A stretch of DNA of 64,000 bases from Tepidisphaeraceae bacterium. GTDB lineage: Bacteria; Planctomycetota; Phycisphaerae; Tepidisphaerales; Tepidisphaeraceae. The position numbers were made by a program, and so were the translations under genes. Within the stretch, counting starts at the first letter, position 1. Each line of letters begins with the position of its first letter. Positions 1 through 64,000 of the stretch are shown here, in pieces. Location of the stretch: assembly GCA_035998445.1 (NCBI GenBank), contig DASYHQ010000050.1, positions 89,647 through 153,646 on the forward strand. Direction: 5' to 3'. The notes beneath the pieces are model-generated. The model did not search any database. It was given only the letters and a program-made list of their open reading frames with translations, and was not told where the DNA came from.

Positions 1-1
1 C

Positions 2-2515
2 GAGCTGCTGCGCGAGGCGGGCGACAACGGTCGGCCAAGCATCGTGGCGCGCGGTTGCCATCGGCGGTATCGGCACGTGCTGGTGGACGAGTATCAGGAC
101 ATCAACGAACTTCAGGAAGCGATCCTGCGGCTCGTCAGCCGCGAGTGCTACGGGGCCGCTAAGGGCAACCTGTTTTGCGTGGGCGACGTGAAGCAAAGCA
201 TCTACCGCTTCCGCGCCGCGGAGCCCGATTTGTTCCTGAAGCGTTACAACCGCTTCAAGGACGAGCAGAGCAGTGGTGGCGAGGTGATCGACCTCAACGC
301 CAACTTCCGCAGTCGTGCCCCACTGCTCGACGCGATTAACGCGGTGTTCGACCGGCTGATGACGCTCGACGCGTCGGGCATTGATTACATCGATGGCCAT
401 CAGTTGCGCGCCGGCGCCACGTTTCCCGAAGAAGTCGGATTTCACGGCGCGCCGATCGAACTTCACCTGGTGCCTGCGAAGTCGCAAGCGGCCGAGGGCG
501 AGGAAACCGACACCGCCGAGCCGGAACGGGCCGAGCGAGAAGCGATGTTCATCGCGGCCCGCATCAAGAAACTGATGGGCGACGACGGCGCAACCCGCGC
601 GCGCGTCGCAGATAAGGACCGCTTGCGCGACGTGCGCTTCGGCGACATTGCGATCCTGCTGCGCACGCGCAAGTTCAAGATCGAGCAGTACGCCGACGTG
701 CTGCGCAAGAGCGGCATCCCCGTGCTGGCCGAGGGGGGTTCCGGGTTCTTCAGCGCGATGGAGACGCTCGACATGCTGTCGCTGCTGCGGCTATTGGACA
801 ACCTGCAGCAGGACCTGCCGTTGGCCGCGGTGCTGCGCAGCCCATTGGCGGGGCTGGCGAATGCGGAAGACAGCTTGGCGCGCATCCGGCTGGCGTACCC
901 AATCGAGACGGTCGCGTTCCACGACGCCGTGCAGCGCTACGCCGTCGAGCACGACGACGAGCTGGCCGCCCATCTGCGGCACGTTTTGAATCAACTGAAC
1001 GCGTGGCGAGAGCTGGCGCAGCGCCGGCCGCTGGCGGAGGTGCTGGCGACGGTCTACGAGCAGTCGGGCTACCTCGCGTTCGTGTGCGGGTTGGACGACG
1101 GCCCACAGCGCAAGGCGAATTTGCTGGAACTGCACCGCCGGGCGACGCAGTTCGGCCAGTTGGGCGCCGCGGGCGGTGGGCTGTCGCGCTTCCTCGCATT
1201 CCTGGAGGAACTGTCCGACGAGTTCGACGCCGGCCAAGCCAACGTCGCGTCGGCAGCGGTGGACGCGGTGCGCATCGTCACGGTGCACAAGAGCAAGGGG
1301 CTGGAGTTCCCGATCGTCTTCGTCGCCGATCTCGGCAAGGCGTTCAACCTGTCGGACGCGCGCGGCCCGATCTTGTACGACAAGGACGAAGGCCTCGGCC
1401 TGCAGGTGGTGGATGAACCGCGGCTGGTGCGTTACCCGTCGCTGGCGACGACGGTCATTCGTCCACGGCTGACGAAGAAGATGCTCGCCGAGGAACTGCG
1501 CGTGCTCTACGTCGCGCTCACGCGCGCCAAGGAACATCTGATCCTCGTCGGCACGCCCAAGGCCGACCAGTACGAACGCTGGCGATCGCGGTGGGCGGGC
1601 CATGATGGGCCACTGGCGACGGAGGACATTCTGGGGGCCGCCACGCCGTTGGCGTGGCTGGTGCCGGTTGCAGTGGCCACGCATGGCGCAGTGATAGAGG
1701 TAACCGACCATACCGATCCCGAGGCTGCGCCCGAGCCGGCGCCGGCCGACGATGCGTTCATGCGCGTTGCGCCGTTCGCGGCATTAAAGCCGCTCGACCC
1801 ACCGCCACCGGCCGACGTCGTCGCGACCGACGTCATCGCGCGGCTGTCGTATTCTTACCCGCACGCCCGCTACACCATCGCGGCGGCGGCACAGTCGGTG
1901 ACGGCGCGGGCGCACGCGCCGGTAGCGGATGCGCCATCGGCCAATCACGGCGCCACCGCCACCCTCGCGCTGCCACAACCGCGGTTCGCCAGCGAGGCCA
2001 CCGGTCCGAACGCCGCCGACATCGGCACCGCCACGCACGTGGTGCTGGAGAACTACGACTTCACACGCGATGGCCCGCCGGTGCGGGCGCAGGTGGAGTC
2101 GCTCGTGTCGCGGAAGATGATGTCGCCGCAGATGGCGAAGTGCGTGGATGTCGAATCGATCGAGTGGCTGCTGGCGGGCGAGGTCGGCCAGTTGCTGGGC
2201 GATCCCACCGTCTCGCTTCACCGCGAGCTGCCGATCTACTTCGCGGCGAACGTGGATGTGAGCGACGCCGCCCCGACCGACCCGCGCGACCGCGTGATGG
2301 TGCGCGGCCGGGTCGATCTGCTCGTGCGCACGCCGGACGGTGACGTCATCGTCGACTACAAGACCGACCGCGTCACCGGCCAGCGATTGGCCGATCGCAT
2401 CGAGGCCTACCGCCTGCAGATGGCGGCATACGCCGAGGCCCTACAGCGCGTCACCGGGCGCAAGCCGGCGGTCTGGCTCGTGTTCCTGTCGCAGCGAAAG
2501 GTCGTGAAGCTATGA
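2..2515 (+). CDS. AddA/RecB-type ATP-dependent helicase-nuclease, C-terminal part. The 5' end lies outside the window; the frame is open from base 2.
   Basis: UvrD-helicase C-terminal motifs (VLVDEYQD, TVHKSKGLEFPIVFV) followed by a PD-(D/E)XK nuclease-like C-terminus (RVDLLVRTPDGDVIVDYKTD). There is no stop upstream in this frame. Confidence 0.8.
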   Translation, partial: ELLREAGDNGRPSIVARGCHRRYRHVLVDEYQDINELQEAILRLVSRECYGAAKGNLFCVGDVKQSIYRFRAAEPDLFLKRYNRFKDEQSSGGEVIDLNANFRSRAPLLDAINAVFDRLMTLDASGIDYIDGHQLRAGATFPEEVGFHGAPIELHLVPAKSQAAEGEETDTAEPERAEREAMFIAARIKKLMGDDGATRARVADKDRLRDVRFGDIAILLRTRKFKIEQYADVLRKSGIPVLAEGGSGFFSAMETLDMLSLLRLLDNLQQDLPLAAVLRSPLAGLANAEDSLARIRLAYPIETVAFHDAVQRYAVEHDDELAAHLRHVLNQLNAWRELAQRRPLAEVLATVYEQSGYLAFVCGLDDGPQRKANLLELHRRATQFGQLGAAGGGLSRFLAFLEELSDEFDAGQANVASAAVDAVRIVTVHKSKGLEFPIVFVADLGKAFNLSDARGPILYDKDEGLGLQVVDEPRLVRYPSLATTVIRPRLTKKMLAEELRVLYVALTRAKEHLILVGTPKADQYERWRSRWAGHDGPLATEDILGAATPLAWLVPVAVATHGAVIEVTDHTDPEAAPEPAPADDAFMRVAPFAALKPLDPPPPADVVATDVIARLSYSYPHARYTIAAAAQSVTARAHAPVADAPSANHGATATLALPQPRFASEATGPNAADIGTATHVVLENYDFTRDGPPVRAQVESLVSRKMMSPQMAKCVDVESIEWLLAGEVGQLLGDPTVSLHRELPIYFAANVDVSDAAPTDPRDRVMVRGRVDLLVRTPDGDVIVDYKTDRVTGQRLADRIEAYRLQMAAYAEALQRVTGRKPAVWLVFLSQRKVVKL

Positions 2516-3339
2516 ACGAGCGCCCGCACGACGACATTCGACTGATCGCGATCGATCTTGATGGCACGCTGCTGAGCGATTCGAAGACCGTCGCGCAGCA
2601 GACGATCGCGTCGGTCGCCAGTGCAGTTGAGCAAGGGGTAAAGGTGGTGATCGCCTCGGCACGCCCGCCCCGAAGTGTGCGGGCGATTTATCAGCAGTTG
2701 AAGCTGGATACGTGGCAGATCAACTACAACGGCGCGATGATCTGGGACGAACCGGCCAGGTCGGTGGTCGGCCATACACCGCTCGACTGCGACCTCGTGT
2801 TGCGCATCATCTCGGCCGCCCGTGCGATGCACCCGGAGGTACTGATGACCTGCGAGATCACCGATCGCTGGCACACCGATCGCGACGATCAAACGTATAC
2901 CACGGAGACCGGGCGGCTGTTTCCACCCGACGTGGTGGCGCCGCTGGAGTCGTTCTGCAATCAGCCGATTTCCAAGCTGTTGCTGCTGGCGCATCCACGG
3001 CAGATCGCCGCGTTGTTTGGAATGCTGACCGAGCGGTTCGGCGATCAGATCGCGATGGTCAGCACGGACGCGGACCTGATCCAGATCGTCCACCCCACCG
3101 CCAGCAAGGGGGCCGCCCTGCGGACGGTCGCTGACCATTACGACATCGCGATGGCGAACGTGCTGGCGATCGGCGACGCCGCCAACGACGTGCCGATGCT
3201 GCAGGCCGCCGGCGTCGCCGTGGCGATGGACAACGCGTCACCCGCGGTGAAGGCGGTCGCGGATTGGGTTGCGCCGTCCAACAACGACCACGGCGTGTGT
3301 GCCGCCCTGCGGCGGTACGGGGTGTGCAACCAAGCATAG
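2512..3339 (+). CDS. Cof-type HAD-IIB family hydrolase
   Basis: N-terminal IAIDLDGTLL (HAD motif I) and C-terminal GDAANDVPML (motif IV). The ATGA start overlaps the upstream stop by 4 nt. Confidence 0.8.
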   Translation: MNERPHDDIRLIAIDLDGTLLSDSKTVAQQTIASVASAVEQGVKVVIASARPPRSVRAIYQQLKLDTWQINYNGAMIWDEPARSVVGHTPLDCDLVLRIISAARAMHPEVLMTCEITDRWHTDRDDQTYTTETGRLFPPDVVAPLESFCNQPISKLLLLAHPRQIAALFGMLTERFGDQIAMVSTDADLIQIVHPTASKGAALRTVADHYDIAMANVLAIGDAANDVPMLQAAGVAVAMDNASPAVKAVADWVAPSNNDHGVCAALRRYGVCNQA

Positions 3340-3945
3340 CCGCCTTCTTCTGTAGGACAGGCATTCCTGCCTGTCTCTCCCCCCGTCTGCCTCTCCCCCC
3401 GTGTTCGCTTCGCCTCTCTTCTGTGGCATAGGCATTCTTACCTGTGTCTCTTCGATCTTCCTTTGCTGGTGGGACGGACATTCTTGTCTGTCTCTCCTCT
3501 GTCTTATGCCTTTGGTCCGGCGGACATCTTTGTCTGCCGCGTGGCGCTAGCCGCGATTAGGCAGAGGAAGAGACGCGAAGTCGCGAAGGCGCGAAGTAGG
3601 ACGCGAAGAAATGCGGAGCGCGTTGCGCTGGTTCCACCTCAATCGCGCAGCGCGTCCGTAGAGATGGATAGCGTGCTCTTTGACAACCGAATAGCTGACG
3701 CGCGAGCCGTCGTGGCCCCCCATCGTCCTCACCTGATGGTGCACAATGGTGCAAAATGGTGCACAAATTCGCGTTTTGCCTTACCCAGACCGCCGTCCAG
3801 ACACGAGGGCGCGTTCCCTTTTCGATCCTCCTTCGCGTCTTGCTTCGCGCCTTCGCGCCTTCGCGTCTCTTTTGCATCTGTGACGGCGCAACGCATGAGA
3901 AGAGACACAGGCAGGAATGCCTGTCCTACAGAAGAGGCCGCCGGG
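3340..3945. repeat. Composite ~600-bp palindromic structure. Arrays of family-A hairpin repeats (unit approx tctgtaggacaggcattcctgcctgtctc) flank a ~300-bp core bounded by ~42-bp imperfect inverted arms made of GCGAAG units (3569-3612 versus 3831-3873).
   Basis: The reverse complement of 3898-3940 matches 3341-3380. The reverse complement of 3831-3873 matches 3569-3612. The core contains atggtgca(c/a)aa x3. Confidence 0.75.
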
Positions 3946-4046
3946 TTCTGCTTGGGTCGCATGCATTCCGGCACGCCCTCGCCCCGGCCCTCTCCCGGAG
4001 GGAGAGGGGCCGAGGTTGCGCGTTCTTCGCTCACCTGCAGCAGGTT

Positions 4047-5327
4047 CTAGGCGTCGTCTGTTTCGGGCAGGTCGGCGGTGTCCTCATCGGCGGTTGTGTC
4101 GTCCTGAGCTTCGTCGGACTTGGCCTTCATCACTTCGCCGAGCACCACGGTCGCGAAGCTGCCTGCGGGCAGGGTGAAGGCGACGGTGATGTAGGCGCCG
4201 TCGTCGTCGACGCCGGCGGATAACTCTGTATCGGTTGGGCGGACGCGCAACGGCCGGCGGGCGCCCTTGATGCGGTGCTGGCCGGGCTGGCGGAAGGCGT
4301 CGGGCGCGAGGCCGAGGGTGGTGAAAACCGACTGCTCGACTTCCAGCGGATGGCCCTCGGGCAGCGTCATGCGATAGCCGATCAAAGGGCCCGTCGGGCT
4401 GATTTCAAAGGCTGCGGCGCGGGTGGTTTCGGCGGGTAAATCTTCGACGCGGAAGACGGAGCCGGTCTCGTGTTTCCAAGCGAGGTCGCCCAGTTCCACC
4501 TTGTCGAACGAGTTGATGCGGGCGGCGAGCACGTCGTTGAAGAGCTTCGACTGCAACGCCGACACCCACAACCGGCGGATCTTCTCGTCGATCGACCGCA
4601 CCGCGGCGCTGGGCTTGTGCGTCTTCATCAACCGGGCCAGCACGCGGCGTTCCATGCCGGCATTACGCGGCCAGAACTTCATGGCCGTCTCGTTGTCGCG
4701 CTTCTCGAAGGCGGCGCGGGCGTGCAGAGTTTTGGGATCGTCCAGACCCTCGCGCGGGTCGCCGAGCAGCAGGCGGAGGATCTCGATGTTGTCGTTGCGA
4801 ATAAGCGCGGCGCCGATCTTGTCGTTGTTCCCGCGCCGGCCGAAGCGTTGTTCACCGAAGAAGTTGGGCACGCCGCGCGTTTCCAGCACCTTCATGATGG
4901 CCTTGGCGCGTACCACGTGCGTCGGTTCAACATCGCGAATCTTGATGGCGAACCGGTTGCCCACCAGGTGGCCCAACCGCAACTTGTTGACGTGCCGCGA
5001 CGCCCACTGGACGGTGATGCCGGGCAGCTTCAGGTCCATGACGGCCTCGGGCGTGGTGCCCCAGATGGACAGCGTCTGCCGGGTGACGGCGTGGGCGTCC
5101 TTCATGCCGGCATAGCCGATGTCGCGCGACGACACGCCCAGCGCGTCCGCGATCGAATGAATGGCCGCGAAGGTGGTTATGCCGACCTTCTGAATCTCGC
5201 AGTAAACGTGTTCCCCTTCGCCACTGGCCTCGTAAAGGGGGATTTCCTGGACGAAGAAGTCCTCGTCGCGCGTCTTGATCGTGCCACCGACGCCCGGCAG
5301 GTCGGGGGTGCTGTACGGAAGTTTCAT
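4047..5327 (-). CDS. truD: tRNA pseudouridine synthase D (TruD family)
   Basis: The GMKDAHA motif (TruD catalytic GxKD) and overall TruD-like length. The start is set at MKLPY because the longer ORF extension runs into the repeat region. Confidence 0.75.
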   Translation of the reverse strand: MKLPYSTPDLPGVGGTIKTRDEDFFVQEIPLYEASGEGEHVYCEIQKVGITTFAAIHSIADALGVSSRDIGYAGMKDAHAVTRQTLSIWGTTPEAVMDLKLPGITVQWASRHVNKLRLGHLVGNRFAIKIRDVEPTHVVRAKAIMKVLETRGVPNFFGEQRFGRRGNNDKIGAALIRNDNIEILRLLLGDPREGLDDPKTLHARAAFEKRDNETAMKFWPRNAGMERRVLARLMKTHKPSAAVRSIDEKIRRLWVSALQSKLFNDVLAARINSFDKVELGDLAWKHETGSVFRVEDLPAETTRAAAFEISPTGPLIGYRMTLPEGHPLEVEQSVFTTLGLAPDAFRQPGQHRIKGARRPLRVRPTDTELSAGVDDDGAYITVAFTLPAGSFATVVLGEVMKAKSDEAQDDTTADEDTADLPETDDA

Positions 5328-5340
5328 AGAGACGCATAGT

Positions 5341-5640
5341 AAGGGGGGAGGGGAAAATCCCAAGTCCCAATGACCAACAAATGACCAAACACCAAATCCC
5401 AATCAAGCGGACATGCTCCGCTCCCCTCTCCCGCATGCTTCGGGAGAGGGTCAGGGTGAGGGTGATTTCGAACTGCTGGCGATCCTCGTAAGAACAAAGG
5501 CACCCTCACCTAACCTCTCCTGGAAGTACCGGGAGAGGGACCGGAACGCGCCTCTTCCGACTGATCTTTGGGATTTGGTCATTTGTTGGTCATTGGGACT
5601 TGGTCATTGCGTCCCCTCCCCCTCCCCTCCATTTGACACC
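5341..5640. repeat. Composite palindromic repeat of family B (ctctccc..gggagag / ggtgagggtgatttcg) plus family D (aatgaccaa/ttggtcatt arms)
   Basis: Large inverted repeat: 5360-5405 versus 5565-5610. B-type motifs at 5413-5545. Copies recur at 18450-18575, 20855-21120, 50835-50895, 55250-55385 and 57835-57960. Confidence 0.8.
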
Positions 5641-5696
5641 CCCCGCCCATGGCGATTACGTTTTCGCACTCAAGTAGAGGTCAGTGAGTAACCAAA

Positions 5697-6842
5697 ATGA
5701 CAGCAGCCGCCAAACCGATCGTGTCCGCCCGTCCTAAGGCTTACCTGAAGGTCCGCCAGCGGCTGGTCCGCGAGGCGATGAAGGCCCTGAAGCTTGATGG
5801 CATCCTGCTCACCCACCCGCCTGACCTCGCTTACCTGACCAACTTCAGTGGCGACGATTCGATCGGCCTGATCACCGAGAAGGACGTCTACCTCGTCACC
5901 GACTTCCGCTACAAGGAACAGGCTGAGATGGAGGCCGCGTGGGTGAAGACCCGCGTACGCACCGGGCCCATGTCCGGCGCGCTTGCCGCAGCGCTGCTGG
6001 AGACGAAGGTTAAGCGCGTCGGCTTTGAAGCCAACTACGCCACGGTCGGTCAGATGAACGCGCTGGCCAACGCCCTGAAGGACACGAAGGACGCCCGCCC
6101 GATCGAACTGCAGCCGATCGAGGACGTGCTGGTCAACATCCGCAAGATCAAGGACGACCACGAGGTCGACATTATCCGCAAGGCGGTCGGTGTGGCCGAG
6201 GAGGCCTTCGAGTCGTTCCGTAGCGAGATCAAGGTCGGGCAAAGCGAGAACCACCTGGCCGGGCTGTTGGTGTTCGAACTGCGCAGCCGTGGCGCCAGCG
6301 ACAGCAGCTTTCCAGTGATCGTGGCCGCCGGCAGCAACAGCTCCCTGCCGCACTATCGACCTGGCGAGACGCTCGTGCAGCGAGATCAGCCGCTGCTGAT
6401 CGACTGGGGCGCGCTCTATAAAGGTTATTGTTCTGACCTCACCCGCACGTTCATGATTGGCCGGGTCGCGCCGCGCATGAAGGAGATCTATAAGGTCGTC
6501 TTAGACGCGCAGCTGGCGGCCATCGAGTTCCTTCGTCCCGGCGTCACCACTACGCAGGCCGACCGCGTCGCCCGTGAGGTGATCGAGAAGGCCGGCTACG
6601 GCGAGCAGTTCGGACACGGCCTGGGCCACGGCATTGGCCGGGAGATTCACGAAAACCCGTCGCTTCGCCGCAATGGTGGCGAGGAAGAGCTGCGACCCGG
6701 CATGATCGTCACCGTCGAACCGGGTATTTACCTGCCGGGCGAGGGTGGCGTGCGCATCGAGGACGACGTCCTCATCACCCACAGCGGGTGCGAAGTGCTC
6801 TCGACGCTCGACAAGAGCTACGAGAACTACCACATTGAATAG
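5697..6842 (+). CDS. M24 family Xaa-Pro aminopeptidase
   Basis: HGLGHGIGREIHENP and the pita-bread-fold C-terminal domain motifs typical of PepP/M24B. Confidence 0.85.
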   Translation: MTAAAKPIVSARPKAYLKVRQRLVREAMKALKLDGILLTHPPDLAYLTNFSGDDSIGLITEKDVYLVTDFRYKEQAEMEAAWVKTRVRTGPMSGALAAALLETKVKRVGFEANYATVGQMNALANALKDTKDARPIELQPIEDVLVNIRKIKDDHEVDIIRKAVGVAEEAFESFRSEIKVGQSENHLAGLLVFELRSRGASDSSFPVIVAAGSNSSLPHYRPGETLVQRDQPLLIDWGALYKGYCSDLTRTFMIGRVAPRMKEIYKVVLDAQLAAIEFLRPGVTTTQADRVAREVIEKAGYGEQFGHGLGHGIGREIHENPSLRRNGGEEELRPGMIVTVEPGIYLPGEGGVRIEDDVLITHSGCEVLSTLDKSYENYHIE

Positions 6843-6844
6843 GA

Positions 6845-6930
6845 ACAATGCCGATTGCCAAATTCCCAATGCCAAATTGAGAAGCAGGCCTAACGCAGTC
6901 ATTCGGCACTTGGCATTCGGCATTACTTAA
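6845..6930. repeat. Family-D palindrome (cccaatgccaaat ... cttggcattcggcatt) between pepP and accB
   Basis: Inverted arms visible in the sequence. Related to the aatgaccaa elements at 5350 and 20900. Confidence 0.6.
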
Positions 6931-6941
6931 GAGGTCCAACT

Positions 6942-7478
6942 TTGAACGAAAAGCGAACCGCTAAAAAGCCCCCTGCCGCGTCTTCTTCCGGATCGGCGGG
7001 CAACCCGATGGACGTCGGCCTGCTTGAGCAGCTCGTGAAGCTGATGAGCGCCAACGACCTGAACACGATCGCCGTCCGCGACGGCGACCGCCGTGTGGTG
7101 CTGAAGCGCGGCGCCGTTGCCGCGGCCCCCATCTACGCCCCCCAGTACGCCTCGGCCCCGGCACCGGTGCCAGCCCCCGCCGGCGGTCCCACTTCAGTGG
7201 GCCCGTCTTCCACCCCAGCGCCCGCGTCAGACGACGCCAACCTCGTCGCGATCAAGAGCCCGATGGTCGGCACGTTCTACACCTCCAGTTCGCCTGACGC
7301 CAAGGCGTTCGTATCGGTCGGCAGCACGGTGGACGAGGACACCGACGTCTGCATCATCGAAGCGATGAAGGTCTTCAACAACATCAAGGCCGAAACGCGC
7401 GGCACGATCGCCAAGATCGCCGTCACCAACGGACAAACGGTCGAGTTCGGCCAAACCCTGTTCCTGGTGAAGCCGTGA
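6942..7478 (+). CDS. accB: Acetyl-CoA carboxylase biotin carboxyl carrier protein
   Basis: Pro/Ala-rich linker and a C-terminal biotinyl domain with [14 protein letters not shown] (the biotinyl-lysine EAMK motif). Confidence 0.9.
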
Positions 7479-8410
7479 GTGCCGCCCTCAAGCCACCGTC
7501 TGCGCCGGCCAGGCCTGGCCTGTCCTTCGTGTCGGTCGACGACGCGATCGCCGACGTACGGACGCTGTGCAAGGGGTACGCGCAAGCGGGAAACTGGACG
7601 CTGGAGCAGGTCTGCTGGCACCTGAACTTCGCGACGCGCATGCGCATGAAGCCGGGCCCGTTCGAACCGAACACGCCCGAGCAGGACGCGCGTGCGCCGA
7701 TCTTCGCCAAGGTGCTGGCCGAGGGTAAGTTGCCGCCGGGACTCGTCGCGCCCGACACGATGGTGCCACCCACCGACGCCGATTCGTCGGCCGTCACTCA
7801 ACTGGTGGACGCGCTGGAGAAGTTGAAGTCGTTTCCCGGCCCGTTCGCGCCGCACCGGTTGTTCGGTCACATGAGCGACGCCGACTCGCGCCGGCAGATC
7901 CTGATTCACGCGGCCCACCACCTCAGCTACCTCGCGCCAAACGCCCCTGCGCCGCGCGAGGGCCTGACGTACGGCTCGCCGGTCGACGTCATCGCCGATG
8001 TCGAACGGCTGCGTCGCGGTCACCGGCAGGCGGGCAACTGGACGCTGGCGCAGGCGGCGTGGCACCTCGCGGTGCCGGTGCGCATGTGCCTGCGGCCCGT
8101 GCCGCCCGGGACGACTTCAACCCCCGAGCAACAGGCACTGCGGACGAACCTGATCGTTCCCCTGCTGGCCTCAGGTGTGATGCCGGCGGGCGTGGAGGTA
8201 TCGCCGGACCTCGATCCGCTCGGCAAGGCACGCGACGCGATCACCGATCGCGACATCGACCACCTGATCGACGCGATGCGCCAACTGGACGCCTTCCGGG
8301 AGGACCGCGTGAACTTCGGGCCGTTCGGCCTGGTGACGACCGACGAGTTCCGCCGGTTCAACCTGCTTCACGCGGCCAACCACTTGCGCAACTTCGTCCC
8401 AACGCATTAA
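7475..8410 (+). CDS. Tandem DinB/YfiT-like (DUF1569-like) four-helix-bundle protein
   Basis: Two internal repeats, each with GNWTL(E/A)Q..WHL and a C-terminal H..HHL motif. The GTG start overlaps the accB stop (GTGA). Confidence 0.6.
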
Positions 8411-8428
8411 GAACAGAATCGCCAAACA

Positions 8429-9775
8429 ATGTTTTCAAAGATCCTGATTGCCAATCGCGGTGAGATCGCCCTTCGCATTATTCGCGCCTGCCGCGAGTTG
8501 GGCATCCAGGTCGTCTGCGTCCACTCGACCGCCGACCGGGACGCCGCCTACCTGAAGCTTGCTGACCAGTCGATCTGCATCGGTGAAGCCTCCCCGGCCG
8601 AGTCGTACCTGAACATCCCGCGCATCATCTCGGCCGCCGAAATTTCCGACGTGCAGGCGATCCACCCGGGTTACGGTTTCCTCGCCGAGAACGCCCACTT
8701 CGCCGAGGTTTGCCGCAGCTGCAAGATCGAGTTCATCGGCCCCCCCGCCAGCGCGATGAAGGCCGTTGGCGACAAGGTCGAGTGCAAGCGACTGGCGAAG
8801 CGCGCCAAGGTGCCCACGGTTCCGGGCAGCGATGGCGCCGTGGAGGACGAGAAGACCGCCCTGAAGATCGCCGGCCAAATCGGCTACCCCGTCATCATCA
8901 AGGCCGCTGCGGGCGGTGGCGGTCGCGGCATGCGCGTTGCACACAACGACGTCTCGCTGCGGGCCGGCCTGAAGCAGGCAATGGCCGAGGCGGAGAACGC
9001 GTTTAAGAACCCGACCGTTTACATTGAAAAGTACGTCGAGTTCGGCCGGCACGTGGAAGTGCAGATCCTGGCCGACAGCCACGGCAACGCCGTCCACCTG
9101 TGGGAGCGCGACTGCTCGATGCAGCGGCGCCACCAGAAGCTGGTCGAAGAGTCGCCGTCGCCATTCCTGAAGCAGTCGGTCCGCGAGAAGCTCTGCGAAG
9201 CCGCGGTGCGCCTCGTGAAGACCGCCGGCTACACGAACGCCGGCACGGTGGAATTCCTGGTCGATCAGGAGCAGAACTTCTACCTGCTGGAGGTGAACGC
9301 CCGCATTCAGGTCGAACACCCCGTGACCGAACAGGTGACCGGCATCGACCTCATCAAGGAGCAGATCCGCATCGCCTCGGGCCTGCCGCTGAGCTTCAAG
9401 CAGAAGGACATCACGCAGGTCGGCCACGCGATCGAGGTGCGCATCAACGCCGAGGACCCCGCCCGCAACTTCGCCCCCAGCCCCGGCACGATCACCGAGC
9501 TGCGCCTGCCGGGCGGCCCTGGCGTGCGCATGGACACCCACGCCTACGCCGGCTACCGCATCCCGCCGAACTACGACAGCATGATCGGCAAGCTGATCGT
9601 GCATCGGAAGACGCGCGCCGAGGCGATCAGCGCGATGAAGCGGGCGTTGAACGAGTTCCACATCGCGCCGATCAAGACGACGATCCCGCTGCACCTGCAG
9701 ATCATGGACAACGAGTACTTCAAGAACGGCGACGTCGACACCGGCTTCGTCGAACGCGTGTTGTTCGCGAAGTAG
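8429..9775 (+). CDS. accC: Acetyl-CoA carboxylase biotin carboxylase subunit
   Basis: [22 protein letters not shown]-terminus and the ATP-grasp motifs of biotin carboxylase. Confidence 0.95.
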
Positions 9776-9872
9776 CGTTCCGTCGTGCAGTCGGCAGGGC
9801 GTGTGCCTTCGCGTGTAAAACTGAACCCGTTACTGCGGTGGTCGAGCCACCCTGCAGGATCAAACTTCAGAT

Positions 9873-9968
9873 CGTCATCCTGAGGCTCGCCGAAGGATCT
9901 CTTTCCGTCACCCCAGGCGTAAACAGCAGAGATTCTTCGGCGTATCTGGGGATGACGTTTTTCGTTTC
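9873..9968. repeat. Family-C MITE-like element (termini cgtcatcctgagg / cctcagggatgacg-like) followed by a T-run. It probably acts as the accC intrinsic terminator.
   Basis: Nested inverted repeats (gaaggatctc...gagattcttc) and gatgacgtttttcgtttc immediately after the hairpin. Confidence 0.65.
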
Positions 9969-10000
9969 TGACCGACCTTCAACGCACTCAGGTTCACCCC

Positions 10001-12742
10001 ATGAGCAACGCCTCCATCGCCCCCGTCGACCTTCGCTGCGAGTACCAAACCAACCCCATCGGTCTCGGCGAGACGCAGCCGCGGCTCAGTTGGAAACTGT
10101 CGGCCAGCGACGCGAACGCGCGCAACCTGAAGCAGTCGGCTTACCAGATCCTCGTCGCGTCATCGGTCGACGTGCTCGCCGGTGGCAAGGGCGATTTGTG
10201 GGACAGCGGCAAGGTGAGCTCGGACGCCTCGACGTTCGTCCCGTTCGCGGGCACCGCCCTACGGTCGGGTCAGCGGGCCGTCTGGAACGTGCGCGTGTGG
10301 GACCAGGACGGCAACGCCGCAGCGCCCTCTGAGACCGCATCGTGGGAAATGGGACTGCTGGCCGCACGCGATTGGGTCGGCCAATGGGTCGGCTCACCCG
10401 TGACGGCCGGTGGGCCGCTTCACGAGGGGCCAGCGTTCATGGTCCGCAAGCCCTTCTCGCTCGGTGACAAGCGGAAGATCACCTCTGCCCGCCTGTACGC
10501 GACGGCACTCGGTTTCTATGAGTTCCACATCAACGGCCAGCGGGTCGGCAATGACGCCCTGACGCCCGGGTGGACGGACTACAACTTCCGGGTCCAGTAT
10601 CAAGCCTACGACGTCACTGCGATGCTTCGCGCCGGTGACAACGCGATCGGCGCCTGGCTGGCCGACGGGTGGTACTGCGGCTACATCGGCAACATCGATC
10701 GCCGACAGTACTACGGCGACCAGCCGAAGCTGCTAGCGCAGCTGCACGTGACGTTCGACGATGGCTCGACGCAGACGCTCGCCACGGACGGCACCTGGAC
10801 CACCAGCACCGGCCCGATGGTGTCGGCCGACATGCTGATGGGCCAGCACTACGACGCGCGGCTCGAACAGCCCGACTGGAGCGCTCCCGGTTTTGATGCC
10901 GCCACGTGGCAGCCCGTCACCGTCTTCAGCGACGAGCGCCGAACCATTGTCGCCACGCCCGGCCCCACCGTTCGCCAGACGCAACTCGTGAAGCCGGTCT
11001 CGGTCCGGGGCGTGCAGGTGAACTGGAACACGCACGCACAGGTGATCGACTTCGGCCAGAACCTCGTCGGCCGCGTGCGTTTGACCCTCCGTAACGCGCC
11101 TGCGGGTACGGTGCTCAAGATTCGCCACGCCGAGGTGCTGGAGAAGCTTAAGGACGGCAACCTGTACACCACCAACTTGCGCAGCGCCAAGAACATCGAC
11201 TCGTACACCACGCGCGGCGACGCGATCGAAACCTTCGATCCTCAGTTCACGTTCCACGGGTTCCGTTACGCCGAAGTTCAGGGCTTCCCCGATAAAGCAC
11301 TATCGCCGGACGACGTGGTTGCGGTCGTGATCCACAGCGATTACGAGTCCAGCGGTTCGTTTGAGTGCTCGGAACCGTTGGTCAACCAGTTGCAGCAGAA
11401 CATCCGCTGGGGCTGGCGCGGCAACAGTGTCGACATCCCGACCGACTGCCCTCAGCGCAACGAGCGTTTGGGCTGGACGGGCGACGCGCAGGCGTTCGTC
11501 CGCACGGCCGCGTTCAACTACGATGTGGCCGGGTTCTTCGCGAAGTGGACGCAGGACCTGCGCGACGCGCAGAGCCAGCACGGCGCGTATCCATCGATCG
11601 TGCCCGACACGTCCTGGCCTAAGACGAAGCCGAACGACGCGTTCAATGGCGACGGCGGCCCGGCATGGGCCGACGCGGGCATCATCTGCCCTTGGACCAT
11701 GTGGGCCTGCTACGGCGACCTGCGACTCGTCGAGCGCCACTACGCTTCCATGGTCCGGTTCCTCGACTACCTCGTGTCGGCGGCCGACAAGTTTGGTGGC
11801 ATCCGGTCGCACCCGGAATGGAAGGGGTGGCATGGGTTCGGCGACTGGCTGTCGCAGGATGCCGGCCCGCACCACATCATGGGCCTGACGCCCAAGGACC
11901 TCATCGGCACCGCCTTCATCGCCTACGACGCGCGCCTGCTGTCGCAGATCGCCAGTGCGCTGGGCAAGGAAAAGGACGCCGCCCGGTTCGACAAGATCGC
12001 TCAGGACACGACCGCCGTTTTCCAGCGGCGCTTCGTGACGCCCGACGGGCTGGTCGTGGGCGGCACGCAGACGTCGTACGTGCTTGCGCTGCACTTCGAC
12101 CTGCTGCCAGAAGCATCACGGGCAACCGCGGTGGATTGGCTGGTGCGCGACATCAAGTCGCGCGGCAACAAGCTGGCGACCGGGTTCGTCGGCACGCCCT
12201 ACCTGAACCACGTCCTGAGCCGCTTTGGCCGGCTCGACGTGGCGTACGACCTGCTGATGCAGAAGAACTGGCCCAGCTGGCTCTACGCCGTCACGCAGGG
12301 TGCCACGACCATCTGGGAACGTTGGGACGGCTGGACGCACGACAAGGGCTTCCAGGACGCCAGCATGAACTCGTTCAACCACTACGCGTACGGCGCCGTG
12401 GGCGACTGGCTGTACCAGGTGGTGGCCGGCATCGATATCGACCTGAATAAGCCCGGCTACCGCCACATCCAACTGCGGCCGCGGCCGTTGGTGGGTGGGC
12501 CGTTGAGCTATGCCAAGGCATCGCTCGACACGTGGCACGGCACCATCGAAAGCGGTTGGACGCTGGAGGGGACGAAACTGTCGTACCGCGTCGTCGTCCC
12601 ACCAAACACCACCGCGACGGTAACGGTGCCTGGTAGCAACGCGGCGTCGGACGATGCGCGGGGGACGTCGCAGGGTGATGGGACGGTGTTCGAGGTGGGT
12701 TCGGGCACGTACGTGTTCACAAGCGAACTCGCGGCGCGCTAG
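10001..12742 (+). CDS. Alpha-L-rhamnosidase (GH78 family)
   Basis: The N-terminal NPIGLGETQPRLSWKL motif typical of bacterial GH78, plus DCPQRNERLGWTGDAQAF in the catalytic (alpha/alpha)6 region. Length 913 aa. Confidence 0.85.
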   Translation: MSNASIAPVDLRCEYQTNPIGLGETQPRLSWKLSASDANARNLKQSAYQILVASSVDVLAGGKGDLWDSGKVSSDASTFVPFAGTALRSGQRAVWNVRVWDQDGNAAAPSETASWEMGLLAARDWVGQWVGSPVTAGGPLHEGPAFMVRKPFSLGDKRKITSARLYATALGFYEFHINGQRVGNDALTPGWTDYNFRVQYQAYDVTAMLRAGDNAIGAWLADGWYCGYIGNIDRRQYYGDQPKLLAQLHVTFDDGSTQTLATDGTWTTSTGPMVSADMLMGQHYDARLEQPDWSAPGFDAATWQPVTVFSDERRTIVATPGPTVRQTQLVKPVSVRGVQVNWNTHAQVIDFGQNLVGRVRLTLRNAPAGTVLKIRHAEVLEKLKDGNLYTTNLRSAKNIDSYTTRGDAIETFDPQFTFHGFRYAEVQGFPDKALSPDDVVAVVIHSDYESSGSFECSEPLVNQLQQNIRWGWRGNSVDIPTDCPQRNERLGWTGDAQAFVRTAAFNYDVAGFFAKWTQDLRDAQSQHGAYPSIVPDTSWPKTKPNDAFNGDGGPAWADAGIICPWTMWACYGDLRLVERHYASMVRFLDYLVSAADKFGGIRSHPEWKGWHGFGDWLSQDAGPHHIMGLTPKDLIGTAFIAYDARLLSQIASALGKEKDAARFDKIAQDTTAVFQRRFVTPDGLVVGGTQTSYVLALHFDLLPEASRATAVDWLVRDIKSRGNKLATGFVGTPYLNHVLSRFGRLDVAYDLLMQKNWPSWLYAVTQGATTIWERWDGWTHDKGFQDASMNSFNHYAYGAVGDWLYQVVAGIDIDLNKPGYRHIQLRPRPLVGGPLSYAKASLDTWHGTIESGWTLEGTKLSYRVVVPPNTTATVTVPGSNAASDDARGTSQGDGTVFEVGSGTYVFTSELAAR

Positions 12743-12936
12743 GAATTGCGATCCTCCAGCACCGGTTTAACGATGGTCTCTCTGGTGTCCCAGGAGAAGA
12801 CCACCGGCAAGCCGGGGGCTATGTAGTGAATAGGGTGAGGTCGCTAGCGACGTACGTGCCTTTCTCCCCCCGCTCCTTGCATCCGGCACGCCGTCCCCTA
12901 CCATCGTGCGCCACGAATACGGAAGGAAATTACTTT

Positions 12937-14148
12937 ATGGCAGGCAACGCAGTCATCGGTCAGTCGGGCGGTCCTACGTCGGTCATCAACCAGTCGCTGG
13001 TCGGCGTGGTTCTGGAGGCCCAGAAGTCCGGCCACATCAAGGAACTGTACGGCGCCAAGCACGGTGTGCGCGGCATCGTGAACGGGGACTTCTATAAGTT
13101 GAAGGGTGCGTCATCCGAGCTGCTCGAGCGCATCGCCAATACGCCCGCTGCAGCCTTGGGCAGCACGCGCGATAAGCCCGATGCGGCCTACTGCGAGAAG
13201 ATCCTCGAGTCGTTCAAGAAGCACGACGTGCGGTACTTCTTCTACATCGGCGGCAACGACAGCGCCGACACCGCCCGCATCGTGCAGGAGATGGGCGCGG
13301 CCACGGGGTACGAGCTGACCGTCTACCACATTCCCAAGACGATCGACAACGATTTGCGCGTCCACGACCACACGCCCGGCTACGGCTCGGCCGCCAAGTT
13401 CGTGGCGGCGGCGATCATGGGCGACAACTACGACAACGCCAGCCTGCCGGGCATCAAGGTCGACGTGATCATGGGCCGCCACGCCGGCTTCCTGACGGCC
13501 GCCAGCGTGCTGGCGCGTCGGAACCCGGAAGATGGTCCGCACCTCATCTACTGCCCTGAAGCGCCGCTGAGCGAGGAGAAGTTCCTCGCCGACGTTGACG
13601 CCGTCTACAAGAAGCGCGGCCGCTGCCTGATCGCGGTCAGCGAAGGCATCAGCCAGCCCGGTGGTAAGACTTGGGCCGAGGCGATGAGCAGCAACATCGA
13701 GAAGGACAGCCACGGCAACATCCAGCTTTCAGGTACCGGCGCGCTCGGCGATTACCTCGCGTCCCTTATCACGACAAAACTTCAAGCCCCCGGCGGCAAA
13801 AAGCTGCGCGTGCGGGCCGACACGTTCGGTTACCTGCAGCGGTCGTTCCCGGGTTTGGCCGTCAGCGAAGTGGACGCCAAGGAAGCCCGCCTGGTCGGCC
13901 AAAAGGCCGTGCAGGTGTCGGCGGCCGGTGGGATCGCGGAATGCTCGATCGTCATGAAGCGCGTCAGCAACAGCCCGTACAAGATCGAGTTGGAAACGAC
14001 GAGCATCAAGAACGTCGCCCGCGAGACCAAGCACATGGACGAGTCGCACATCATCGATGGCAACAACATCTCGCAGGCCTTCATCGACTACGCAAAGCCG
14101 TTGGTCGGCAACCTGCCGGTGGTGGGTGCGTTCGATGAACTGAAGTAG
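12937..14148 (+). CDS. pfp: Pyrophosphate-dependent 6-phosphofructokinase (PPi-PFK)
   Basis: GGPTSVINQS, the PKTIDNDL motif and a PFK fold of ~400 aa. The start is chosen at MAGNAV with a GGAAA RBS. Confidence 0.8.
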   Translation: MAGNAVIGQSGGPTSVINQSLVGVVLEAQKSGHIKELYGAKHGVRGIVNGDFYKLKGASSELLERIANTPAAALGSTRDKPDAAYCEKILESFKKHDVRYFFYIGGNDSADTARIVQEMGAATGYELTVYHIPKTIDNDLRVHDHTPGYGSAAKFVAAAIMGDNYDNASLPGIKVDVIMGRHAGFLTAASVLARRNPEDGPHLIYCPEAPLSEEKFLADVDAVYKKRGRCLIAVSEGISQPGGKTWAEAMSSNIEKDSHGNIQLSGTGALGDYLASLITTKLQAPGGKKLRVRADTFGYLQRSFPGLAVSEVDAKEARLVGQKAVQVSAAGGIAECSIVMKRVSNSPYKIELETTSIKNVARETKHMDESHIIDGNNISQAFIDYAKPLVGNLPVVGAFDELK

Positions 14149-14167
14149 CCGTCACACCATCAGGAGA

Positions 14168-14270
14168 GCGTCATCCTGAGGGAATCTAGACGACCGAAGG
14201 ATCTCTTTCGCGGACCACGCGTCCTGCTGGAAGAGATCCTTCAGTCGCCTGGGCTCCATCAGGATGACGC
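14168..14270. repeat. Family-C MITE-like palindromic element
   Basis: gcgtcatcctgagg ... ccatcaggatgacgc termini with an internal gaaggatctc / gagatcctt inverted repeat. Confidence 0.7.
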
Positions 14271-14291
14271 GATGATCTTCCGAGCATCAGC

Positions 14292-15848
14292 ATGACCCGC
14301 CTGTGCGTCGCCATCTTCGTCCACTCGGCCGAGCAGGCGTACCGCGACGCCACGCTCGCCGCCGAGGCGGGGGCTGACATGTGCGAGTTGCGGATCGATC
14401 ACTTCTACGACGCCGACGAGGTGCGGGCGCTCGTCGCGAAGATCTCGATTCCCTGCATCATCACGTGCCGACCCGTTTGGGAAGGGGGTCGGTCGGACTT
14501 GGCCGACGAGTATCGAGTGCCGACGCTACAGGGGCTCGCATCGACGATCAGTGCCGCCTACGTCGACGTTGAGTTAAAGTCGATCGAGGCCTTCAACAAT
14601 GTTGACGCGCCCAGCGAGCGCAACGCCAGCCTGATCGTCAGTTCTCACGACTTCGGTGGCCGGCCGGACCGTCTCTACAACATCCTCGCCGACCTAAACG
14701 CCTCACCCGCCGACGTTGCGAAGGTTGTCTGGACCGCCCGCACGGTTCGCGACAATATCGAGGCGTTTGAGATCCTGCTGAACAAGCAGAAGCCGACGAT
14801 CGCGATCTGCATGGGCGAGGCGGGGGTCATCAGCCGGATTCTCGCCAGGAAGTTCGGGGCGTTCCTCTCGTTTGCGACGCTGGAAGGTGATGGTGGCACG
14901 GCCCCGGGCCAGATCAGCATCACCGACATGAAACGGCTGTACCGCTGGGATGCCATAAGCGCGCAAACGCGTGTTTACGGCGTCGTCGGGTCGCCGGTCG
15001 GTCATTCCATGTCGCCCGCGATCCACAACGCGGCGTTCGATGAAACGGGCCACGATGGCGTCTACGTGCCGTTGCTGGTGAATCCGGGATACGAGAGTTT
15101 TAAAGCGTTCATGGAGACGTTCATCGCCTTCGGGTCGCTGCATCTGTCGGGATTGTCGGTCACCATCCCCCACAAGGAAAACTGCCTGCGATACCTGCAG
15201 GAAAAGGGCGCAGACGTCGAGCCGCTGGCGGAGTCGATCGGGGCGGTGAATACGGTCGTGATCGAGCGCATGACTACCGGCGAACCGAAACTGCGCGGCT
15301 TTAACACTGACTATGCTGCCATCCTCGACAGCATTACTGACGCGTTGTCCATCACGCGTGACGACCTGAAGAATTATCGCGTCGCCGTCTTGGGCGCCGG
15401 GGGCACGGGACGCACTGCGGTGGCGGCGCTGGCGCATTACGGGGCGACGGTCGTCATTTACAACCGCACGCGCGACCGGGCCGACGCCCTGGCGGCCGAG
15501 TTCAACGGGCACAGTGGCAAAGTCGTGGCGGCCGCGATGGAAAAGCTCTGCGACTCGTGCTGCCAGATCTACATCAACACCACCAGCGTCGGCATGCACC
15601 CGAAGGTCGACGAAAGCCCCTTCGGTGACGCCCTACCGAAGCTCAGCGCCGATACGCTGGTATTCGATGCCGTCTACAACCCACCGCTAACGACGCTGCT
15701 GCAGCAGGCACAATCGCAAGGCGCTCGCACGGTCTCCGGCATCGAAATGTTCGTCCGCCAAGCCGCGGGCCAGTTCACGGCCTGGACCAATAAACCGGCG
15801 CCGGTCGCGACGATGCGCCGGGTGATCGAGTCGCGTCTGTCGAAGTAG
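14292..15848 (+). CDS. Bifunctional 3-dehydroquinate dehydratase (type I) / shikimate dehydrogenase (AroD-AroE fusion)
   Basis: The N-terminal half is DHQase-I like (ELRIDHF). The C-terminal half has shikimate dehydrogenase motifs (GVVGSPVGHSMSPAIHNAAF and the Rossmann GAGGTGR). Confidence 0.85.
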   Translation: MTRLCVAIFVHSAEQAYRDATLAAEAGADMCELRIDHFYDADEVRALVAKISIPCIITCRPVWEGGRSDLADEYRVPTLQGLASTISAAYVDVELKSIEAFNNVDAPSERNASLIVSSHDFGGRPDRLYNILADLNASPADVAKVVWTARTVRDNIEAFEILLNKQKPTIAICMGEAGVISRILARKFGAFLSFATLEGDGGTAPGQISITDMKRLYRWDAISAQTRVYGVVGSPVGHSMSPAIHNAAFDETGHDGVYVPLLVNPGYESFKAFMETFIAFGSLHLSGLSVTIPHKENCLRYLQEKGADVEPLAESIGAVNTVVIERMTTGEPKLRGFNTDYAAILDSITDALSITRDDLKNYRVAVLGAGGTGRTAVAALAHYGATVVIYNRTRDRADALAAEFNGHSGKVVAAAMEKLCDSCCQIYINTTSVGMHPKVDESPFGDALPKLSADTLVFDAVYNPPLTTLLQQAQSQGARTVSGIEMFVRQAAGQFTAWTNKPAPVATMRRVIESRLSK

Positions 15849-15906
15849 CCTACGCTCATTGTTCGGGCCGTGCCGGCTGATACTTATCACTCGACAGAGC
15901 AGCGAC

Positions 15907-15936
15907 CGTCATCCTGAGGTACTCCGAAGGATGACG
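15907..15936. repeat. Truncated family-C hairpin (cgtcatcctgaggtactccgaaggatgacg) downstream of aroDE
   Basis: 8-bp stem cgtcatcc/ggatgacg. Confidence 0.6.
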
Positions 15937-16000
15937 GTGAGCGCCTGAAGTGCGAGCCGCATGACAGACGAAAGCTTCCCTCGCACCAACCGAAACCGAA

Positions 16001-17305
16001 GTGGAGCAGAAAACACCGGTACGGCACCTAACGTATCACCACATCGAAGCCGATAAGCCCAACAGGCACCTCCAACCTTTCACGCGAGGCCCATTTGTGC
16101 TGACGGTGTCGACCCTTGAACTCAAGCCCGGCCAAGTCCTGGCGGCGCCAGTCGCCAAGCCGGATCAGCCGGACCAGACGCTTCTCAACCGTGGCTACGT
16201 GCTGCAGGCGGCGGTCATCCAGCGCCTGAAGGACCTCGGCATCGCCTGCGTCTTCGTCGACTTTCCCGGCCTTGACGACCTCGACAAACTGCTCGCGCCA
16301 CAGCTCAGCCCCGAGCGCCAGCGCATCTACACCCAGATCAAGAAGACGATCGAGACCTGCCAGCGCAGCACGAAGCCCGCGATCGCGTACAACGACTACT
16401 ACGGCAGTACCCGCGACATGATCTGCACGCTGCTCGGCAGTGGGCAGAACCCCGTCTTCATGGAACAGCTGGCGCGTTCGAACGACGACGCCGTCGGTCA
16501 CGCGACGGCGGTGGCGCACCTGGCGCTGGTGTTGGGCATCAAGCTCGAGGGGTACCTGATCGCCGAGCGCAGCCGTCTGCCGGTCGGGCATGCGAAGGAG
16601 ACCGTAAATCTCGGTGTGGCCGCCATGCTGCACGATCTGGGCAAGACGAAACTGCCGCGCCCCCTTCAGCAACAGCACATCGCGTCGGCGGCCACGCTGG
16701 ACGAAGCCCAGCGGCGCGAGTGGGAGGAACACCCGCGCCTCGGTTACGAGATGATCCAGTCGGGCGTCGAGGCGACGGCCGCCAGCGCGGTGCTGCACCA
16801 TCACCAGCGCCTCGACGGCACCGGTTTCCCCGCGATGGACCTCGATGGTGTGAAGCAGGCCCCGGCCGGTAAGAAGATCCACATCTTCGCGCGCATCCTC
16901 GGTGCCGCCGACCTCTTCGACCGCCTTTGCACCGCCGCCGACGGCCAGCGCCGCCCCAACCTGGAGGTCCTGCACCTGCTGCGCACGGCGCACGGTGCCG
17001 CGATCGATCCGATGGTGCTCCGCATGCTCGCGGTCGTGGCCCCGCCCTACCTGCCGGGGTCAACCGTTGGCCTGTCCGACGGCTCACGCGCCATCGTCAC
17101 GAGCGTGAACGCGAAGGCCCCCTACTTCCCCGGTGTGCGGCGGTTAGGCAGCGACGAGAAGCTGGACGACCAGACGATCACGCTGTCGCCAGGCGATGGG
17201 CCGAAGATCGAATCGGTCAACGGCGTGCGCATCGCCGACATGCTGCCCGGGTGCGATGAACCGCTTTCGGCTATTGAGAAGACTGATCCTGCGGTGGCCG
17301 CGTAG
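16001..17305 (+). CDS. HD-GYP domain protein (putative c-di-GMP phosphodiesterase) with an N-terminal uncharacterised domain
   Basis: HDLGK ... HHHQRLDGTGFP (the HD-GYP signature, with GTGFP in place of GYP). Confidence 0.75.
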   Translation: MEQKTPVRHLTYHHIEADKPNRHLQPFTRGPFVLTVSTLELKPGQVLAAPVAKPDQPDQTLLNRGYVLQAAVIQRLKDLGIACVFVDFPGLDDLDKLLAPQLSPERQRIYTQIKKTIETCQRSTKPAIAYNDYYGSTRDMICTLLGSGQNPVFMEQLARSNDDAVGHATAVAHLALVLGIKLEGYLIAERSRLPVGHAKETVNLGVAAMLHDLGKTKLPRPLQQQHIASAATLDEAQRREWEEHPRLGYEMIQSGVEATAASAVLHHHQRLDGTGFPAMDLDGVKQAPAGKKIHIFARILGAADLFDRLCTAADGQRRPNLEVLHLLRTAHGAAIDPMVLRMLAVVAPPYLPGSTVGLSDGSRAIVTSVNAKAPYFPGVRRLGSDEKLDDQTITLSPGDGPKIESVNGVRIADMLPGCDEPLSAIEKTDPAVAA

Positions 17306-17528
17306 GGAAACGGCTGGTACTTCGCACCGATGTCTCCCCCTCTGGCGGGCGGATCGTCGGCATGGGTGGGGCTGGCTTCGCTGGCGGCTTGGGGGCCGGG
17401 GGCTCGATCTTGCCCACTTGGCTAGCGACCTGCGACGCCGTATCCACCACCTGCGCCAGCGGCTTCAGCAGTTCGCGCAATCCCCGCCTGAAGAATTTCC
17501 GGCGATCCATCGGCGGTTCGTCTGCCAT
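17271..17528 (-). CDS. Hypothetical 85-aa protein with an RRKFFRRG (Tat-like) N-terminal motif
   Basis: ORF only. No hydrophobic h-region follows the twin-arginine motif, so this may be spurious. Confidence 0.2.
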   Translation of the reverse strand: MADEPPMDRRKFFRRGLRELLKPLAQVVDTASQVASQVGKIEPPAPKPPAKPAPPMPTIRPPEGETSVRSTSRFPTRPPQDQSSQ

Positions 17529-17593
17529 AAAATCGTCCCGTTAAGGCGGCGTTGTTGCAGTGAGCGTTGCCGTGATTATGCTCACGCAATCAC

Positions 17594-17755
17594 ATGCAGT
17601 TCATACACCTGATCATGTTCACGGCGATTGCGATCGGTGCGGTCGCGGGTTGTCGATCTTCGCCGAACCCGTCGGGCTCGGCCCCCACCACGCAGCCGAC
17701 GACGGCCGACGATGCCCTGCCACACGATGCGCCCCCACGGCAGCCCAGCTACTGA
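17594..17755 (+). CDS. Small putative lipoprotein (53 aa)
   Basis: MQFIHLIMFTAIAIGAVAGC has a signal peptide plus a lipobox-like AGC. It is below the ORF-track cutoff and convergent with the next gene, overlapping its 3' end by 7 nt. Confidence 0.3.
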   Translation: MQFIHLIMFTAIAIGAVAGCRSSPNPSGSAPTTQPTTADDALPHDAPPRQPSY

Positions 17756-18429
17756 GCCTTCGGCATCTGTACGATGCGCTCGGCGGGACCGATCGCCCGG
17801 CCGGTCAGGAAGTCGATGAACCGAACCTTCACGCGCACCGCTTCCACCTGCGGCACCGTTTCCCACGGGCACGGCAGCACGTAGGCATACACGAACGTCG
17901 AGCTGACCCAGAGCTTTTTCAACTCTTCCGGACCGAACTCCCATCGCCCGAGCAACGGTTCGGGCGACTGGTGCGGGTCGGTCACCTCAACGATCATGCG
18001 CCCGGCGGCCTTGATCGTGTCGCCGGTATCGTCGCGCGGGGCCACCTGCACCTTTAGCGCGGGAATGGCGGGCTGGGTGGTGGTGATTTCGGTGGGCCCG
18101 GTCAGCCGGCCGATCTTCAGTTCGACCACGGTGAACAGTTCCGGCAACCGCGTTGGGTTGACGGCAGGCTGGGTGGTGTTGGGGGCGCCGCCAAGGACGG
18201 CCAGCGATTGGGTGTCGGCCTTGTGCTGGCGTTCGAGCTCGACGATGCGGTCGTTCAGGTTCTGGTTTTCCTTCCGCAGCGCGATGTTGGCCGCGCTGGG
18301 GCCGCCGCATCCTGTGGTGATGAGCGCTAGACCGGAGATGGCCGCCACCATCAACAAACTTTGCCCCAATATCGCGCAGCGGGATTTTGAAGTCCCAGAA
18401 CGAATCGCGATGTGGGGATGATCGGGCAT
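17749..18429 (-). CDS. Hypothetical lipoprotein with a coiled-coil segment
   Basis: Signal peptide plus lipobox LITTGC. ENQNLNDRIVELERQHKAD is coiled-coil-like. An alternative start is at 18351. Confidence 0.55.
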   Translation of the reverse strand: MPDHPHIAIRSGTSKSRCAILGQSLLMVAAISGLALITTGCGGPSAANIALRKENQNLNDRIVELERQHKADTQSLAVLGGAPNTTQPAVNPTRLPELFTVVELKIGRLTGPTEITTTQPAIPALKVQVAPRDDTGDTIKAAGRMIVEVTDPHQSPEPLLGRWEFGPEELKKLWVSSTFVYAYVLPCPWETVPQVEAVRVKVRFIDFLTGRAIGPAERIVQMPKAQ

Positions 18430-18449
18430 CAGGGCTCGGTCGAACGAAG

Positions 18450-18575
18450 GACGGCACTCCTACTCCTCTCCCGGTACGCCGGGAGAGGCTGGGTGAGGGT
18501 GATTTCCGTTCTTCCGACAGTCGTCAGCAGTCCGAAATCACCCTCACCCAGCCTCTCCCATGAATACATGGGAGA
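18450..18575. repeat. Family-B composite palindrome
   Basis: ctctcccggtacgccgggagag, ggctgggtgagggtgatttc ... gaaatcaccctcacccagcc, ctctcccatgaatacatgggagag. Confidence 0.8.
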
Positions 18576-18591
18576 GGGGCCGGACGTAAAA

Positions 18592-19242
18592 CTATTCCTT
18601 CTCATCCGCATCGGTCGCGCGGGGCGCAACGCTCGGGGCGCGGTCGAGGATGCGGTCGGCACAGCCGTATTCGACGGCCTCTTCTGCAAACAGCCACTTG
18701 TTGCGATCGAAGTCGCGGTGGATCTGCTCGGTGGTCTTGCCGGTGTAGTCGCTCATCATCTTGTACAGGCGGTCGCGCAGGCGAAGCATGTGGGCGGCCT
18801 CGATGCCGAGGTCGGTCGCCGGGCCCTGCATCACGCCACCGATGAGCGGTTGGTGCAGCATGACCTGGCTGTTCTTCAACACCGACCGCTTGCCCTTTGT
18901 GCCGGCGGCCAGCAACACCGAGCCCATGCTGGCGGCCATGCCGATGCAGGTGGTGGCGACGTCGCAGCGGAGGAACTGCATCGTGTCGACGATGCCGAAG
19001 CCCGCGCTCACGCTGCCACCGGGGCTGTTGACGTAGAGCTGGATGTCGGTCTTGGGGTCATCGTTGGACAGGAACAGCATCTGCGCGATGACGGCGTTGG
19101 CCGAGTCGTCGGTCACGGGGCCGTTCATCATGATGATGCGGTCCTTCAGCAGGCGCGAGTAGATGTCGTAGGCGCGCTCGCCGCGACCGGACTTTTCGAT
19201 GACCATCGGGATCAGGGTGTTCTGCGTCATAATCTCTCTCAA
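18592..19242 (-). CDS. clpP: ATP-dependent Clp protease proteolytic subunit
   Basis: Full ClpP fold with Ser ([10 protein letters not shown]), His (MLHQPLIGG) and Asp. Confidence 0.95.
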
Positions 19243-19499
19243 TTGTTGTTCGATCGCTTCGACGATTTCTTGTCCAGTGCCGGTTCGAGCGAAGCGACAT
19301 GCAGGTAAGAGACCGACGCGTACGATTCCGGGATGTCGCTGCGTTGTTTCGGGGACGACACGGCGACCACGAGGCTACGCTTTGTAATCAGTACATTATC
19401 CGGATGCCGCACGCGGTATCGATCTCCGCTGCTTAAGACGATGTCAAACGGATCGAACGGTTGCTGTTTCAGCTTGTCGCGAATCGCTTCGTAATGCAT
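19239..19499 (-). CDS. Hypothetical 86-aa protein inside the clpP operon
   Basis: Protein-like composition. Its stop overlaps the clpP1 start (ATGA) and it lies 14 nt downstream of the VOC gene. Confidence 0.5.
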
Positions 19500-19513
19500 G
19501 ACTGATAGCTCCG

Positions 19514-19900
19514 TTACCGCTGGACGATCTGCAGTTCGTTCCCTTCCGGGTCGCGGAAGAGGATCGTCTTGCCACCGCCCAGGGCCTGTCCCGGCGCGTC
19601 GGTGACGAACGAGACGCCGAGGCGTTGCAGCTTCGCGTACGCCCCGTCGAAGTCGCTCACGCGCAGCGCGACGTGGCGGATGCCGGGTTGCATGCGACCG
19701 AACTGCCCCTGGGCCGGTCCCGCGTCGGTCGCCGGGCCCATCTCGATCATCGCCCCACCGCTCACGGTGTCGTCGTACCCGATCAACACCGCGTTGCCAT
19801 CGTCCACGATGACCTTCATCGCAAACGTCTGGCAGTACCAATCCACCATCTTCCGCAAGTCGCGGCAGGCGATCGAGGGATGGTCGATGGAGAGGTACAT
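19514..19900 (-). CDS. VOC/glyoxalase-family protein
   Basis: 128 aa with the paired beta-alpha-beta-beta-beta pattern and conserved H/E positions of glyoxalase I-like proteins. Confidence 0.75.
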   Translation of the reverse strand: MYLSIDHPSIACRDLRKMVDWYCQTFAMKVIVDDGNAVLIGYDDTVSGGAMIEMGPATDAGPAQGQFGRMQPGIRHVALRVSDFDGAYAKLQRLGVSFVTDAPGQALGGGKTILFRDPEGNELQIVQR

Positions 19901-19927
19901 GGCTCAGTGAGCGGTAGGCCCACTACT

Positions 19928-20713
19928 TCACTTGGGCTTCGACCCATCCACCGCGGCCTCGGCGACCTCGGCCGGGGCGTCCTCGCCGAGGATCTCGTCG
20001 GCCAGGCCGTACTTAACGGCGGCCTTGGCGTCGAAGAAGCGATCGCGCTCGCTGTCCTCCTGAATGCGCTCGTTCGTCTGGCCCGTGCACTTGGCCAGGA
20101 TCTTGATCAGCACTTCCTTGGTCTTCAGGATTTCCTCGGCCTGAATCTCGATGTCGGCCGCCTGGCCGTACACGCCACCGAACGGCTGGTGGATCATGAC
20201 CTTGGCGTTGGGCAGGATGTAGCGCTTGCCCTTCTTGCCGGCGGCGAACACGATCGCGCCACCGCTCTCGGCCCGGCCGATGCAGTAGGTGGCGATGTCG
20301 CAGGTCAGGAACTTCATGATGTCGTACATCGCCAGCGTGTCGTCGACGACGCCGCCAGGGCTGTTGATGTAGAAGTTGATGTCCTGGTCGCGCTTCACGC
20401 TCTGCAGGTACAGCATCTGCATGATGACGCGCGATGCCGTCACGTGGTTGATCTCGCCGACGAGGAAGACCACTCGGTTCTCGAGCAGCATTTCCTCGAG
20501 CGTCATCTCGCGGTAGCGGTTCATGCCCCCACCCGGAGGCCCGGGCATGGCGGCAGGCATGCAGATCGGCCCACGACCGGGAATGATCTGCGGGTCGCCG
20601 TTGCGCGCCATGTTGTCCATCGCCTCGGCGGTGCGCACCGACGTGCGGCTGACGGCCTCGGCGACACGGCCGATCGCCCGCGGATCAATGTTTCTAAAGT
20701 CCAGATTCGACAT
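19928..20713 (-). CDS. clpP: ATP-dependent Clp protease proteolytic subunit, second paralog
   Basis: NSPGGVVDDT (Ser), MIHQPFGG (His) and a C-terminal acidic tail. The start at MSNLDF has a GAGGA RBS. Confidence 0.9.
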   Translation of the reverse strand: MSNLDFRNIDPRAIGRVAEAVSRTSVRTAEAMDNMARNGDPQIIPGRGPICMPAAMPGPPGGGMNRYREMTLEEMLLENRVVFLVGEINHVTASRVIMQMLYLQSVKRDQDINFYINSPGGVVDDTLAMYDIMKFLTCDIATYCIGRAESGGAIVFAAGKKGKRYILPNAKVMIHQPFGGVYGQAADIEIQAEEILKTKEVLIKILAKCTGQTNERIQEDSERDRFFDAKAAVKYGLADEILGEDAPAEVAEAAVDGSKPK

Positions 20714-20854
20714 GCGTTGTCCTCGTTTCTGCTCGGTCACTCTATGTCGGTCGATACTAGCCCTGCCTGTAGGGACCGTCAATCAAAGGCCGGACGCGCG
20801 GGTGGCGCGATAATGTTTTCGAAGTGGGAAGTGAGAAAGGCGAAGGGAGGGACT

Positions 20855-21120
20855 CCGGCCCCTCTCCCGGTACGCCGGGGGAGGCTGGGTGGGGGTAAAT
20901 TATGAAGCAAATGACCAATGCCCAAACCCGAATGACCAATGAAATCCCAAGGATCAATTCCCAATAGTGGCATTCTCTTTAATGGGGATTGGTGATCGGG
21001 CATTCAATGGTCATTCGGGTTTGGGCATTGGTCATTGCGTTCCGCGCTGCTCGTCATTCGAAATCACCCCCACCCAGCCTCCCCCGGTGTACCGGGAGAG
21101 GGGCCAGAGGGCCGCGCCCA
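20855..21120. repeat. Family-B/D composite palindromic element
   Basis: ctctcccggtacgccgggggagg ... aatgaccaatg / cattggtcatt arms ... ctcccccggtgtaccgggagagg. Confidence 0.8.
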
Positions 21121-21192
21121 ATCCACTGCCTTTACTTCCCACTTCCCCCTTCCATTGACCCGCCCGCGTTCCCCGCTACACTACTACTGAAC

Positions 21193-21249
21193 ATGAAGAC
21201 CTTCACCGCGACCGCCGGCATCATTATTACCCCAGGACAACTCGGGTAG
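21193..21249 (+). CDS. Putative leader peptide MKTFTATAGIIITPGQLG (Thr/Ile-rich) of a cimA attenuator
   Basis: An 18-codon ORF 114 nt upstream of cimA. 4 Thr and 4 Ile in 18 residues, including an I-I-I-T run. An intrinsic terminator follows. Confidence 0.5.
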   Translation: MKTFTATAGIIITPGQLG

Positions 21250-21286
21250 GGCCAGCGTGCGTGGATGTTGCAAGATGAGTTGACGG

Positions 21287-21311
21287 CCCTGCCCCTGCGG
21301 CAGGGTTTTTT
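21287..21311 (+). terminator. Rho-independent terminator/attenuator (ccctgcc-cctgc-ggcaggg + TTTTTT) between the leader peptide and cimA
   Basis: 7-bp GC stem followed by ttttttcgttt. It sits 50 nt before the cimA start codon. Confidence 0.6.
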
Positions 21312-21362
21312 CGTTTGGCGGGTACGCTTCATCCCCCAAACCTCAAAGGCGAGAGAGACGAC

Positions 21363-22970
21363 ATGAGCACACGACGCATCGAGATCTACGACACCACCCT
21401 TCGCGACGGCACCCAGGGCGAGGGGTTTAACTTGTCGCTGCAGGACAAGCTGCTGATCGCCCAGAAGCTGGACGACCTCGGCGTCGACTACATCGAAGGT
21501 GGCTTCCCGCTCTCCAACCCGAAGGATGCTGCCTTCTTCCGCGACGTGCGCGAGCTGAAGCTGAAGCACGCCCAGGTGTCGGCGTTCGGCATGACCCGCC
21601 GGCGGGGCATCAAGGCGGAGGACGACCCCGGCATGAAGTCGCTGCTGGACGCGCAGACGCCGGTCGTGACCATCGTCGGCAAGACCAGCGACTTCCACGT
21701 GAAGGCCGTGCTGAATGTCACGCTGGAAGAGAACTTGGCGATGATCGCCGACACGGTGAAGCTGATGACCACCGCCGGCCGAAAGGTCGTCTACGACGCC
21801 GAGCACTTCTTCGACACGTACCGCAGCAACCCGGACTACGCGCTGCAGACCCTCCGCGCCGCCCAAGAGGCCGGGGCGACCGTGCTCTGCCTGTGCGACA
21901 CGAACGGTGGCAGCATGCCGGAGTTTGTCGAGTCGACCGTCGCGGCCGTCCGCAAGGCGACGGGCGCCATCATCGGCATCCACCCGCACAACGACTCCGC
22001 CGTCGCCGTCGCCAACGGGCTCGCGGGGGTGCGCGGCGGCGCCGATCATGGTCAGGGGACCATCAATGGTGTCGGTGAGCGCTGCGGCAACATGGATTTG
22101 CTGCCGTTCATCGCCAACTTGCGCCTGAAGTACCAGTTGGACTGCTTGGCCGGTGATTCACTAAAGCACCTGACCGAGGTCAGCCGTTTCGTCTACGAGA
22201 CCGCCAACATGAACCTTATCAGTGGCCAGCCCTACGTCGGCAGCAGCGCGTTCGCCCACAAGGGTGGCATGCACGTGCACGCGGTGCAGAAAGACTCCAG
22301 CACTTACGAACACGTGTCGCCCGAATCCGTCGGCAACACCCGCAAGATCCTGATCAGCGAGATGAGCGGTGTGTCGAACATCATGGCGTCGGCGGGGAAG
22401 AAGTTCGACCTGGAGAACGACAAGGTCACGCTGCGCAAGGTGCTTGATCGGGTGCAAAATCTGGAAAACGAAGGCTTCCAGTTCGAGGCCGCCGAGGCGA
22501 GTTTCGAGTTGATGCTGCGCAAGGAGATCGGCCGGTACCAGTCGTTCTTCACGCTGGACCACTATCGGGTGAGCGTGCAACGCTACGACGTTGACTCGGC
22601 GGTCTCGGAAGCCACGGTGAAGCTAAAGGTCAGCGAGATCACCGAGCACCACGTCGCCGAGGGTGACGGGCCCGTGAACGCGCTGGACGAAGCCCTCCGC
22701 CGGGCCCTAGCGTTCCACTTGCCCCAGATCGCCAAGGTTCGACTGACGGACTACAAGGTGCGCGTCATCAACTCCAAGGACGAGACCGCTGCCAAGGTGC
22801 GCGTGATCGTCGAGTGCAAGCGCGAGCGCGCCGACGGCACGCGCGAGTTGTTCGGTACGATCGGCGTCAGCACCAATGTGATCGACGCGAGTTGGCAGGC
22901 GCTCGTAGATGCCTATGAGTACCACCTGATCCACGCCAAAGAAGAGGCAAATATGCCCGTAACAGCCTGA
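21363..22970 (+). CDS. cimA: (R)-citramalate synthase
   Basis: An LeuA/CimA DRE-TIM fold with the DTTLRDGTQ variant seen in characterised CimA (my recollection). ~535 aa with a C-terminal regulatory domain. Confidence 0.75.
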   Translation: MSTRRIEIYDTTLRDGTQGEGFNLSLQDKLLIAQKLDDLGVDYIEGGFPLSNPKDAAFFRDVRELKLKHAQVSAFGMTRRRGIKAEDDPGMKSLLDAQTPVVTIVGKTSDFHVKAVLNVTLEENLAMIADTVKLMTTAGRKVVYDAEHFFDTYRSNPDYALQTLRAAQEAGATVLCLCDTNGGSMPEFVESTVAAVRKATGAIIGIHPHNDSAVAVANGLAGVRGGADHGQGTINGVGERCGNMDLLPFIANLRLKYQLDCLAGDSLKHLTEVSRFVYETANMNLISGQPYVGSSAFAHKGGMHVHAVQKDSSTYEHVSPESVGNTRKILISEMSGVSNIMASAGKKFDLENDKVTLRKVLDRVQNLENEGFQFEAAEASFELMLRKEIGRYQSFFTLDHYRVSVQRYDVDSAVSEATVKLKVSEITEHHVAEGDGPVNALDEALRRALAFHLPQIAKVRLTDYKVRVINSKDETAAKVRVIVECKRERADGTRELFGTIGVSTNVIDASWQALVDAYEYHLIHAKEEANMPVTA

Positions 22971-23005
22971 AATAGACCAGAATTGGACAGAAACGCCGCG
23001 TCTAC

Positions 23006-23058
23006 CGCTTGCGGTTTCGCAGACATCCGAATGGTCGGGGTCTGCGAAACCGCAAGCG
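23006..23058. other. Perfect 19-bp stem-loop (cgcttgcggtttcgcagac / gtctgcgaaaccgcaagcg) downstream of cimA
   Basis: Seen directly. No clear U-tract follows. Confidence 0.6.
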
Positions 23059-23301
23059 AACGTTCCGAACAATCGTTACGACGCGCACGTTTACTCATAC
23101 GGTTTCCCTATATCCCGCTTCGTGCATTTGTCGGATAAGTGGTTAAACTGCGTCACGGTTACCTCCAGCGCCTCACGGATGAGCGACTTGAGAAACTTCT
23201 AAACTTTTTGTGTCAAAGTCCTCCGGTTCGGGCCGATGAAAAGGCTGCGGACCGAGGATTTATTGGAACCTCGGCCCCACGGCTAGACAGGACGTCAATC
23301 G

Positions 23302-23913
23302 GTGGGAACTGTGCGAAAATCTGAACGCAAGTTTGTGGTGTTTACGAGTCTCGTAGGTGTGCTGACGCTGACCTGCGCCCTGCTGCTGGCGCTGGCGCCC
23401 GCACCGCTCAGCAACAACGGGCCGGCCAACAGTCTATTCGCGATCGACGCCCCGGCGTCGCTCAACGTCATCTTCGACACCGCCAAGCCCACGCGGGACG
23501 ACCACTGGCGCTACGTCTACATCCACCACTCTAAGACCGCAGCCGGCAACGTGTCGACCTTGGGTCAGCCGACCGGTGGGCTGAGCGACCACTTCCTCAT
23601 CGGTAACGGTGAGGGAACGTTCGACGGTGAGATTCAGGTCAGCCAGCGCTGGAACAACCAGATGCCGGCGTTGCCCCCGGCCGGGGCCGCTGAGATCGAC
23701 CTGGCGTGCATCAGCATCTGCATCGTGGGCGACTTCGATTCCACCCTCCCCACCGCCAAGCAGATGCGCCACCTGACCCGGCTCGTCACCCTGCTGCAGG
23801 ACCGCATGAACATCCCCGCCAACCGCATCCTGCTCGCCCGCGATACGCAAAGCGCAGCCGGTGCCGGACGCTACTTCCCCAGCACCGCGTTCCGGGAGAG
23901 CCTGCTGCCATAG
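23302..23913 (+). CDS. N-acetylmuramoyl-L-alanine amidase (Amidase_2 / PGRP-like) with an N-terminal TM anchor
   Basis: N-terminal hydrophobic helix. YIHHS ... CISICIVGDFD is typical of an amidase_2 zinc site. Confidence 0.65.
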   Translation: MGTVRKSERKFVVFTSLVGVLTLTCALLLALAPAPLSNNGPANSLFAIDAPASLNVIFDTAKPTRDDHWRYVYIHHSKTAAGNVSTLGQPTGGLSDHFLIGNGEGTFDGEIQVSQRWNNQMPALPPAGAAEIDLACISICIVGDFDSTLPTAKQMRHLTRLVTLLQDRMNIPANRILLARDTQSAAGAGRYFPSTAFRESLLP

Positions 23914-23956
23914 AACGGACAGATCAGGCACGCGATCGACAACCCACACGAATGAC

Positions 23957-23988
23957 ACTGGCCGCGAAAGCGGCCAGTTCTATTTCCG
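23957..23988 (+). terminator. Intrinsic terminator after the amidase (actggccgc-gaaa-gcggccagt + tctatttcc)
   Basis: 9-bp stem, GNRA loop and a T-rich tail. Confidence 0.65.
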
Positions 23989-24359
23989 GACTTCACCCGT
24001 GTTCCACACGCGGCGTCGCCGCTTTAACGAGAACTCGACCGTCCCCGGATCTCGTTCCCATATCGCTCAATCCCTTGTCAATCTGGGTAGACTTTTGCCT
24101 CTTTTCTAGGCAGCAATGTCGCCCCCGTCCTCCATCCTAACTTTCCCTTGCTATTGGGCTCCGATTCATCTATTGTGCCTGACGTAGGGCGATCTCAGGC
24201 TTTTTCTCACGACATCATTTTGTCGAGACAACATACCGGGACAATCGCTCTATAAGGTTCAGGGGTGTTTCTCTGATCGTGTTGCGCGAGTTCTTATTAT
24301 CCTATTATCTCCCGCAATAGGTCGATCTCAGCCAAATACCACCCGAATGGCTTGAGCGG

Positions 24360-25265
24360 ATGAAACACCAGGGTGGACCAAAATTCATGGGTCAGAAAAT
24401 CCTCCAATATGATGTGTTGGAGCGTTTGGGAGAAGGTGCGCGGAGTATTATCTACTCCGTGACCGATCCCAACACGCGCCAGAGCTTTGCGCTTAAGCAT
24501 GTCGAGCGCAAGGATCCGAAAGACATCCGCTTTATTGAGCAGATGGAGGCCGAGTACGCCATCTCGAAGGACTTCCAGCACCCCAACCTTCGCCGAACAT
24601 ACGAGCTGAAGCTGGTCAAGACCATGCTTCTAAAGGTGACCGACGCCTACCTGATCATGGAGCTGGTCGATGGCAAGCCGCTCGACGTGCGCCCGCCAAC
24701 CGAGATGCTCGACATCGTTGATGCGTTCATTCAGGCTGCCCAAGGCCTGAAGGCGATGCACACCGCCGGTTTCGCGCACTGCGACATCAAGCCGAACAAC
24801 ATTCTGCGCAACGATCGTGGCCGGGTGAAGGTGATCGACTACGGCCAGAGCTGTAAAATTGGCACGGTCAAGGAACGCATCCAAGGCACCCCCGACTTCA
24901 TCGCGCCGGAACAAGTCGCGCGTCGCCCAATTTCTGTGCAGACCGACGTCTTCAATCTTGGTGCCACGCTCTACTGGACGTTGACCAACCGGCACATCCC
25001 GACGCTGTACACCGTCAACAAAAAGGGCGAGAACAGCTTCTTGCTCGACAGCACCTTCGACACCCCGCAGGGGCTGAACCCGCGCGTGCCGACCCCGCTG
25101 TCGAACCTCGTGATGGAGATGATCGCCACCAAGCCCCAGAAGCGTCCTGCCGACATGGACCAAGTCCTGACCCGGCTGGAGCTGGTGAAGCACATCCTCA
25201 TCAAACAAGCTAACCCCAACGCCTTCCCGACGAGCGACATTAACCTGCACGATTCGACGGTCTAG
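24360..25265 (+). CDS. Serine/threonine protein kinase (catalytic domain only)
   Basis: HCDIKPNNIL, DYGQS and GTPDFIAPE Hanks-type motifs. The start may be at 24387 (MGQKIL). Confidence 0.85.
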   Translation: MKHQGGPKFMGQKILQYDVLERLGEGARSIIYSVTDPNTRQSFALKHVERKDPKDIRFIEQMEAEYAISKDFQHPNLRRTYELKLVKTMLLKVTDAYLIMELVDGKPLDVRPPTEMLDIVDAFIQAAQGLKAMHTAGFAHCDIKPNNILRNDRGRVKVIDYGQSCKIGTVKERIQGTPDFIAPEQVARRPISVQTDVFNLGATLYWTLTNRHIPTLYTVNKKGENSFLLDSTFDTPQGLNPRVPTPLSNLVMEMIATKPQKRPADMDQVLTRLELVKHILIKQANPNAFPTSDINLHDSTV

Positions 25266-25402
25266 ACATCTCCCGTCAATATCCAGCACGCCCGTTTAGC
25301 CGCGAGCTTGCTCGCGACGGGCTCTCGAAGAATCGCGGGCAAGCCCGCGGCTCAACGGCATGAATCACCCGGGTACGCGTTGCACCATATCGTTACGCGC
25401 CC

Positions 25403-27142
25403 TCACACCATAAACGTCACCAGCAACTGCGTGCAAAACACCGGCACCAACATCGCCAGTGGATACACCGCAGCGTAGGCGACGCTGGGGACATTGGAAT
25501 CGGTCAGGTCATTGGCGAAGATGAGCGTGGGTGAACTGGTCATCGCGCCGGCGGTCAGGCCGCAGAGGGTGACGTAGTTCAGCTTCATCACAAGCCGGGC
25601 GAACAGGCCCACCAGCAGCATCGGCATTAGCGTGACGAGCGCGCCCCACGCCATTAGTGCGAGCCCATTGCCACCGAAGAGCAGTCCAAAGAATTCCTCG
25701 CCCGACCGCAGCCCAACGCAGGCCAGGAAGACGGCCATCCCGAAGTCGCGCAGCAGCAGGCTGGCACTGTCGGGCAGGTAGAAGACGATACGCCCCGCGT
25801 TGCCGATCTGCGACAACAAAATGGCCACCAGCATCGGCCCACCTGCCAAGCCGATGCGAATGCCCGAATGCAGGCCCGGCAGCGCCAGTGGAATGCTGCC
25901 CACCAGGATGCCCAGCCCAATGCCTAGAAAGATCGGGATCAGCTGTGGCCGGTTCAGCACCTCGATCGAGTTTCCCAGTTCCGCCTCGGCCGATCGAACA
26001 CCGTTGCACGGTCCGACGACCGTCACCGTGTCCCCGAACCGCAGCGCCAGCGACGCCGTTGGCGTCAATTGCACGCCAGCCCGGCTGATGCGCGCGATCG
26101 TCACGCCGAAACGCTTGGTCAGATCCATCTCGCGCAGCGTGCGGCCAAGGTTGGGCTTGTGCGTGAAGATCAGCACGACGCGCTCGACGTCCCCCACCGC
26201 CGTCTTCACATCAATCGGCTTCCGCTGGCCGGCGTGCTCCACGAACTCCTCCAGCGCTCGCCTGGAGCCGACCATGCGGTACACGTCGCCCACGCGCATC
26301 ACGGTGTCGGCGCTCGGCACGGTCAGCACGTTCTCGCGCAGCAGGCGCGACAGAACGAGGTTGTGTTGGCGCAGCAACGCGTGGTCGCGAATGCGCACCC
26401 CGTCCAGTTCCTTCCGGGTGACCTCGAAGTCCATCGCTTCGATGGGCGGCCGTTTGGCATTCTCCACTTCGCGCAGGGCCTTCAGTTCAGCGGCCACATC
26501 AATTCGAAAGATTCGGCGAAACAGGATCAGCAAAATGATCGGCCCCAGCAGCCCGAACGGGTAGGCGGCCGCGTAAACGGACGACGTTAGCCGCAGCGCC
26601 GCGTCGCCGGCGGGGTCGCCCCTGAACTTGTCGCGCAGCGCTTCCTCGCCCGCCGCCAATGCCGGAGTGGTGGCGAAGCCACCGGTGTACAGGCCGGGCG
26701 TCGTCTCGCGCGGCAAATGGAACACCAGCACGATGGCCGCGGTAAGCACCGCACCCAGCACCACCACCGCCAGCGCCAGCAGGTTCAGCCGCAGCCCTTC
26801 CGCCCGCAGTGACGACAGAAACCCCGGTCCCACCTGCAGTCCGATCGAATAGACGAATAGCACCAGCGCGAAGTCGCGCATGAAGCCGAGCACGTCGTCG
26901 TCAATCACCAATCCCAGCCCGCGCAGGCCCAGCGCCACAAACATCACCGCCGCCACGCCTAGGCTGACGCCGCGCACCTTAATCGCGCCTGCGAACAAAC
27001 CCAGTACGATCGCCAGCGATAAGATCGCCAACCCACCGGCGACCGATCCGTGCGGAAATATCCTGTCCAGCCACGCTTCCATCGTGCTGCGGATCGTCGC
27101 TGTTGGAGGGCGCAGGTCAAGACGCGAACCCTGCTTAAACAA
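25403..27142 (-). CDS. YidE/YbjL-family (AAE) transporter with two central RCK_C/TrkA-C domains
   Basis: Duplicated 5-6 TM halves separated by two TrkA-C-like domains. 579 aa. The start may instead be at 27082. Confidence 0.75.
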   Translation of the reverse strand: MFKQGSRLDLRPPTATIRSTMEAWLDRIFPHGSVAGGLAILSLAIVLGLFAGAIKVRGVSLGVAAVMFVALGLRGLGLVIDDDVLGFMRDFALVLFVYSIGLQVGPGFLSSLRAEGLRLNLLALAVVVLGAVLTAAIVLVFHLPRETTPGLYTGGFATTPALAAGEEALRDKFRGDPAGDAALRLTSSVYAAAYPFGLLGPIILLILFRRIFRIDVAAELKALREVENAKRPPIEAMDFEVTRKELDGVRIRDHALLRQHNLVLSRLLRENVLTVPSADTVMRVGDVYRMVGSRRALEEFVEHAGQRKPIDVKTAVGDVERVVLIFTHKPNLGRTLREMDLTKRFGVTIARISRAGVQLTPTASLALRFGDTVTVVGPCNGVRSAEAELGNSIEVLNRPQLIPIFLGIGLGILVGSIPLALPGLHSGIRIGLAGGPMLVAILLSQIGNAGRIVFYLPDSASLLLRDFGMAVFLACVGLRSGEEFFGLLFGGNGLALMAWGALVTLMPMLLVGLFARLVMKLNYVTLCGLTAGAMTSSPTLIFANDLTDSNVPSVAYAAVYPLAMLVPVFCTQLLVTFMV

Positions 27143-27161
27143 GGGACCCAGTGGAGAAGGA

Positions 27162-27266
27162 TGTCATCCCGAGCGGAGCCTCAGGCGACGGGAGGGATCT
27201 CGACTGTTCGAGCGACTCTCGTGCAATCGAGATCCCTCAGGTCGGCAAGCCTCCCATCGGGATGAC
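27162..27266. repeat. Family-C MITE-like element (gtcatcccgag ... cgggatgac subtype)
   Basis: Nested inverted repeats gggagggatctcg ... cgagatccctc. Confidence 0.7.
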
Positions 27267-27389
27267 AACTCACGTCATAGCAACTCCTGCCTCCTCACCC
27301 TTCCCCATTCCATCCCATTCCCCGCCCATGGGCAATTCGTATACTGTGCCGCTCGAACAACAAACGAACCTCATCACGGAGCCCAGATC

Positions 27390-28616
27390 ATGGCCACGCA
27401 ATCCAAGCCCGACCCCAAGAAAATCGTCCTCGCCTACTCCGGCGGCCTCGATACCTCCGTCATCCTGCCTTGGCTGAAGGAGCGCTACCCGGGCGTGAAA
27501 CTCGTCGCCTTCGCGGCCGAGCTGGGCCAGGGCAGTGAACTGAAGGGCGTGGAGGAGAAGGCCTACAAGAGCGGCGCCGACGAGGTGATCGTGATGGATT
27601 TGCGCCAGGAGTTCGCCGAGCAATATTGCTGGCCGATGCTGCGGGCGCACGCGATCTACGAGCAGGACTACCTGCTGGGCACCAGCATCGCCCGCCCGCT
27701 GATCGCCGCCAAGCAGGTTGAGGTCGCCCACCAGACCGGCGCCGACGCCGTCGGCCACGGCGCGACCGGCAAGGGGAACGATCAGGTCCGCTTCGAGCTG
27801 ACCTACATGGCGCTCGACCCGAAGCTGCAGATCATCTCGCCTTGGAAGGACACGAAGTTCGAGCTGCGCGACCGCGAGACCGCCATCGACTACGCCGAAA
27901 AGCATGGCATTCCGATCCCCGTTTCGAAGAAGAAGATCTACAGCCAGGACCGCAACCTGTGGCACATCAGCCACGAGGGCGCCGAGATTGAACACCCCGA
28001 CGCCGAGCCGAACTGGGAGGCGTGCCTGACGATGACGGTGCCGCCGGAGAAAGCCCCGGACCAATCGGAGATCGTCGAGATCGGCTTCGAAAAGGGCAAC
28101 CCGGTCAGCGTGAACGGCAAGTCCCTGCCCGGCCACGAACTGCTGGCGCTGCTGAACGAAATCGGTGGCAAGCATGGTGTCGGCGTGACGGTGCTGGCGG
28201 AGAACCGCCTGGTCGGCATGAAGAGCCGCGGCGTGTACGAAACGCCCGGCGGCACGATCCTCTACGAGGCCCACAAAGCCCTCGAACAGATCTGCATCGA
28301 ACGCGACACGGCCCACTTCAAGCAGCAACTAGTGCTGCGCTACGCGGAACTGGTCTACTACGGCCAATGGTTCCACCCGCTGCGCGAGGCGATGCAGGCG
28401 TTCATCGACCACACCAACGCCACCGTCACCGGCGTTGCCAAGGTGAAGCTCTTCAAGGGCCGCGCGATGCAGGTCGGCGCCAAGTCGCCGAACACCCTCT
28501 ACGACCCGCAACTGGCCAGCTTCAGCATGGAAGGCTACGACGTGACCGCCGCCCGCGGGTTCATCGATCTGTTCGGGCTGCCGATGAAGGTCGCGCAACA
28601 GGCGAAGAAGTGGTGA
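27390..28616 (+). CDS. argG: Argininosuccinate synthase
   Basis: AYSGGLDTS PP-loop and full ArgG length. The longer ORF N-terminus is a repeat-derived extension. Confidence 0.95.
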   Translation: MATQSKPDPKKIVLAYSGGLDTSVILPWLKERYPGVKLVAFAAELGQGSELKGVEEKAYKSGADEVIVMDLRQEFAEQYCWPMLRAHAIYEQDYLLGTSIARPLIAAKQVEVAHQTGADAVGHGATGKGNDQVRFELTYMALDPKLQIISPWKDTKFELRDRETAIDYAEKHGIPIPVSKKKIYSQDRNLWHISHEGAEIEHPDAEPNWEACLTMTVPPEKAPDQSEIVEIGFEKGNPVSVNGKSLPGHELLALLNEIGGKHGVGVTVLAENRLVGMKSRGVYETPGGTILYEAHKALEQICIERDTAHFKQQLVLRYAELVYYGQWFHPLREAMQAFIDHTNATVTGVAKVKLFKGRAMQVGAKSPNTLYDPQLASFSMEGYDVTAARGFIDLFGLPMKVAQQAKKW

Positions 28617-28622
28617 GGCTGA

Positions 28623-28958
28623 ATGCCGCGACTCCCCAATGGCGACAGGGCGGTGGTCGATCCGCGCAAGCTGATCGACTACTGCCTTAGCGCAACCCAT
28701 CCGGTGGGAAAGCATAAGGCTCGGCTCTTCGCTAGCGCAATTGGCATCACGCCAGACGAATGGGGCCTGCTGCATTCCGCGTTGCTGAAGGCGGCGCAGG
28801 AAGGCGATGCCGTCGGCACCGATCGCTCGCCTTACGGGCAGAAGTACGAGATCCGGTTTCCCATGCTTGCCAAGGATGGACGGACGGCGACGCTGCTGAG
28901 CGTCTGGATCATCGGTTCCGATGAGATCCCGCGCTTGGTAACGTGCTATCCGCTATAA
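28623..28958 (+). CDS. Hypothetical 111-aa protein (DUF6883-like), first gene of a small two-gene module
   Basis: Size, position and adjacency to a DUF4926-like gene. The family assignment comes from memory and is not verified. Confidence 0.45.
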   Translation: MPRLPNGDRAVVDPRKLIDYCLSATHPVGKHKARLFASAIGITPDEWGLLHSALLKAAQEGDAVGTDRSPYGQKYEIRFPMLAKDGRTATLLSVWIIGSDEIPRLVTCYPL

Positions 28959-28979
28959 TGACCGACAAGCGAGGTCCGC

Positions 28980-29198
28980 ATGAGCGCAACCCAACTGAAC
29001 GAACTGGACGTGGTCGCCGTGACGGTCGACCTGCCCGACTTGAGCTTAGCGCGCGGTCAGGTTGGAGCTGTGGTTCACGTTCACGCGCCGGGCGTGTATG
29101 AGGTGGAGTTCGTCGACCACGCTGGCCGCACCTACGCCGTTGCGACGCTGCCCGGCGAGCAACTGCTCCCGTTGCGGTACGAGCCTGCCGCCGCCTGA
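28980..29198 (+). CDS. Hypothetical 72-aa protein (DUF4926-like)
   Basis: ~70-aa small protein with LDVVAVTVDLPD...GAVVHV...YEVEF, SH3-like/DUF4926-like. The assignment comes from memory. Confidence 0.45.
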   Translation: MSATQLNELDVVAVTVDLPDLSLARGQVGAVVHVHAPGVYEVEFVDHAGRTYAVATLPGEQLLPLRYEPAAA

Positions 29199-29260
29199 CG
29201 GGCCTGAGGAAAGGTGTTCCGGCGCACCTGCTCGCTAGCGAGTCCTCCTTCTGTAGGCCC

Positions 29261-29965
29261 TCATCCACCCCGCTTTTTCTTCTTGAACAACCCCGGGTTC
29301 CGCACCAGAAACCCCCGCACGCCATCGGCGATGAAGCTGTACCGCCCGGTCTTCAGGTAGACGTAGCCCATCACCGCCACCACCACCGCCCCCAGCGTGT
29401 CGACGATAAGGTCCTTCATCGTGTCCGTCACCCCGCTGCCGCTGTGTTGGCTTTGCATGTCCAACGCCGGGAAGAACCAATCGACGCCGAACTCGAAAAT
29501 CTCCCACACCACGCCCAGCGTGACCGCGAACGTGACGCCGAAGAAGCAGACGAACGACGGCCGCATTCCGCGAGGCACCTCGTCGGTCTGGTTCAGCACG
29601 AACAGCACGATGAACCCGATGATGCCCAGCAGGAACCCGCTGGCCGTGTGCAGCACGAGGTCCCACCACCAGAAGCGGTAATACAGATCGAACGCCGAAC
29701 CGAGGAACAGCGACAGGAACACGAACGCCGCCGCGATCAATTGGAACTCGGGCGGGATGACGATGCGGTACCGCCGAAACAGGAACGCCGGCACCAGCGT
29801 CAGCAGCACGACGATGCCGGTGAGGAACAGGTTCTCCCAGTCCCGCCGGTACAGGAACAGCGCCATCCCGATCGCCAGCAGCACCTGCAGCGCGAACGTC
29901 AGCCGCAGGTACAGGCCGCGCTCTTCCGCGGGAAACTCGGCGGGCGGTTTCGAAGGCCAATGCAT
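29261..29965 (-). CDS. Hypothetical polytopic membrane protein
   Basis: 6-7 predicted TM helices and a C-terminal KKKKRGG. Confidence 0.55.
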   Translation of the reverse strand: MHWPSKPPAEFPAEERGLYLRLTFALQVLLAIGMALFLYRRDWENLFLTGIVVLLTLVPAFLFRRYRIVIPPEFQLIAAAFVFLSLFLGSAFDLYYRFWWWDLVLHTASGFLLGIIGFIVLFVLNQTDEVPRGMRPSFVCFFGVTFAVTLGVVWEIFEFGVDWFFPALDMQSQHSGSGVTDTMKDLIVDTLGAVVVAVMGYVYLKTGRYSFIADGVRGFLVRNPGLFKKKKRGG

Positions 29966-30004
29966 GGCATAAATGCTAGACGGTGGCGGCGCAACGTGCC
30001 ACCC

Positions 30005-30083
30005 GTAGGGGCAGGCCTCCGTGCCTGCCCTCTTCGCTTCTCCCCGCGCACTGAAGAGGGCAGGCACGGAGGCCTGCCCCTAC
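30005..30083. promoter_or_regulatory. Perfect 31-bp inverted repeat (gtaggggcaggcctccgtgcctgccctcttc, 17-bp spacer) in the divergent intergenic region. It is related to the family-A hairpin repeats.
   Basis: The reverse complement of 30053-30083 equals 30005-30035. Each arm contains an inner hairpin gcaggc-ctccgt-gcctgc. Confidence 0.7.
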
Positions 30084-30176
30084 AGTGCGTTAGAAACAAA
30101 GGCGCGGGTTATCACGCGGTTTCATTAGGCCGCGACGTCGCCGTCGGTTAAGATATGAAGCGACGGGGAGGTCACG

Positions 30177-30887
30177 ATGAACTTCAACAATCTAATTGAT
30201 GGATGGAACCTGGCGTTCGCCCTGCCGTTGCTGTTGGCCTTGGTCTACCTCGGCCTGTACATCGCCAGCGGCGTGACGTTCGGCGATCCCGATACCGACG
30301 GTGACGCCGACCACGACGCGGACCACCATCACCCCGACCCCGCCCACGCCGGCGGGCACGACGTCATCCAGTACCACGCGTCGCAGCCGACCGACGCGCC
30401 CGTCACCTTCAGCCTGCTCAGCTGGTTCGGGGTTGGCCGCGTGCCGATCAGCCTGTGGCTGAGCGGCGCGATGCTCGGCTGGGGCGCGTTGGGCCTTGGC
30501 GCGTCGGCGTTCGCGAACAAGGAAGGGTTCAACGGGCCCACCACCGCCGCGATTGACTTCGGCGCAGCCGCCCTTGGCGCGCTGATCGTCATGCGGGCGC
30601 TTACGTTGCTCGTGACGCGCATCGCGCCCATTCACGAAAGCTACGCCCGCCGGCGGCACGAGTTGCTGGGCAGCGAAGGGGAAGCCATTTACGCGATCGA
30701 CGAATCGTTCGGCATGGTCGGCGTGCGCGACAGCCGGGGCGAGTTCTTCCAACTCGGTTGCCGCGTGGACGACGGCCAGCCCATCGCCAAGGGCTCGCGC
30801 GTGAAGCTCGTCGGTTACAACCGCGACACGAACCTGTTCCACGTCGTGCCGGTCGAAACGCCGGCCGACACGGTGTCGGCTGCTTAA
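30177..30887 (+). CDS. NfeD-like (YqiJ-type) membrane protein with a C-terminal OB-fold
   Basis: N-terminal TM region, an acidic His/Asp-rich loop, a C-terminal beta-rich domain and position upstream of flotillin. Confidence 0.65.
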   Translation: MNFNNLIDGWNLAFALPLLLALVYLGLYIASGVTFGDPDTDGDADHDADHHHPDPAHAGGHDVIQYHASQPTDAPVTFSLLSWFGVGRVPISLWLSGAMLGWGALGLGASAFANKEGFNGPTTAAIDFGAAALGALIVMRALTLLVTRIAPIHESYARRRHELLGSEGEAIYAIDESFGMVGVRDSRGEFFQLGCRVDDGQPIAKGSRVKLVGYNRDTNLFHVVPVETPADTVSAA

Positions 30888-30927
30888 CAATACTTCACCG
30901 CGTCAGTGGACGCGGTTCGCTGAGACG

Positions 30928-31010
30928 CGTCATCCTGAGGTACGCCGAAGGATCTCTTCGATCCGACGGAGAGTACGGGGGGAGATCCTTCGGAGTACCT
31001 CAGGATGACG
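30928..31010. repeat. Family-C MITE-like element between the nfeD-like gene and flotillin
   Basis: cgtcatcctgaggtacgccgaaggatctc ... gagatccttcggagtacctcaggatgacg. Confidence 0.75.
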
Positions 31011-31055
31011 AACTGTTCGAACTAGAATGACAACCTAAAAGAGGGAACCTTAACC

Positions 31056-32945
31056 ATGATGATGTTCATCCTGTTTCTCATCGGCGCCGCAATGGCCATC
31101 GCCCCGTGGGTGGCTGGCCAGCAACTGAACTTCGGCCAGCAGGCAGCCATCTCGATGTTCGGGGGCGCGGTGGCGCTCGTGTCGGCCGTCATCGTCCTCT
31201 ACTCCAAGCTCTACCGCCGCGCGTCGGCGAACATGGCGTTCGTCCGCACCGGGCAAGGCGGGGCACGCGTGATTCAGGATGGCGGCGCGATCGTCATCCC
31301 GGTGCTGCACGAGATCATCCCCGTCTCGCTCGAGACGATGCGCCTGAACGTCGAGCGCCGCGGCACGCACGCGCTGATCACGAAAGACAACCTGCGCGTA
31401 GACCTCTCTGCCGAGTTCTACATCAAGGTGCAGGCCAACCGCGACGACATCCTGCAGGCCGCCCGCAGCCTCGGCGACCGCAACATCCAGGCCGAGGCCG
31501 TCAGCACGCTTGTGCAGGAAAAGCTCGTCAGCGCCCTGCGCACCGTGGCCGCCACGAAGGACCTCGTCGAACTGCACAGCAAGCGCGACGAGTTCGCGTC
31601 CGCCGTGCAGCACATCGTCACCCACGACCTCGCCAGCAACGGCCTGACGCTCGAAAGCGTCACCATCAGCGCCCTCGACCAGACCGACCCCTCGCAGTTG
31701 CAGGAACGCAACGTCTTCGACGCCCAGGGCCTGCGCAAGATCGCCGAGATCACTCAGAAGGCCCGCGTCGAGCGCAACGAGATCGAACAGGAAAGCCAGC
31801 GCCAGGTGGTCGAGCGCAACGTCGCCACGCGCAAGAAGGTGCTCGACCTTGAACGCGACCAGGCCGAGTTCGAGGCCGACCAGCGGACGAAGGTCGCCAA
31901 CGTGCGCGCCGGCCGCGAGCGCGAGATTCAGGAATACAAACTCCAACAGGACGAAGCCGTCGCCAAGCGCGACATCGAGAAGATGCGCACGATCGAGACG
32001 AGCGAGGTCGAGCGGCAACTCGCCGTCGAGCAGGCGCAGGTCGCCAAGCAGGTCGCGCTGATCGCGACGGTGCGCGAGCAGGAGACCGCCGACATCCTCA
32101 AGGCCCAGGCCGTCGCCGTCGCCGAGCGGGCCAAGGAGGTCGCCATCGCCCAGAAGGAGCGCGAGCGTGCCGCCGCCCAGGCGCAAGCGCTGGAGGCCGA
32201 GGCCCATCGCGAGAAGGCCAACCAGGAAGTGGTGACGGTGAAGGTGACGGCCGAGGCCGAGCGCGAGGCCGCCAAGCGGCTGATCAGCGCCAAGCAGGTG
32301 ATCAACGAGAACCAGCTGCGCGAGCAGACCACCGCCGACGTGCTCGCCTACACCACCGTGAAGGAGGCCGAGGCCGAGCGCCAGGCCGCCGATTTGCAGT
32401 ACGAGGCCAAGCTGCGTCTGGCGCAGGGCGACGCCGAGAGCGCCATCCGCCGGGCCGAGGGTGAGAAGGCCATCAAGATGGTCGACGTCGACGTGTCGCG
32501 CGAAGAGGTGGACGTCGAGCAGGCCCGCGTCGAGGTCGAGCGCCGCAGCCTGTCGAACAAGCAGGAGTTCGAGGGGGCCGCGTTGAAGTTCGAGCTCGAG
32601 AAGCTGCGCATTCAGGCCGAGCAGGTCGTGCGCGTGGCCGCCGCCGAGGCGATGGGCAACATGCTGGCCAAGGCGAACATGCAGATCTTCGGCGACCCCG
32701 ACACCATGGCCCGCATGAGCGGCCGCTTCATGCAGGCCGCCAGCGTCAGCAACAGCGTCGACGGTTTGCTCAGCACCCTGCCCCCGCAGGCCGCGTCGCT
32801 CTTGAAGCAGCTCGGCGACAAGTTCGGCATCAACGTCGACATGAACGGCAACGGCAACGGCCACTCCACCGACGGCACCGCGACCGTCGACGGCAACGGC
32901 ACGACCACCGTCGCCACGACGATCAAGCCGCCGAAGGATGCTTGA
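31056..32945 (+). CDS. Flotillin-family SPFH/band-7 protein (YqiK/FloT-like) with a long E/A/Q/R-rich coiled coil
   Basis: N-terminal TM, an SPFH domain, and a ~350-aa EA-repeat coiled-coil region. Confidence 0.85.
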   Translation: MMMFILFLIGAAMAIAPWVAGQQLNFGQQAAISMFGGAVALVSAVIVLYSKLYRRASANMAFVRTGQGGARVIQDGGAIVIPVLHEIIPVSLETMRLNVERRGTHALITKDNLRVDLSAEFYIKVQANRDDILQAARSLGDRNIQAEAVSTLVQEKLVSALRTVAATKDLVELHSKRDEFASAVQHIVTHDLASNGLTLESVTISALDQTDPSQLQERNVFDAQGLRKIAEITQKARVERNEIEQESQRQVVERNVATRKKVLDLERDQAEFEADQRTKVANVRAGREREIQEYKLQQDEAVAKRDIEKMRTIETSEVERQLAVEQAQVAKQVALIATVREQETADILKAQAVAVAERAKEVAIAQKERERAAAQAQALEAEAHREKANQEVVTVKVTAEAEREAAKRLISAKQVINENQLREQTTADVLAYTTVKEAEAERQAADLQYEAKLRLAQGDAESAIRRAEGEKAIKMVDVDVSREEVDVEQARVEVERRSLSNKQEFEGAALKFELEKLRIQAEQVVRVAAAEAMGNMLAKANMQIFGDPDTMARMSGRFMQAASVSNSVDGLLSTLPPQAASLLKQLGDKFGINVDMNGNGNGHSTDGTATVDGNGTTTVATTIKPPKDA

Positions 32946-33084
32946 TCGGTTGGTTTCGTCACGACGACGCACCCGGGGCAGACGACCGCGTCTGCCCCTG
33001 ATGCGTTGTCGTGACGCTGCCTGTCGAACGGTTTGAACCGCCAAGGCCGCCAAGAGCACCAAGAGCTTCTCAGTTTCCTTGACA

Positions 33085-33375
33085 CGTCATCCTGAGAGGG
33101 TGTCAAAGAACACGCTCGGGTCCGCCTTTCACGTGGCATGGGCGTCTCGCCCATGCGTGTGGAATGGAACAACAAATGCCTTTTGTGGGTGACTGCGCTG
33201 ACCAAGCCGCAGGCTCTAAATTGAGTCTTCCGGCCCCACGACACGCATGGGCGAGACGCCCATGCCACGGTCGGAGCGGCCGCGGCACTGTTCTTTAGCA
33301 TCGCCTGTGGTGCTCCGAAGGATCTGTTCGATTCCGCGGGTGCCAGGAGATCCTTCGGAGTACCTCAGGATGACG
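33085..33375. mobile_element. Full-length (~290-bp) family-C MITE-like element with GTCATCCTGAG termini and internal catgggcgtctcgcccatg palindromes
   Basis: The termini cgtcatcctgag (33085) and ctcaggatgacg (33375) are inverted. The short ~100-bp copies elsewhere share the same ends and sub-terminal gaaggatct repeats. No transposase is encoded. Confidence 0.45.
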
Positions 33376-33404
33376 GTTGCTTCGTGAAGTGCATCGGCCC
33401 GTTC

Positions 33405-33545
33405 TTGGCTGTCTCTTCTGTAGGACAGGCATTCCTGCCTGTCTCTACCCCCCTCTCCCCGCTTTCTGTGGCACAGACATTCCTGTCTGTGTCTCCCCCC
33501 GTCCCCCTGTCTTCGAGCGGGGCAGACATTCAGGTCGCTGCGATT
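33405..33545. repeat. Array of three to four degenerate family-A hairpin units (same family as 3340-3540)
   Basis: tctgtaggacaggcattcctgcctgtctc / tctgtggcacagacattcctgtctgtgtctc / gcggggcagacattcagg. Confidence 0.75.
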
Positions 33546-33922
33546 CGGGACGGCCCGGACGCGACGGCGCGAATTGCGGTCGCGACGGCCCGCGAAGAAG
33601 AAGATTGAACCACAGAGGACACAGAGGCCACGGAGAGGAAGGCCCACCGCGGATCGAACGTCGCCCGCGAACGCCGCTACTGCAACGGCGGCTGCTCGTC
33701 GCGCGGTTTCGTCAGCACGTCGAACCCGCGCGCCTTCTTCTTCGATCGCCGGTTGAAAAGCACCGCCACCACAATCGCGGCTAACGGCATCAACACCAAT
33801 ACCAACAACAGATCTACCGCCATCATCGCCCTCCTGCGTTGCGCTGCCGGGTGAATGTCGCACGAGCCGCGCTCGGTTTGGGCATAGGCCAACAAACCTG
33901 TTCCTTTAGCGGCTTGTCCTCT

Positions 33923-34002
33923 GGGTGCCACGGTTTGGTACGCCAAGCCGTGCTGTGACGTCGACGCAGCCGACCCGGCTTGGCGTACCAAACCGTGGCA
34001 CC
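33923..34002. repeat. Perfect 28-bp inverted repeat (gggtgccacggtttggtacgccaagccg) with a 24-bp spacer
   Basis: The reverse complement of 33975-34002 equals 33923-33950 exactly. The spacer contains tgacgtcgacgca. Confidence 0.8.
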
Positions 34003-34126
34003 CGACCGCTACGGCGAGGTACGTCCTGCTCTAGTTGAACGCGCCAGACACGGGCGGGCAAGCCGCCGGCGGCACGAGGATGGAGATTGGGGGAATCACG
34101 TGCTCGCGCCGCTGGTCGCCCATGTC

Positions 34127-34963
34127 CTACGCCGCCGCCCGCAGGACGCGGACCGACTCGCCAACGGGCATCGCAATACCGCCGCCGAGGTAGGCCTGCA
34201 CGGGCCAGCTCATCGGGCCGGGCTGGCTGCGCGTGCCGTACCAGCAGGCCATCAGGTGGACGACGGAGCCGGGCGGCAACTCGGCTGGAAAGGCCACGTC
34301 GATCGTCGCGCGCTGCGTGTTGCCGCAGAAGCGCCACGCGCTTATGTCCATCGCCGCGTGCGGGCCCACGTAGCTGAAGACCGTCGCGCCGCGCGCATCG
34401 CGCGGTCGGCGGCGCACGCCGAAGATCTGCCCGCGCAGCGACAGCCGCACCGTTCGGCCCGACACCGACACCACGCGCACGCGCGGCCGCTCGTCCGGCG
34501 GCGCCACCGTCGTCCGCCGCCCGCCGCTCACCGTCAACCCGATCAAAATCTGCTGCGCCGCCGACAATTCTGTCTGTCCCCTGATGATCGAAACGATCGG
34601 CCTTACGACCAATTTCACGCGCTCGCGTGCCTGGTTCTTGTCGATCGTGGCCGCTCGCGACTGCATGCTGGGTTTCGCCGTGACCGCGTACGCCGCCAGG
34701 TAGGCCGCCGCCACCTCGCTCACCAGGTCCGACTGCGATTGTTGCAACCCGTAGCGCGATGGGTCCTCCGCGATGCCCGCAGCGAACACCCCGATCCAAC
34801 TCGCGAAGTCGGCATCCTTCGATGGAAAGTAACTCTTGCGCATCCCGAGCCCGCCTCTCACCCGCGCCGCCACACCGGCCGTCGCGATCGCGTTCGCCGT
34901 CGTCTCATCGCAGCGCCGCACGCGCGACGCCACCCCTTTCTCATCGACCATCCCAATGCCCAC
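34127..34963 (-). CDS. Hypothetical protein (278 aa). It is in the same frame as the upstream repeat-containing ORF, separated only by a TAA.
   Basis: Protein-like composition. The antisense frames are Arg-rich junk. Confidence 0.45.
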   Translation of the reverse strand: MGIGMVDEKGVASRVRRCDETTANAIATAGVAARVRGGLGMRKSYFPSKDADFASWIGVFAAGIAEDPSRYGLQQSQSDLVSEVAAAYLAAYAVTAKPSMQSRAATIDKNQARERVKLVVRPIVSIIRGQTELSAAQQILIGLTVSGGRRTTVAPPDERPRVRVVSVSGRTVRLSLRGQIFGVRRRPRDARGATVFSYVGPHAAMDISAWRFCGNTQRATIDVAFPAELPPGSVVHLMACWYGTRSQPGPMSWPVQAYLGGGIAMPVGESVRVLRAAA

Positions 34964-35063
34964 TTAACCCCCCAGCCCGCAAATCTCCGCACGCCCGATA
35001 TAAACCGCCACCCGCGTCCTGCAACCCGCCTCGCACGTCACAAATTCTTTCACCCCCATACCT

Positions 35064-35315
35064 CTGCAGCGCTGCAACGCCCCTCTGCACCGCTGCAACG
35101 TCATGCTGCAGCGCTGCAATGGCGCGCTGCACCACTGCAATGACGCGCTGCACCACTGCAATGGCACGCTGCACCGCTGCAATGTCGCGCCGCACCACTG
35201 CAGTGGCACGCTGCAGCGCTGCAGCGTCCCTACGCAGCGCTGCCGCGCCGTCCTGCAGCGCTGCAGCGTCTTCCCGCAGCGCTGCACTCCTGCGCCGCAG
35301 CGCTGCCGCACCCCC
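35064..35315. repeat. 12 tandem copies of a 21-bp unit (consensus ctgcaSYRctgcaRNGNNNNN)
   Basis: Units counted directly. The period of 21 keeps every frame open. The minus frame reads as heptads like TLQRCSVPLQWCGA. Confidence 0.85.
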
Positions 35316-35777
35316 GCGCCCCACGCCGTGGGCTCGGGTCTCACCGACCGCGACCCACGCGCTTCGGTCGGCGCCCTAACACCGCGCAACGCCAGCTCCG
35401 CGGTCGACGCCGCGTCCATGCCCACCGGCGCATCCGCCGCCCCCGCCGCCGCAGCCTCGACCCCCGCCCCCATCACTCCCACCCCGTCACCGCCCTCCGC
35501 CGCCGCGCGACCGGCGACCGTGACCGCCGCGCACTGCGCCGCACGCGCCGATCTCTCCGGCCTGCAGTACGGCCCGCCCTTCCTGAGTCGCACCTCGCCA
35601 TCTCGGGGTTCGGACGTGGAGCGTTGTACGCACGCCGAGTTGGAGCAGGCCCGGACGACGACATCAGTAGAAACTTCGCCACCCGCCACCGGTGTGCAGG
35701 TGCGGGCGGCGCGGTGTTGGCCATCGTGCGTCGGGACCTTATGATCGCGCGGCCCCATCCCACTGAGGAGCGACGAC

Positions 35778-36785
35778 ATGCTGATCCCGCCCGGCCGCGA
35801 GGCCGAAGCCGCCGTTTGGGCCCGCGCTGCCGAGGGCGTGCGCGCCGCGTCGTGGTTTGCTGGTGGGGGTTGGCTCATCTCGCAGATGGGGCCGACCGGG
35901 TTTCAGCTGTCGAAGCGAAACTGGTTCAACGACGACGGCCACGGCATTCACTTCGAGACGTGGACCACGCCCGAGGACCTCGCCGCCGGCGCGGTGCCGT
36001 TCCAGTGCCACATCATGCATGCCGGCCGCACGTTCCCCGGCACGGGTAAGAAGGCGGCCGCCGTCAGCCGACCTGTCCTTGCCCGCTGCGGCGCGGCGAT
36101 CCGCGGCTGGGGTTACCACACGCCGCGCACCGCGGGCATGAGCCTCTGCTCGGCGCGGCTGCCGTTCGACTCGCTCGACGATCTGCCGGACATCGTGGCC
36201 CGCGAGTGCTCGCGCTTCGCGACGACGCTCGCCCCAGTGATCGACGAGATGCTCGCCTGCGTCCTGGCGGGTCGACCGATCCCCCGCGCGACGGGCGCCG
36301 GCGTGGCCCGGGCCGCCAAGCCTCGCGTGCCGGAGGCGTGGGGAACGTCGATCCTCCCGCCGTTCGAATCGCTGTCGGACGGCTCGGCCGCCTGGCAGAC
36401 CGCCACCGAGGCGCGCGGCGAGATCGCCGTCACCCGCGACAAGCGCGGCACGCTGCGCGTCACCGTCGGCCCGCGCAGCCGCCACGGCTACCACGCGACG
36501 CTCCGCTGCCGCGGCCTCGCCTTCACGGCGGGCGCGAGCTACCGCGTGAGCTTCACCGCCCGCGCCGCGACGCAGTACCGCATCGCCGGCAACATCCGCC
36601 AGGCGGCCAAGCCGTTCCTCCCGGTCGGCTTCTTCCCCGGCCTGACGATCGGCACTGACTGGCAAACCCACACGTGGACGCTGATCGCCGACCGCACCGA
36701 ACCCGATGCGTGCATCACCTTCGCGCTCGGCCAGATGCCCAACACCATCTGGCTGAAGGACCTGTCCGTCCAGCGCGCAGCGTGA
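35778..36785 (+). CDS. Hypothetical protein with a C-terminal CBM4/9-like beta-sandwich region
   Basis: The C-terminal ~130 aa resemble the putative carbohydrate-binding module of the GH5 gene downstream. Confidence 0.45.
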   Translation: MLIPPGREAEAAVWARAAEGVRAASWFAGGGWLISQMGPTGFQLSKRNWFNDDGHGIHFETWTTPEDLAAGAVPFQCHIMHAGRTFPGTGKKAAAVSRPVLARCGAAIRGWGYHTPRTAGMSLCSARLPFDSLDDLPDIVARECSRFATTLAPVIDEMLACVLAGRPIPRATGAGVARAAKPRVPEAWGTSILPPFESLSDGSAAWQTATEARGEIAVTRDKRGTLRVTVGPRSRHGYHATLRCRGLAFTAGASYRVSFTARAATQYRIAGNIRQAAKPFLPVGFFPGLTIGTDWQTHTWTLIADRTEPDACITFALGQMPNTIWLKDLSVQRAA

Positions 36786-37244
36786 ACATGCCGGGCACCG
36801 ACGCGGCCGCGCGTCACGATCTGGTGCGCCAGTTCGTAGGGTGGGATTGATCCCACCGCCCTCGCTTCGGCTAGGCGAGATGGTGAAATGTTTCCACCAG
36901 CGTGGGTCCGGTCGCTGCCGCCGCCGAAGCTCGGTCCCGGCCCGTCCCACGTGCGGTGTCTCGACGCAGACGGGTGGCCCAACGGTAGCCGCGAGATCAC
37001 CGACGGCGTCGTGTATGCGTGGCGGCACGAGGACGCGTCGCGGATCGCCGCTTACGACCGGACGAACGGGAGGGCCTACTACTACTGGGCCACTCGGTAG
37101 CGCTCGGCGATGGGTTGGGTTCAGTCGGCGCACGCGGCGTTCGGCTTCGCGCCGCTTGACGACGGGCGGCGCGGATCATGTAATGCGGGCGCAAAGGCTG
37201 GGCCCGCTTCGGGCGTCATTCATTTATCTCAACGAAGGGTTTCG

Positions 37245-38090
37245 ATGGCACAGGTACGGACGGTCGCCGCTTGGACGGCGATCGCGTGGGTGGCGGCGGT
37301 GGGCGCGGGCGTGATGGGGCCGACCGGCGCGGCGTGGGCGCAGGTGCCGGTGAAGGCGCAGCAGCCGTCGCAAGACGGGCGCATCGTGCGCGGGCCGGAG
37401 AAGGACTTGGGCGCGGGGAAGGTTTGGACGTGGGTGAAGCTGGACGGGGCCGGCACGCCGACGGCGGTCGGCGTCGACTTTACCGAGACAGCGCTGAACG
37501 ACCTGCCGGCGGGCAACCCGGCGCTGGACGAGAAGATCGGCATGTGCTGCACCGGGCCGGAGTATGCGCTGGAGTTGCCGGCCGAGGCGACGAAGCTCAC
37601 GCCATTTCAGCACGTGGTGGTGAACTGGCAGCCGCGCGGGCACGAGCCGGTGCCGATCTACGGCAAGCCGCACTTCGACTTCCACTTCTACATGGTGTCG
37701 AGCGCCGAGCGCACGGCCATCACCGCGACCGGCGACGACGTGGCCAAGTGCCTGGCGCCCGTGCCGGCCGAGCAGATGCCCGAGGGGTACATCTGCCCGC
37801 CCATGCCCGTGCCGCAGATGGGCGCGCACTGGCTGTCGAAGGCGGCCCCCGAACTGGCCGGCGGCACGTTCGGCGAGACGTTCATCTACGGCTCGTACGA
37901 CGGCAAGGTGACCTTCTACGAGCCGATGGTGTCGAAGGAGTTCCTGGAGACGCGGCCGAACGTGAACAAGCCGATCGACCAGCCGAAGCAGTACGCAAAG
38001 GCCGGGCTGTACCCGACGACGTATCGCGTGCAGTACGTCGAGGCGACGAAGACGTACACGGTGGCGCTGGAAGGGTTGACGCAGCGGTAA
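37245..38090 (+). CDS. Secreted hypothetical protein (signal peptide, ~280 aa)
   Basis: The MAQVRTVAAWTAIAWVAAVGAGVMGPTGAAWAQ signal and a GAAGGG RBS. No recognised motif. Confidence 0.55.
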   Translation: MAQVRTVAAWTAIAWVAAVGAGVMGPTGAAWAQVPVKAQQPSQDGRIVRGPEKDLGAGKVWTWVKLDGAGTPTAVGVDFTETALNDLPAGNPALDEKIGMCCTGPEYALELPAEATKLTPFQHVVVNWQPRGHEPVPIYGKPHFDFHFYMVSSAERTAITATGDDVAKCLAPVPAEQMPEGYICPPMPVPQMGAHWLSKAAPELAGGTFGETFIYGSYDGKVTFYEPMVSKEFLETRPNVNKPIDQPKQYAKAGLYPTTYRVQYVEATKTYTVALEGLTQR

Positions 38091-38225
38091 GGCGACAAGT
38101 TCGTGAATCACACGACGCCGCGCCACCCCGCCGCTGGGGGCGCGGCGTCGTCGTTTAATTACTCTTTTCCTTAGGCCGCGTTGTTGTTCCCAAAGCACGG
38201 GGCTTCGGCGCATACTGTCGGCATC

Positions 38226-40934
38226 ATGAACAAGCGCAGCATCGTTTCGATGGCGACGGCGGTGGTGTCGGTGGTGGGTTCGGTTGCGGGCATCGCGCGC
38301 GGGCAGGACCCGATGGTGATGTCGCCGATGTTTCCGTTCGTGTTGCCGTGGGACGACGTCAGCGAGAACGTGACCAACGTCAGCAGTTGGCTCGACGCGC
38401 CGGCGGGCAAGCACGGGTTCATCGCCGCGCGCGGGCCGCACCTGTACGCGGGCGAACAGCGGTTCCGCTTCTTCGGCGTGAACATGGCCTTCGGGGCGAA
38501 CTTCCCGCAGAAGGACGACGCCGACAAGGTGGCCGCCCGCATGGCGCGGTTCGGCATCAACTGCGTGCGCTTCCACCATATGGACATGTTCGCGGCGCCA
38601 GCGGGCATTATGACGGCCGACATGAAGGGGCTGGACGCGCAGCAGCTGGACAAGCTGGACTTCTTCGTCGCGGCGCTGAAGCAGCACGGCATCTACAGCA
38701 ACATCAATCTGCACGTGAGCCGCGTCTACCCGGACATGCCCGGGTGGGAGAACGCGCCGGACTTCCATAAAGGCGTGGACCTGTTCTATCCGCCGATGAT
38801 CGAGGCGCAGCGCGACTTCGCGCGGCAGCTGCTGTCGCACGTGAACCCGTACACGGAGACCAGTTACGCGGACGAGCCGGCGGTGGCGATCGTGGAGATC
38901 AACAACGAGAACGGGCTGCTGCAGCAATGGTGGGGAGGCGCGCTCGACGCGATGCCCGAGCCGATCGAGCGCGAGCTGCACAACCGATGGAACGCCTGGC
39001 TGAACGGCAGGTACGCCAGCCTCGACGACGTGCGCAAGCAGTGGCAGGAAGGCGCCGAGCCACTCGGCGAGCCGATGCTGCGCAACAGCGACTTCGCCCA
39101 AGGCATGGACGGCTGGACGCTGGAGCGCCACGGTGAGGCTGACGCGAATGCGACGATCGACGAGAACGCGGGCAACGGCAACGGCGGGCGCGCGATTCGC
39201 ATTACCGTGGACAAGCCCAGCAGCGAGTCGTGGCACGTGCAGCTGGTGCAGCCGGGCCTAAGCCTGAGCAAGGGGAAGGCGTACACGCTATCGATGCGCA
39301 TGAAGGCGAGCGGCGACTTGAAGAACACGAACGTCGCGATGGCGCAGTCCGGCAGCCCATGGAACGTGCTGGCGAGCAGCAGCGTGCCGCTGACCGACCA
39401 GTGGAAGGACGTAACGCTCGTGCTGCGCGCCAGCGCCGATGAGCCCAACGCCCGCCTGATGATCGGCGGGCTGGCAGCGGCCAAAGGCGAGGTGTCGATC
39501 GCCAACCTTTCGCTGCGCCCCGGTGGGCGCGGCGGGCTGAAGGACGATGCGAAGCGCGGCGACATCCCGATCGTCACCAGGGCCCACTACGGCGCGCTGA
39601 CCGAGTCGGCGCAGCGCGACTGGATCACGTTTCTGTACGAGACCGAGGAAACGTACTGGACCGAGATGAGCGCGTTCCTGAAGAATGATCTTGGCGTAAA
39701 GTCGCTGGTGGTCGGCAGCGCGACCGGCTTCAGCCCGTCATCCATTCAAGCTAAGCTGGACGTGGTGGACGTGCACGGCTACTGGCAGCACCCGCACTTC
39801 CCCAACAAGCCGTGGGACCAGGCGGATTGGGTGGTGAACAACCTGTCGATGGCGGGCGCCGAGGACGGAGGGCAGATCCCCGGCATGGCGCTGCGCCGCG
39901 TGGCGGGCAGGCCCTACATCTGCACCGAGTACAACGCCGCGTCGCCGAACACGCATTCGTCGGAGACGTTCCTGCTGCTGTCGGCCTACGCGGCCATGCA
40001 GGACTGGGACGGCATCTTCGCCTTCGCCTATTCGCACCGCACCGACGACTGGGCGGCGGGCAAGATCCCCAACTTCTTCGACATCGACCAACACCCCACC
40101 AAGCTCGTCACCCTGCCCGCAGCGGCGGCGATGTTCCTGCGCGGCGACGTGACGGTGCCGGACGCGCGAGCGGTGGTGAACGTGTCGCGCGAGGAGGCGA
40201 TCACGCAGAGCATGAACTCTGGCCCCTGGTGGCACGCGGGCGCGTTGGGCATCGACCCGCTGACGGCACTGGTGGCGCCTGTGGCCATCGACACCGGCGA
40301 CGCCACCCCGACGACGCAACCGGCGGCAACGACACCGGCGACCGCGGCAGCCGAGGCGACAACGGCGGCGGCCAATGCGCCGGTGAAGATTGATCCCCCC
40401 ACCGCCGGGCAGCCGATCGTCAGCCGCGGTGGTGAGTTGACATGGGACGCGCAGCGCAAATACGTCACGATCAACACGCCGCGCAGCAAGGCGTTCATCG
40501 GGGAGATTCCGGCCGACCAACCGATCGCGCTGGGCACGGTGAAGCTGACGCTCAGTCCGAACCTGCAGAACTGGGCGGCGGTGTCGATGACGGCGATCGA
40601 CGGGCCTGACTTTCAGTCGCCGGGCCGGTTCCTGATCACCGTCACCGGATCGGCCGAGAACACCCGCATGGGCTGGAAGAACGCCGAGCGCAACACGGTG
40701 GGCCGCGACTGGGGCGAGTCGCCATCGCTGGTGGAGGGCATCGGCGGCACGATCACGTTCGAGAACGTCGACAAGGAAACGTGGGCATGGGTGCTCGACG
40801 AGCGCGGCCAGCGACGCTTGGAGACGACGAAGATCAGCACGCCGACATCCAAGGGGTTCCAGTTCGGCCGCGAGTCGGGCACGATCTGGTATGAGGTGGA
40901 GATCGGCAAGGAATCAGCGTTGGTAGATCGGTAG
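38226..40934 (+). CDS. Secreted glycoside hydrolase family 5 enzyme with CBM-like and C-terminal beta-sandwich domains
   Basis: Signal peptide. GH5 motifs (FRFFGVNM ... RFHHMD, IVEINNENG as the catalytic acid region). An internal CBM-like segment and a Thr/Ala/Pro linker. Confidence 0.75.
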   Translation: MNKRSIVSMATAVVSVVGSVAGIARGQDPMVMSPMFPFVLPWDDVSENVTNVSSWLDAPAGKHGFIAARGPHLYAGEQRFRFFGVNMAFGANFPQKDDADKVAARMARFGINCVRFHHMDMFAAPAGIMTADMKGLDAQQLDKLDFFVAALKQHGIYSNINLHVSRVYPDMPGWENAPDFHKGVDLFYPPMIEAQRDFARQLLSHVNPYTETSYADEPAVAIVEINNENGLLQQWWGGALDAMPEPIERELHNRWNAWLNGRYASLDDVRKQWQEGAEPLGEPMLRNSDFAQGMDGWTLERHGEADANATIDENAGNGNGGRAIRITVDKPSSESWHVQLVQPGLSLSKGKAYTLSMRMKASGDLKNTNVAMAQSGSPWNVLASSSVPLTDQWKDVTLVLRASADEPNARLMIGGLAAAKGEVSIANLSLRPGGRGGLKDDAKRGDIPIVTRAHYGALTESAQRDWITFLYETEETYWTEMSAFLKNDLGVKSLVVGSATGFSPSSIQAKLDVVDVHGYWQHPHFPNKPWDQADWVVNNLSMAGAEDGGQIPGMALRRVAGRPYICTEYNAASPNTHSSETFLLLSAYAAMQDWDGIFAFAYSHRTDDWAAGKIPNFFDIDQHPTKLVTLPAAAAMFLRGDVTVPDARAVVNVSREEAITQSMNSGPWWHAGALGIDPLTALVAPVAIDTGDATPTTQPAATTPATAAAEATTAAANAPVKIDPPTAGQPIVSRGGELTWDAQRKYVTINTPRSKAFIGEIPADQPIALGTVKLTLSPNLQNWAAVSMTAIDGPDFQSPGRFLITVTGSAENTRMGWKNAERNTVGRDWGESPSLVEGIGGTITFENVDKETWAWVLDERGQRRLETTKISTPTSKGFQFGRESGTIWYEVEIGKESALVDR

Positions 40935-41987
40935 CAAGCGGTACGGCACGGTGAGCGTGAGCACCGACATGCTGGTGCTGTAGACGCGGCCGGGTTCCTC
41001 ACCCGTGCGGCTGGCGGGCCAACCGCCGTCGGGCATTTGCTGGGCCAGCAGGCGATCCATCGTGGGTGGCCAGACCGCCTGCCACGTTGCCCCGCCCGCT
41101 TGAAACGCGGCCTGCGCGGCGTAGTAGGTGGCGTAGTACGGGTAGCGGGTGGTCTCGGTGGCGAGGTTGTTGGCTAGGAACTCTGCGGCCGCCGCGGCCT
41201 CGGGGTAGTCGGCCGAATCCAGCAGGCGCAGGTTCAACAGACCCACGCCGGTCATCGCGGTGCTCGGCTCGTGGCCAGCCTGATACGCGAAACCCTTCTT
41301 GTCCTTTCGATAACACCGCAGCACGTACTGAACCGCGCGCGCCACGCGTTCCTTCGGCACTTCGATGCCCGCGTTCTGCGATGCCCGCAGCGCCAACGCG
41401 TTCCAGCCAGACAGCGACAGATCGCTATCGACCGACTGCGGCTCGTAGCGCCAGCCACCGGTGTCGTTGGCCGACTTCTTCACGTCCTGCGCGTCCAGGA
41501 TCACCTTCACCGCCCGCGCGATGGCCGCCAGCATCTTCTGGCGGCGCTCGGGGTCGGGTTCGATGCCGGCCGCCTCGGCCAAGGCCAGCGTGGTGATGCC
41601 GTGACCGTACATCCGGCTGCCATCAACCTTGCCGAAGTACCCGTCCGCCGGCGCGACCGACAGCAGGTAATCGATTGCCGACCGAACCGTCTCCCCGTGC
41701 AGCCCCACGTCGGGAGTGTGCCCCGCCGCCAAAAATGACATGAGCCCCAGCGCCGTCATCGCGACGCGCGGCCCACCACTGTCCAGCGAGCCGTCAGGCT
41801 TCTGCTGAGCGGCCAAGAACGCCAGCCCGCGCGAGACGCCTTCATCCAATCGTGCAGGCAACGGATCGGCCTGCTGGGCGCGCACCGTGACCGGCGCAGC
41901 GAGCAGACAACCAATGACGATCGCCACGATGAACACCGGGAACCAGCCGCGTGAACGCGCCGTCAAGTGAAACAGTCGACGATTCAT
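40914..41987 (-). CDS. Secreted prenyltransferase/squalene-oxidase-repeat protein (terpenoid-cyclase-like alpha/alpha toroid)
   Basis: Signal peptide. Repeated Q/W/G motifs (DGSLDSGG, DTGGWRY, DGGWP) typical of PFTB/SQHop-cyclase repeats. The ATGA overlap with the upstream giant gene gives a 4-nt overlap. Confidence 0.6.
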   Translation of the reverse strand: MNRRLFHLTARSRGWFPVFIVAIVIGCLLAAPVTVRAQQADPLPARLDEGVSRGLAFLAAQQKPDGSLDSGGPRVAMTALGLMSFLAAGHTPDVGLHGETVRSAIDYLLSVAPADGYFGKVDGSRMYGHGITTLALAEAAGIEPDPERRQKMLAAIARAVKVILDAQDVKKSANDTGGWRYEPQSVDSDLSLSGWNALALRASQNAGIEVPKERVARAVQYVLRCYRKDKKGFAYQAGHEPSTAMTGVGLLNLRLLDSADYPEAAAAAEFLANNLATETTRYPYYATYYAAQAAFQAGGATWQAVWPPTMDRLLAQQMPDGGWPASRTGEEPGRVYSTSMSVLTLTVPYRLLPIYQR

Positions 41988-44900
41988 TTCGTCCCCCCAT
42001 CGCCCGCCTTGCCGAGCGTTTCGAAGTACAACCGCACCGGTTCTTCGAACCCAACGGGGTCGGAATCGCGCCGCACCGCCGACGTCTCGGGCTTCGTGCC
42101 GACGCGCATGCGACCCCACTGCCGCAAGTTCGGCACGAGCGACATGATCCGCTCGGCGGCCTCGCCGTCACCAGCGCCGCCATCGGCGTTGACCGGGAAA
42201 AGGTTGAAGACCGACATCATCGACGGCACCGTCGCCATCCGTTCGCCCGCCGCCTGGTGGATCGATCGGTCCCATGCGCGCGTGAGCGCCGCCGACGCCA
42301 CGCGCTGTTGCCGCTCGGCCGCCAACAGGTCGGGTGGTCGCATCTTCAGCGACCGCACGGCCGCGCGCGAAAACCAGCGGGCGGCCACCAACGGGTCGCG
42401 CTCGATCAGCTCATCCTGTGCCGCGAGCAGTTCCGCCTGCACCTGCTCGATCGCCTGGCGCGTCTTGCCAGCCGCACGCTCCAGCTCATTCGCATCGTCC
42501 ACGCCGACCGACTGCGCGTACGCGCGCAGCGCAGGCAGCAGCGCGCGATCAATCGCCTCGACGCCTCGCCGGGTCGGCGGACGGTAATTCGACAGGTCGG
42601 CCGACATGCCTTCGGCCACCTGCGGCCGCACCGGCACAGCGGCGGCGTTCGTACGCGTGACGGCCTCAGCTAGATCGCGATCGGCCTGCGCAATCACGCG
42701 CTGCGCCGCAGGCAACTGATCGGCCGGCGTGGCATCGGCAGACTGCTTTGCCCGATCAAGGCGAACTGCGGCGTCGCGGCGTATGCCATCCGCTCGCGCC
42801 ACCTGTGACAGGGCCTGTGGCATCGCAGCCAACTGCTCCTGCGCGGCCTGGATGGCGGCGATGGCCTCCTCGCGCCAGTCTGGATCGTCGGCGTTGCGCA
42901 GGTCCAGTCGAGTGTCGGCGTGAACCTCGCCGATCGCGTCGGTCAGCGTTTCCTGCTTCGTCGCCAGTTCGCCGGCGCCATTAGGCGGCGCGAGCCTTGT
43001 TTCCTCGGCCAGCGCCTGCTGTTGCGCCGCCAGATGGTCGATCCGCTCCGCCGCGGCCATCGTTCGCGCTGCCCGGGGCAGCGGCATTTCATCGCCGCCG
43101 TTGGCCTCTGGGGCGGCGGACTGCGTTGTCGAACGGGCCAGCGCGCGGTCAATGTGCGCCGCCGTCGCGTAATCGCGTGTGGCAGCGGCGGCGTTCGCTT
43201 CGATGGCGAGCGTCTCGGGCGACGCTTCGATCGATTCCTGTTCAGGTTGAACGCTCACGTCCACCTGTTCCAGCCCAGCCCAGGCAAACATGCGCCGCCG
43301 GCCCTCGTTCGCCACGCGCTGTCGGTCGGCCACCTCGTCGGACGATGGCCGGTCCTTCATCGGGCGGTTGGTCTCGTGATACCGCTGCAGCGCGAGCATC
43401 GACGCGGGATACAATTCGCGCGGCAGTGGATCGGTCGGCCGCGTGGTGGGCGCGACGCGATTCGTCTCGATGCGCGACGCCGCCTCGGCCGCCACGTGCA
43501 CGTCGCGGGCGCGCACGAGGTCCGCATCCGGCCGGATCGATTCCGCCTGCGCGGCCATCGTCAATCGGTCGTCGAACCCCGTACGCTTGTGCGGCTTGGC
43601 GATCTCGACCGCCCAGGCATCGGCGGCCTTCGCAAAGTCGGGCAGTTGCTCCGACTGCATCACCCGATCGGCCGCCTCCACGCGACGCTGCAACTGCTCG
43701 GCGACATCGCCGGCGCCGGGGTTGATCTCCAACTGCTTCAGCGATTGCGCAAAGTCCTCCGACAACCGCTTGATGCCAGCCTTAAGCACTTCGGGATAAT
43801 CCGGAACGGCGGCCCGCGTGGTGGCGGCGGCGACGTTCTCCCGCTCGGCCAGTGCCGCGATCGCCCGCTCGCCGATCGCCAGCGTGGCCAGCATGTCCCG
43901 CAGTTCCCGTGCCCGCTTGACGGATTCGTCGATCTGTGAACGGGCGCCCTCGCGGTCGCTGCGAATGCCGATCAGGCGTTCACTGGCCAACAGCTGTTGC
44001 TGGGCCACGTCCAGCGCAGCGGCGAGCGCGACGGACATCTCGTGTGACCGGCTGCGCAGCGTCGCCCGCAACAGCGACTGCCGCAGCACCGCCGCCGACT
44101 CACCCACGCGCGCCACCGCCCGGTTCGCCTCCGCGACTGCCGACAAGTACGCGCCACCACGCGCCGGCTGTTTGGCCAGCGCCTCGAACGCCTCGGCGGT
44201 CGTCGCCCACGCCTTCAACAATCCCTCGGCCACCGTGCGGGCGGCGCTCAGTTCCACCACCCGCTGGTGCGCGTTCATGTCCATCGACCGTGGCGACACC
44301 AGCGCCGTGACCGGGCTGCTCTCGGCGGTTTGCGACCGGCCGTCGCGTGCCTGAACGGTCACCGCGATCACGTCGCCCACGTTCACGTTCAACGCCGCCA
44401 GATCCAGTGGGTACGTCTGTTCCTGCTGTCGTGGGTCGCCGATCACCTTCAGCCCGATGCGGAGTGACGCCACGCCATTCACCTTCACCAGCGCCGCAAG
44501 TTCGCTGACGCCGTAATCATCGAACGCCTGGTACGACAGCGGCATGAGGTCGCGCGGGCCGGGCCGTGGACCCTCACCGGAGTCAAACACGCGCACCAGT
44601 GGTGGGCGATCGGGCAGGGCGCGGATCGCGTACTTCCCTAACTCGTTCGTTGCGCCCCGCTCGCTCGTGAGCGCAACGCTGTAGCTGGCGTCCTTCAGCA
44701 CCGGTAACGTCACCTGCCGCACGTTTGTCTCTAACGTGCGCGCTAGTTGGAGTTGCTTATCCCCCACCTGCAGGGCCGCCGCCAAAAGGGGTTCGGTCGC
44801 GGCGATGGTTACCGTGGCCTGCGTGCCCGCGGGCGCTTCGATCAGGCCGGTACGATTGCTTACGATCAACGGTGGGCGCTTCGTGTACTCGGGGTAAACG

Positions 44901-45787
44901 TACCGAATGCGGAAGTCGGTGATCAGCGGCCGGCGCAGCACCTGCACGTCGTATGTGGGCGTGACCGCGTCGCCACCGGTGACGAAGTACCGCACGTCGC
45001 TGCTGAGCGTGTCGAACCGATGCACGAAGCCACGCTCGGTCTGCACCATCGCGTGCTGCGACCCCACCTGCCCTCCGGCCGACACCACATGCAGGCGCGG
45101 CACGTCGCTGCCCAAGCGATCGGCCGTCACCAGCACCGACAGCGACTGCCCCTGCTGCACCTGCGCCGCCCCCGGCATCACGTTGAGCCGCGTGGTGGTG
45201 ACCGGTGCGATGTCCGCCAACGGCAACGCAGCACGCGCAGCCAGTTGAGGCAGGTTGAGCCAGCGGATCGGCAGGCAGGCCAGCACGGTGATGCACGCGA
45301 TACCCAGCAGCACCCACGGCCGCGCGATAAGGCGCAACGGCAGCAGTGGGCGTGGGTCGGCGTCCTTCGCCTGCGCGGTTGTCGACTCGACGACCTGCTG
45401 CAGCATCGCCACTGATCCGTGATACGCCTGCGGCCCGAGCAGCCGCGACGTAACGGTCGACAGCCGCTGCTGCCAGCGTGGGTCGCACCGCTCAGCCAGT
45501 TCGCTGGTCGCCTCGTAGTCTGTTCGGCCGCGTGCCCATCGCCACAGGACGGGCAGGAAGACGGTGGCGGCGAACGCGATGTTGACGAGCAACAGCGCCA
45601 ACCTAATGCCGCCGGGCAGGCGCAGCAGGCGATCGACCAGGCACGACGTCAGCCCGAACAGCACGAGGATCGCCAGCGCGCGACCCGTTGCGCGCAGCAG
45701 CGACAGCTTGCGCTGCCGTGCCGCAAGGGCCGTCAGGTAGCCTGCAATCGATGCGGGCAGGAGGTTGTCTGACGCGCGCTTCATCAT
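41984..45787 (-). CDS. Giant (1267 aa) membrane-anchored hypothetical protein: N-terminal TM helices, a central beta-rich region and a ~600-aa Ala/Arg/Glu-rich helical region
   Basis: Hydrophobic segments at aa ~35-75 and ~150-170. The low-complexity A/R/E/Q-rich C-terminal half has no enzymatic motif. Confidence 0.6.
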   Translation of the reverse strand: MMKRASDNLLPASIAGYLTALAARQRKLSLLRATGRALAILVLFGLTSCLVDRLLRLPGGIRLALLLVNIAFAATVFLPVLWRWARGRTDYEATSELAERCDPRWQQRLSTVTSRLLGPQAYHGSVAMLQQVVESTTAQAKDADPRPLLPLRLIARPWVLLGIACITVLACLPIRWLNLPQLAARAALPLADIAPVTTTRLNVMPGAAQVQQGQSLSVLVTADRLGSDVPRLHVVSAGGQVGSQHAMVQTERGFVHRFDTLSSDVRYFVTGGDAVTPTYDVQVLRRPLITDFRIRYVYPEYTKRPPLIVSNRTGLIEAPAGTQATVTIAATEPLLAAALQVGDKQLQLARTLETNVRQVTLPVLKDASYSVALTSERGATNELGKYAIRALPDRPPLVRVFDSGEGPRPGPRDLMPLSYQAFDDYGVSELAALVKVNGVASLRIGLKVIGDPRQQEQTYPLDLAALNVNVGDVIAVTVQARDGRSQTAESSPVTALVSPRSMDMNAHQRVVELSAARTVAEGLLKAWATTAEAFEALAKQPARGGAYLSAVAEANRAVARVGESAAVLRQSLLRATLRSRSHEMSVALAAALDVAQQQLLASERLIGIRSDREGARSQIDESVKRARELRDMLATLAIGERAIAALAERENVAAATTRAAVPDYPEVLKAGIKRLSEDFAQSLKQLEINPGAGDVAEQLQRRVEAADRVMQSEQLPDFAKAADAWAVEIAKPHKRTGFDDRLTMAAQAESIRPDADLVRARDVHVAAEAASRIETNRVAPTTRPTDPLPRELYPASMLALQRYHETNRPMKDRPSSDEVADRQRVANEGRRRMFAWAGLEQVDVSVQPEQESIEASPETLAIEANAAAATRDYATAAHIDRALARSTTQSAAPEANGGDEMPLPRAARTMAAAERIDHLAAQQQALAEETRLAPPNGAGELATKQETLTDAIGEVHADTRLDLRNADDPDWREEAIAAIQAAQEQLAAMPQALSQVARADGIRRDAAVRLDRAKQSADATPADQLPAAQRVIAQADRDLAEAVTRTNAAAVPVRPQVAEGMSADLSNYRPPTRRGVEAIDRALLPALRAYAQSVGVDDANELERAAGKTRQAIEQVQAELLAAQDELIERDPLVAARWFSRAAVRSLKMRPPDLLAAERQQRVASAALTRAWDRSIHQAAGERMATVPSMMSVFNLFPVNADGGAGDGEAAERIMSLVPNLRQWGRMRVGTKPETSAVRRDSDPVGFEEPVRLYFETLGKAGDGGTK

Positions 45788-45836
45788 CCTACGTTACGAC
45801 CTTCGCTTACTTCGTGTTGATGACGCCAACGGCGGG

Positions 45837-48419
45837 TCACGCCAATCCAAGCCGTTTGCGGAGCGCCCACTCGGTGCCAAGGCAAGCCAGCACGAACAGG
45901 AACAACTGCGGGCTGTCCCACAGCGACCACCGAGCCAGACCGTACCGCGCGTCGCCCGCCGCCAGCAGACGCTGCGGTAGATCTTCGAATGACTCCACGG
46001 TTGCATATGCACCGCCGGTCGAGTCGGCCAACTGCTTCAAGAACTCCGGGTCGGACGCAACGTTCAGCATCTCGCGATTGGCGTCCACCTCAACAAACAG
46101 CGGCACGTGTGGCGAATCGGGCCGGTCGATCGATAGATCGTATCGCCCGCTGGCCAAGTTGGTGAGCCGCGCTTCAAAACGGTCATCGCCAGCGTCGGTC
46201 GCGGCCATGACAACGTCGGGCAGTGCTTCTCCATCGCGCGATACTTTCAGGACCATCGACTCCGTGGGCGCGTCGGCATCATCCTGCGGCTGCACGCGTG
46301 CCCGCACAGTCGCGCTTCCCCCAGGCGACAACGTTACGGCGTCCACGTCGATCGCTGCGCCACCACCGCGCGCGGCATAGGGTTCACCCGCGGCATGGCG
46401 GATGAGTTGCAGTAAAAATCGGTCCTGGTCGCGCTCGCCGATTTGTCGCCGCCAACGCCACGTTTCGTTCAGACCGACAAACAGCACCCGGCCGCTGCCG
46501 AGGCGCATCTGCGTCATGACCGGCGATTGCGAGTCCGGCTCGATCAACAACGGCTCGGCGGTCGGCTTGAGCCCCGAGAGCGGCAGCACGCGGAAGAGCT
46601 TGGGCAGCTCTTGCCATCGGCGGGCCGATTCGTCGGCATCATCCGCCAGGCGCAGCGACACGATATCGCGCGCCAGCGGCGCCGGCGCGACGCGCAGCGT
46701 CGGCCGTTCGCCCGCCCAAACGCGCCATGCGTACCGCACGCCCGCGCGCAACGGCAGCAGGCTGGCCGCCTGCGGCTGCTGCGCGTAGCCGTCCAGCACG
46801 CGCTCATCGTTGGCCAAGATGATAACGCTGCCGCCGCGCGTCGAAACCATCTGATTCAGTGCATCCCACTGGGCGCCGTTTAGCGACTCCACACCGATAT
46901 CGCACAGGATGATCGCGTCCTGCGCCAGTATCTCCGCTGGCGACAACGGCAGCTTCACCTCGCGCGCGACGACGATCGCCTCCTTCAGCTGCGCCCACGC
47001 GGCCCGCTGAAGCGCGTTGCGTAGGTACTGAAAATCCCACGTCGGCGAACCGGCGTAAGCAGCGATCCGCAGTTTCCCCGCGAGCGCGCGCATGCGGTGT
47101 GATGCGGTGTTGTTGGTGTCCGTGCGCTCGCCGGGTTGAGGCGGCAACGCGACGACAACATCCAGCACACCCGCGGGCTCGGCCTTGAAGGTGAAATCAA
47201 CGGTCGCGTCACCGTCGGCCGCTGGCGAGACCTGCTTCGTCTGTTCGACGTTCCCAGCCTTCAGTCGCACGTCTATTGGCCCAGCGAACCGGCCGCTGGT
47301 GCGCACGCGTGCCTGCACCGTCACCGTCTCGCCAACGAATGGTCGCAGCGGCGCAGAGACGATCTCTACCGACGCATCCCGCGGTGGCACGGCCGGCGCG
47401 ACGTTAACCGGGAAGACCGGCGCAGCCGTGGCCGCGTTGGGCTCCGCATCGGTCGCCACCTGTCGACCATCGGTCCAAAGCACCACGCCCCGCACCCGGC
47501 CGGGCCCGAAGCGCGCGATGGCGGCCGACACCGCATCACGGCTGTCGCTGCGCGCGGCTGCGGGCTCGACGGACGTGATGGACGCCAGCGTGACGGGCGC
47601 AGCCCCATCGTCGGTGGCGGCGTAGACGAACAGCGGCACGTCGACCGGTAGCGCCGCGGCCACGCGGGCCGCGCCTTCGGCCGCCAACTGATAGCGCGAG
47701 CGCTGCCCGACCAGATCTGCGGCTGCGCGAACGGTGGGATAGGTGCGGTACCGTTGCCCATCACTCCGAGCCGCAGCGTTGGCCATCGCGTCGGCAACGC
47801 GATCAGCGCGGGCGCGCAGCGTAGCGTCGGACGCGTCGCCGTCGCCCATCGCCCGGATGGCGCGCAACACGTCTTCATCCAAGGCCGGCACGTCCGTAGC
47901 GACGAGTTGTCGCCGGGCCTCGTCCACGGCAGCGCGCGCGTCGGCTGTCAGGCGGTCGAGCGATTCCGCATCGCTGCCCGAGGGGTCGGCCAGCCGGGCC
48001 TCCGCCCGCGTGCGCTGCAGCGCATCCAGCGCGGCCGTCAGTGCATCAATTTGTTCCCGGACCCGCACGTGAACGGGGTCGGCCCGCTCGGCGGGCAGGC
48101 GGCCGACGGCGCGGGCGATGGCCACGCGGTCGGCCGGTGTGCGTTCGTCGACGATGCTCATGCTTTGCGACGCGTCGATCACCATCAGCACCGCGCCTCG
48201 GTCCACCTGCGGGTTCGGCGCCGCGAGGTTCGGCTTCAGCACCGATAGCATGAGCAACACGATCGCCGTGATGCGTAGCAGCGGCAGCGCAGCGCGGGCC
48301 GCCCAGTGCGACATGCGCGCCTGCGGTCGGTACGCCCAAACAACGAACGCGATCGCTACGATCAGAAGCACCAGTGTGGCCGGCAGCGCGCTCAGGTTGT
48401 CCCAACTGAAGCGTGCCAT
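45837..48419 (-). CDS. VWA-domain membrane protein (BatB-like), ~860 aa
   Basis: N-terminal TM pair, then the MIDAS motif LMVIDASQSMS, and a C-terminal TM. The start ATG shares 1 nt with the upstream stop (TGATG). Confidence 0.6.
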   Translation of the reverse strand: MARFSWDNLSALPATLVLLIVAIAFVVWAYRPQARMSHWAARAALPLLRITAIVLLMLSVLKPNLAAPNPQVDRGAVLMVIDASQSMSIVDERTPADRVAIARAVGRLPAERADPVHVRVREQIDALTAALDALQRTRAEARLADPSGSDAESLDRLTADARAAVDEARRQLVATDVPALDEDVLRAIRAMGDGDASDATLRARADRVADAMANAAARSDGQRYRTYPTVRAAADLVGQRSRYQLAAEGAARVAAALPVDVPLFVYAATDDGAAPVTLASITSVEPAAARSDSRDAVSAAIARFGPGRVRGVVLWTDGRQVATDAEPNAATAAPVFPVNVAPAVPPRDASVEIVSAPLRPFVGETVTVQARVRTSGRFAGPIDVRLKAGNVEQTKQVSPAADGDATVDFTFKAEPAGVLDVVVALPPQPGERTDTNNTASHRMRALAGKLRIAAYAGSPTWDFQYLRNALQRAAWAQLKEAIVVAREVKLPLSPAEILAQDAIILCDIGVESLNGAQWDALNQMVSTRGGSVIILANDERVLDGYAQQPQAASLLPLRAGVRYAWRVWAGERPTLRVAPAPLARDIVSLRLADDADESARRWQELPKLFRVLPLSGLKPTAEPLLIEPDSQSPVMTQMRLGSGRVLFVGLNETWRWRRQIGERDQDRFLLQLIRHAAGEPYAARGGGAAIDVDAVTLSPGGSATVRARVQPQDDADAPTESMVLKVSRDGEALPDVVMAATDAGDDRFEARLTNLASGRYDLSIDRPDSPHVPLFVEVDANREMLNVASDPEFLKQLADSTGGAYATVESFEDLPQRLLAAGDARYGLARWSLWDSPQLFLFVLACLGTEWALRKRLGLA

Positions 48420-50578
48420 CAGCCGCGCCCTCCTGCCGACCAGCGGCGTGCAAGCAGCATCTCGCTCATCAGCAGCACGCCACACAGCGCCAGTAACGAG
48501 CCCCACAGCTCGCGCCCCCGGCGGTCGCGCGAGAGCGACCATGGCACGGGCTGCTGACTTAGGTCAATGCGCTGCGCGCCCATCGCTCCGGATATCTCAT
48601 CCCACCGCGCGATCGACAAGGGCGTGATGTCCGACTCATCTCGCGACGGTCGCATGACGAACGGCGTCGTCCGCTGGCCCGTTCTCGTGCGATAGCGCAC
48701 CCGATACAAGCCATCGACAGAAGTGTCGTCGTACCGCACCTCGGTGCGCGCGCCGTTGCGGTAGACGGCTGGCGATACGGTGCGGCCGCTGGGGAGTTGT
48801 ACGCGTACGTCACCATCAATGGGCTCATCGATCGTGAGGACGATTGGCTCGCCCGGCGCCACGTTGCGCTCGCGGTCGCCCGATGCAAGGTGGCGCACCA
48901 TCGACTGCACGAACGGCAGGTAAAAGCTGGACAGCGGCAACGCCGACCAGTCCGCATCCAAGCCCGTCGTCATCAAGGCCACACGCCCACGACCCCAGGC
49001 CGACTCGACCAGGAACGGGCGGCCCGAAGCATAGGTCACCGCCACCGTGGCATCGGGCTGGCGCGGCGTGACCGGGAAGTATCGCCCAATGACCACGTTC
49101 GGAATAGGGTCAGGCCGGCCGCGCAGGAAGGAAAGCGCCGGGTGCAAGAAGTCGACGCCGAGGATCGCTGTCGCCTCTGCCCCACCGGCGGACGTGGGTG
49201 GTTGCAGTTCGGCGGGCAGAATGCCGGCGCCGTCGCGCCAGAGCTGCGCGTTGTACTGCTGCGCGTCCACCAGCGTGCCGGGCGCGATCAGGAGGCCGCC
49301 ACCTTCGTACACGAACTGCTCGATCGCCTTTACGCTGGCCGGGCTCAACTGTCCCACGTTGGCCAGCACCAGGACCTGCTGTGCGTCCAACATGGCGGGC
49401 TCAAACTGCTCGGCCGGCACCACCGTGACGGCGGCGGGGTCGACGCCCTTCTTGCCGGCGGCGGTGTAAGGCGCGACGGCAATGCGGAAGAACGTGGACT
49501 CCGACGCCGCCGCGTCGCCGCGCTCGTCACCGCTTAGTAATAGCACGCGTACCGGTGGCGTCACGCTGACGACGGCACGCAGCGCGTCGTCGGTTTGCAG
49601 GCCGGGCGCGGCGATGCGCGCCTCGATCAGGTGCGAGCCGGGCGTGGCAAAGCTGGTCGTGAAGCGGGCCGTCGCGGTCTCGCGCGCGGCGACGGCGAGC
49701 GTCTGCTGCGCGATCTCGCGCGCGCCGCGGTGCAGCGTGACCGGCACCGATGGCTGCGCCGTCGGGCCGTAGTTGCGCACGCGCACCTCGACGGTGGCCC
49801 GTTCGTCGACGATCGCTGGCGTCTGGACGAACTGCACCGATTCCACCGCGACGTTCTCGGCCAGTTCGCCCCCAACGGGAAAGATCGACAGTCGCGCGCC
49901 GGCCGATGCATCAATAGCCGCGTCTCGTCGCCACGCGCGGGCAAAGTCGAGCGTGACGTTACGCCAGTTGGTCGCCTGCCGATCGCAGACGATGAAGATT
50001 CGGCCATCTTGCTGCGGCGCGGCGCGTTGTAATAACCGATCGGCGCGGTTCAGTTCCTGCGCGAAATCGACGGCCCGCCCCGCCGGTCGGGCGGCTGCGA
50101 TGCGGGCGGCGGTCGTGCGCAGATCGGTGGTGGGCGAGAGTTCGGCATCGTCCTGTGCCTGACCGGCGAGCAGCAGCGCCACACGGTCCCCCTGCCGTAA
50201 CGTCGCCAGCAGCTTCAGGGCTGCCTCGCGAGCGGCTTCCATGCGCGATTGGTTACCCTCGACGATCGCCATGCTTGGCGAGCAGTCGAGCATCAGCACG
50301 ACCGTCGCAGGCCCGCCGGGCGCAAGGGCCGCCCACGATTCACTGGTGATCGGGCGGGCCATCGCCAGCGCCAGCAGCGCGACGATCAGCATCCGCATCG
50401 CCAGCAGCGCGTACTGCTTCAGCTGGCTTGACTGCCGATCGCGCGGGTCGGCCCCGTGCAGGAACATCATCGCGCCCCAGTCCACGCTGCGGTACCGCGC
50501 GCGGCTTAGCAGGTGTAGCACCAACGGCAACAACGCGCCGCCGAGGCCTGCGAGCATGAGGGGGTTGAGGAAGGTCAT
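48419..50578 (-). CDS. BatA-like protein: N-terminal double-TM anchor (TIGR02226-like MTFLNPLMLAGL...HLLSR) plus VWA domain
   Basis: N-terminal motif. The MIDAS motif VVLMLDCSPSM. 719 aa. Confidence 0.7.
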   Translation of the reverse strand: MTFLNPLMLAGLGGALLPLVLHLLSRARYRSVDWGAMMFLHGADPRDRQSSQLKQYALLAMRMLIVALLALAMARPITSESWAALAPGGPATVVLMLDCSPSMAIVEGNQSRMEAAREAALKLLATLRQGDRVALLLAGQAQDDAELSPTTDLRTTAARIAAARPAGRAVDFAQELNRADRLLQRAAPQQDGRIFIVCDRQATNWRNVTLDFARAWRRDAAIDASAGARLSIFPVGGELAENVAVESVQFVQTPAIVDERATVEVRVRNYGPTAQPSVPVTLHRGAREIAQQTLAVAARETATARFTTSFATPGSHLIEARIAAPGLQTDDALRAVVSVTPPVRVLLLSGDERGDAAASESTFFRIAVAPYTAAGKKGVDPAAVTVVPAEQFEPAMLDAQQVLVLANVGQLSPASVKAIEQFVYEGGGLLIAPGTLVDAQQYNAQLWRDGAGILPAELQPPTSAGGAEATAILGVDFLHPALSFLRGRPDPIPNVVIGRYFPVTPRQPDATVAVTYASGRPFLVESAWGRGRVALMTTGLDADWSALPLSSFYLPFVQSMVRHLASGDRERNVAPGEPIVLTIDEPIDGDVRVQLPSGRTVSPAVYRNGARTEVRYDDTSVDGLYRVRYRTRTGQRTTPFVMRPSRDESDITPLSIARWDEISGAMGAQRIDLSQQPVPWSLSRDRRGRELWGSLLALCGVLLMSEMLLARRWSAGGRG

Positions 50579-50685
50579 GGGAACGAGCGTTCTACGGTCA
50601 GCCTCTCGTTTACCAGGGTTCAGGCAAGGGGGGTCTCATGAGGATTTGCTCTCAAAGCACAACAGGCCGACACCTCGCGTGCTAT

Positions 50686-50895
50686 GTCATCCCGAGCGGA
50701 GCCTGAGGCGACGGGAGGGATCTCAATTGGCCGCGCAGTTCTCGCCCAGTGGAGCTGCCTCAGGTCGGCAAGCCTCCCAGCGGGATGACGCGGGTTCTGA
50801 TAACGCCCTTCATTAGCTACTCCGGCGTTTGCCGCCGTTCGAAATCACCCTCACTTAACCCTCTCCCGGCGTACCGGAAGAGGGACCGGAATTGG
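50686..50895. repeat. Family-C element (50686-50790) followed by a family-B hairpin (50835-50895) between DUF58 and the BatA-like gene
   Basis: gtcatcccgagcggagcctgaggc ... cgggatgacg, then cgaaatcaccctcac ... ctctcccggcgtaccggaagagg. Confidence 0.7.
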
Positions 50896-50916
50896 CTACC
50901 CAAGCATCCTTTGAAC

Positions 50917-51831
50917 CTATCGCCTCGCCGTACCACCGCCACTGCCGCCTCCGCGCATGTGCAGGAACTGCGTGAGCGAATCGATTAGCGGACGGTCGGT
51001 CATCAGCGTGTGGAACTCACTTCCGAGCGCGCGGGCGCCGTCGGTCAGGTCCTGGCGGTGCTGGCGGAAACGGTGCAGGTACGCCTCGCGCACGAGCGCC
51101 GGCTCGCAGACCGTCGCGGCCTCGCCTTCCAGTCCGCGGAAGCGCGACCAGGTGCGGAACGGAAACTCGACCTCGTCGGCGTCCAGCGTGCGCAGCAGGA
51201 TCGTCTCGTGGCGGTCGTGGCGCAGGCGTGCCAAGCACTCGCGCACCTGTTCGACCGGGTAGAACAGGTCCGAGACGATGATCACCAGCGCCCGCCGATC
51301 GAGCCGGTTGGCCACATCGTGCACCGCGGCCTGAAGCGACGACTGACCGGCGGCGGTGGAACGTTCGAGCACGTCGATAATGCGCGACAGCTGCGCCTGC
51401 CCCGCGTGCGGGCCGATCCAGCTGGCGACCCGCGACTTGAAGACGGCCAGGCCGACGCTCTCCGTCTGCCCCAGCATCAGGTACGCCAGCGACGCGGCGA
51501 GCGTCGAAGCGTAATCGAACTTCGACCCTGCTGCCGATCGGTAGGCCATCGATCCGCTCGCGTCGATCATCAGCACGCAGCGGAGATTGGTCTCCTCGTC
51601 GTACTCCTTGATGTACGGCCGATCGGTACGGCCCAGCACGCGCCAGTCGAGCCGGCGCGGTTCGTCGCCGGGCGTGTAGAAGCGATGCTGGCGAAACTCG
51701 ACGCTGGCGCCCTTCACCGGGCTCTTGTGCTGCCCGACGGTGCTGCCCTCCACGACGCGCCTCGCCGACAGCTGCAGGTGGTTCAGCCGTTCGATCAGGT
51801 TCGGTTCCAGCAGTCGCGAAACGTAACTCAT
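50917..51831 (-). CDS. DUF58-family protein (degenerate VWA, usual partner of a MoxR ATPase)
   Basis: RVVEGSTVGQHKSPVKGASVEFRQHRFYTPGDEPRRLDWRV and LMIDASGSMAY. Confidence 0.8.
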   Translation of the reverse strand: MSYVSRLLEPNLIERLNHLQLSARRVVEGSTVGQHKSPVKGASVEFRQHRFYTPGDEPRRLDWRVLGRTDRPYIKEYDEETNLRCVLMIDASGSMAYRSAAGSKFDYASTLAASLAYLMLGQTESVGLAVFKSRVASWIGPHAGQAQLSRIIDVLERSTAAGQSSLQAAVHDVANRLDRRALVIIVSDLFYPVEQVRECLARLRHDRHETILLRTLDADEVEFPFRTWSRFRGLEGEAATVCEPALVREAYLHRFRQHRQDLTDGARALGSEFHTLMTDRPLIDSLTQFLHMRGGGSGGGTARR

Positions 51832-51862
51832 CGGCAGCCTATTCTATGCGCGCCGGTGCGGG

Positions 51863-53506
51863 TCAGGCGTTGTCTTCGTCTGGCTCGTCGGCCATCGTGG
51901 GCGTGCGCAGGTCGATGACGACGGTGCCGGCCGCGGCGTCGCCGGCGCGCTGGCCGAGCGGGGAGAAGACGACCAGCAGGATCGGTAGTAGGAACGGTGC
52001 CAGCAGCGCGATGTCGACGATGCGCAGAACGTTGCGAACCAGGATCGCCGACACCGTCGGTCGCACGCCCTGCAGATCGACCACGGCCAGCCCAAAGATC
52101 GCCTTGCCGAGCGTGCGCCGGAAGATCAGTTCGGAGATAGTCGTGTGCAACAGGTAGACCGCGATGCCGATCAACCCTTGCGCCGTCGCGGCGAGCGTGG
52201 GGGAGACGATTTCGTCGGGCTGACGGCGCAGGTAGTACACGACGCCACCGATGATCAACGGTAACGCGTCGACCGTGGCCGCCGACATGCGAATCCAGAA
52301 CTTGGCGGCGCGTGGGCGGTCGCGGCGGGCCATCGTCTCGCGCACCACGTCGCGCTGCCGGTACGACGCCATGATCGTCACCGCCAGCATTACCACCACG
52401 CCGATGTTCACAATGCTGAACCACGCCGGCTCTTCATCGGGTGGCGCCAGCAGACGCACCGGTTGCGGTTCACCGACCGGCTGGCCGTCCCAGGTCAACC
52501 GTTGCTCGGTCACCTTACCGTCGGCGGCGACGTTGATGGTCCGCAGTGTGCCCAAGGCCGACGCGACGGTCGAACTTTGGCTTGCGGGCACGGCCGTCGT
52601 GGTAGCGAGCGTATTGGTGAAGTTGTCAACCGGGACGATCCGGCTGGCGCTGCCATCGCCGGTCCAGATCCAGGCGCGGTGCTCGCCCTGCACACCGCCG
52701 AAAAACGCAAGCGGGCCGCCATCGATAGGCGTGGTGGACGTTACCTGCCCATTGGCGGGGTTGATCGTGAACAGCGTCGAGTTGCCCGGCGAGCTCGTGA
52801 CGGAAACGATCACGCGGTCAGCCAGCGGGAGGATCTCGGCGCCGTTGATCAGGTCGAGCGGTGGCTGCGTGGGCAGTTGGACGATCGGCCTCCAGATGGC
52901 GCCGTCCAGCCGAAACAGCACGACGGCGGAACCGGTGGTGGCCGGTTGCGTCGCCGGGCCGGTGGCTGCCGCTGCGGGACCGGTGCTTGGGGCGGTAATC
53001 GTCGTCGTGGTTGTCGCGGCGCGGGGGCCGGTGGTGGGACGGGTCGCGGCGCGGGCGCTGTCGATGCCACCGGGCACGGTGCCGACGGCCCAGACGCTTT
53101 GCGCTTCGGCACCGATGGCCAGGATGCGGCCCCCCGCCGGCAACGGCGTGCCACCACCACTGCCACCGGGCCACACAGCGATCCAGTCACCGTCATCGGC
53201 CAGCAGGATCGCGCGGTCGGTCCAGCGCGACAGCGCGACCACGCGCTCGGGGATGCGCGCAACAACGGAGAAACGTTCCTGGCCGAACGTGCGCTTGTAG
53301 ATCGTGCTCTCGATCGGCGTGGTGGCGCTGCCGGTCGGCTTGCCAACGGCCAGCCAGAACCCGTCGGCCGACCCGGTTGCCGCGACGCTGCCTGCAGCGG
53401 CAGCGGTGGTGGCAGCCGTCGTCGTCGGCAGGGTCTGGGCCAGTGCCGGTGATGCGAGGAGGACCAGGAACAGGAGGACGAGAAGATTACGGGCCGCACG
53501 CTTCAT
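51863..53506 (-). CDS. Secreted protein with a C-terminal RDD-family membrane domain
   Basis: Signal peptide, a Thr/Ala-rich linker, beta-rich repeats, a C-terminal RDD-like region (RQRD ... RRTLGKAIFGLAVVD) and TM helices. Confidence 0.55.
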   Translation of the reverse strand: MKRAARNLLVLLFLVLLASPALAQTLPTTTAATTAAAAGSVAATGSADGFWLAVGKPTGSATTPIESTIYKRTFGQERFSVVARIPERVVALSRWTDRAILLADDGDWIAVWPGGSGGGTPLPAGGRILAIGAEAQSVWAVGTVPGGIDSARAATRPTTGPRAATTTTTITAPSTGPAAAATGPATQPATTGSAVVLFRLDGAIWRPIVQLPTQPPLDLINGAEILPLADRVIVSVTSSPGNSTLFTINPANGQVTSTTPIDGGPLAFFGGVQGEHRAWIWTGDGSASRIVPVDNFTNTLATTTAVPASQSSTVASALGTLRTINVAADGKVTEQRLTWDGQPVGEPQPVRLLAPPDEEPAWFSIVNIGVVVMLAVTIMASYRQRDVVRETMARRDRPRAAKFWIRMSAATVDALPLIIGGVVYYLRRQPDEIVSPTLAATAQGLIGIAVYLLHTTISELIFRRTLGKAIFGLAVVDLQGVRPTVSAILVRNVLRIVDIALLAPFLLPILLVVFSPLGQRAGDAAAGTVVIDLRTPTMADEPDEDNA

Positions 53507-54380
53507 CGACTTGGATCACTTTCGCCACACCGGGCTTGTTCAGGGGCAACACGAACGCTGCGTCTTTCGGGAAACCGTTGCGCGACAACAACGGGTCGCG
53601 CAGGCGAAGGATCATACGGGAACCGGTGTCCGGAAACGACAACGTGTACACCGTAGCGACCTTAGCGCCGGTGTCGGCGTTGCGCTGGGTGGTCACGGGC
53701 TCGTGGTTGGCCAGATCCGCCCGCAGCAGCACGCGGCCGTGCTCGCCGTAGAGCATCACGCGCACCGGCAGCAGCGACTTGCGGTCGTACCAGACCTCGC
53801 GCTGGGCAGCCCACTGGGTTGGCTGGCGCACGTTCCAGGTGACCATATAGACGTCCTGGTCGTTGTTGAACCGCAGCACGGGGGCCGGCAGGTTGAGGAA
53901 GTTGCTGTCGATGCGCCCCACGCCCAGCACCTGCGCGATCAGGGTCGGGTCGAGCGGGACCTGCTGCGAGCAAGGCGATCCGACGAACCGCATGCGCCCC
54001 CACCACATCGTGTCGACCTCAGGGCGAACGGTGAGCCAGTAGGTGTCGCCGTTGGTGCCGAGGGTCATGATCTCGCCAAGGCCGACCTTCTTGCAGTTAA
54101 GCCGAAAATCGCCACCGGCGCGATATTGCAGTTCACCGTCGCCGTCGACGTAGGTCTCCTTCTGGCGTTCGTCGACGATCCAGGCTTGAAACGTGTGCCG
54201 CGACCAGAGGGTGGGGAGTTTCTCGTTGTTGGCGTTGACCTCATCGACCACGGCAGCCAAGGGCAGCGTGGGACCGGCGTAGTAGGTGGTCGGGCGGATG
54301 TCCGGCGGCGACGGACAGCCCGTAGTCAGGGTTAGAATTACGAGAAGCAGACTCGCTATGAACGACGTGCGGTACATCAA
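53487..54380 (-). CDS. Hypothetical lipoprotein (297 aa)
   Basis: Signal plus lipobox LTLTTGC. It overlaps the downstream RDD gene by 20 nt. Confidence 0.55.
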   Translation of the reverse strand: MMYRTSFIASLLLVILTLTTGCPSPPDIRPTTYYAGPTLPLAAVVDEVNANNEKLPTLWSRHTFQAWIVDERQKETYVDGDGELQYRAGGDFRLNCKKVGLGEIMTLGTNGDTYWLTVRPEVDTMWWGRMRFVGSPCSQQVPLDPTLIAQVLGVGRIDSNFLNLPAPVLRFNNDQDVYMVTWNVRQPTQWAAQREVWYDRKSLLPVRVMLYGEHGRVLLRADLANHEPVTTQRNADTGAKVATVYTLSFPDTGSRMILRLRDPLLSRNGFPKDAAFVLPLNKPGVAKVIQVDEACGP

Positions 54381-54381
54381 T

Positions 54382-54894
54382 TCACCCCTCGTTCAATATT
54401 TCCGTGAGCTGTCGGCTGACGTCGGCGACCTGTTCTTCGCGCAAATGCGGGTTCAGCAGGTCCAGCGGTTCGTCGCGGCCGCGGAGCTTCATCGCCCAGA
54501 TCTCCTTACCGTCGTCGTTGCGGCTGCCCTCGTAGCTCAGGATGCGCTTACGCATCAAAATCAGCCCGAGCACGAAGCGGAAGTTCAGTTTGGGCTCTTC
54601 GGTGGCCTCGCCTAGGCGTTCGAAAAGTTCGGTGAGGATCGCGTCGTCGACGAACAGTTTCTTCTTTTGTTCCGGCCGGGGCATGGTGGTCTGCCAGAAG
54701 GCCAGCAGATCGGTCTTGTCGATCGCATCCCAATGGTCTGGCAGGACGTCGACGCGCTGCAACCCCGTCGGCGTGTCGCGTAACGCAGCGAAGAAGCGCA
54801 TGCCGGGCTCGATCGAGTTGCCGGAGACCGAGCACGTGCCGCCGGGGCGGGACATGTCGTACGTGCCGGGTTTGGGCGGGCTGGTGGTGGCCAA
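54382..54894 (-). CDS. Hypothetical 170-aa protein, first gene of the cluster
   Basis: ORF with protein-like composition. Its stop abuts the lipoprotein start. Confidence 0.45.
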   Translation of the reverse strand: MATTSPPKPGTYDMSRPGGTCSVSGNSIEPGMRFFAALRDTPTGLQRVDVLPDHWDAIDKTDLLAFWQTTMPRPEQKKKLFVDDAILTELFERLGEATEEPKLNFRFVLGLILMRKRILSYEGSRNDDGKEIWAMKLRGRDEPLDLLNPHLREEQVADVSRQLTEILNEG

Positions 54895-54963
54895 GTCGAA
54901 CCTCCTGTTTGACGGCGAGACGGTGATTCTTAATCTCCGTGCTTCATCGAAGTTTAGGCGAGC

Positions 54964-55242
54964 TCAATCGACGACAAAACTGCGCGATTCCGATCCTCCG
55001 TCGGCCACGTCGAATCGTACCGATTTGGCGCACTTTGGACAGCGGGCGGCATAGTGCGTGCCGTCGGCGGAGCGGTAGACGCGGACGTAGGTTCGGCAGC
55101 AGTTGAACATGACGCTGAGGAACGGGCGGGACGCGGGGGTTCCGGCGCTTGCTGCGCCGGTGGAACCCGACGCCGCTGAAGCGGTGTCGCCGTGGGTTCC
55201 GATCGTGACGCGATAGTCGCGTGGGTCGCGTGGTGTTGCCAT
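54964..55242 (-). CDS. Small zinc-ribbon-like protein (92 aa; CC-x17-CPKC)
   Basis: FNCCRTYVRVYRSADGTHYAARCPKCAK. The longer ORF upstream is GC-bias junk. Confidence 0.4.
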   Translation of the reverse strand: MATPRDPRDYRVTIGTHGDTASAASGSTGAASAGTPASRPFLSVMFNCCRTYVRVYRSADGTHYAARCPKCAKSVRFDVADGGSESRSFVVD

Positions 55243-55249
55243 GATTGTC

Positions 55250-55385
55250 CGCTCCGGCCCCTCTCCCGGTATTCCGGGGGAGGCTGAGAGGGGGTGAGTT
55301 TGCCTTAATAGATTCGCCAGCCGTTCGAAGCACCCCCACCCTAACCCTCCCCCGGAGTACCGGGAGAGGGAACCAGACGAACTCA
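55250..55385. repeat. Family-B palindromic pair
   Basis: ctctcccggtattccgggggagg and ccctcccccggagtaccgggagagg. Confidence 0.75.
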
Positions 55386-55394
55386 CTTGAAGCT

Positions 55395-56018
55395 TTACCG
55401 GCTCTGTTCGTACCGCGCCCAAATGCGCGGCGACACGCTTTGCACCAGCGTCAGCGCCCGCGAGCGCAGCTGATTTACCGTCGCCTCGATCGAGCGCACG
55501 TCGGCAGGGTCGGTAATCTCCGGCAAATTCGCCCGCACGCTGTAAATCGCACAGCGGACGGTCGCCATCGCCAGATCGGCACAGACGGCCAGGTCGCTCA
55601 GCAGGTATGGGTTCACGTGGTCCACCTGCGCGTCGGCGATCTCCAGCACGCGCACCGCGGTCGCGCCGATCGCTTCCGGCACGCGCACACACGCCAGAAT
55701 CGCCGCGTTCAGCGTCGCCTGCTTGTCGGGGCCGTCGGGCATCTTCTTGGCGTCGCGCAAGGCTTCGAACGCGGCCTGATCTTCGATGACCAGCTGCGCG
55801 AACAGGTTTCGCGCGTTCAGCAGTTCCCGCTGGGCGGCCGTCAGTTCGTCGGTGAAGGCCTCGTGGCCCTTGCGCCCCACGCTGTAGTTGATCACCATCT
55901 GCCCCATGGTGACTGCCAGCGCCCCCGCCAGCGCCGTAACGGCCCCACCACCCGGCGTGGGCGTGCGGGCAGCGGCGGCTTCGAGGAAATCGTGGATCGT
56001 GCTGGTAGTGTCTTTCAT
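55395..56018 (-). CDS. Cyclodeaminase/cyclohydrolase-family (FTCD C-terminal-like) protein
   Basis: GGGAVTALAGALAVTMGQMV and an all-helical ~200-aa domain. The start is set at MKDTT. Confidence 0.6.
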   Translation of the reverse strand: MKDTTSTIHDFLEAAAARTPTPGGGAVTALAGALAVTMGQMVINYSVGRKGHEAFTDELTAAQRELLNARNLFAQLVIEDQAAFEALRDAKKMPDGPDKQATLNAAILACVRVPEAIGATAVRVLEIADAQVDHVNPYLLSDLAVCADLAMATVRCAIYSVRANLPEITDPADVRSIEATVNQLRSRALTLVQSVSPRIWARYEQSR

Positions 56019-56067
56019 GGGCCCAACATGCGGTGCAATGCGATTCCGCGGCAACGGCGAACTGATT

Positions 56068-56148
56068 AAATGTGCCACCGGCGGCTTGCCCGCCCGTGTC
56101 TTTTCTTCGACGAAGACACCGGTGGACAAGCCGCCGGTGGCACACATT
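56068..56148 (-). terminator. Long nested stem-loop (18-bp outer stem tgtgccaccggcggcttg / caagccgccggtggcaca) downstream of the response-regulator gene
   Basis: Seen directly. There is an inner stem gtgtctt/aagacac. A U-containing tail follows on the minus strand. Confidence 0.5.
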
Positions 56149-56164
56149 CACAGGCGGCGCTCCC

Positions 56165-56674
56165 CTACGTCTCGGGATTGTCCTGCTCGATCTCGTTCAG
56201 GTAGGTCAGGGCCCGTTCCAGTTCGCTCTTGAGGTGACGGACGCGCAACAGGCTCTTTACGCGCGTCAGCAATTCGAGCTTGTTGACGGGTTTGCTGACG
56301 AAGTCGTCGGTGCCGCACTCGCTGGCCTGTTCGATATCGCCCAGCTCGTTCAGGGCCGTCACCATCAGGATCTGGATGTCCTTTGTCTTCGGGTCGCTCT
56401 TGAGCTTGCGGCAGACCTGATAGCCGCTCATCCGCGGCATCATGATGTCCAGCAGAATCAGATCCGGATTGTGCTCGGCGACCTTCTCCAGCGCGTCGAC
56501 CCCGTCTACCGCGATGGCAATGCGCACCGGCAGCGCTTCCAGGAACGCCTGCAGCAGTTCGACGTTCTGCGGGTTGTCGTCGACGATGAGCACGGTCGAC
56601 TGCGGCAAGAACGACTCGCTGTTAATGTCCGCCTGGGCGGCTGCGGGATCGGTCGGCGGAAATGCGTCGGTCAT
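56165..56674 (-). CDS. Single-domain response regulator (CheY-like receiver)
   Basis: VLIVDDNP ... LILLDIMMP ... the phospho-accepting Asp context, and KP. Confidence 0.9.
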   Translation of the reverse strand: MTDAFPPTDPAAAQADINSESFLPQSTVLIVDDNPQNVELLQAFLEALPVRIAIAVDGVDALEKVAEHNPDLILLDIMMPRMSGYQVCRKLKSDPKTKDIQILMVTALNELGDIEQASECGTDDFVSKPVNKLELLTRVKSLLRVRHLKSELERALTYLNEIEQDNPET

Positions 56675-56813
56675 GCGACAAGTTATATCCGACGGGCACC
56701 GCCCTTTCGAGTTTTTGAGGCCAGTCGACGACCGACGACCGGTTATCGGACGGTGACCTCCTCGCCATTCGGGCGAGGGCCGGACTTGGTTGCGGTGCCA
56801 GATAACCCGAGTG

Positions 56814-56918
56814 TCATCCCGAGGAAAGCGGCAGCGACCCGAGGGATCTAGAACATGGGAGAGTCACTCGGATGTGGGAGATCCCTCACGTCGCTACCGC
56901 TCCCGTTCGGGATGACGC
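56814..56918. repeat. Family-C MITE-like element
   Basis: gtcatcccgaggaaagc ... gggatctag ... gagatccctc ... cgggatgacg. Confidence 0.7.
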
Positions 56919-56971
56919 GCACTTCCCTTCGGGCACGCCTCGGAAGGAGAGGGGACCGAAACGAGCCCGTC

Positions 56972-57814
56972 TCAATCCGCGAACAGTTTCGAAAGAAAAC
57001 GACAACTCTCATCCGCGGCGGCCTGGGGGTTCTGCGTGTGCGTGTAGAGCTCGACGGTCGCGAAGCGATCGTATTGAATAGCCCGCAGCGACTGTTTCAG
57101 TTCATCCCACGGGAAAGTGCCCTGACCCGGGATCATGTGGTAATGCTTGCGGCCCGGCAGATCCTCGACGTGCAAATTCCAGATCCGCCCCTGCATCAGC
57201 GACACGACGTCCGCGATTGGCTCGCCAATGACGACGCTATGACCAATGTCCAAATTCGCCCCCAACCGCTGGCTGCCTAGCCGGTCACACCAGTCGCGCA
57301 GTTCGGCGATGTACTCGACGTATAGGCCGGGCTCGCACTCAATACCGACATCGATCCCCATCGACTCAGCAGAGTCCAAAATAGGTTTAATCGATTCCAC
57401 GAACTGAGGGGCCGCCCGGTCGGGTGGCATGCCCCCGAGCAGCCGGCCGCTCGTAATGCTGATGTTGCGCGCCCCGATGGCCGCGGCGAAGTCGAGCGTC
57501 TTCAAAATCATCCGCTGGCGGTCGGCCCGCATCGTCGCGTCCGGGCTGATCAAACTCGGCTCAAAGTACGGTTCCGCCGGCGCGTGCCGCCAGTAACCGA
57601 ACGAGCAGTTGGCGTTGACGTTGGAGACCGTCAGTTCCAGCCGTTCCAGTTCATCCAGCACGCGCGCTGTGAAGGCGGTGTCGATCGCGTCCGGATATGC
57701 GTGCGGCACGTCCGCGAGAATCTCGACGCCCTCGAACCCGGCGCGCTTAATGCCCGCCAGCGCGTCGAACAGCGTGTGCTTCGTGTAGGCGTTAGTGGAG
57801 AAGGCGAGCTTCAT
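56972..57814 (-). CDS. Sugar phosphate isomerase/epimerase (xylose-isomerase-like TIM barrel)
   Basis: MKLAFSTNAY ... the AP-endonuclease-2/Xyl-isomerase TIM pattern. 280 aa. Confidence 0.8.
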   Translation of the reverse strand: MKLAFSTNAYTKHTLFDALAGIKRAGFEGVEILADVPHAYPDAIDTAFTARVLDELERLELTVSNVNANCSFGYWRHAPAEPYFEPSLISPDATMRADRQRMILKTLDFAAAIGARNISITSGRLLGGMPPDRAAPQFVESIKPILDSAESMGIDVGIECEPGLYVEYIAELRDWCDRLGSQRLGANLDIGHSVVIGEPIADVVSLMQGRIWNLHVEDLPGRKHYHMIPGQGTFPWDELKQSLRAIQYDRFATVELYTHTQNPQAAADESCRFLSKLFAD

Positions 57815-57834
57815 GTGTGGTACGGGCGGCTTCT

Positions 57835-57960
57835 GGCACCTCTCCCCTTACTCATGGGAGAGGCTGGGTGAGGGTGATTTCGTTCCAAATGAGAGGCGCC
57901 AGCAGTTCGAAATCACCCTCACCTAGCCTCTCCCGGAGTACCGGGAGAGGGACCGGAGGA
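57835..57960. repeat. Family-B composite palindrome
   Basis: ctctccccttactcatgggagagg, ctgggtgagggtgatttcg ... cgaaatcaccctcacctag, ctctcccggagtaccgggagagg. Confidence 0.8.
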
Positions 57961-57980
57961 GCTCGTCTGCTAGCGATCAG

Positions 57981-59366
57981 CTAATGTCCCTCCGCCGGCT
58001 CGCCCAGCAGCTTCTTCAGTTCCTTGAACTTGTCATCCAGCATCGCCTTGCTCGGCGCTTCCAAATTCAGGCGCAACAGCGGTTCGGTGTTGCTCTTGCG
58101 GACGTTGAACCACCAGTCGCCCATGTCAACGGTGATGCCGTCAAGGTAGTCGCTCTTGCCGGTCTTATACGCCTCGGCGATCTCGCGGATCTTGGCGTCC
58201 TTGTCGTCGACGAGAAAGTTGACCTCGCCGGTCTGGAAGTACTTGCTGAACGGCTTGAGCTGCGCGCTGGCCGGGGCGGCCTGCTTCGACAGCACCGACA
58301 GCACCTTGGCGAACGCAATCGCCCCGCTGTCGGCGTAAAAGTTGCCCTGGAAGTAGAAGTGCCCGCTCAGTTCCCCGCCGAACACCGCCTTCGTCTCGGC
58401 CATCGTTTTCTTGATGAACGCGTGACCAACGCGGTCGCGCTTCGGCACGCCACCTGCCGCCTTGATTTCGTCGGGCACCACATGGCTGCTGCGCAGATCG
58501 TAGACGATCGTCGCGCCGGGCTGCTCGATCAGGAAATCCTTGGCCATGACCGCCGTCAGGATGTCGCAACCGATCGTCTGGCCTAGTTCGTCGACGAAGA
58601 AGCACCGGTCGGCGTCACCGTCGAAGCAACCGCCGAGGTCGGCGCCCGTCTCGCGCACCTTGGCCTTGAGCATGTCCAAGTTCGAATCGACCAGCGGATT
58701 GGGGTCGTGCACGAAGCTGCCGGTGATCTCGAAGAGTAGCGGGATGATCTCGAGGTTCGGCACGTCGTTGAAGACCAGCGGCACCATCTTACCCGCCATG
58801 CCGTTGCTGGCGTCGACCACGACGCGCAGCTTGCGCTTCAGGTCCATGAACTGCAGCACGTGTTTGCGGTACGCCGGCCAGAGGTCCTGCTCGACGATCT
58901 GCCCCTTCAGCCCCGTATTGCCCACGCGCAGCGTGCTGGCGATGCGCTTGATGTCCCCCAGCCCACTGGCCGCGCCGATCGGCTTGGCCTTGGGCCCGCT
59001 GATCTTGAACCCATTGTACTGAATGGGGTTGTGCGACGCCGTCGTCATTATGCCGCCGACGGTGTCCAGTTCGTTGATCGCAAAGTAGATGAACGACGTG
59101 TCGACCATGCCGACGTCGACCACATTCATCCCGACCGACCGAATGCCGTCCATGAGGGCATTGGCCAGGTCGGGTGAATGGGGGCGCATGTCGCGCCCGA
59201 CGACCATCGTGTCCTCGCGGGCCACCTTCTTGTCGGCCGGCAGGGCTGCCCGGCTGCGCTTCAGGTACTGGGCCGCAGCGTGACCCACCTTCCACGCCAT
59301 TTCCTCGTTTAGCGGGCTCGGATAGACCGCGCGGACGTCGTACGCCTTAAAGATCTTATCGATCAT
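57981..59366 (-). CDS. Phosphoglucomutase/phosphomannomutase family protein
   Basis: TASHNPIQYNGFK (the active Ser loop), GDGDADR (Mg site) and ~460 aa. The start at MIDKIF has a GGAAGGA RBS. Confidence 0.9.
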   Translation of the reverse strand: MIDKIFKAYDVRAVYPSPLNEEMAWKVGHAAAQYLKRSRAALPADKKVAREDTMVVGRDMRPHSPDLANALMDGIRSVGMNVVDVGMVDTSFIYFAINELDTVGGIMTTASHNPIQYNGFKISGPKAKPIGAASGLGDIKRIASTLRVGNTGLKGQIVEQDLWPAYRKHVLQFMDLKRKLRVVVDASNGMAGKMVPLVFNDVPNLEIIPLLFEITGSFVHDPNPLVDSNLDMLKAKVRETGADLGGCFDGDADRCFFVDELGQTIGCDILTAVMAKDFLIEQPGATIVYDLRSSHVVPDEIKAAGGVPKRDRVGHAFIKKTMAETKAVFGGELSGHFYFQGNFYADSGAIAFAKVLSVLSKQAAPASAQLKPFSKYFQTGEVNFLVDDKDAKIREIAEAYKTGKSDYLDGITVDMGDWWFNVRKSNTEPLLRLNLEAPSKAMLDDKFKELKKLLGEPAEGH

Positions 59367-59605
59367 GTGTTCCTTCCCGGGCCTGCCCGAGGCGGAAGTG
59401 TACTTAGCAGCGTCAACAGCGGCAATCGAAGAGGACATGCGCATGCTATCGGGTAGCGACCACGACAGGGTAAGACGAGCGCGACACGGGAACGCCGGCC
59501 AGCGTGCCACGCGAGCGTCTGGCATTCCGTGCGCACCGGCGGGGGCGCGCGTAGCGACTATCCGACCTGTTCAGCGATCGACGCCGTCGCTAAAGTCCAC
59601 CCATC

Positions 59606-60550
59606 ATGAAAACGCAACTGCTCGGCCGATCGTCGCTCGTCTCGTCGCGCCTGTCGTACGGCAACATGCGTTCGGTCGGCACGTGGAACCCTGCCGAGGT
59701 TACGCCCGAACGCATGGCCAAGGCCGTGCAGGCGCACATCGCGGCGTACGAAGCAGGCTACACGCTCTTCGACACCGCAGACATCTACTGCCGGGGCATG
59801 TGCGAGACCGCGCTGGGCAACACGCTAAAGCAGGTCAGCGGCATGCGCGACCGCATCTTAATCGCCACCAAGTGCGGCATCCGCTTCGCGGGCGACCCCG
59901 CGCCCGACTCGCCCCACCGCTACGATTTTTCGGCCCAGCACATCGAACGGTCGGTCGAAGGGACGTTGTCCCGCCTGGGCGTCGAGACGATCGACGTCTT
60001 CCACCTGCATCGCCCGGATCTGCTGATGAACCCACCCGAGATCGCCGCTGCGTTCGACCGCGTCCGCAGCGCCGGCAAGGTGCGCGAGTTCGCCGTCAGC
60101 AACTTCTCGCCCAGCTTCGTCGCGGCGCTGCAGGCCCACCTGCCCTTCCCACTGGTTGCCAACCAGGTCGAGATTCACCTCGGTCGGCTCGACCCGTTCA
60201 CGGACGGCACGCTCGATCAATGCATCGAGCGCACCATCACCCCGCTCAGCTGGAGCCCTTTGGCCGGTGGCTGGCTGGGCGCCGGTCGCACGCTGCCCGC
60301 CGACGCGCCGAATCGGGAGAATCGCCAGAAGTTGCTGGACGTGCTCGACGCCACCGCGACCGAGCACGGCGTTAGCCGGACCGTCATCGCGCTCGCCTGG
60401 CTCCTGAAACACCCCAGCCAGATCATCCCCATTATCGGGTCGGCCACCCCCGCCAACATCGTTGACGCCGCCAAGGCCGACGACATCGACCTGACACGCG
60501 ACCAGTGGTACCGCATCCTGCTCGCAGCGCGCGGCAAGGCGTTGCCGTAA
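59606..60550 (+). CDS. Aldo/keto reductase
   Basis: MKTQLLGRSSL.VS.L.YG.M and the AKR TIM-barrel motifs (FDTADIY, IATK). Confidence 0.85.
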   Translation: MKTQLLGRSSLVSSRLSYGNMRSVGTWNPAEVTPERMAKAVQAHIAAYEAGYTLFDTADIYCRGMCETALGNTLKQVSGMRDRILIATKCGIRFAGDPAPDSPHRYDFSAQHIERSVEGTLSRLGVETIDVFHLHRPDLLMNPPEIAAAFDRVRSAGKVREFAVSNFSPSFVAALQAHLPFPLVANQVEIHLGRLDPFTDGTLDQCIERTITPLSWSPLAGGWLGAGRTLPADAPNRENRQKLLDVLDATATEHGVSRTVIALAWLLKHPSQIIPIIGSATPANIVDAAKADDIDLTRDQWYRILLAARGKALP

Positions 60551-60593
60551 GAACGGCGCTCGCCTATCTCGACACATCAAGAAAGCCAAATGC

Positions 60594-60702
60594 AACCGCG
60601 GAGATGCAGAGGACGCGGAGATAGAGGGAGAAGCGTTCAAAGTGGAAAAAGCATTCTGAACGCGTCTCTCTCTATCTCCACGTCCTCCGCGTCTCTGCGG
60701 TT
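60594..60702. other. Long imperfect palindrome (42-nt arms, ~6 mismatches) between convergent genes. It may be a bidirectional terminator or a structured RNA.
   Basis: aaccgcggagatgcagaggacgcggagatagagggagaagcg versus the reverse complement of cgcgtctctctctatctccacgtcctccgcgtctctgcggtt. Confidence 0.6.
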
Positions 60703-60718
60703 ATCCGAGTTCGTCCCG

Positions 60719-62320
60719 CTAGCTGTATCGGCGTCGGCGCGTGCCCAGAAGCAACATGCCACCCAGGCCGACGCCGACCGCGCTCGCCGGCTCGGGCACC
60801 GCCGTCAGCGTCACGATGTCGGTGGTGTGTTCACGGCGTTCCCAACCGGTTACTTCGCCCTTCGTGTTCATTAGCGGGAAGAGATAGACGGGCGTCAGGA
60901 TGGCCTTCCAGATGCCATCCTCTTCGAACACGTTCACCTCGACGTGACCGTAATGCTTGCCGCCCGACAGCAGCACATTGCCGTCCCAGATTTCCGGTGC
61001 ATCGGTGTGCGCGATGAACTCCTGGAACTCGTTCTTCAGGACATCCTCAGTGAGCGGCGCCCGCAGACCGTCGCCACCGATGCCCACGTCGTAGAAGTGG
61101 ATGCCGTCGACGAGCGAATGTTCGTACATCTCATCGTGGCCACTGAAGACGGCGTCGACGCCGTACTGGGACAGCAACGGGGTAAGGGCCCGCATCGGCA
61201 CGCCCGATTGCGGGTCGAGACCGGCGTCGATCGCGCCCGGGGCCAATCCGTGCGGGCCGGTGGAATAGGGCGCGTGATGAAACTGCACGAACGTGAACTG
61301 GCTCGCCTGCTGCGCGTCGGCCAACTGCGACTGCAGCCACGCGTACTGCTCCGAGCCTGGCATGTAGTCGGGCGCGTTGGAACCGGACAAGTGATGATTG
61401 GTGTCGGTCGCCTTACCGTGTTCACCACCGTCGCTGGAATCGATCGTGATGTAGGTGATCGGGCCAAGGTCGAACCGATGGTACCGGCCGTTGTGTTGCG
61501 CGTTGGTCGCGCCGTTGTCAGGGGTTTCGAAGTACGTTCGGAACTTATCCGTCGAGCGGTTCGCCGCCACTGCCGTGTAACCGCCCAGATCTCCCGGACC
61601 GCCGTAATTCTCATGATTGCCTAGCGCCGCGATGATCGGCGTGCGACTGGCGAGCGTGCCGTAGGCACCGGCGTTGTGCTTCCAGAATTCGTCCCAATCG
61701 CGCTGCTCGCCACCCGATTCCACAAGATCGCCGGCAATCGCGACAAAGTCCGGATTGCGCGCCGCGATGGCGGCCAGGTTTTGGCGGTAGCCTTCGGTTT
61801 GGTCGACGACGTACTGGTCGTTCAACCCCGCGGGGCGATTCGCTCCGATCGGCGCAGTCCACGCCGCCCGCTTCCCGGTCGATTCCGGCTCCGTTTCCGA
61901 GTCGGCGTAGACGGCAAAGCGGATCGAGTCGGTCTTCGCGGGCGCCGTTCGAAACGTGCTGGTGAACGGTGTGCCGTTCTGCAGCACCGTGTACTCGTAG
62001 CTCGTGCCAGGCGCAAGATTCGTCAGCCTTACCGAATGCGCGTACGGCCGCGCAGGATGGGGCCAGCCCACCTCAGCGGAATGGTACGACAACGCCGACG
62101 CCAGGGCCGGTGACGACGCGATCGTCGTCGGGCCACCCGCCAGCGCAACCGTGCCCGCGTCGGCGGATTCACTGAACCAGCGAATCGTCATCGCATCGCT
62201 GGCAGGGTTCTGCAGGTACGGCAACACCCGAAAATCGTCAGCAAGACCGCTTCCCGTTAGCCCTAGCAGCACCACCGAGGACGCAATCAGTTGATATCGA
62301 CGCGCGTATCTAGACCCCAT
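60719..62320 (-). CDS. Secreted calcineurin-like metallophosphoesterase (purple-acid-phosphatase-like) with a C-terminal PEP-CTERM sorting signal
   Basis: Signal peptide. GDLVESG ... GNHE metallophosphoesterase motifs. The C-terminus VPEPASAVGVGLGGMLLLGTRRRRYS is VPEP + TM + basic. Confidence 0.8.
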   Translation of the reverse strand: MGSRYARRYQLIASSVVLLGLTGSGLADDFRVLPYLQNPASDAMTIRWFSESADAGTVALAGGPTTIASSPALASALSYHSAEVGWPHPARPYAHSVRLTNLAPGTSYEYTVLQNGTPFTSTFRTAPAKTDSIRFAVYADSETEPESTGKRAAWTAPIGANRPAGLNDQYVVDQTEGYRQNLAAIAARNPDFVAIAGDLVESGGEQRDWDEFWKHNAGAYGTLASRTPIIAALGNHENYGGPGDLGGYTAVAANRSTDKFRTYFETPDNGATNAQHNGRYHRFDLGPITYITIDSSDGGEHGKATDTNHHLSGSNAPDYMPGSEQYAWLQSQLADAQQASQFTFVQFHHAPYSTGPHGLAPGAIDAGLDPQSGVPMRALTPLLSQYGVDAVFSGHDEMYEHSLVDGIHFYDVGIGGDGLRAPLTEDVLKNEFQEFIAHTDAPEIWDGNVLLSGGKHYGHVEVNVFEEDGIWKAILTPVYLFPLMNTKGEVTGWERREHTTDIVTLTAVPEPASAVGVGLGGMLLLGTRRRRYS

Positions 62321-62542
62321 ATGACAGAATCTAGCGATCTCCCAATGGTTTGTATACCGGACGTCCACCCGACTTTTTGACCGTCGCTTGTGGTTCCCAG
62401 ACCGCTGAACCGCAAGCGACTCATCGACTCCGCAACAACTCAGACGAGCACCAATGCCTGCGTTCCCCCTCCCCTTGTCCCCCCGCACAGGAACCCGTAA
62501 ACTACTGGACTTTCCCACAGCCGGGCTCGGCCGTGGACAGCA

Positions 62543-63640
62543 TTGTTGTCGTTTCGGAGATTTGCCGTGATTATCGTGATGCAGCCCCACACGTCCGCCG
62601 AGGCCATCGAGCGGGTGTCGAACGAGATCAAGCGTATGGGGTCGACGCCGCACCTGTCGCAGGGGCAGTTTCGCACGGTGATCGGGGCGGTTGGTGAGGA
62701 GGGCACGCTGGACCCGCAGCACTTGGCGGCGTTGGAAGGCGTGGAGAAGGTCGTCCCGATCATGAAGCCCTACAAGCTCGCCAGCCGCGAGTTTCACGAG
62801 GACGACTCGGTCGTCACGATCGGTGGTGGCAAGTCGCTGTTCGGCACGGAAGTACCGCAGGTGAAAGTAGGCGGCACGCACGCCGCATGCATCGCCGGGC
62901 CGTGCGCGGTCGAGAACGAGCAGATGCTCGGCCAGATCGCCCGCCACGTGCGCGACGGTGGCGCAACCGTCCTTCGCGGTGGCGTTTACAAGCCGCGCAC
63001 CTCTCCCTATTCGTTCCAGGGCCACGGCGAGCCCGCGATGAAGTGGATGCGCGCCACCGGCGACGAACTGGGCATGCCGATCTGCGTGGAGGTCATGGAC
63101 ACGCGTCAGGTCGAGCTGATGGAGAAGTACGTCGACTGCTTCCAGATCGGCGCCCGCAACATGCAGAACTTCGATCTGCTGCGCGAGGTCGGCAAGACCC
63201 GCAAGCCCGTCCTGCTGAAGCGCGGACTGGCCGCGACGGTGAAGGATTGGCTGCTGAGCGCCGAGTACGTGCTGAGCCAGGGAAACCGCGGCGTAATCCT
63301 GTGCGAGCGCGGCATCAAGACCTTTGAGGACAGCATCCGCTATTCGCTGGACATCACCAGCATTCCGGTGGCGTCGCAATTGAGCCACCTGCCGATCATC
63401 GTCGACCCCAGCCACGCCGCCGGCAAGCGAGACTATGTCGGCGCGTTGGCGCTATCGGGCATGGCCGCCGGGGCGCACGGTGTGATCGTCGAGGTTCACT
63501 ACAACCCCGCCGAGGCCCAGTGCGACGGCCCGCAGGCCCTGCTGCCCGAGACCTTCAAGAACCTCATGGGCAAGCTGCGCTCGATCGCGGCCGTCACGGG
63601 GAAAGAGTTCGCCGAGATCGGTGAAGTGGCGGCGGTATAA
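62543..63640 (+). CDS. 3-deoxy-7-phosphoheptulonate (DAHP) synthase, class I-beta with an N-terminal ferredoxin-like regulatory domain
   Basis: KDO8PS/DAHPS-like TIM barrel (GPCAVENEQ, KPRTSPYSFQG, IVDPSHA). The true start may be a GTG near 62566. Confidence 0.75.
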   Translation: MLSFRRFAVIIVMQPHTSAEAIERVSNEIKRMGSTPHLSQGQFRTVIGAVGEEGTLDPQHLAALEGVEKVVPIMKPYKLASREFHEDDSVVTIGGGKSLFGTEVPQVKVGGTHAACIAGPCAVENEQMLGQIARHVRDGGATVLRGGVYKPRTSPYSFQGHGEPAMKWMRATGDELGMPICVEVMDTRQVELMEKYVDCFQIGARNMQNFDLLREVGKTRKPVLLKRGLAATVKDWLLSAEYVLSQGNRGVILCERGIKTFEDSIRYSLDITSIPVASQLSHLPIIVDPSHAAGKRDYVGALALSGMAAGAHGVIVEVHYNPAEAQCDGPQALLPETFKNLMGKLRSIAAVTGKEFAEIGEVAAV

Positions 63641-63648
63641 CAAGAAAT

Positions 63649-63725
63649 CGTGCCCACGAATGAGCACGAAGGAACACGAATAAGAATGCATTTATTCGTG
63701 TCTATTCGTGCTCATTTGTGGGCAC
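63649..63725. other. Nested palindromes (outer gtgcccacgaatgagcacgaa / ttcgtgctcatttgtgggcac, inner acacgaataa / ttattcgtgt) between the DAHP synthase gene and tpiA
   Basis: Seen directly. Confidence 0.65.
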
Positions 63726-63758
63726 TGAATTGATCGGCAAGGCAGATAACAAAGCACT

Positions 63759-64000
63759 ATGGCACGTACACCGTTTATCGCTGGCAACTGGAAGATGAAC
63801 ACCACCAAGTCCGCGGCCATCGAGTTGGCCAAGGGCGTCGCGGCGGGCGTGCCCGCAGGCGTGGAAGTGGGCGTCGCGGTGCCGTTTGTTTACATCGACG
63901 CGGTGGCGCAGGCGGTCGCGGGGTCAAAGCTGATGGTAGGCGCTCAGGACGCCTACTTTGAGAAGAGCGGCGCGTTCACCGGTGAAATCTCGGTCGACAT
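63759..64000 (+). CDS. tpiA: Triosephosphate isomerase, N-terminal part (continues beyond the window)
   Basis: MARTPFIAGNWKMN ... the canonical TIM N-terminus. Confidence 0.9.
   Translation, partial: MARTPFIAGNWKMNTTKSAAIELAKGVAAGVPAGVEVGVAVPFVYIDAVAQAVAGSKLMVGAQDAYFEKSGAFTGEISVD

Follow-up and report, generated by a model that had tools for sequence, protein, structure and literature searches.

When isoleucine is made from pyruvate, CimA catalyses the first committed step, so isoleucine codons would be expected as the regulatory codons of any leader peptide that controlled its gene. How cimA is controlled is the question raised by a Tepidisphaeraceae locus in which a small ORF and a hairpin resembling a terminator stand directly upstream of the gene, within a stretch of 64,000 nucleotides that was analyzed as a whole (the window). 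An initial annotation of this DNA had read the arrangement as a Thr/Ile leader-peptide attenuator, in which a stalled ribosome would decide between termination and readthrough. We know of no attenuator control of cimA, and to our knowledge very few cis-regulatory elements have been recognized in Planctomycetota. We therefore ask what the upstream region encodes, how its RNA can fold, how far its parts recur at other cimA loci, and which sensor best accounts for them.

An 18-codon ORF and an intrinsic terminator precede cimA

The assignment of the regulated gene as cimA, already made in the initial annotation, is sound on profile scores: the product reaches 657.6 bits against the NCBIfam equivalog TIGR00977 (cutoff 450), and it scores far under the cutoffs of every LeuA (2-isopropylmalate synthase) model. 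Both upstream neighbours are clpP paralogues on the minus strand, which leaves no gene upstream for a plus-strand terminator at this position to serve. On its other side cimA is followed by genes for an Amidase_2-domain protein and a Ser/Thr kinase, and no further branched-chain amino acid genes were found near cimA. A crude scan of the plus strand of the window for clean intrinsic terminators returned the leader terminator alone. When the window was searched for other leader peptides, defined as small ORFs that carry amino-acid runs and precede a terminator, none was found; this is a weak negative, as the long-ORF filter that was applied also missed the cimA leader.

The leader ORF was recovered in the frame that had been annotated, from the ATG at 21193 to its TAG stop (Table 1). 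Its annotated composition held for threonine, with four ACC codons at positions 3, 5, 7 and 13, and had to be corrected for isoleucine, of which the peptide contains three residues and not four, leaving just three regulatory codons in this leader. Within the window alone the evidence for an attenuator is only suggestive. The pattern ATHATHATH occurs once in the 64 kb, both strands included, and that single occurrence is the isoleucine run of the leader, with 1.4 (1.39) occurrences expected by chance; it is the comparative data described below, not the window by itself, that place the element beyond chance.

The terminator hairpin starts 35 nt past the leader stop, or 37 nt if the distance is taken to its ccctgcc core, in agreement with the spacing given by the initial annotation for a ccctgcc/ggcaggg hairpin with a T-tract. 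Folded by itself, the hairpin has a free energy of -16.0 kcal/mol (z -2.9), and the T-tract at 21306-21311 merges with the hairpin end and is followed by CGTTT. The leader stop lies 113 nt from the cimA ATG at 21363. A second upstream ORF (21265-21366) runs across the terminator and into the cimA start, where the two frames share ATGA; neither its start nor its sequence is conserved in relatives, and we treated it as a chance ORF.

Table 1. Positions of the observed and predicted features at the cimA locus (window coordinates).
Feature	Position	Strand	Evidence
clpP paralogue, upstream neighbour	18592-19242	-	
clpP paralogue, upstream neighbour	19928-20782	-	
Predicted sigma-70-like promoter, TTGACC-16-TACACT, ending 10 nt before the leader ATG	21155-21182	+	consensus scan
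Leader ORF, 18 codons, peptide MKTFTATAGIIITPGQLG, TAG stop at 21247-21249	21193-21249	+	sequence reading
Segment 1, 5' side of a predicted 1:2 hairpin (anti-antiterminator), covering the Ile codons and the UACCC after them	21206-21235	+	folding
Ile-Ile-Ile codons ATC ATT ATT, proposed ribosome stall site	21220-21228	+	sequence and comparison
Segment 2, antiterminator strand GGGUAGGGCC, containing the leader stop UAG	21244-21253	+	folding, alignment
Terminator hairpin, GGCCCTGCC-CCTGC-GGCAGGGTT	21285-21307	+	consensus scan and folding
Segment 3, terminator 5' arm GGCCCUGCC, common to antiterminator and terminator	21285-21293	+	folding, alignment
Segment 4, terminator 3' arm GGCAGGGUU (21299-21307) and U-tract	21299-21311	+	folding, alignment
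cimA, (R)-citramalate synthase, 535 aa, proposed regulated gene	21363-22970	+	NCBIfam TIGR00977

The predicted promoter lies close to the leader start codon

From the position of the predicted promoter, transcription would start near 21189-21191, 2-4 nt 5' of the leader ATG. A predicted translatable short ORF thus lies between a promoter-like site and cimA, one of the features by which an attenuator is recognized. Boxes of the form TTGACC-16/17-TAnnAT end 7-11 nt 5' of the leader ATG in the window and at loci L002, L003, L011, L082, L083, L087 and L101, suggesting that in the clade of the window the leader ORF has little or no 5' UTR; for the other clades a leader 5' UTR of 24-60 nt is predicted. 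The leader ATG has no Shine-Dalgarno sequence, which fits a leaderless or nearly leaderless ORF. Judged from the promoter position alone, translation of the leader would depend on this mode of initiation.

A predicted antiterminator that includes the leader stop codon would exclude the terminator

A mutually exclusive antiterminator had been named in the initial annotation as the structure to look for, and folding of the leader provides one. The segment GGGUAGGGCC (21244-21253) is complementary to GGCCCUGCCC (21285-21294), and the antiterminator hairpin that they form has a predicted free energy of -23.9 kcal/mol (z -2.0), compared with -16.0 kcal/mol for the terminator. The antiterminator strand begins 17 nt past the last isoleucine codon. 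We then refolded the leader with an assumed 30-nt ribosome footprint blocked. Placing the A site of the masked ribosome at the third isoleucine codon turns even the full-length minimum-energy fold to the antiterminator, and moving it to the stop codon leaves the terminator in place.

Unmasked, the equilibrium fold of the whole leader consists of a 1:2 hairpin and the terminator, and its overall stability is not unusual (z -1.4). The switch is visible in masked or co-transcriptional sub-folds only, and equilibrium folding of the whole leader is uninformative in this respect. The 1:2 hairpin pairs 21206-21235 with 21241-21264 and is predicted at -25.3 kcal/mol (z -1.7, in the fold of 21200-21266). 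Across 36 leaders, however, 1:2 folds are no stabler than those of shuffled sequences (mean z -0.46), with at least half of segment 2 pairing at or near the isoleucine codons in 26 of the 36, and RNAalifold on the seven closest sequences reduces the hairpin to a 5-bp core (UUACC/GGUAG) with 0 compensatory changes. On these figures a 1:2 hairpin conserved throughout the family is unsupported. As predicted, the hairpin looks convincing in the window only, which is a weak point, and because it is not distinct from shuffles across the family, the default state of the leader when translation is absent is uncertain.

The leader architecture recurs upstream of cimA across Planctomycetota

A CimA protein scan of species-representative genomes yielded 80 loci, the nearest of which belong to Tepidisphaeraceae and Tepidisphaerales MAGs with 71-75% amino-acid identity and thereby place the window in a planctomycete of the class Phycisphaerae; a metagenome scan gave 80 more. 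We counted as Ile-run ORFs those of at most 50 codons, located at most 400 nt upstream of cimA, with at least three isoleucine codons in a 6-codon window, and compared their number with that obtained from dinucleotide-preserving shuffles. Among 45 Planctomycetota-labelled loci, 24 carried such an ORF on the forward strand and 6 on the reverse strand, and the shuffle expectation was 1.9. Conservation of the isoleucine codons, which had been set out as a check on the annotated attenuator, is thereby borne out. No enrichment was found at 36 cimA loci from other phyla (Verrucomicrobia and others), where 9 forward ORFs compare with 5.4 expected from shuffles and 6 occurred on the reverse strand.

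In other phyla many of the apparent matches come from a gene lying upstream, whose C-terminus reads ...MISTSDISISCIIKKKF..., perhaps the ACT domain of an aspartokinase. About half of the Planctomycetota loci miss the strict isoleucine criterion, some of them having two isoleucine codons or an adjoining upstream gene. Metagenomes supplied further Ile-run leaders, and 42 leaders were collected for comparison. They include those of the nearest relatives, MTLRSMISAIIITPGHPG (L101), MNNAAAIAALIITAQQCG (L082), MSAGNFIIGRIIIAPENLG (L002) and MQTSRIASALIIIARELRG (L003), and distant ones such as MSVSYTDYVSSIIIICKITGSS (Gimesia, L017), MNPNSTHFPQVIIIPHCD (Pirellula, L053) and MIIADIIVVIIPHGG (L063). The peptides differ from one another apart from the isoleucine run and the C-terminal residues. 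At L001 the leader lies about 260 nt farther from cimA, with an insertion between the two. The stop codon is TAG in 27 of the 42 leaders; both this preference and the C-terminal glycine codons are explained by the RNA constraint GGG-UAG-GGC.

A hairpin with a T-tract follows the ORF in 39 of the 42 leaders. For each, we sought the best RNA duplex of the terminator 5' arm in the region from 75 nt before the leader stop to the hairpin, and in 36 of the 39 the best partner overlaps the leader stop codon (+/-3 nt). Under a uniform null of 0.23 this corresponds to a binomial p of ~6e-20, a value that overstates independence and significance as the loci are related. The antiterminator strand starts 9-24 nt past the last isoleucine codon in most leaders, and its placement at the stop codon is the same across terminators with differing arms (CCCUGCC, CCUCAGG, CCCUGG, CCCCGGGA and CCCUCGG). 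Leader stop regions pair with their own terminator arm at -18.7 kcal/mol and with the arms of other loci at -13.7 kcal/mol, and 0 of 20,000 permutations were as good as the cognate assignment.

An alignment of 16 sequences (GGGUAGGGC type) gave the same picture for both helices. The antiterminator helix is 91.9% paired, with compensatory changes at two pairs, and sliding the partner strand by 1-3 columns lowers its pairing to 33-57%. For the terminator helix the paired share is 92.5%, and compensatory changes occur at four pairs. The hairpin, whose conservation was another check named at the outset, is thus conserved together with the antiterminator, and the two covary, as seen in the compensatory pairs and in the preference for cognate arms. 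A covariance model built from this alignment with the antiterminator structure was searched against 919 kb. At E<0.05 it matched on the plus strand only and immediately upstream of cimA, once in the window, and it recovered loci that had not been used in training (L140, L115, L108 and L091 at E<0.003; L023, L092 and L004 at E 0.016-0.05). Members of the element were found in Phycisphaerae, Pirellulales, Planctomycetales, Gemmatales-type and Isosphaerales-type genomes.

Isoleucine codons and the nature of the sensor

Isoleucine accounts for 25% of the last 12 codons in the 42 leaders, a figure that is partly circular because the set was picked for isoleucine runs. The unbiased test for isoleucine is the shuffle comparison at the 45 loci. 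The choice among isoleucine codons is also skewed: leaders use ATT 98 times and ATC 53 times, and the adjacent cimA genes use ATT 191 times and ATC 785 times (odds ratio 7.6, p 2e-28). In the window, the leader has 2 ATT and 1 ATC, and cimA has 0 ATT and 22 ATC. These counts suggest that the ATT preference is a further sign of selection on the leaders. ATT and ATC should both be read by one tRNA, and that ATT may be read more slowly through wobble is a guess on our part. Biased codon choice at regulatory codons is known from attenuation leaders (PMC1183508).

By analogy with the thr leader of E. coli, the attenuator could sense threonine and isoleucine jointly, as the four ACC codons of the window peptide might suggest and as might the threonine codon that often follows the isoleucine run in other leaders. 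Threonine reaches 6.3% of the last 12 codons in the 42 leaders, about twice its share in the two off-frames (2.6-3.0%), an excess that is modest beside the 25% of isoleucine and comes without positional conservation: the threonines at positions 3, 5 and 7 of the window peptide have no threonine counterpart in L101, L082, L002 or L003. The threonine after the isoleucine run (ACC) is replaced by alanine (GCC) in L002 and L003 with the C-rich RNA kept, which points to a constraint on the RNA and not on the coding. The CimA route, moreover, bypasses threonine, as is established biochemistry. On composition and the missing positional conservation we reject threonine as a regulatory codon, and we consider a joint sensor very unlikely. 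Of the Thr/Ile leader originally annotated, the isoleucine part stands (24 of 45 loci against 1.9 expected) and the threonine part falls away; on the sequences compared, we conclude that the cimA leader is best read as an isoleucine leader.

The alternative pairing is by itself silent on what selects the fold, and something other than a ribosome might bind the leader RNA and operate a genuine switch, be it a protein, uncharged tRNA or some small ligand, as in TRAP, T-box and riboswitch systems; the ORF would then be incidental, in line with its lack of a Shine-Dalgarno sequence. The conserved part between promoter and segment 2, however, is an in-frame isoleucine run with T or C in third positions, in an ORF that has its stop inside the antiterminator; the remainder of the leader is unconserved in sequence and structure, leaving no room for an aptamer, and the enrichment itself was measured on isoleucine runs within ORFs. 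Rfam gave no leader family, T-box or riboswitch match at gathering score in the entire window, and only irrelevant sub-threshold matches (P9, anti-hemB) at E<=10 in 20700-21500, so that a sensor other than the ribosome seems to us decidedly unlikely. The P9 match, to an sRNA family, lends little support to the idea that ORF and hairpin form an independent small gene, encoding a micropeptide or an sRNA, with cimA transcribed from a separate downstream promoter (26 bits against a gathering score of 43, E 0.0024), and the greater distance of the L001 leader from cimA would also suit it. Such a gene is very unlikely, given that the cimA ATG follows the U-tract by only 51 nt, with no promoter-like site between the terminator and cimA in the consensus scan, that the peptide is unconserved outside the isoleucine run and its RNA-constrained C-terminus, that the element is seen solely before cimA across the phylum, and that an antiterminator covarying with the terminator would have no purpose there. 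That ORF and hairpin stand together by mere coincidence, devoid of any regulatory role, would agree with the single ATHATHATH of the window and with the z of only -1.4 for the whole-leader fold, but it is scarcely credible for an architecture that recurs before cimA across planctomycete orders, far over the shuffle and reverse-strand controls, and in which the stop-codon segment covaries with the terminator arm.

A model for isoleucine-dependent attenuation of cimA

We put at roughly 80% the probability that the region is a ribosome-mediated leader-peptide transcription attenuator, which would set cimA expression by the supply of charged tRNA-Ile. The antiterminator, the conserved isoleucine codons and the covarying hairpins all support the ribosome-stalling mechanism that the initial annotation had envisaged. 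The element combines clustered end-product codons, an intrinsic terminator, a mutually exclusive and covarying antiterminator and the corresponding stall and stop geometry, and it has every computable defining feature of an attenuator except a conserved 1:2 hairpin. The model outlined here is built on computed parts, namely the ORF, its isoleucine run, the terminator and the alternative pairing, with their conservation and covariation, and it joins to them a promoter, a transcription start, a ribosome geometry and an in vivo response to isoleucine that we infer.

Transcription would begin a few nucleotides 5' of the leader ATG, and a ribosome would translate the 18-codon leader as RNA polymerase nears the terminator. 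When isoleucine is plentiful, the ribosome would reach the UAG, which is itself part of segment 2, and so cover GGGUAGGGCC (21244-21253); the GGCCCUGCC arm, left free, would then pair with GGCAGGGUU, and transcription would end at the U-tract (21306-21311), before cimA. When Ile-tRNA is scarce, the ribosome would stall on the ATC ATT ATT codons, with its footprint stopping about 5 nt short of 21244, such that GGGUAGGGCC could pair with GGCCCUGCCC once the latter is made, blocking the terminator and allowing the polymerase to enter cimA. If the leader is not translated at all, the 1:2 hairpin (21206-21264) would probably sequester segment 2 and give termination, a step for which the folding of this one genome offers weak support.

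Implications for planctomycete gene regulation

We favour, with some reserve, a wider reading in which the element is one copy of a family of Ile-only leader-peptide attenuators, spread through the phylum and so far undescribed, by which Planctomycetota would control access to the citramalate pathway. For cimA, the element offers a concrete regulatory mechanism. The regulatory codons, being isoleucine codons, also provide an independent functional hint that the LeuA-like genes behind such leaders serve isoleucine and not leucine synthesis.

Attenuation requires a ribosome that follows closely behind RNA polymerase, and the conservation of the element would, if the attenuator reading is right, constitute genomic evidence for transcription-translation coupling. 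This evidence is indirect, and it would bear on a phylum in which coupling has been debated and in which the claim of a membrane-enclosed nucleoid for Gemmataceae is contested. Functional coupling would then extend across the whole phylum, including the Gemmataceae, for which one report puts forward such a nucleoid (PMC3440768). On the same condition, leaderless or nearly leaderless initiation would be used for a regulatory ORF in the clade of the window.

In practical terms, the roughly 40 or more natural variants with differing terminator arms suit mutational and covariation studies, and the leader could become a compact isoleucine-responsive part for planctomycete genetic tools.

Comparison with known systems

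A literature search of incomplete coverage, to be read as absence of evidence only, found no work on a cimA leader peptide or on attenuators in Planctomycetota, and likewise no reports on control of the citramalate route to isoleucine in any bacterium. Together with the Rfam negatives, this agrees with the remark in the initial annotation that such attenuators are undescribed in Planctomycetota. The cimA leader shows neither sequence nor covariance-model similarity to the Rfam leader families.

One related system is the leuA T-box of Geobacter and Pelobacter, which is leucine-specific and stands on leuA, not cimA (PMC2494555, PMC2700814); the same two sources contradict the idea of an isoleucine T-box on cimA in Geobacter. 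The leuA T-box resembles the cimA leader in being a terminator/antiterminator switch in the RNA before a synthase of the LeuA/CimA family and in reporting the charging of a branched-chain tRNA, but unlike the cimA leader it senses the uncharged tRNA directly, with no leader peptide, and responds to leucine. A second comparison is with the leader peptides and terminators predicted for actinobacterial ilvB in Corynebacterium, Mycobacterium and Streptomyces (PMC1262725, PMC10272879). As at cimA, a small ORF with many branched-chain codons stands ahead of a terminator and would control a branched-chain biosynthesis gene, and these leaders too were predicted by comparing genomes of a high-GC phylum other than the Proteobacteria; the gene, the codon content and the phylum differ, and no sequence relationship was detected between the two.

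[quoted passage not shown] In common with them, the cimA element has a short ORF with clustered codons for the end product and a bias in which synonymous codons are used there, an intrinsic terminator ahead of the first structural gene, a strand common to antiterminator and terminator, and a stop codon placed so that a ribosome finishing the leader would block the antiterminator. The cimA leader is Ile-only, in contrast to ilvGMEDA, which mixes isoleucine, valine and leucine codons, and to thr, which mixes threonine and isoleucine. It differs further in having three regulatory codons, a predicted leaderless or nearly leaderless ORF and cimA as its target, and a conserved 1:2 hairpin is not demonstrable for it. 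Set against these systems, the mechanism is a textbook one and the advance lies in scope, not in principle: what is new is the target gene, isoleucine as the sole regulatory codon, the occurrence throughout the phylum, the preference for ATT and a predicted leader ORF that is nearly leaderless.

Intrinsic termination and codon choice at the cimA leader

Canonical terminators, in which a hairpin is followed by a T-tract, proved very rare in a crude scan of the 64-kb window, with one clean site on the plus strand and 11 matches on the minus strand, the latter being long irregular hairpins with mostly short T-runs. This rarity suggests, from sequence, that the host genome may make sparing use of intrinsic termination and that the terminator of the cimA leader would be an exception.

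We also compared isoleucine codons between leaders and the adjoining cimA genes. Across 42 loci, a set picked for Ile runs, ATT was favoured in the leaders (98 ATT vs 53 ATC), whereas ATC was strongly favoured in the genes (785 ATC vs 191 ATT). The window's own cimA (21363-22970) lacks ATT altogether, and the leader Ile codons with which it was compared lie at 21220-21228. Both codons should be read by one tRNA.

Leader variants and small ORFs at other cimA loci

At four cimA loci (L008, L020, L024 and L025), the leaders, which are of Gemmataceae and Isosphaeraceae type, have a further stretch in common, GCGCAGGGAGUGCG, that is conserved and encodes AQGVR; two more such leaders (L085 and L100) have QEVR instead. 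The stretch sits within a longer leader ORF that also carries Val runs, and could either form an additional hairpin or mimic, with its CAGGG, the terminator's 3' arm.

Ile-run ORFs followed by a strong terminator were also found at two non-planctomycete cimA loci, one labelled Thermodesulfobacteriota (L051) and the other on a metagenome contig without a label (L160). Their peptides are hydrophobic and about 40 residues long, that of L051 beginning MGFISNIIIIINAAG at its N-terminus; these ORFs could be independently invented Ile leaders, or they could encode small membrane proteins. The second small ORF in the window (MLQDELTALPLRQGFFVWRVRFIPQTSKARETT) is probably a chance occurrence, since the +1-frame ORFs resembling it in some relatives conserve neither start nor sequence.

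Genes and palindromic repeats flanking the leader

The second of the two ClpP-family genes is listed as an ORF of 284 residues, and because about 90 of these precede the ClpP domain, its true start probably lies further downstream.

Between the clpP genes and the leader promoter, the window carries a nested palindromic element whose end motif, CCGGGGGAGGCTGGGTGGGGGT, occurs five times in the window vs none expected, and which resembles a dispersed repeat of the REP or MITE kind. In L001, a Tepidisphaeraceae MAG and the closest genome, the leader terminator is separated from cimA by about 250 nt, placing the attenuator at a long distance from its own gene. The palindromic repeat found there, cacagagggcacagagaag followed by a complementary copy, is unlike that of the window. 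The same intergenic region has thus received an insertion in this genome.

Coordinates of features at the cimA leader and related loci (window positions unless a locus is named)
Feature	Position	Strand	Remark
ClpP-family gene, first of tandem pair	18592-19242	-	upstream of cimA leader
ClpP-family gene, second of tandem pair	19928-20782	-	upstream of cimA leader
Nested palindromic element	20853-21109		~257 bp
Outer arms	20853-20901 / 21061-21109		complementarity 92%
Inner arms	20910-20966 / 20980-21036		complementarity 84%
Motif related to end motif	18479-18500	+	
Motif related to end motif	55274-55295	+	
Motif related to end motif	57915-57936	-	
Second small ORF	21265-21366		33 codons; runs across terminator; overlaps cimA start, ending ATGA
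Stretch between leader terminator and cimA	L001:2737-2985		contains a palindromic repeat
Ile-run ORF and terminator	L051:2790-2995		
Ile-run ORF and terminator	L160:1000-1180

Follow-up and report, generated by a model that had tools for sequence, protein, structure and literature searches.

The CGTC superfamily of bacterial repeats is defined by a CGTC or TGTC tag and a stem of 8-9 bp that begins with AT (Di Nocera, De Gregorio and Rocco 2013, BMC Genomics 14:522, PMC3733652). The units have a loop of 4-5 nt and a 3-nt tail. They occur mostly as head-to-head (HH) dimers with the tags on the outside, are found in five phyla and have no associated transposase (PMC3733652). Members include the Neisseria dRS3/NTS repeats, RPE-4 and RPE-6 of Rickettsia and the alphaproteobacterial CGTC-1 to CGTC-4 (PMC3733652). 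SsnA, a GIY-YIG nuclease of small size, binds the Neisseria repeat NTS (CGTCATTCCCGCGMAVGCGGGAATCYRG) in single-stranded DNA and cleaves it (PMC11893778). The cut is made just upstream of the tagged hairpin and is strand-specific, and SsnA is inactive on double-stranded DNA or RNA (PMC11893778). The NTS loop is dispensable, and both changes in it and extensions of it are tolerated (PMC11893778). Across bacteria the ssn genes carry such repeats on their flanks, as in the arrangement NTS-ssnA-NTS (PMC11893778). CGTC-tagged repeats were an orphan class until the tie between Ssn and NTS was made in 2025, and the repeat family described here appears to extend this pairing.

The window, which is the whole 64-kb stretch of DNA that was analysed, contains eight copies of a dispersed repeat. 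It lies on a metagenome contig of 441 kb, and NCBI assigns its proteins to Tepidisphaeraceae (Phycisphaerae, Planctomycetota). Each copy is a head-to-head dimer, with the tags outward, of a REP-type unit of approximately 28 nt that belongs to the CGTC-tagged superfamily. The copies represent a probably new member of an already known kind of repeat, the CGTC-tagged REP or Ssn-related kind, and are probably distinct from CGTC-1 to CGTC-4. The reading that we favour as likely is that they are non-autonomous CGTC-tagged REP dimers that show no target-site duplication and have a probable partner of the Ssn family elsewhere in the genome. The partner is proposed from related loci and its mode of action by analogy.

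All eight copies listed in an earlier note were present, with coordinates good to within 1-2 nt (Table 1). The motif GTCATCCYGAG, with up to one mismatch, occurred 15 times in the window compared to 2.59 ± 1.66 times in shuffled sequences, where the maximum was 7. The window has nine GGATGAC heptamers, of which eight belonged to the copies. The sub-terminal inverted motifs RGGATCTC and GAGATCCY were also found in the copies, as had been noted. The family with sharply conserved ends that the note had proposed is therefore genuine and is not a set of convergent hairpins, and its description as non-autonomous within the window was supported. Two sub-types were recognised. The T/A sub-type (GTCATCCTGAG..GAAGGATCTC) comprises copies 1, 2, 3, 5 and 6 and the C/G sub-type (GTCATCCCGAG..GAGGGATCT) comprises copies 4, 7 and 8. 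Folding of the seven short copies gave long, imperfect hairpins (z-scores -3.0 to -11.3). No Rfam covariance model matched at gathering thresholds in the whole window, and a search around copies 5 and 6 at E ≤ 10 returned nothing relevant.

Table 1. Positions of the eight repeat copies in the window, with copy 6 divided into its parts.
Feature	Position	Description
Copy 1, T/A type	9873..9957	97 nt past the accC stop codon; degenerate right arm (GAGATTCTTCGGCGTATCTGGGGATGACG), followed by TTTTTCGTTTC
Copy 2, T/A type	14168..14270	In the PFK-aroDE spacer; 14-nt arm loops; ortholog in L005
Copy 3, T/A type, collapsed	15907..15936	CGTC-ATCCTGAG-GTACTC-CGAAGGAT-GACG
Copy 4, C/G type	27162..27266	Divergent intergenic region; 20 nt upstream of the Asp-Al_Ex gene start
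Copy 5, T/A type, cleanest dimer	30928..31010	Left arm 30928-30956 (CGTCATCCTGAGGTACGCCGAAGGATCTC); central spacer 30957-30981; right arm 30982-31010
Copy 6, T/A type, outer part of left arm (CGTCATCCTGAG)	33085..33096	Cut off from the rest of the arm by the insertion
Copy 6, foreign 213-bp insertion in the left-arm loop	33097..33309	Inverted pair of GTGG-tagged REP hairpins
Copy 6, remainder	33310..33375	End of left arm (GTGCTCCGAAGGATCTG), central spacer and intact right arm (33347-33375)
Copy 7, C/G type	50686..50790	Between the DUF58 and BatA genes (both on the minus strand); inner motifs degenerate
Copy 8, C/G type	56813..56918	Between the AP_endonuc_2 and response-regulator genes (both on the minus strand)

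In each unit a (C/T)GTC tag and a 3-nt tail (CTC) enclose a hairpin with a stem of the form ATCCY-GAG / CGA-RGGAT and a loop of 5-6 nt or longer. The consensus of the dimer is Y-GTC-ATCCY-GAG-[arm loop]-CGA-RGGAT-CTC-[central spacer]-GAG-ATCCY-TCG-[arm loop']-CTC-RGGAT-GAC-R. Its ends were sharp. Across 94 elements from many organisms position -1 was C (40) or T (51) and position +1 was G or A, and the flanks beyond were unrelated. The GTC of the tag is fixed. Window copies start with CGTC, with the exception of copies 4, 7 and 8 which start with TGTC. The stem opens with an A-T pair, the A-T state being present in 274 of 304 arms, and continues with T-A (290 of 304). It contains five Watson-Crick pairs followed by a tandem G.A/A.G and one or two G-C pairs. 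CTC followed RGGAT in nearly all arms. The GAG-CGA segment was 4-6 nt long in 97 of 168 arms and 11-29 nt long in the other 71, and with the next C-G pair taken as part of the stem the loop proper amounts to 3-4 nt. Small hairpins of their own were common in the long arm loops.

The two arms of a dimer had unequal loops in 44 of 84 dimers, differing in length in 36 and by at least three mismatches in eight. Unequal loops cannot pair across arms, and the conserved unit is therefore the arm and not the long hairpin. The Y/R state was coupled inside arms, with TATA counted 58 times and CGCG 20 times, and a few arm chimeras were present (TACG 4, CGTA 1). The mixes TGCA and CATG are permitted by a simple long hairpin, and neither was seen. 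With the five stem positions unconstrained, double changes that compensate each other were found inside single arms in several lineages. These were ATGCT/AGCAT (9), ATTCT/AGAAT and ATTCC/GGAAT (5), and GTCCT/AGGAC (4). A formal count of the helix within 59 distinct 28-nt arms gave 95.4% standard pairs. Double-change cells numbered 33 compared to 9.4 in shuffles, a value reached by none of 500 shuffles, and slid controls were all far lower. There were 87 strict arm pairs. Nearly every arm that seemed unpaired had a slightly degenerate partner, true singletons were rare, and all copies in the window were dimers or derived from dimers.

In several respects these repeats match the published superfamily. 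An unpaired CGTC or TGTC tag stands at one end of the unit, the first stem pairs are A-T and T-A, and the tail is 3 nt long. Head-to-head dimers with outward tags predominate (with spacers of 20-100 bp in the superfamily), both heterodimers and homodimers occur, the copies are intergenic and no transposase is associated. The differences lie in the details of the unit. The stem here, ATCCYGAG/CGARGGAT, contains a tandem G.A mismatch whereas that of the superfamily is a perfect 8-9 bp. The tail is CTC compared to CCA in the published consensus, and the central spacer is shorter at 9-37 nt. Arm loops are often 11-29 nt with small hairpins inside them, in contrast to the published 4-5 nt. Planctomycetota, Acidobacteriota, Chloroflexota and many other phyla in which the family was found here are outside the five phyla of 2013. 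No sequence in the supplements of the 2013 CGTC paper and the 2018 paper fitted the family. The peptides listed for intragenic copies (VIPAKAGI, VIAGLDPAI, VIPWLDHGI and others) were unlike those that the window-type repeats would encode. A full-text literature search for the motif or its junk peptides returned primer coincidences only. The published SRM motif HGTCWYN(0-2)YYVSBRHN(0-5)WNVSBRGN(0-2)RNCYNB fits NTS but does not fit the T-type, C-type or window arms, and its sole match in the window was unrelated.

The 291-bp copy had been read in the earlier note as a parent MITE and the copies of around 100 bp as its deletion derivatives. Neither proposal held. Copy 6 is an ordinary dimer whose left arm is broken after CGTCATCCTGAG by the insertion and continues at 33310 (GTGCTCCGAAGGATCT), and its extra length is this nested insertion. 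Its right arm matches that of copy 5 exactly. No ORF was found in the 291-bp copy. The two internal palindromes reported for it, CATGGGCG(TCT/AGA)CGCCCATG, were found and lie in the insertion. The core of the insertion is GTGG-CATGGGCG-TCT-CGCCCATG at 33133-33155 with its mirror at 33246-33268, and the long inverted-repeat arms extend over 33105-33160 and 33241-33296. The insert, nested in the arm loop, consists of two GT[AG]G-tagged REP units joined head to head, and REPs with this tag are of another superfamily. The 30-nt copy is a single arm in which the opposite tag, GACG, replaces the CTC tail. It looks like a collapsed dimer, and a deletion reaching from one direct AGGAT repeat to the other may have produced it.

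A species scan was carried out with a three-part pattern and one genome per species, and gave at least 120 matching stretches. Among the matches listed, the architecture was present in more than 15 phyla-level groups. These matches included Acidobacteriota, Chloroflexota, Legionella massiliensis, L. bononiensis, Vineibacter, Gemmatimonadota and Kiritimatiellia, as well as Verrucomicrobia, Clostridia, Armatimonadia, Omnitrophota, Bdellovibrionota, Planctomycetota and others. Copies within one genome had lineage-specific loops in common, which is expected from amplification and not from convergence. The consensus dimer gave no blastn match to plasmids. All-against-all blastn of the loci gave no pairs close enough to serve as filled and empty orthologous sites. 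Six viral contigs from IMG/VR (L006-L011) bear the element, of which L007, L009 and L011 are the same phage. Viral carriage is a possible route of transfer between hosts. In Thermoanaerobaculia MAGs (Acidobacteriota; L032, L042, L055 and L115) the dimers occurred in tandem arrays with a period of approximately 148 nt, and long spurious ORFs with repeated peptides of the VVILSRRSATKDL type run through these arrays.

Two relatives were informative for the history of single copies. In L005, a syntenic relative with 75% aroDE identity, an orthologous copy 2 was found in the PFK-aroDE spacer. The unusual 14-nt arm loop was shared, and changes in the apical stem were compensated. A different palindrome family, which is also present at 63650-63725 of the window, occupied this spacer in L004 (74% identity). 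Copies 1 and 3, which lie downstream of accC and aroDE, were absent from the matching spacers of both L004 and L005. Copies can therefore be old, be replaced and be lineage-specific.

A possible protein partner was indicated by loci from other organisms. Among approximately 120 random element loci one, L019, had a dimer abutting an Ssn-like ORF, which alone is not significant. The GIY-YIG gene at L019 was found only by tblastn. The start codon of this ORF (~160-190) is the ATG inside the terminal GATGACG of the dimer. The N-terminus of the L019 protein was used as a query and 29 proteins were recovered, ranging in size from 88 to 108 aa and all containing PF01541. At 74 of 80 metagenome loci encoding Ssn-like proteins a YGTCAT-tagged hairpin was located within 350 nt of the gene. 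The repeats at the 80 loci usually converge on the gene and their stems vary by locus. Contigs carrying Ssn-like genes were mostly 0.5-3 kb long, as if metagenome assemblies were routinely broken at ssn genes by the repeats on their flanks.

Arms or dimers of the architecture described here were located directly at small GIY-YIG (Ssn-type) genes at six independent loci from other organisms (L019, L215, L216, L217, L219/L220 and L221, L218 being uninformative); the seven closely inspected ssn loci were picked by protein similarity to the L019 case, and some of the organisms may simply be repeat-rich. L215 and L216 encode the closest homologues of the L019 protein and have the order CGTCATCCTG...AGGATCTT / gene / GAGATCCTG...ATGACG. 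The stop codon in both is a TGA that overlaps the GAGATCC of the repeat. L217 (P0135) has dimers on both sides of the gene and a right arm that is exactly of the C/G type seen in the window. A dimer is located 13 nt upstream of the gene in L219/L220 (P0150). L221 (P0151) has the order arm, gene, arm, with repeats of the type GTCACTCTGAG-CTTTGC-CGAAGAGTCTC and its mirror, and its stems are compensated (ACTCT/AGAGT). The flanked Ssn-like proteins are 92-97 aa in length and contain PF01541. Their size, single domain and similarity point to the cd10448 type.

No ssn-like gene was found in the window or in approximately 10 kb upstream of it. A cognate transposase had been expected. Going by the related loci, a small GIY-YIG nuclease of the Ssn type is more likely, and the cognate protein is probably such a single-domain nuclease, whose gene would lie elsewhere in the genome with the same arms on its flanks. 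The resemblance to the NTS/SRM-Ssn system (Chenal et al. 2025, Nat Commun 16:2388) includes the CGTCAT-tagged hairpin, the repeat-gene-repeat arrangement around a GIY-YIG gene of ~95 aa, the freely variable loop, and the association of different nuclease lineages with different stems. The present family differs in that its arms are almost always dimers and that the sub-clade of the cognate nuclease is proposed from six loci only. The function in Neisseria, which is restriction of transforming single-stranded DNA, should not be assumed for a planctomycete.

By analogy with Neisseria SsnA, the cognate Ssn would recognise the tagged hairpin in single-stranded DNA and cut it. Pairing of the nuclease with the repeat would maintain the tag and stem. 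Under such a pairing the tag and stem would be conserved while loops vary freely, stem changes would be compensated inside the arm, and a foreign element would be tolerated in an arm loop. The arm-ssn-arm unit may represent the autonomous counterpart of the window dimers. A more ambitious reading is that arm-ssn-arm is an active mobile element in which the GIY-YIG nuclease acts as the 'transposase' of hairpin-tagged DNA, the window dimers being cargo-less miniatures and horizontal spread having carried the element to more than 15 phyla. We regard this as speculative and rather doubtful. If it were true, nuclease and repeat specificities would co-vary, as the T/A, C/G, ATGCT and ACTCT stem variants suggest.

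Other explanations for the family were considered. The earlier note had classed the copies as MITEs. On this view they would derive by deletion from an insertion sequence that encodes a DDE transposase and be mobilised in trans through terminal inverted repeats, with the 291-bp copy nearest to the parent. The copies share several features with bacterial MITEs such as Correia/NEMIS, ERIC and Nezha, including a size of ~80-150 bp, inverted ends, long hairpin transcripts and an intergenic location. Conserved inverted ends with sharp boundaries fit this origin, and so do the lineage-specific loops, which are consistent with recent amplification as in the Vineibacter copies, and the spacers of L004 and L005 that lack copies 1 and 3. 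However, the MITEs named above have target-site duplications (TA in Correia) and IS-derived ends, and no modular tagged hairpin arms. The check for target-site duplications in the 94 elements, at offsets 0-3 and k = 2-8, gave counts equal to the shuffled expectation. No transposase-bearing IS with the same ends was found among the ORFs of the ~120 element loci (8 kb per locus). Clustering of the ORFs around these loci for an associated gene gave only large housekeeping families and junk ORFs that run through the repeats, with no recurrent transposase-like ORF. What is conserved is a REP-type arm with compensatory changes of its own, rather than a terminal inverted repeat. The arms behave as independent hairpin modules in their variation and recombination, and the length of the 291-bp copy is accounted for by the nested foreign REP dimer. 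An origin as classical MITEs is thus given only a very slight chance.

The copies might also be REPINs of the GTAG/RAYT system, in which dimers are moved by a REP-associated tyrosine (HUH Y1) transposase. The layout is alike, with inverted REP doublets in a hairpin, no target-site duplication and an intergenic location, and the genome also hosts GTAG/GTGG-tagged REP dimers (30005-30083, 33133-33268 and 33410-33530). REPINs and RAYTs (Bertels and Rainey 2011; Nunvar 2010; Ton-Hoang 2012) resemble the present family further in that inverted doublets of short palindromes form one long hairpin, that a probable protein partner is encoded elsewhere and flanked by the repeats, and that both persist for long periods in lineages, an orthologous copy here being retained at ~75% protein identity. 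The tag is (C/T)GTC here, however, and not GT[AG]G, and the candidate enzyme is a GIY-YIG protein and not an HUH tyrosine transposase. CGTC repeats are reported not to flank tyrosine transposase genes (PMC3733652). Regex screens of the ORFs in the fetched loci for HUH/Y1 and GIY-YIG proteins, which were crude, found nothing, and the flanked genes that were actually found encode GIY-YIG proteins. Membership of the GTAG/RAYT system is considered highly improbable. Class 3 Y1 transposases of Planctomycetes and Acidobacteria are associated with 'CnGA-foot' hairpins (PMC6006769). These were considered as a partner and no sequence link to the arms was established.

A role of the copies in RNA was also considered. 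Six copies lie between co-directional genes, 19-126 nt beyond the upstream stop codon of called genes. The copy at 33085 is between convergent genes and the copy at 27162 between divergent genes. The description of the family as located mostly at gene 3' ends is literally true for seven of the eight copies, but this is the same as the approximately 75% expected of any intergenic element. It had been suggested that the copies were co-opted as transcription terminators. A G+C-rich hairpin followed by a T-run on the transcribed strand, as in an intrinsic terminator, was found for copy 1 only, downstream of accC; the other seven copies have no T-run and terminator-like sites were not enriched. The copies could instead be host-selected RNA elements, either intrinsic terminators or 3' stabilisers, that are alike by convergence or because selection acts on the RNA. 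In agreement with this, seven of the eight copies adjoin a gene 3' end on one or both sides, the hairpins are highly stable and a T-run lies behind copy 1. The other palindrome family in the PFK-aroDE spacer of L004 would also agree, as if some hairpin were needed there. Against it stand the single T-run among eight copies, the lack of enrichment of terminator-like sites, the copy in a divergent promoter region and the absence of an Rfam match. Near-identical 11-nt motifs in more than 15 phyla among the matches listed, together with a conserved unpaired tag, are not convergence. An asymmetry of G.U (G.T) over A.C by transcribed strand gave no signal in a crude comparison where the ORF-based context was unreliable and misassigned the window copies. 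Selection as RNA elements is therefore judged improbable, and if the copies do act at RNA 3' ends this would be a secondary role.

The family is very widespread, occurs in soil and water phyla including Planctomycetota, Acidobacteriota, Chloroflexota and others, and escapes the published SRM motif. Its stem is distinctive and its dimer form almost obligatory. If the link to Ssn holds, its nuclease and target pairs would be new ones for single-stranded DNA tools. The family is also a natural system for the study of how such repeats multiply. In annotation the repeats yield many spurious ORFs. Examples are the peptides VILSEAKDL, HPERSEGS and EILRCAQDD.

Other palindromes were present in the window. 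A perfect inverted pair of 31 nt, GTAGGGGCAGGCCTCCGTGCCTGCCCTCTTC and its mirror, is located at 30005-30083 with GTAG/CTAC outermost, and has the appearance of two GTAG-tagged REP units arranged head to head (REPIN-type). A cluster of GTAG/GTGG-tagged hairpins (GTAGGACAGGCATTCCTGCCTGTC and GTGGCACAGACATTCCTGTCTGTG) is located at 33410-33530, just downstream of the 291-bp copy. The 730-nt spacer that holds the 291-bp copy, this cluster and a hairpin at 32957-33016 is a mosaic of at least four palindrome families. The palindrome at 63650-63725, GTGCCCACGAATGAGCACGAAGGAACACGAAT and its mirror, is the one that fills the PFK-aroDE spacer in L004 (~9900-9990), where the window has a CGTC dimer. Nested palindromes at 20853-21109 have CTCCGGCCCCTCTCCCGGTACGCCGGGGGAGG... 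arms around a palindrome of the AATGACCAATG type. A related pair is present at 5343-5620, and the CTCCGGCCCCTCTCCCGGTACGCCGGGGGAGG motif was found again at 55259-55370. Two near-identical palindrome copies, GGGAGAGGCTGGGTGAGGGTGATTTC and its mirror, are located at 18481-18559 and 57856-57934, with arms of 26-27 nt and a spacer of 25-27 nt. Dense overlapping inverted repeats of GCAGCGCTGC units extend over 35064-35306, in or beside ORFs with no Pfam match.

Follow-up and report, generated by a model that had tools for sequence, protein, structure and literature searches.

A 14-kb same-strand gene run in a Tepidisphaeraceae genome probably joins two independent operon modules, one of them a version of the MoxR/DUF58/VWA envelope operon

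Within the window, as we call the whole 64-kb stretch of Tepidisphaeraceae DNA analyzed here, positions 40914-54894 hold eight intact minus-strand genes (g1 to g8), on which the ORF list and independent JGI gene calls agree. Their junctions are tight: g2 and g3 overlap by 20 nt (53487/53506), g5 and g6 share 1 nt at 48419, and g7 and g8 overlap by 4 nt (41984/41987), all as described in a first-pass annotation that had read the run as one cell-envelope unit. Because the same-strand run continues past 54894 into a 92-aa ORF, an FTCD_C gene, a response regulator, an AP_endonuc_2 gene and a phosphoglucomutase (JGI calls), "eight" is an arbitrary cut. The unstranded 338-nt intergenic gap at 50579-50916, said to be filled with repeats, does contain two dispersed elements when searched against the window by blastn: a 106-nt element (50684-50789) 85% identical to 27161-27266, and a ~54-nt element (50837-50890) that matches 57905-57957 at 91% identity and recurs in shorter form near 5456-5546, 18465-18488 and 20854-20884. 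The corresponding gap in a close relative, L027, is 37 nt.

The upstream part of the run belongs to what we call module A (51863-56674, minus strand throughout). Its upstream member is a response-regulator receiver gene (56165-56674; Pfam Response_reg, E 2.5e-29), followed by an FTCD_C/cyclodeaminase-like gene (55395-56147; Pfam FTCD_C, E 8.2e-40), a small ORF for a 92-aa Cys-rich protein (54964-55242; a JGI call with a weak RNHCP match, E 0.0055) and g1 to g3. The product of g1 (54382-54894) is a 170-aa cytoplasmic protein of a large uncharacterized family (1053 representative relatives at E<=1e-3), whose consensus CxxCG...CxxCW motif is degenerate in the window's copy; g1 has no match in Pfam or NCBIfam, and its family has no relative in Pfam or PDB. 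An invariant Cys21 behind a hydrophobic leader indicates that g2 (53487-54377, alternative end 54380; 296 or 297 aa) is probably a lipoprotein, whose sole match among PDB profiles, to a LolA-like lipoprotein-sorting protein, is not significant (E 0.31). The 547-aa g3 protein (51863-53506) combines a signal peptide, a ~330-aa periplasmic region and a C-terminal RDD membrane domain (Pfam RDD, E 4e-10, residues 401-527), with the membrane layout taken from a TM scan.

Module B (g4-g8, 40914-51831, minus strand) encodes DUF58, BatA/VWA, a ~860-aa paralogue, a ~1270-aa giant and a secreted toroid; membrane topology of the window's proteins was read from a hydropathy scan. Its first gene, g4 (50917-51831; Pfam DUF58, E 3e-44), specifies a VWA-like protein of 304 aa with a MIDAS DxSxS at residue 90 and no TM helix, 53-86% identical in relatives. 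g5 (48419-50578, 719 aa; BatA E 2.6e-19, TIGR02226 E 1.6e-25, VWA_2) has a double-TM N-terminus, a VWA domain (MIDAS at residue 98), an Ig-like region and a C-terminal TM helix. The 860-aa g6 product (45837-48419), a paralogue of g5, had been described as a second VWA membrane protein: it has two N-terminal TM helices, a DxSxS MIDAS motif at residue 82 and a weak paralogy with g5 (E 7e-6), but at Pfam thresholds it matches neither VWA nor GATase1_like. Similarity to the PF07090 protein of the outgroup locus L005 (tblastn E 2e-10) indicates that g6, through its C-terminal part, is related to the GATase1_like partners of canonical MoxR-DUF58-BatA-DUF4175 clusters. The giant g7 (41984-45787, 1267 aa) was modeled with AF2 (pLDDT 81) as three TM helices, three beta-sandwich domains (~residues 200-497) and then ~700 aa of long helices. 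By sequence comparison it is a distant DUF4175 relative, with phmmer matches covering 19-37% of the query; it falls below the Pfam DUF4175 threshold and has no sequence relative in PDB, and Foldseek of the model against PDB structures returns generic Ig/FN3/MG matches only. Last comes g8 (40914-41987, 357 aa), whose product is a Sec-exported toroid made of a single (alpha/alpha)6 domain, a member of the terpenoid-cyclase/prenyltransferase superfamily; all gene-called relatives show the g8 start overlapping the stop of g7, an arrangement indicating translational coupling to g7.

We compared synteny across about 25 related Tepidisphaerales loci. The co-recurring set consists only of DUF58, BatA/VWA, the ~860-aa paralogue, the giant and the toroid: g6 lies directly 5′ of g7 in 22 of 23 informative loci, g8 directly 3′ of g7 in 16, and g4-g5 upstream of g6 in 16. 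Co-occurrence of the toroid (PSDc) and RDD genes with TIGR02226 and DUF58, a question raised in the first-pass annotation, recurs across the loci for the toroid, but for RDD is confined to the window and L027. Upstream of DUF58 the relatives vary, with a pseudokinase (X), MoxR and X, housekeeping genes or a divergent gene; in L113 the operon begins at DUF58, behind a divergently oriented sulfatase gene. Module A has a synteny of its own: the FTCD_C gene is syntenic in L027, L028 and L029, as is g1 with g2-g3, the response regulator keeps the same place relative to FTCD_C-g1-g2-g3 in L028 and L029, and L027 has an 83-aa gene at the position of the 92-aa ORF. g3 is the last gene of this block, which in L028 runs response regulator, M16 peptidase, FTCD_C, g1, g2, g3 and then an opposite-strand alr gene, and in L029 likewise ends at the RDD gene with opposite-strand genes next. 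One MAG (GCA_038223165.1) carries module A (L028) and module B (L006, in the order X, DUF58, BatA, 860, giant, toroid) on different contigs. The modules are neighbors in the window and L027 alone, L027 keeping the eight-gene arrangement at 51-86% protein identity; about 20 other loci have no g1-g3 homologue beside module B.

Judged by this synteny, module A is conserved as a block of its own and is not a conserved partner of module B. We think it likely that the 14-kb run consists of two independent operon modules made adjacent by a lineage-specific rearrangement, with module B being the Tepidisphaerales version of the MoxR(MRP)/DUF58/BatA-type VWA/GATase1-like/DUF4175 envelope operon. Since only 31 nt separate g3 from g4, read-through transcription joining the two is plausible, and they may be co-transcribed in the window.

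The locus had also been called MoxR-less. A tblastn search with a MoxR consensus finds no MoxR in the window (best E 0.38), a test that has power because the same query recovers MoxR from related loci, at 61-71% identity. Most relatives are without MoxR at the position upstream of DUF58: none lies within 3.6-4.2 kb upstream in L011, L012, L013, L021, L023 and L024, and it is absent in L112 and L113. MoxR followed by X stands directly 5′ of DUF58, on the same strand, in L009, L019 and L016 (Fontivita pretiosa, a complete cultured genome); among informative metagenome loci, X precedes DUF58 in 37 of 48 and MoxR precedes X in 8 of 28. X, absent from the window, encodes a short, C-terminally TM-anchored pseudokinase in which HGA stands in place of HRD and DFG is missing. 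In the two outgroup clusters that we looked at, L005 and the P0035 contig, MoxR is directly 5′ of DUF58, in the order Peptidase_MA_2/TPR, DUF4159, MoxR, DUF58, BatA, DUF4175(-like), GATase1_like. On these comparisons, "MoxR-less" fits the window locus and not the system. With no MoxR in the window and none at this position in most related loci, MoxR dependence is therefore something we only infer.

We propose that g5, g6 and g7 would form an inner-membrane-anchored periplasmic scaffold carrying g8, whose assembly or remodeling would be driven by a cytoplasmic MoxR ATPase. In the MoxR-vWA model, vWA is a substrate-recruiting co-chaperone of MoxR (PMC3495828), a part that g4 would play as the VWA-type DUF58 protein; the window's genome would supply MoxR in trans, from a different locus. 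Papers citing the original work give the RL3499 MoxR of Rhizobium an important part in membrane integrity and morphology (PMC3893208; PMC5700661, citing Vanderlinde et al., 2011), and by analogy with the RL3499-RL3502 operon module B probably serves envelope integrity or morphology.

A single envelope complex of all eight proteins, in which a MoxR-less Bat-like system would have taken in the lipoprotein, the 170-aa protein and the RDD protein, agrees with the shared strand and tight spacing (the 31-nt gap and the overlaps elsewhere), with the arrangement kept in L027 and with g2 and g3 being envelope proteins. It is nonetheless very improbable given that module A stands alone in L028 and L029, that the modules occupy different contigs in one MAG, that g1-g3 homologues are missing beside module B elsewhere and that the upstream neighbors of DUF58 vary. 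What survives of the proposed unit is g4-g8, envelope-type proteins whose genes form a conserved and tightly coupled module; g1-g3 go with FTCD_C and the response regulator. For these three genes the outcome is the one that the first-pass annotation had itself named as refuting its reading, genes that are simply adjacent in a neighborhood that related genomes do not conserve. We also consider it unlikely that module B is truly MoxR-independent in Tepidisphaerales, its DUF58 and VWA proteins having no AAA+ partner and an occasional adjacent MoxR being a relic. The lack of MoxR in the window and in the eight loci named above, and its presence in only 8 of the 28 X-anchored loci, point that way, but where present it sits directly 5′ on the same strand, including in the complete cultured genome, and it is directly 5′ of DUF58 in both outgroup clusters; operon dispersal is common, and the absence was seen at the level of single loci.

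Could g8 be an active enzyme (a class II terpene cyclase, a prenyltransferase or an alpha/alpha6 glycoside hydrolase/isomerase) working on a periplasmic lipid or glycan, with the membrane proteins positioning or regulating it? Of the secreted components it is the best conserved, with 48-71% identity in most loci (L011, 37%) compared with 31-57% for the giant, and many of its aromatic and acidic residues are invariant, D115, D187 and D189 among them. We judge this quite unlikely, however: the sequence has no DxDD or DxDTT string, profile matches are confined to structural QW/PFTB repeats, Prenyltrans and squalene cyclase scores are below threshold (Pfam Prenyltrans 23.1 bits versus a 26.5-bit cut-off), prenyl diphosphate substrates are cytoplasmic, and the alpha/alpha toroid fold also has non-catalytic binding roles. 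We find it hardly credible that g7 and g8 make up a protease trap of the periplasm, a split version of an alpha-2-macroglobulin with macroglobulin-like beta-sandwiches in g7 and g8 as the thioester-domain-like toroid. Foldseek matches of the g7 model do include the MG-domain arrays of A2ML1, complement C5 and CVF, but these are generic Ig-like/toroid folds to which the giant scores a TM of ~0.1, the CGEQ thioester motif is missing from g8, and ~700 aa of g7 are helical, unlike alpha-2-macroglobulins.

Several known systems resemble the preferred module B. The Bat (aerotolerance) operon of Bacteroides, Leptospira and Borrelia (MoxR, DUF58, BatA, BatB, BatC, BatD, BatE) shares with it DUF58, a VWA protein with the BatA N-terminal domain and a second MIDAS-bearing membrane protein; on the Bat side, Borrelia BB0173, a BatA-domain protein, lies in the inner membrane with its VWA domain facing the periplasm (PMC5700661). 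The window locus differs in having no adjacent MoxR and an extra giant and toroid, and Pfam/NCBIfam domain calls detect no equivalent of BatC (TPR), BatD or BatE (SH3/TPR) in the window. The bifidobacterial PFNA cluster (pkb2 kinase, fn3, MoxR-type AAA-ATPase, duf58, tgm; PMC8430577) likewise links a protein-kinase-fold gene to MoxR and DUF58, as the window's relatives do (MoxR-X-DUF58), although X is a short, C-terminally anchored pseudokinase absent from the window itself, and the window locus has no transglutaminase. The Rhizobium leguminosarum RL3499-RL3502 (cmdA-D) "broadly conserved operon" (Vanderlinde et al., 2011, via PMC5700661 and PMC3893208), compared here by its description in citing papers, is also MoxR(MRP)-type with VWA membrane proteins and is the sole member of this operon type for which we found envelope-integrity and morphology phenotypes; unlike module B, it is described there as four genes with MoxR first, and no giant or toroid is reported in those papers.

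Closest is the canonical MoxR-DUF58-BatA(TIGR02226)-DUF4175-GATase1_like cluster (with DUF4159 and Peptidase_MA_2/TPR), which occurs in several phyla. Like it, module B is a tightly packed same-strand set with DUF58 followed by BatA/TIGR02226 + VWA, a ~1150-1270-aa DUF4175-type protein and a 735-860-aa GATase1_like-type membrane protein (L005 and the P0035 contig serving as the canonical examples). In contrast to it, MoxR is non-adjacent in the window and most Tepidisphaerales; DUF4159, the TPR/Peptidase_MA_2 protein and the ~340-aa protein after GATase1_like (in L005 not a toroid) are missing; the GATase1_like paralogue precedes the giant instead of following it; and neither g7 nor g6 reaches its Pfam threshold, DUF4175 for the one and GATase1_like for the other. 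Module B adds the secreted alpha/alpha toroid, which is foreign to canonical Bat clusters, as the first-pass annotation had suspected, and to canonical DUF4175 clusters, and its relatives add the membrane-anchored pseudokinase. Taken together, our findings present module B not as a new system but as a modest variant of a widespread, poorly understood envelope operon that is normally MoxR-driven.

The region 40914-54894 carries eight intact minus-strand genes, on which our ORF list and the JGI gene calls (contig Ga0370534_00026) agree. The first-pass annotation, which had read all eight as one unit, was accurate in their number and strand and in the junctions it described: a 20-nt overlap between the lipoprotein and RDD genes, one base shared by the genes for a 719-aa BatA/VWA protein and its 860-aa paralogue, and an ATGA overlap between the genes for a 1267-aa protein (hereafter the giant) and a 357-aa protein that we call the toroid. 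We report that the five genes from DUF58 to the toroid (40914-51831) form a conserved module, and that the genes for a 170-aa protein, the lipoprotein and the RDD protein are its neighbors. Upstream of the 170-aa gene the same strand goes on with a 92-aa ORF, an FTCD_C gene, a response regulator, an AP_endonuc_2 gene and a phosphoglucomutase gene, so that the upstream limit of "eight" is arbitrary. At the other end, the toroid gene converges with a plus-strand gene (38181-40934) encoding a 917-aa protein with CBM_4_9 and weak Cellulase matches, the two overlapping by 21 nt (40914-40934). A promoter and terminator scan of 40500-57000 gave sites no more numerous than in shuffled sequence, and no site fell at a module boundary.

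The 338-nt gap between the DUF58 and BatA/VWA genes (50579-50916) is, as had been claimed, occupied by repeats: it holds two dispersed elements with further copies elsewhere in the window. Members of a ~106-nt family lie at 50684-50789 and 27161-27266, and those of a ~54-nt family at 50837-50890, 57905-57957, 18465-18488, 20854-20884 and 5456-5546, all intergenic and with 85-96% identity among copies. The 106-nt element contains a 19-nt imperfect inverted repeat. In the closest relative, locus L027, the same junction measures only 37 nt and lacks the repeats, which are therefore recent insertions in the window.

Searching the GTDB species representatives with an eight-sequence alignment of the giant gave 21 loci, nearly all from Tepidisphaerales; one (L016) is from the cultured Fontivita pretiosa, whose genome is complete. 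More loci were added through exact-protein look-ups, and all window proteins were run by tblastn against every locus. The 860-aa paralogue is encoded directly upstream of the giant in 22 of 23 informative loci, the toroid gene directly follows the giant in 16, and the DUF58-BatA/VWA pair precedes the paralogue in 16. The toroid gene is absent from L004, L021 and L024, and three loci (L003, L008 and L010) carry the paralogue, giant and toroid alone, without DUF58 and BatA/VWA. L007 is rearranged, with the toroid gene nearby but inverted upstream, and BatA/VWA, DUF58 and X, a gene described below, inverted downstream. In L113 a divergent sulfatase gene is followed by the operon, which starts at DUF58. 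The 4-nt overlap of giant stop and toroid start is found in all gene-called cases (5/5: the window, L003, L030, L112 and L113). Given this recurrent synteny, the five-gene module is real and conserved; its most stable core is the paralogue-giant pair, with or without the toroid, and DUF58-BatA can sit elsewhere. On a 4.9-Mb MAG contig (L030:1633-3868), the gene calls break BatA/VWA into three successive ORFs of 275, 123 and 333 aa, probably through an assembly frameshift error or because it is a pseudogene.

The three upstream genes have a different history. Among the loci compared by tblastn, their homologues lie beside the module only in L027, a close relative whose giant is 58% identical. 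Two MAG contigs reached via homologues of the lipoprotein carry them without the module: L028 encodes a response regulator, an M16 peptidase, FTCD_C, the 170-aa protein, the lipoprotein and the RDD protein, followed by an opposite-strand alanine racemase gene, and L029 a response regulator, FTCD_C and the same three proteins, followed by an opposite-strand YdjY-domain (PF27149) gene. In MAG GCA_038223165.1, these genes (L028) and the five-gene module (L006) are on different contigs. The stretch from the response regulator to the RDD gene is therefore an independent conserved block, and its adjacency to the module is a juxtaposition specific to the lineage of the window and L027. Of the earlier interpretation, the coupling of the five genes from DUF58 to the toroid thus stands, and the inclusion of the other three does not. 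This removes a false lead, since the RDD protein, lipoprotein and 170-aa protein adjoin the system by rearrangement and not as components.

Within this block, the RDD protein matches PF06271 in its C-terminal part (residues 401-527; 40.5 bits against a gathering score of 24.1; E 4e-10). The 170-aa protein comes from a very large family without annotation, in which a search at E<=1e-3 gave 1053 cluster representatives. The zinc-ribbon-like CxxCG...CxxCW consensus of this family is degenerate in the window copy, which keeps Cys21 alone; none of 35 members tested had a Pfam match, and the family profile found no significant relative among PDB sequences. The lipoprotein has an invariant Cys21 preceded by a hydrophobic leader, and the sole match of its profile to PDB sequences was a LolA-like protein at a non-significant E of 0.31. 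Between FTCD_C and the 170-aa gene lies the Cys-rich 92-aa ORF (54964-55242, minus strand; JGI-called), with a CC...CPKC motif. It matches the RNHCP domain weakly (E 0.0055), and L027 has an 83-aa gene in the same position. Searches of Pfam and NCBIfam gave no above-threshold family match for the 170-aa protein, the lipoprotein, the 860-aa paralogue or the giant.

Turning to the module itself, the DUF58 protein is a clear member of its family (PF01882; 151.2 bits against a gathering score of 23.4; E 3e-44). TIGR02226 takes in proteins of 600-1000 aa with an N-terminal match above cut-off, and the BatA/VWA protein scores 89.2 bits against 23.05 over residues 1-80 of 719, alongside BatA (E 2.6e-19) and VWA_2 (E 8e-11) matches. 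It is a weak paralogue of the 860-aa protein (E 7e-6); a hydropathy scan predicts two N-terminal transmembrane helices in each, and a motif scan finds DxSxS MIDAS motifs in both and in the DUF58 protein. The GATase1_like model (PF07090) matched neither the 860-aa protein nor four of its orthologues; the C-terminal part of the protein aligns to a PF07090-bearing protein of the outgroup locus L005 (tblastn E 2e-10).

Close homologues of the giant (27-59% identity, full length) all come from Tepidisphaerales or Phycisphaerae. Beyond these, phmmer matches proteins with DUF4175 (PF13779) at E 6e-19 to 7e-6, in alignments that cover 19-37% of the query, its N-terminal quarter to third; against Pfam the giant has no match at E<=0.01 and so falls short of the DUF4175 gathering score. 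The TM scan, an AlphaFold2 model and outgroup synteny give it a DUF4175-type layout of N-terminal transmembrane helices, a long extracytoplasmic region and a gene position after DUF58-BatA. The giant is a distant DUF4175 relative rather than a model-level member; the two are linked through the phmmer matches and the position after BatA only. Hydropathy indicates three hydrophobic segments near the N-terminus. The model (residues 68-1267; 23-sequence alignment; mean pLDDT 81) predicts N-terminal helices and three beta-sandwich domains (~residues 200-497), then ~700 residues of long helices, a stretch with pLDDT <50 and a short terminal helix. A Foldseek search of the model against the PDB returned generic tandem Ig/FN3/MG matches only, and the giant's profile matched nothing significant among PDB sequences. 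An alpha-2-macroglobulin-like reading was rejected, the fold matches being generic and the thioester motif absent.

The toroid has a signal-peptide-like leader in a sequence scan, predicting export; of more than 700 relatives detected, the top 120 share 52-90% identity with it. The model built from 33 sequences (pLDDT 91) is a single (alpha/alpha)6 toroid, the fold of the terpene cyclase/prenyltransferase superfamily. The protein scores 23.1 bits on Pfam Prenyltrans, below the cut-off of 26.5, and its squalene-cyclase match is likewise sub-threshold; many orthologues bear precomputed PF00432/PF13243 matches. The family profile matches squalene-hopene and oxidosqualene cyclases (E 5e-8 to 3e-7) on structural QW/PFTB repeats only, and the DxDD or DxDTT general-acid motif is absent from the sequence. 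Since the matches are confined to repeats and DxDD is missing, the first-pass label of a secreted terpenoid-cyclase-fold protein is right as a statement of fold. We rejected the invariant D187-S-D189-L-S as a counterpart of the cyclase DxDD: it aligns, non-significantly, to a structural repeat of SHC (residues 300-325). The evidence does not favor catalysis or argue against it, and the toroid might bind a ligand or act on one. A 348-aa protein of L005 was also rejected as its counterpart (hhalign probability 0.2). Another Prenyltrans/SQHop_cyclase-repeat protein is encoded in a second MAG from Tepidisphaerales (L029:1-480), ~9 kb upstream of the response regulator-to-RDD block; the order may possess a multi-copy family of toroid-repeat proteins.

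The 64-kb window contains no MoxR gene, as previously observed: tblastn with a MoxR consensus gave a best E of 0.38. The same query recovered MoxR (61-71% identity) from related loci, so the negative is meaningful for these 64 kb. Directly upstream of DUF58 in the window is the RDD gene, not MoxR. In relatives this place is often taken by X, a gene absent from the window that encodes a ~270-aa protein with a partial Pkinase match (E 3e-9 to 9e-7) and a C-terminal transmembrane helix. X keeps the beta3 Lys, has HGA or HGS in place of HRD and lacks DFG, and is therefore a pseudokinase. The order MoxR, X, DUF58 occurs in L009 (X at 2783-3568), L016 (3469-4050) and L019 (3541-4185), and X without adjacent MoxR in L006 (775-1587), L013, L023 (2475-3347), L024 and L112 (1908-2717). 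L030 has X directly upstream of DUF58 and starts inside X, the region further upstream not being covered. L011, L012, L021 and L113 have neither X nor MoxR there, but housekeeping or divergent genes. In an X-anchored metagenome scan, X was directly followed by DUF58 in 37 of 48 informative loci, and MoxR preceded it in 8 of 28; the scan returned no Ga0370534 or Ga0334927 locus and is uninformative on MoxR-X in the window's own metagenome. These loci and counts thus make the module a MoxR-type system, with MoxR in most cases probably encoded elsewhere in Tepidisphaerales genomes. A 301-aa ORF in the window (24360-25265, plus strand) shows weak similarity (E ~1e-3) to X in the latter's kinase-like core and is probably an unrelated kinase-fold gene.

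MoxR AAA+ ATPases pair with VWA co-chaperones, which recruit substrates through MIDAS (PMC3495828), and BB0173, a BatA-domain protein of the inner membrane, has its VWA domain on the periplasmic side (PMC5700661). The Rhizobium RL3499-RL3502 (cmdA-D) operon is reported to consist of four genes, MoxR first, and this RL3499 MoxR operon to be needed for membrane integrity and morphology (PMC3893208; PMC5700661, citing Vanderlinde 2011). Because of this literature, we consider it most likely that the BatA/VWA protein, its paralogue and the giant would form an inner-membrane-anchored periplasmic scaffold bearing the toroid, whose assembly or turnover would be powered from the cytoplasm by MoxR via DUF58; in the window's genome, MoxR would act in trans. 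Our analysis itself shows the make-up of the five-gene module, how it is conserved and how its genes are coupled, together with the MIDAS motifs, the sequence-predicted anchors and export, and the model folds of the giant and toroid. A bolder extension strikes us as improbable: that Tepidisphaerales rebuilt an ancient MoxR/DUF58/BatA/DUF4175 system as a distinct periplasmic machine, in which the toroid, exported and highly conserved, would be held on the ~700-aa helical stalk of the giant and would handle an envelope lipid or glycan (e.g., polyprenyl-linked or hopanoid-type), and the membrane pseudokinase would provide the link to MoxR. If true, this would offer a first route into the function of DUF4175 operons as a class. 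At least one organism in culture, Fontivita pretiosa, carries the module and has a complete genome, making genetic study possible.

Operons of the MoxR-DUF58-BatA-DUF4175 type occur in many bacterial phyla and are linked to envelope integrity and stress tolerance; to our knowledge, their mechanism is not known. The module described here is a clade-specific variant of this operon type and is now defined by a five-gene core, in which translation of a secreted terpenoid-cyclase-fold protein is coupled to that of the giant, and by a pseudokinase in relatives. The outgroup locus L005 has the order GATase1_like, 348 aa, Peptidase_MA_2/TPR, DUF4159, MoxR, DUF58, BatA, DUF4175, and the outgroup contig carrying P0035 the order Peptidase_MA_2/TPR, DUF4159, MoxR, DUF58, BatA, DUF4175-like, GATase1_like, 338 aa. 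DUF4159, the TPR/MA-peptidase protein and the ~340-aa protein after GATase1_like have been lost from the Tepidisphaerales version of this canonical cluster, the giant is now preceded by the GATase1_like paralogue, and the toroid and pseudokinase are additions. The MoxR-X-DUF58 linkage is reminiscent of the kinase-MoxR-DUF58 arrangement in the bifidobacterial PFNA cluster. With Bat operons the window shares DUF58 followed by a VWA protein with a BatA N-terminal domain, but MoxR is not directly upstream of DUF58, and BatC (TPR), BatD and BatE (TPR/SH3) were not found among the eight window proteins at E<=0.01.

Follow-up and report, generated by a model that had tools for sequence, protein, structure and literature searches.

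INTRODUCTION

Proteins of the alphaproteobacterial TIGR02302 family ('aProt_lowcomp', ~850 aa) carry 2–3 N-terminal transmembrane (TM) helices and a long, compositionally biased extracytoplasmic C-terminal region, in which Gln/Gly-rich low-complexity stretches occur. In Rhodobacter, a TIGR02302 gene belongs to the CenR envelope/division regulon (PMC9275681), and an Azorhizobium TIGR02302 deletion is reported to overproduce EPS and to be defective in infection (Sato et al. 2016, cited in PMC6842974). Mutations in cmdA-D (RL3499-RL3502) are reported to cause envelope dysfunction and morphology defects (bioRxiv 10.1101/551135; also cited in PMC5700661). More generally, DUF4175/TIGR02302 proteins and the MoxR-DUF58-BatA operons that end with them are widespread, and genetic work in several phyla has connected them with host infection, morphology, and the integrity of the envelope.

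Acinetobacter baumannii AdvA (ACX60_RS00475), annotated with DUF4175 beside two predicted N-terminal TM helices, is described as an essential cell-division protein that tolerates transposon insertions only at about residues 203–238, downstream of the DUF4175 domain (PMC7481262). Its published description, on which our comparison relies, mentions neither Ig domains nor a long tail of helices, and it reports no MoxR/BatA operon (PMC7481262). AdvA was the only experimentally studied DUF4175-annotated protein that we found in the literature.

In this study, we analyzed a 64-kb stretch of DNA from a Tepidisphaeraceae genome (hereafter, the window) that encodes a 1267-residue membrane protein, the target, and compared the gene, its neighbors, and its predicted structure with these systems.

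RESULTS AND DISCUSSION

The target is a genuine gene

The target and the neighboring genes that concern us are as follows.

41984..45787, minus strand: whole open reading frame (ORF) of the DUF4175-superfamily protein, 1267 aa plus stop, ATG start
40914..41987, minus strand: downstream partner, a 357-aa alpha/alpha-toroid protein, prenyltransferase/squalene-cyclase-like
45837..48419, minus strand: upstream partner p901, a membrane protein of ~860–900 aa, likely starting at Met42 (48419)
48419..50578, minus strand: 719-aa membrane protein with BatA_N (TIGR02226 double-TM) and VWA domains, by Pfam/NCBIfam matches
50917..51831, minus strand: 304-aa DUF58 (VWA-like) protein without a TM segment, the first module gene in the window

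The 1267-residue ORF, which starts with ATG on the minus strand, is a true, conserved inner-membrane protein gene. Over the entire ORF, read in its own frame, the GC contents of codon positions 1/2/3 are 0.73/0.50/0.83, and the contrast between GC3 (0.83) and GC2 (0.50) is seen solely in that frame. Such values are typical of coding DNA in GC-rich genomes, and it is the long opposite-strand ORFs that are therefore artefacts. The same protein is recorded at NCBI as hypothetical protein VGN72_18870 (Tepidisphaeraceae MAG), with its start placed at the second Met. More than 20 full-length homologues with 27–59% identity were found, and their conservation reaches the last residues of the protein; the invariant residues are spread over the full length and include W725, R741, E749, R752, W1224, Y1254, and F1255. 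A chance absence of stop codons at high GC, or a decaying pseudogene, might be suspected from the GC content of the window (65–72%), its numerous long ORFs on both strands, and the lack of family matches for the target, but the probability of such a GC-bias artefact is practically nil, because the single-frame codon signal is accompanied by full-length conservation, 236 relatives of the tail alone (1.84 billion representatives searched) that hold it at a constant position in proteins of ~1200–1370 aa, a gene order kept across related loci, and confident AF2 models.

The target belongs to the DUF4175 superfamily

In direct scans, the target matches no Pfam or NCBIfam family at E ≤ 0.1. It remains below the gathering threshold of PF13779 (27.3 bits), the DUF4175 model, and gives no PF13779 match even at E ≤ 10. 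At that relaxed cutoff, Pfam returns one match in total, with a meaningless E value of 0.57. However, one of the 23 full-length clade members matches PF13779 directly (E 8.7e-14), and BLASTP aligns aa 161–483 of the target in register with PF13779 proteins (1e-20 and 5e-25). Moreover, hhalign comparison of the clade profile with the DUF4175 set gives a probability of 100% (E 5.3e-63), with columns 10–504 collinear with columns 11–511. The Pfam model covers about aa 290–480 of its members (profile positions about 192–400), and across this region the target is homologous to bona fide PF13779 proteins according to both methods. The architecture is also that of the superfamily, with a TM hairpin and a third TM segment, an Ig-like region, a helical C-terminal half, and an overall length of ~1000–1300 aa. 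Judged by these comparisons, the 1267-aa protein belongs to the DUF4175 superfamily, as a divergent member specific to Tepidisphaerales.

PF13779 proteins from Gemmatimonadota, Acidobacteriota, Myxococcota, and Planctomycetota (among them P0042, 1265 aa) are near the target in overall length, and their N-terminal ~500 residues are collinear with it. Their long second half appears helical from its sequence, and that of the target is predicted to be helical by AF2; the two tails cannot be aligned, and the target lacks the Gly/Gln-rich low-complexity runs of the PF13779 set. At the extreme C-terminus, both share the motif P..Y...V..Y[YF]..[LI]. The clade of the target is confined to Tepidisphaerales, and the family now extends to this clade, which curated HMMs overlook. 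The target is an ordinary member of a described family and no new kind of system, and the practical outcome is better annotation rather than the discovery of one.

The suggestion of the sequence-only reading to look among DUF4175/TIGR02302-type families was the right lead for DUF4175; TIGR02302 membership itself did not hold. The target has no TIGR02302 match at E ≤ 0.1 (cutoff 394.3 bits), and the best relative, P0042, reaches only 13.1 bits. The general layouts are alike, but the target is ~400 residues longer than TIGR02302 proteins and has no Gln/Gly-rich segments (Gln 5.6%, Gly 4.6%). None of the BatA_N, BatD, TPR, and SH3 models that define BatA–E is matched by the target, and a BatD-like identity was rejected on that account; an adhesin or S-layer identity was likewise rejected. 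When the clade alignment was run as a profile against PDB sequences, it gave nothing but chance rhodopsin TM matches (E > 0.5). The earlier failure to find a catalytic motif is consistent with the Pfam and NCBIfam scans, in which the target matches no enzymatic family.

The operon resembles Bat and Cmd operons

In Tepidisphaerales, the canonical gene order is MoxR, kinase-like, DUF58, BatA/VWA, p901, target, toroid. Three loci have the complete operon (L011; L020, from Fontivita pretiosa B-254, at ~639.5–661.4 kb of NZ_CP191258.1; and L024), and parts of it occur in ~20 further Tepidisphaerales loci. Neither a MoxR nor a kinase-like gene was found within the 64-kb window. The likely start of p901 overlaps the BatA stop as TGATG, and through its C-terminal ~370 aa p901 is related to the GATase1_like proteins encoded in DUF4175 operons; it lies immediately 5' of the target in 21 of the 22 related loci that have an upstream flank. 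On the other side, the stop of the target and the start of the toroid gene share 4 nt (..ACG AAA TGA / ATG AAT CGT..), and this ATGA overlap indicates coupling. The toroid protein begins with a hydrophobic signal or anchor, and its gene is found immediately 3' of the target in ~19 related loci. Thus, the overlap described in the sequence-only reading is present at the junction, and the translational coupling that it proposed is real and conserved across loci.

Both the target and the PF13779 genes occupy the place of the last large gene following MoxR-DUF58-BatA/VWA: here, DUF58 and BatA/VWA are upstream, and MoxR is present in the relatives. Distant DUF4175 genes adjoin MoxR-DUF58-BatA in four loci (L004, L007, L030, and L033). 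The likeness noted earlier, to the proteins encoded after BatA-like genes elsewhere among the phyla, reflects genuine homology with synteny kept. The operon of the target differs from the PF13779 operons in the insertion of p901 between BatA/VWA and the target, and from the distant DUF4175 loci in the coupled downstream toroid gene, which among the latter directly follows the DUF4175 gene in L007 only.

As in Bat (Bacteroides aerotolerance) and cmdA-D operons, DUF58 and BatA_N+VWA genes precede the target; MoxR, which those operons share with the canonical operon of the relatives, is absent from the window. Large membrane-anchored proteins predicted to face the periplasm are also common to both, and the VWA domain of BB0173 is periplasmic (PMC5700661). 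In contrast, TPR, SH3, and BatD domains of the BatB/C/D/E type were not found, and here the terminal subunits are represented by p901, the DUF4175-like protein, and the toroid protein.

Predicted domain map

The domain map below is predicted with high confidence from the AF2 models, together with hydropathy and conservation. From the N-terminus, it comprises a basic segment, a TM hairpin, a loop domain of ~75 residues, TM3, three Ig-like domains, ~700 residues of helical bundles, a disordered linker, and an amphipathic helix.

45680..45787, minus strand: basic N-terminal segment, aa 1–36, presumably cytoplasmic, 7 K/R
45542..45679, minus strand: TM helical hairpin, aa 37–82, with TM1 at ~37–55 and TM2 at ~63–81 (hydropathy, AF2)
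45314..45541, minus strand: conserved helical loop domain that joins TM2 to TM3, aa 83–158, presumably cytoplasmic (conservation, AF2)
45257..45313, minus strand: third TM segment, aa 159–177 (hydropathy, AF2)
44294..45205, minus strand: three tandem Ig-like beta-sandwich domains, aa 195–498 (AF2, alignment to relatives)
42200..44284, minus strand: all-alpha region, aa 502–1196, ~24 helices of 7–49 residues each (AF2)
42059..42199, minus strand: flexible Gly/Pro-containing linker, aa 1197–1243 (AF2 pLDDT < 50)
42008..42058, minus strand: C-terminal motif helix, aa 1244–1260, short and amphipathic, PxGFEEPVRLYFETLGK

The sequence-only reading placed two hydrophobic helices at the N-terminus; hydropathy gives three (aa ~37–55, 63–81, and 159–177), in agreement with the AF2 helices at 12–55, 59–86, and 152–171. 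Among 46 superfamily members, the net charge of the N-terminal segment averages +4.3, and from these positive-inside statistics we infer an N-in/C-out topology. The presence of TM3 would then place the remainder of the protein, ~1090 residues, in the periplasm. Between TM2 and TM3, the loop domain carries the clade motif QRLxTVTSRLLGP, and its E99 does not vary among the 46 aligned superfamily sequences.

The model of aa 1–520 has a pLDDT of 93.2. Its central part is beta-rich, as had been noted, but extends over ~200–497 rather than 180–560 and forms three Ig-like sandwiches with bounds of about aa 200–285, 289–392, and 397–497. This region aligns with the part of the relatives covered by the Pfam DUF4175 model, and P299, G321, P396, D423, and G426 are invariant. 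When the N-terminal model was compared with the PDB by Foldseek, the matches were tandem Ig/FN3 proteins of a generic kind, complement MG domains among them; a functional reading of these matches was set aside.

For aa 501–1267, AF2 (pLDDT 84.4, pTM 0.78) yields concatenated, packed helical bundles and no long coiled coil. The earlier description of a ~600-residue, Ala/Arg/Glu-rich, low-complexity tail of helical or coiled-coil structure is correct as to the all-helical character and the biased composition (Ala 20%, Arg 11%, Glu 8%, Gln 5.6%, Gly 4.6%). However, the tail is longer (~765 residues, 502–1267), SEG masks only ~96 of its 767 residues (~12%), and in the AF2 model packed bundles take the place of the coiled coil. 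The pTM value suggests that the model packs bundle against bundle and is not a fully extended rod. Self-comparison revealed no internal repeats in the tail, and its mean pairwise identity within the clade (0.39–0.54) is level with that of the TM/loop regions and near that of the Ig domains (0.43–0.47). The sequence of the all-alpha region is restricted to the Tepidisphaerales clade. When the clade tail was aligned to the DUF4175-set tails by hhalign, no credible similarity emerged outside the last 21 residues, where the E value is 1.4e-3 at a probability of just 17%. The tail model also has no global structural match (0 Foldseek matches at E ≤ 1e-3).

These last residues hold the pattern P-x-x-[YF]-x3-[VLI]-x2-Y-[FY]-x2-[LI], which was defined in the present analysis rather than curated and which stands at the extreme C-terminus of nearly all complete clade and DUF4175 sequences. 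The target carries it as PVGFEEPVRLYFETLGK. Besides extending the family, the present analysis contributes the modeled domain map, the C-terminal motif common across phyla, and the fixed partner set of p901 and the toroid protein.

A probable periplasmic scaffold

We consider it probable that the target is the large inner-membrane-anchored subunit at the end of a Bat/Cmd-type operon and serves the envelope as a non-enzymatic periplasmic scaffold. The Ig stalk and the helical-bundle array would form the scaffold proper, which would organize the co-encoded periplasmic partners, namely, p901, the BatA-type VWA protein, and the coupled toroid protein. The tethered C-terminal helix may be a docking peptide, and the loop domain with Glu99, as the only sizeable cytoplasmic surface, could contact the cytoplasmic DUF58/MoxR ATPase pair. 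By analogy with the cmd/bat operons and the TIGR02302 mutants elsewhere, the physiological role may be cell-envelope maintenance or assembly, and a scaffold in a Bat/Cmd-type envelope-maintenance module is thus the most likely function.

It is unlikely that the target is instead a periplasm-spanning ruler or tether, in which the Ig stalk and helical rod reach the peptidoglycan or outer membrane (OM), setting or sensing the width of the periplasm, with the C-terminal helix as an anchor. Such a device would make use of the ~1090 extracytoplasmic residues that AF2 arranges in serial rigid modules and of the conserved C-terminal helix on its flexible linker, and the local structural analogues of the tail are rod domains such as the talin R-bundles. 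However, the bundles appear to pack together (pTM 0.78), the same C-terminal motif is found in phyla whose envelopes differ greatly, and Pfam/NCBIfam scans detected nothing that would serve as an anchor, be it a peptidoglycan-binding, lipoprotein, OM-insertion, or other domain. The talin rod, like other 4/5-helix bundles arranged in strings, offers the tail a structural analogy only (7–14% identity); designed bundles outscore talin, and there is no sign of homology or of a force-bearing function. Equally unlikely is the more far-reaching proposal that the tail is an unprecedented ~700-residue periplasmic bundle rod, lacking as a whole any solved counterpart or one recognizable by sequence, which, with the strictly co-encoded p901 and the coupled toroid protein, would form a lineage-specific periplasmic machine assembled or remodeled by MoxR/DUF58/VWA, for example, a tether from the inner membrane to the wall or OM or a width-setting strut in the planctomycetal envelope.

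A role as a transmembrane sensor or relay, with the bundles perceiving an envelope cue and signaling by way of TM3 and the hairpin to the loop domain, which would in turn regulate the DUF58/MoxR pair or the kinase-like protein, is also unlikely. The conserved loop domain with its superfamily-invariant Glu99 and the Pkinase-like gene that separates MoxR from DUF58 in the canonical operon of Tepidisphaerales would suit it, but the window has an intact target without kinase-like and MoxR genes. Moreover, the cytoplasmic part is only ~110 residues with no recognizable output domain, and the structural matches of the helical bundles are generic, with designed bundles scoring highest.

Finally, the target could be a client rather than a component of the module, being folded, inserted, or assembled by the MoxR/DUF58/VWA chaperones for an unrelated function of its own; this, too, is unlikely. 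MoxR-VWA pairs are described in general as maturation/insertion factors for specific client complexes (PMC3893208, PMC9976466, and PMC13036017), which agrees with such a role, as does the constant linkage to MoxR-DUF58-BatA over phyla. Against it, Pfam, NCBIfam, and structural searches found no independent functional domain that would imply a separate role, and here and in several other loci the gene keeps its linkage to BatA/VWA and p901 where no MoxR gene is adjacent. The hypotheses are testable, since the complete operon is present in the cultured strain Fontivita pretiosa B-254.

Family assignment

Pfam and NCBIfam scans of the 1267-aa target protein returned nothing. In a search of 5.8 billion proteins, we obtained 28 close relatives (27–59% identity, mostly full-length), and PF13779 is annotated in none of these 28; most of the second tier of relatives, at E 1e-20 to 1e-4, carry PF13779 (DUF4175). 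By BLASTP, residues 161–483 of the target lie in register with residues 162–487 of a 1265-aa DUF4175 protein, and the Pfam model spans only approximately residues 290–480 of those DUF4175 proteins. Profile–profile comparison of the full-length Tepidisphaerales relatives (the clade, A1) with 24 PF13779 proteins (A2) gave a probability of 100% and E 5.3e-63, with columns 10–504 aligned against 11–511; therefore, the transmembrane (TM) hairpin, the loop domain, the third TM segment and all three Ig-like domains are homologous and collinear. Additionally, one of 23 clade members matches PF13779 directly (E 8.7e-14). Residues invariant across the superfamily alignment (46 sequences) are E99 in the loop domain and P299, G321, P396, D423 and G426 in the Ig domains. 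The tails of the clade could not be aligned with DUF4175 tails, save for the last 21 residues (E 1.4e-3). A motif, P-x-x-[YF]-x3-[VLI]-x2-Y-[FY]-x2-[LI], with a few basic residues after it, sits at the extreme C-terminus of nearly all complete sequences, in the clade and the DUF4175 group alike.

Based on profile homology, architecture, the C-terminal motif and synteny, the target belongs to the DUF4175 superfamily, and it probably works like its members. The sequence-only reading had proposed a check against DUF4175/TIGR02302-type families. The DUF4175 half of that proposal stands on the profile match, whereas TIGR02302, an alphaproteobacterial equivalog, was matched by neither the target nor any tested relative; the target falls below both the curated Pfam and the TIGR02302 thresholds. 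The appropriate label is DUF4175-like protein, in a subfamily specific to Tepidisphaerales, rather than TIGR02302 protein. The observation holds and is now well described; what it chiefly offers is a better annotation, a map of the domains and a cultured organism for tests, with nothing in it to surprise a specialist. The sole studied DUF4175-annotated protein that we found in the literature is AdvA of A. baumannii, described as a cell-division protein (PMC7481262).

Predicted architecture

Hydropathy gives three hydrophobic segments in the target (about 37–55, 63–81 and 159–177) in place of the two helices described previously. AlphaFold2, run on residues 1–520 with the 46-sequence alignment, yielded a model with a mean pLDDT of 93.2, and residues 501–1267 were modeled with an alignment of 23 sequences (pLDDT 84.4, pTM 0.78).

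Elements of the target in the AlphaFold2 models
aa 12–55 and 59–86: TM hairpin of long helices
aa 91–142: small helical domain
aa 152–171: third TM helix
aa about 200–285, 289–392 and 397–497: three beta-sandwiches, then a helix from 502
aa 1248–1261: final short helix

The beta-rich centre that had been read from the sequence thus takes the form of three beta-sandwiches; because these stop at ~497 and a helix follows from 502, the beta part ends near residue 500, not 560. In structure comparison, the N-terminal model matched generic tandem Ig/FN3 arrays only.

The tail model comprises 25 helices of 7–49 residues, with low confidence restricted to three short loops and a 49-residue linker (aa 1197–1245). 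On this model, the tail may consist of some five or six helical bundles joined in series. Its helical character had been foreseen; a coiled coil was not confirmed, and the description as extremely low-complexity did not hold. The composition is biased toward Ala/Arg/Glu (20/11/8%), SEG masks only ~12%, the tail contains no internal repeats, and clade members share a mean pairwise identity of 0.39–0.54 there, similar to the 0.43–0.47 in the Ig domains. Foldseek with the tail as a whole gave zero matches at E<=1e-3, and there are no related PDB sequences. A phmmer search with the isolated tail, run on 1.84 billion representatives at 50% identity, found 236 proteins at E<=1e-3, 189 of them at E<=1e-10, and never another architecture carrying it. 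Full-length matches always occupy approximately residues 500–1270 of proteins ~1200–1370 residues long, and thus the tail is a clade-specific, strictly conserved module.

Gene structure and operon

41984–45787, minus strand: target ORF, ATG start, 1267 codons
directly after the target, minus strand: protein of 357 aa, hydrophobic segment at the N-terminus, weak prenyltransferase/squalene-cyclase alpha/alpha-toroid signature
51863–53506, minus strand, upstream of DUF58: 547-aa protein, signal peptide, stretches rich in Thr/Ala, RDD domain at the C-terminus

The target product is 100% identical to the NCBI 'hypothetical protein VGN72_18870' (Tepidisphaeraceae MAG), annotated there one residue shorter, and this identity bears out the planctomycete origin assumed in the sequence-only reading. 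In the target frame, GC at codon positions 1/2/3 is 0.73/0.50/0.83, alike in five sub-regions, as expected of coding sequence in a GC-rich genome; the long opposite-strand ORFs are therefore artefacts. Several of 100–340 aa lie antisense to the target, for example 42920–43939 (plus); their translations are rich in Arg/Gly/Pro, as is usual for the antisense frames of GC-rich genes, and they are not genes. A spurious target ORF is excluded.

The minus-strand order in the window is the RDD-family protein, DUF58, a 719-aa BatA_N (TIGR02226) plus VWA membrane protein, p901 (a membrane protein of ~900 aa), the target and the 357-aa protein. The target stop codon is shared with the ATG of the 357-aa gene as ATGA, in agreement with the overlap reported earlier. 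Similarly, the BatA stop overlaps the probable p901 start (Met42) as TGATG (48417–48421, minus), preceded by GGAGG. As listed, the ORF of 901 aa overlaps the BatA/VWA gene, with its start 124 nt inside, and homologues align only from about residue 39–82; therefore, the p901 product is probably ~860 aa and BatA-coupled. Its C-terminal ~370 residues are related to a GATase1_like protein encoded by an authentic DUF4175 operon. A convergent 917-aa gene (38181–40934, plus) encodes a GH5 cellulase-like and a CBM_4_9 carbohydrate-binding domain, and its 3' end overlaps that of the toroid gene by 21 nt (40914–40934).

Synteny in relatives

We compared 26 related loci. p901 lies directly upstream of the target homologue in 21 of the 22 with an upstream flank, and the toroid gene lies directly downstream in ~19. 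The complete operon (MoxR, kinase-like, DUF58, BatA/VWA, p901, target, toroid) is present in L011, L020 (Fontivita) and L024. In the window, the 547-aa RDD protein fills the position held in these three loci by MoxR and the small Pkinase-like gene, neither of which is detectable in the whole 64 kb; either a distantly encoded MoxR serves the module or the module does without.

Between MoxR and DUF58, a ~275-aa protein-kinase-like gene is a conserved Tepidisphaerales operon member, in which the Pkinase match covers only the N-lobe to catalytic-loop region. To our knowledge, a kinase-like subunit is unusual in a MoxR/VWA operon.

L002, 2660–3499: kinase-like gene
L020, ~2466–2903: kinase-like gene
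L005, L008, L009, L011, L014, L016, L023, L024, L027: equivalents

Distant PF13779 genes of other phyla also adjoin MoxR-DUF58-BatA/VWA (L004, L007, L030, L033). In L007, a squalene-cyclase-like toroid gene directly follows the DUF4175 gene, and therefore the DUF4175–toroid association recurs outside Tepidisphaerales. This weak-PF13779 locus contains, at 14025–19455, two squalene-cyclase-like toroid genes, one YdjY-like gene and one HEAT-repeat gene, which sit between the DUF4175 gene and MoxR-DUF58-BatA.

Proposed mechanism

Homology, predicted architecture, synteny and translational coupling are established for the target. Its N-terminus is strongly basic (mean net +4.3 over 46 sequences), which together with the odd TM count points to an N-in/C-out topology. 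That would place the three Ig domains, the helical array and the C-terminal helix in the periplasm, together with the predicted bulk of the BatA/VWA, p901 and toroid proteins; in a Borrelia BatA-type protein, the VWA domain is reported to be periplasmic by experiment (PMC5700661). As the sequence-only reading had noted, no catalytic family or motif is detectable in the target. Because of this and the inferred periplasmic layout, we favour a non-enzymatic scaffold, in which an inner-membrane-anchored stalk and helical platform would organise the co-encoded periplasmic partners. The amphipathic C-terminal helix, tethered by the linker and with a hydrophobic face of V1251, Y1254, F1255 and L1258, would serve as a docking element. 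Since the motif is conserved also in L004, which has no adjacent toroid gene, the helix more probably docks onto a universal component, or onto the protein itself, than onto the toroid protein. In the cytoplasm, the sole substantial surface able to couple to the soluble DUF58/MoxR pair would be the conserved loop domain, in which Glu99 is invariant.

A ruler or tether spanning the periplasm is compatible with the modular build; however, no anchoring domain was found in the target. A sensor or relay is a rival reading to which the resemblance of the helical bundles to 4HB sensors, the conserved cytoplasmic loop and the kinase-like neighbour in relatives lend support, but the target is without an output domain. 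The target as a client of the MoxR chaperone is a further rival.

For the favoured scaffold, a physiological role in envelope maintenance may be proposed by analogy. Mutants of cmdA-D are reported to have envelope and morphology defects (bioRxiv 10.1101/551135), with cmdD as a candidate DUF4175 protein; the CenR envelope regulon is described as including a TIGR02302 gene (PMC9275681); and EPS and infection defects are attributed to an Azorhizobium TIGR02302 mutant (cited in PMC6842974).

Taxonomic spread and variants

When one genome per GTDB species was scanned, the full-length type came back only from Tepidisphaerales. Carriers include Tepidisphaeraceae MAGs, Humisphaera, a few Phycisphaerales-labelled bins and the cultured Fontivita pretiosa B-254 (complete genome). 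The homologue in L022 (Tepidisphaerales MAG, match 9001–11535) is flanked by neither p901 nor the toroid gene, the sole related locus lacking both; its match ends at query residue 837. Paralogy, gene truncation or a misassembly may account for this locus. Some clade members are 200–300 residues longer, among them P0024 (1454 aa) and P0019 (1549 aa). In P0024 there are F5/8 type C (discoidin, PF00754) and PF22633 domains, which suggests that the periplasmic part can accept insertions of carbohydrate- or ligand-binding modules.
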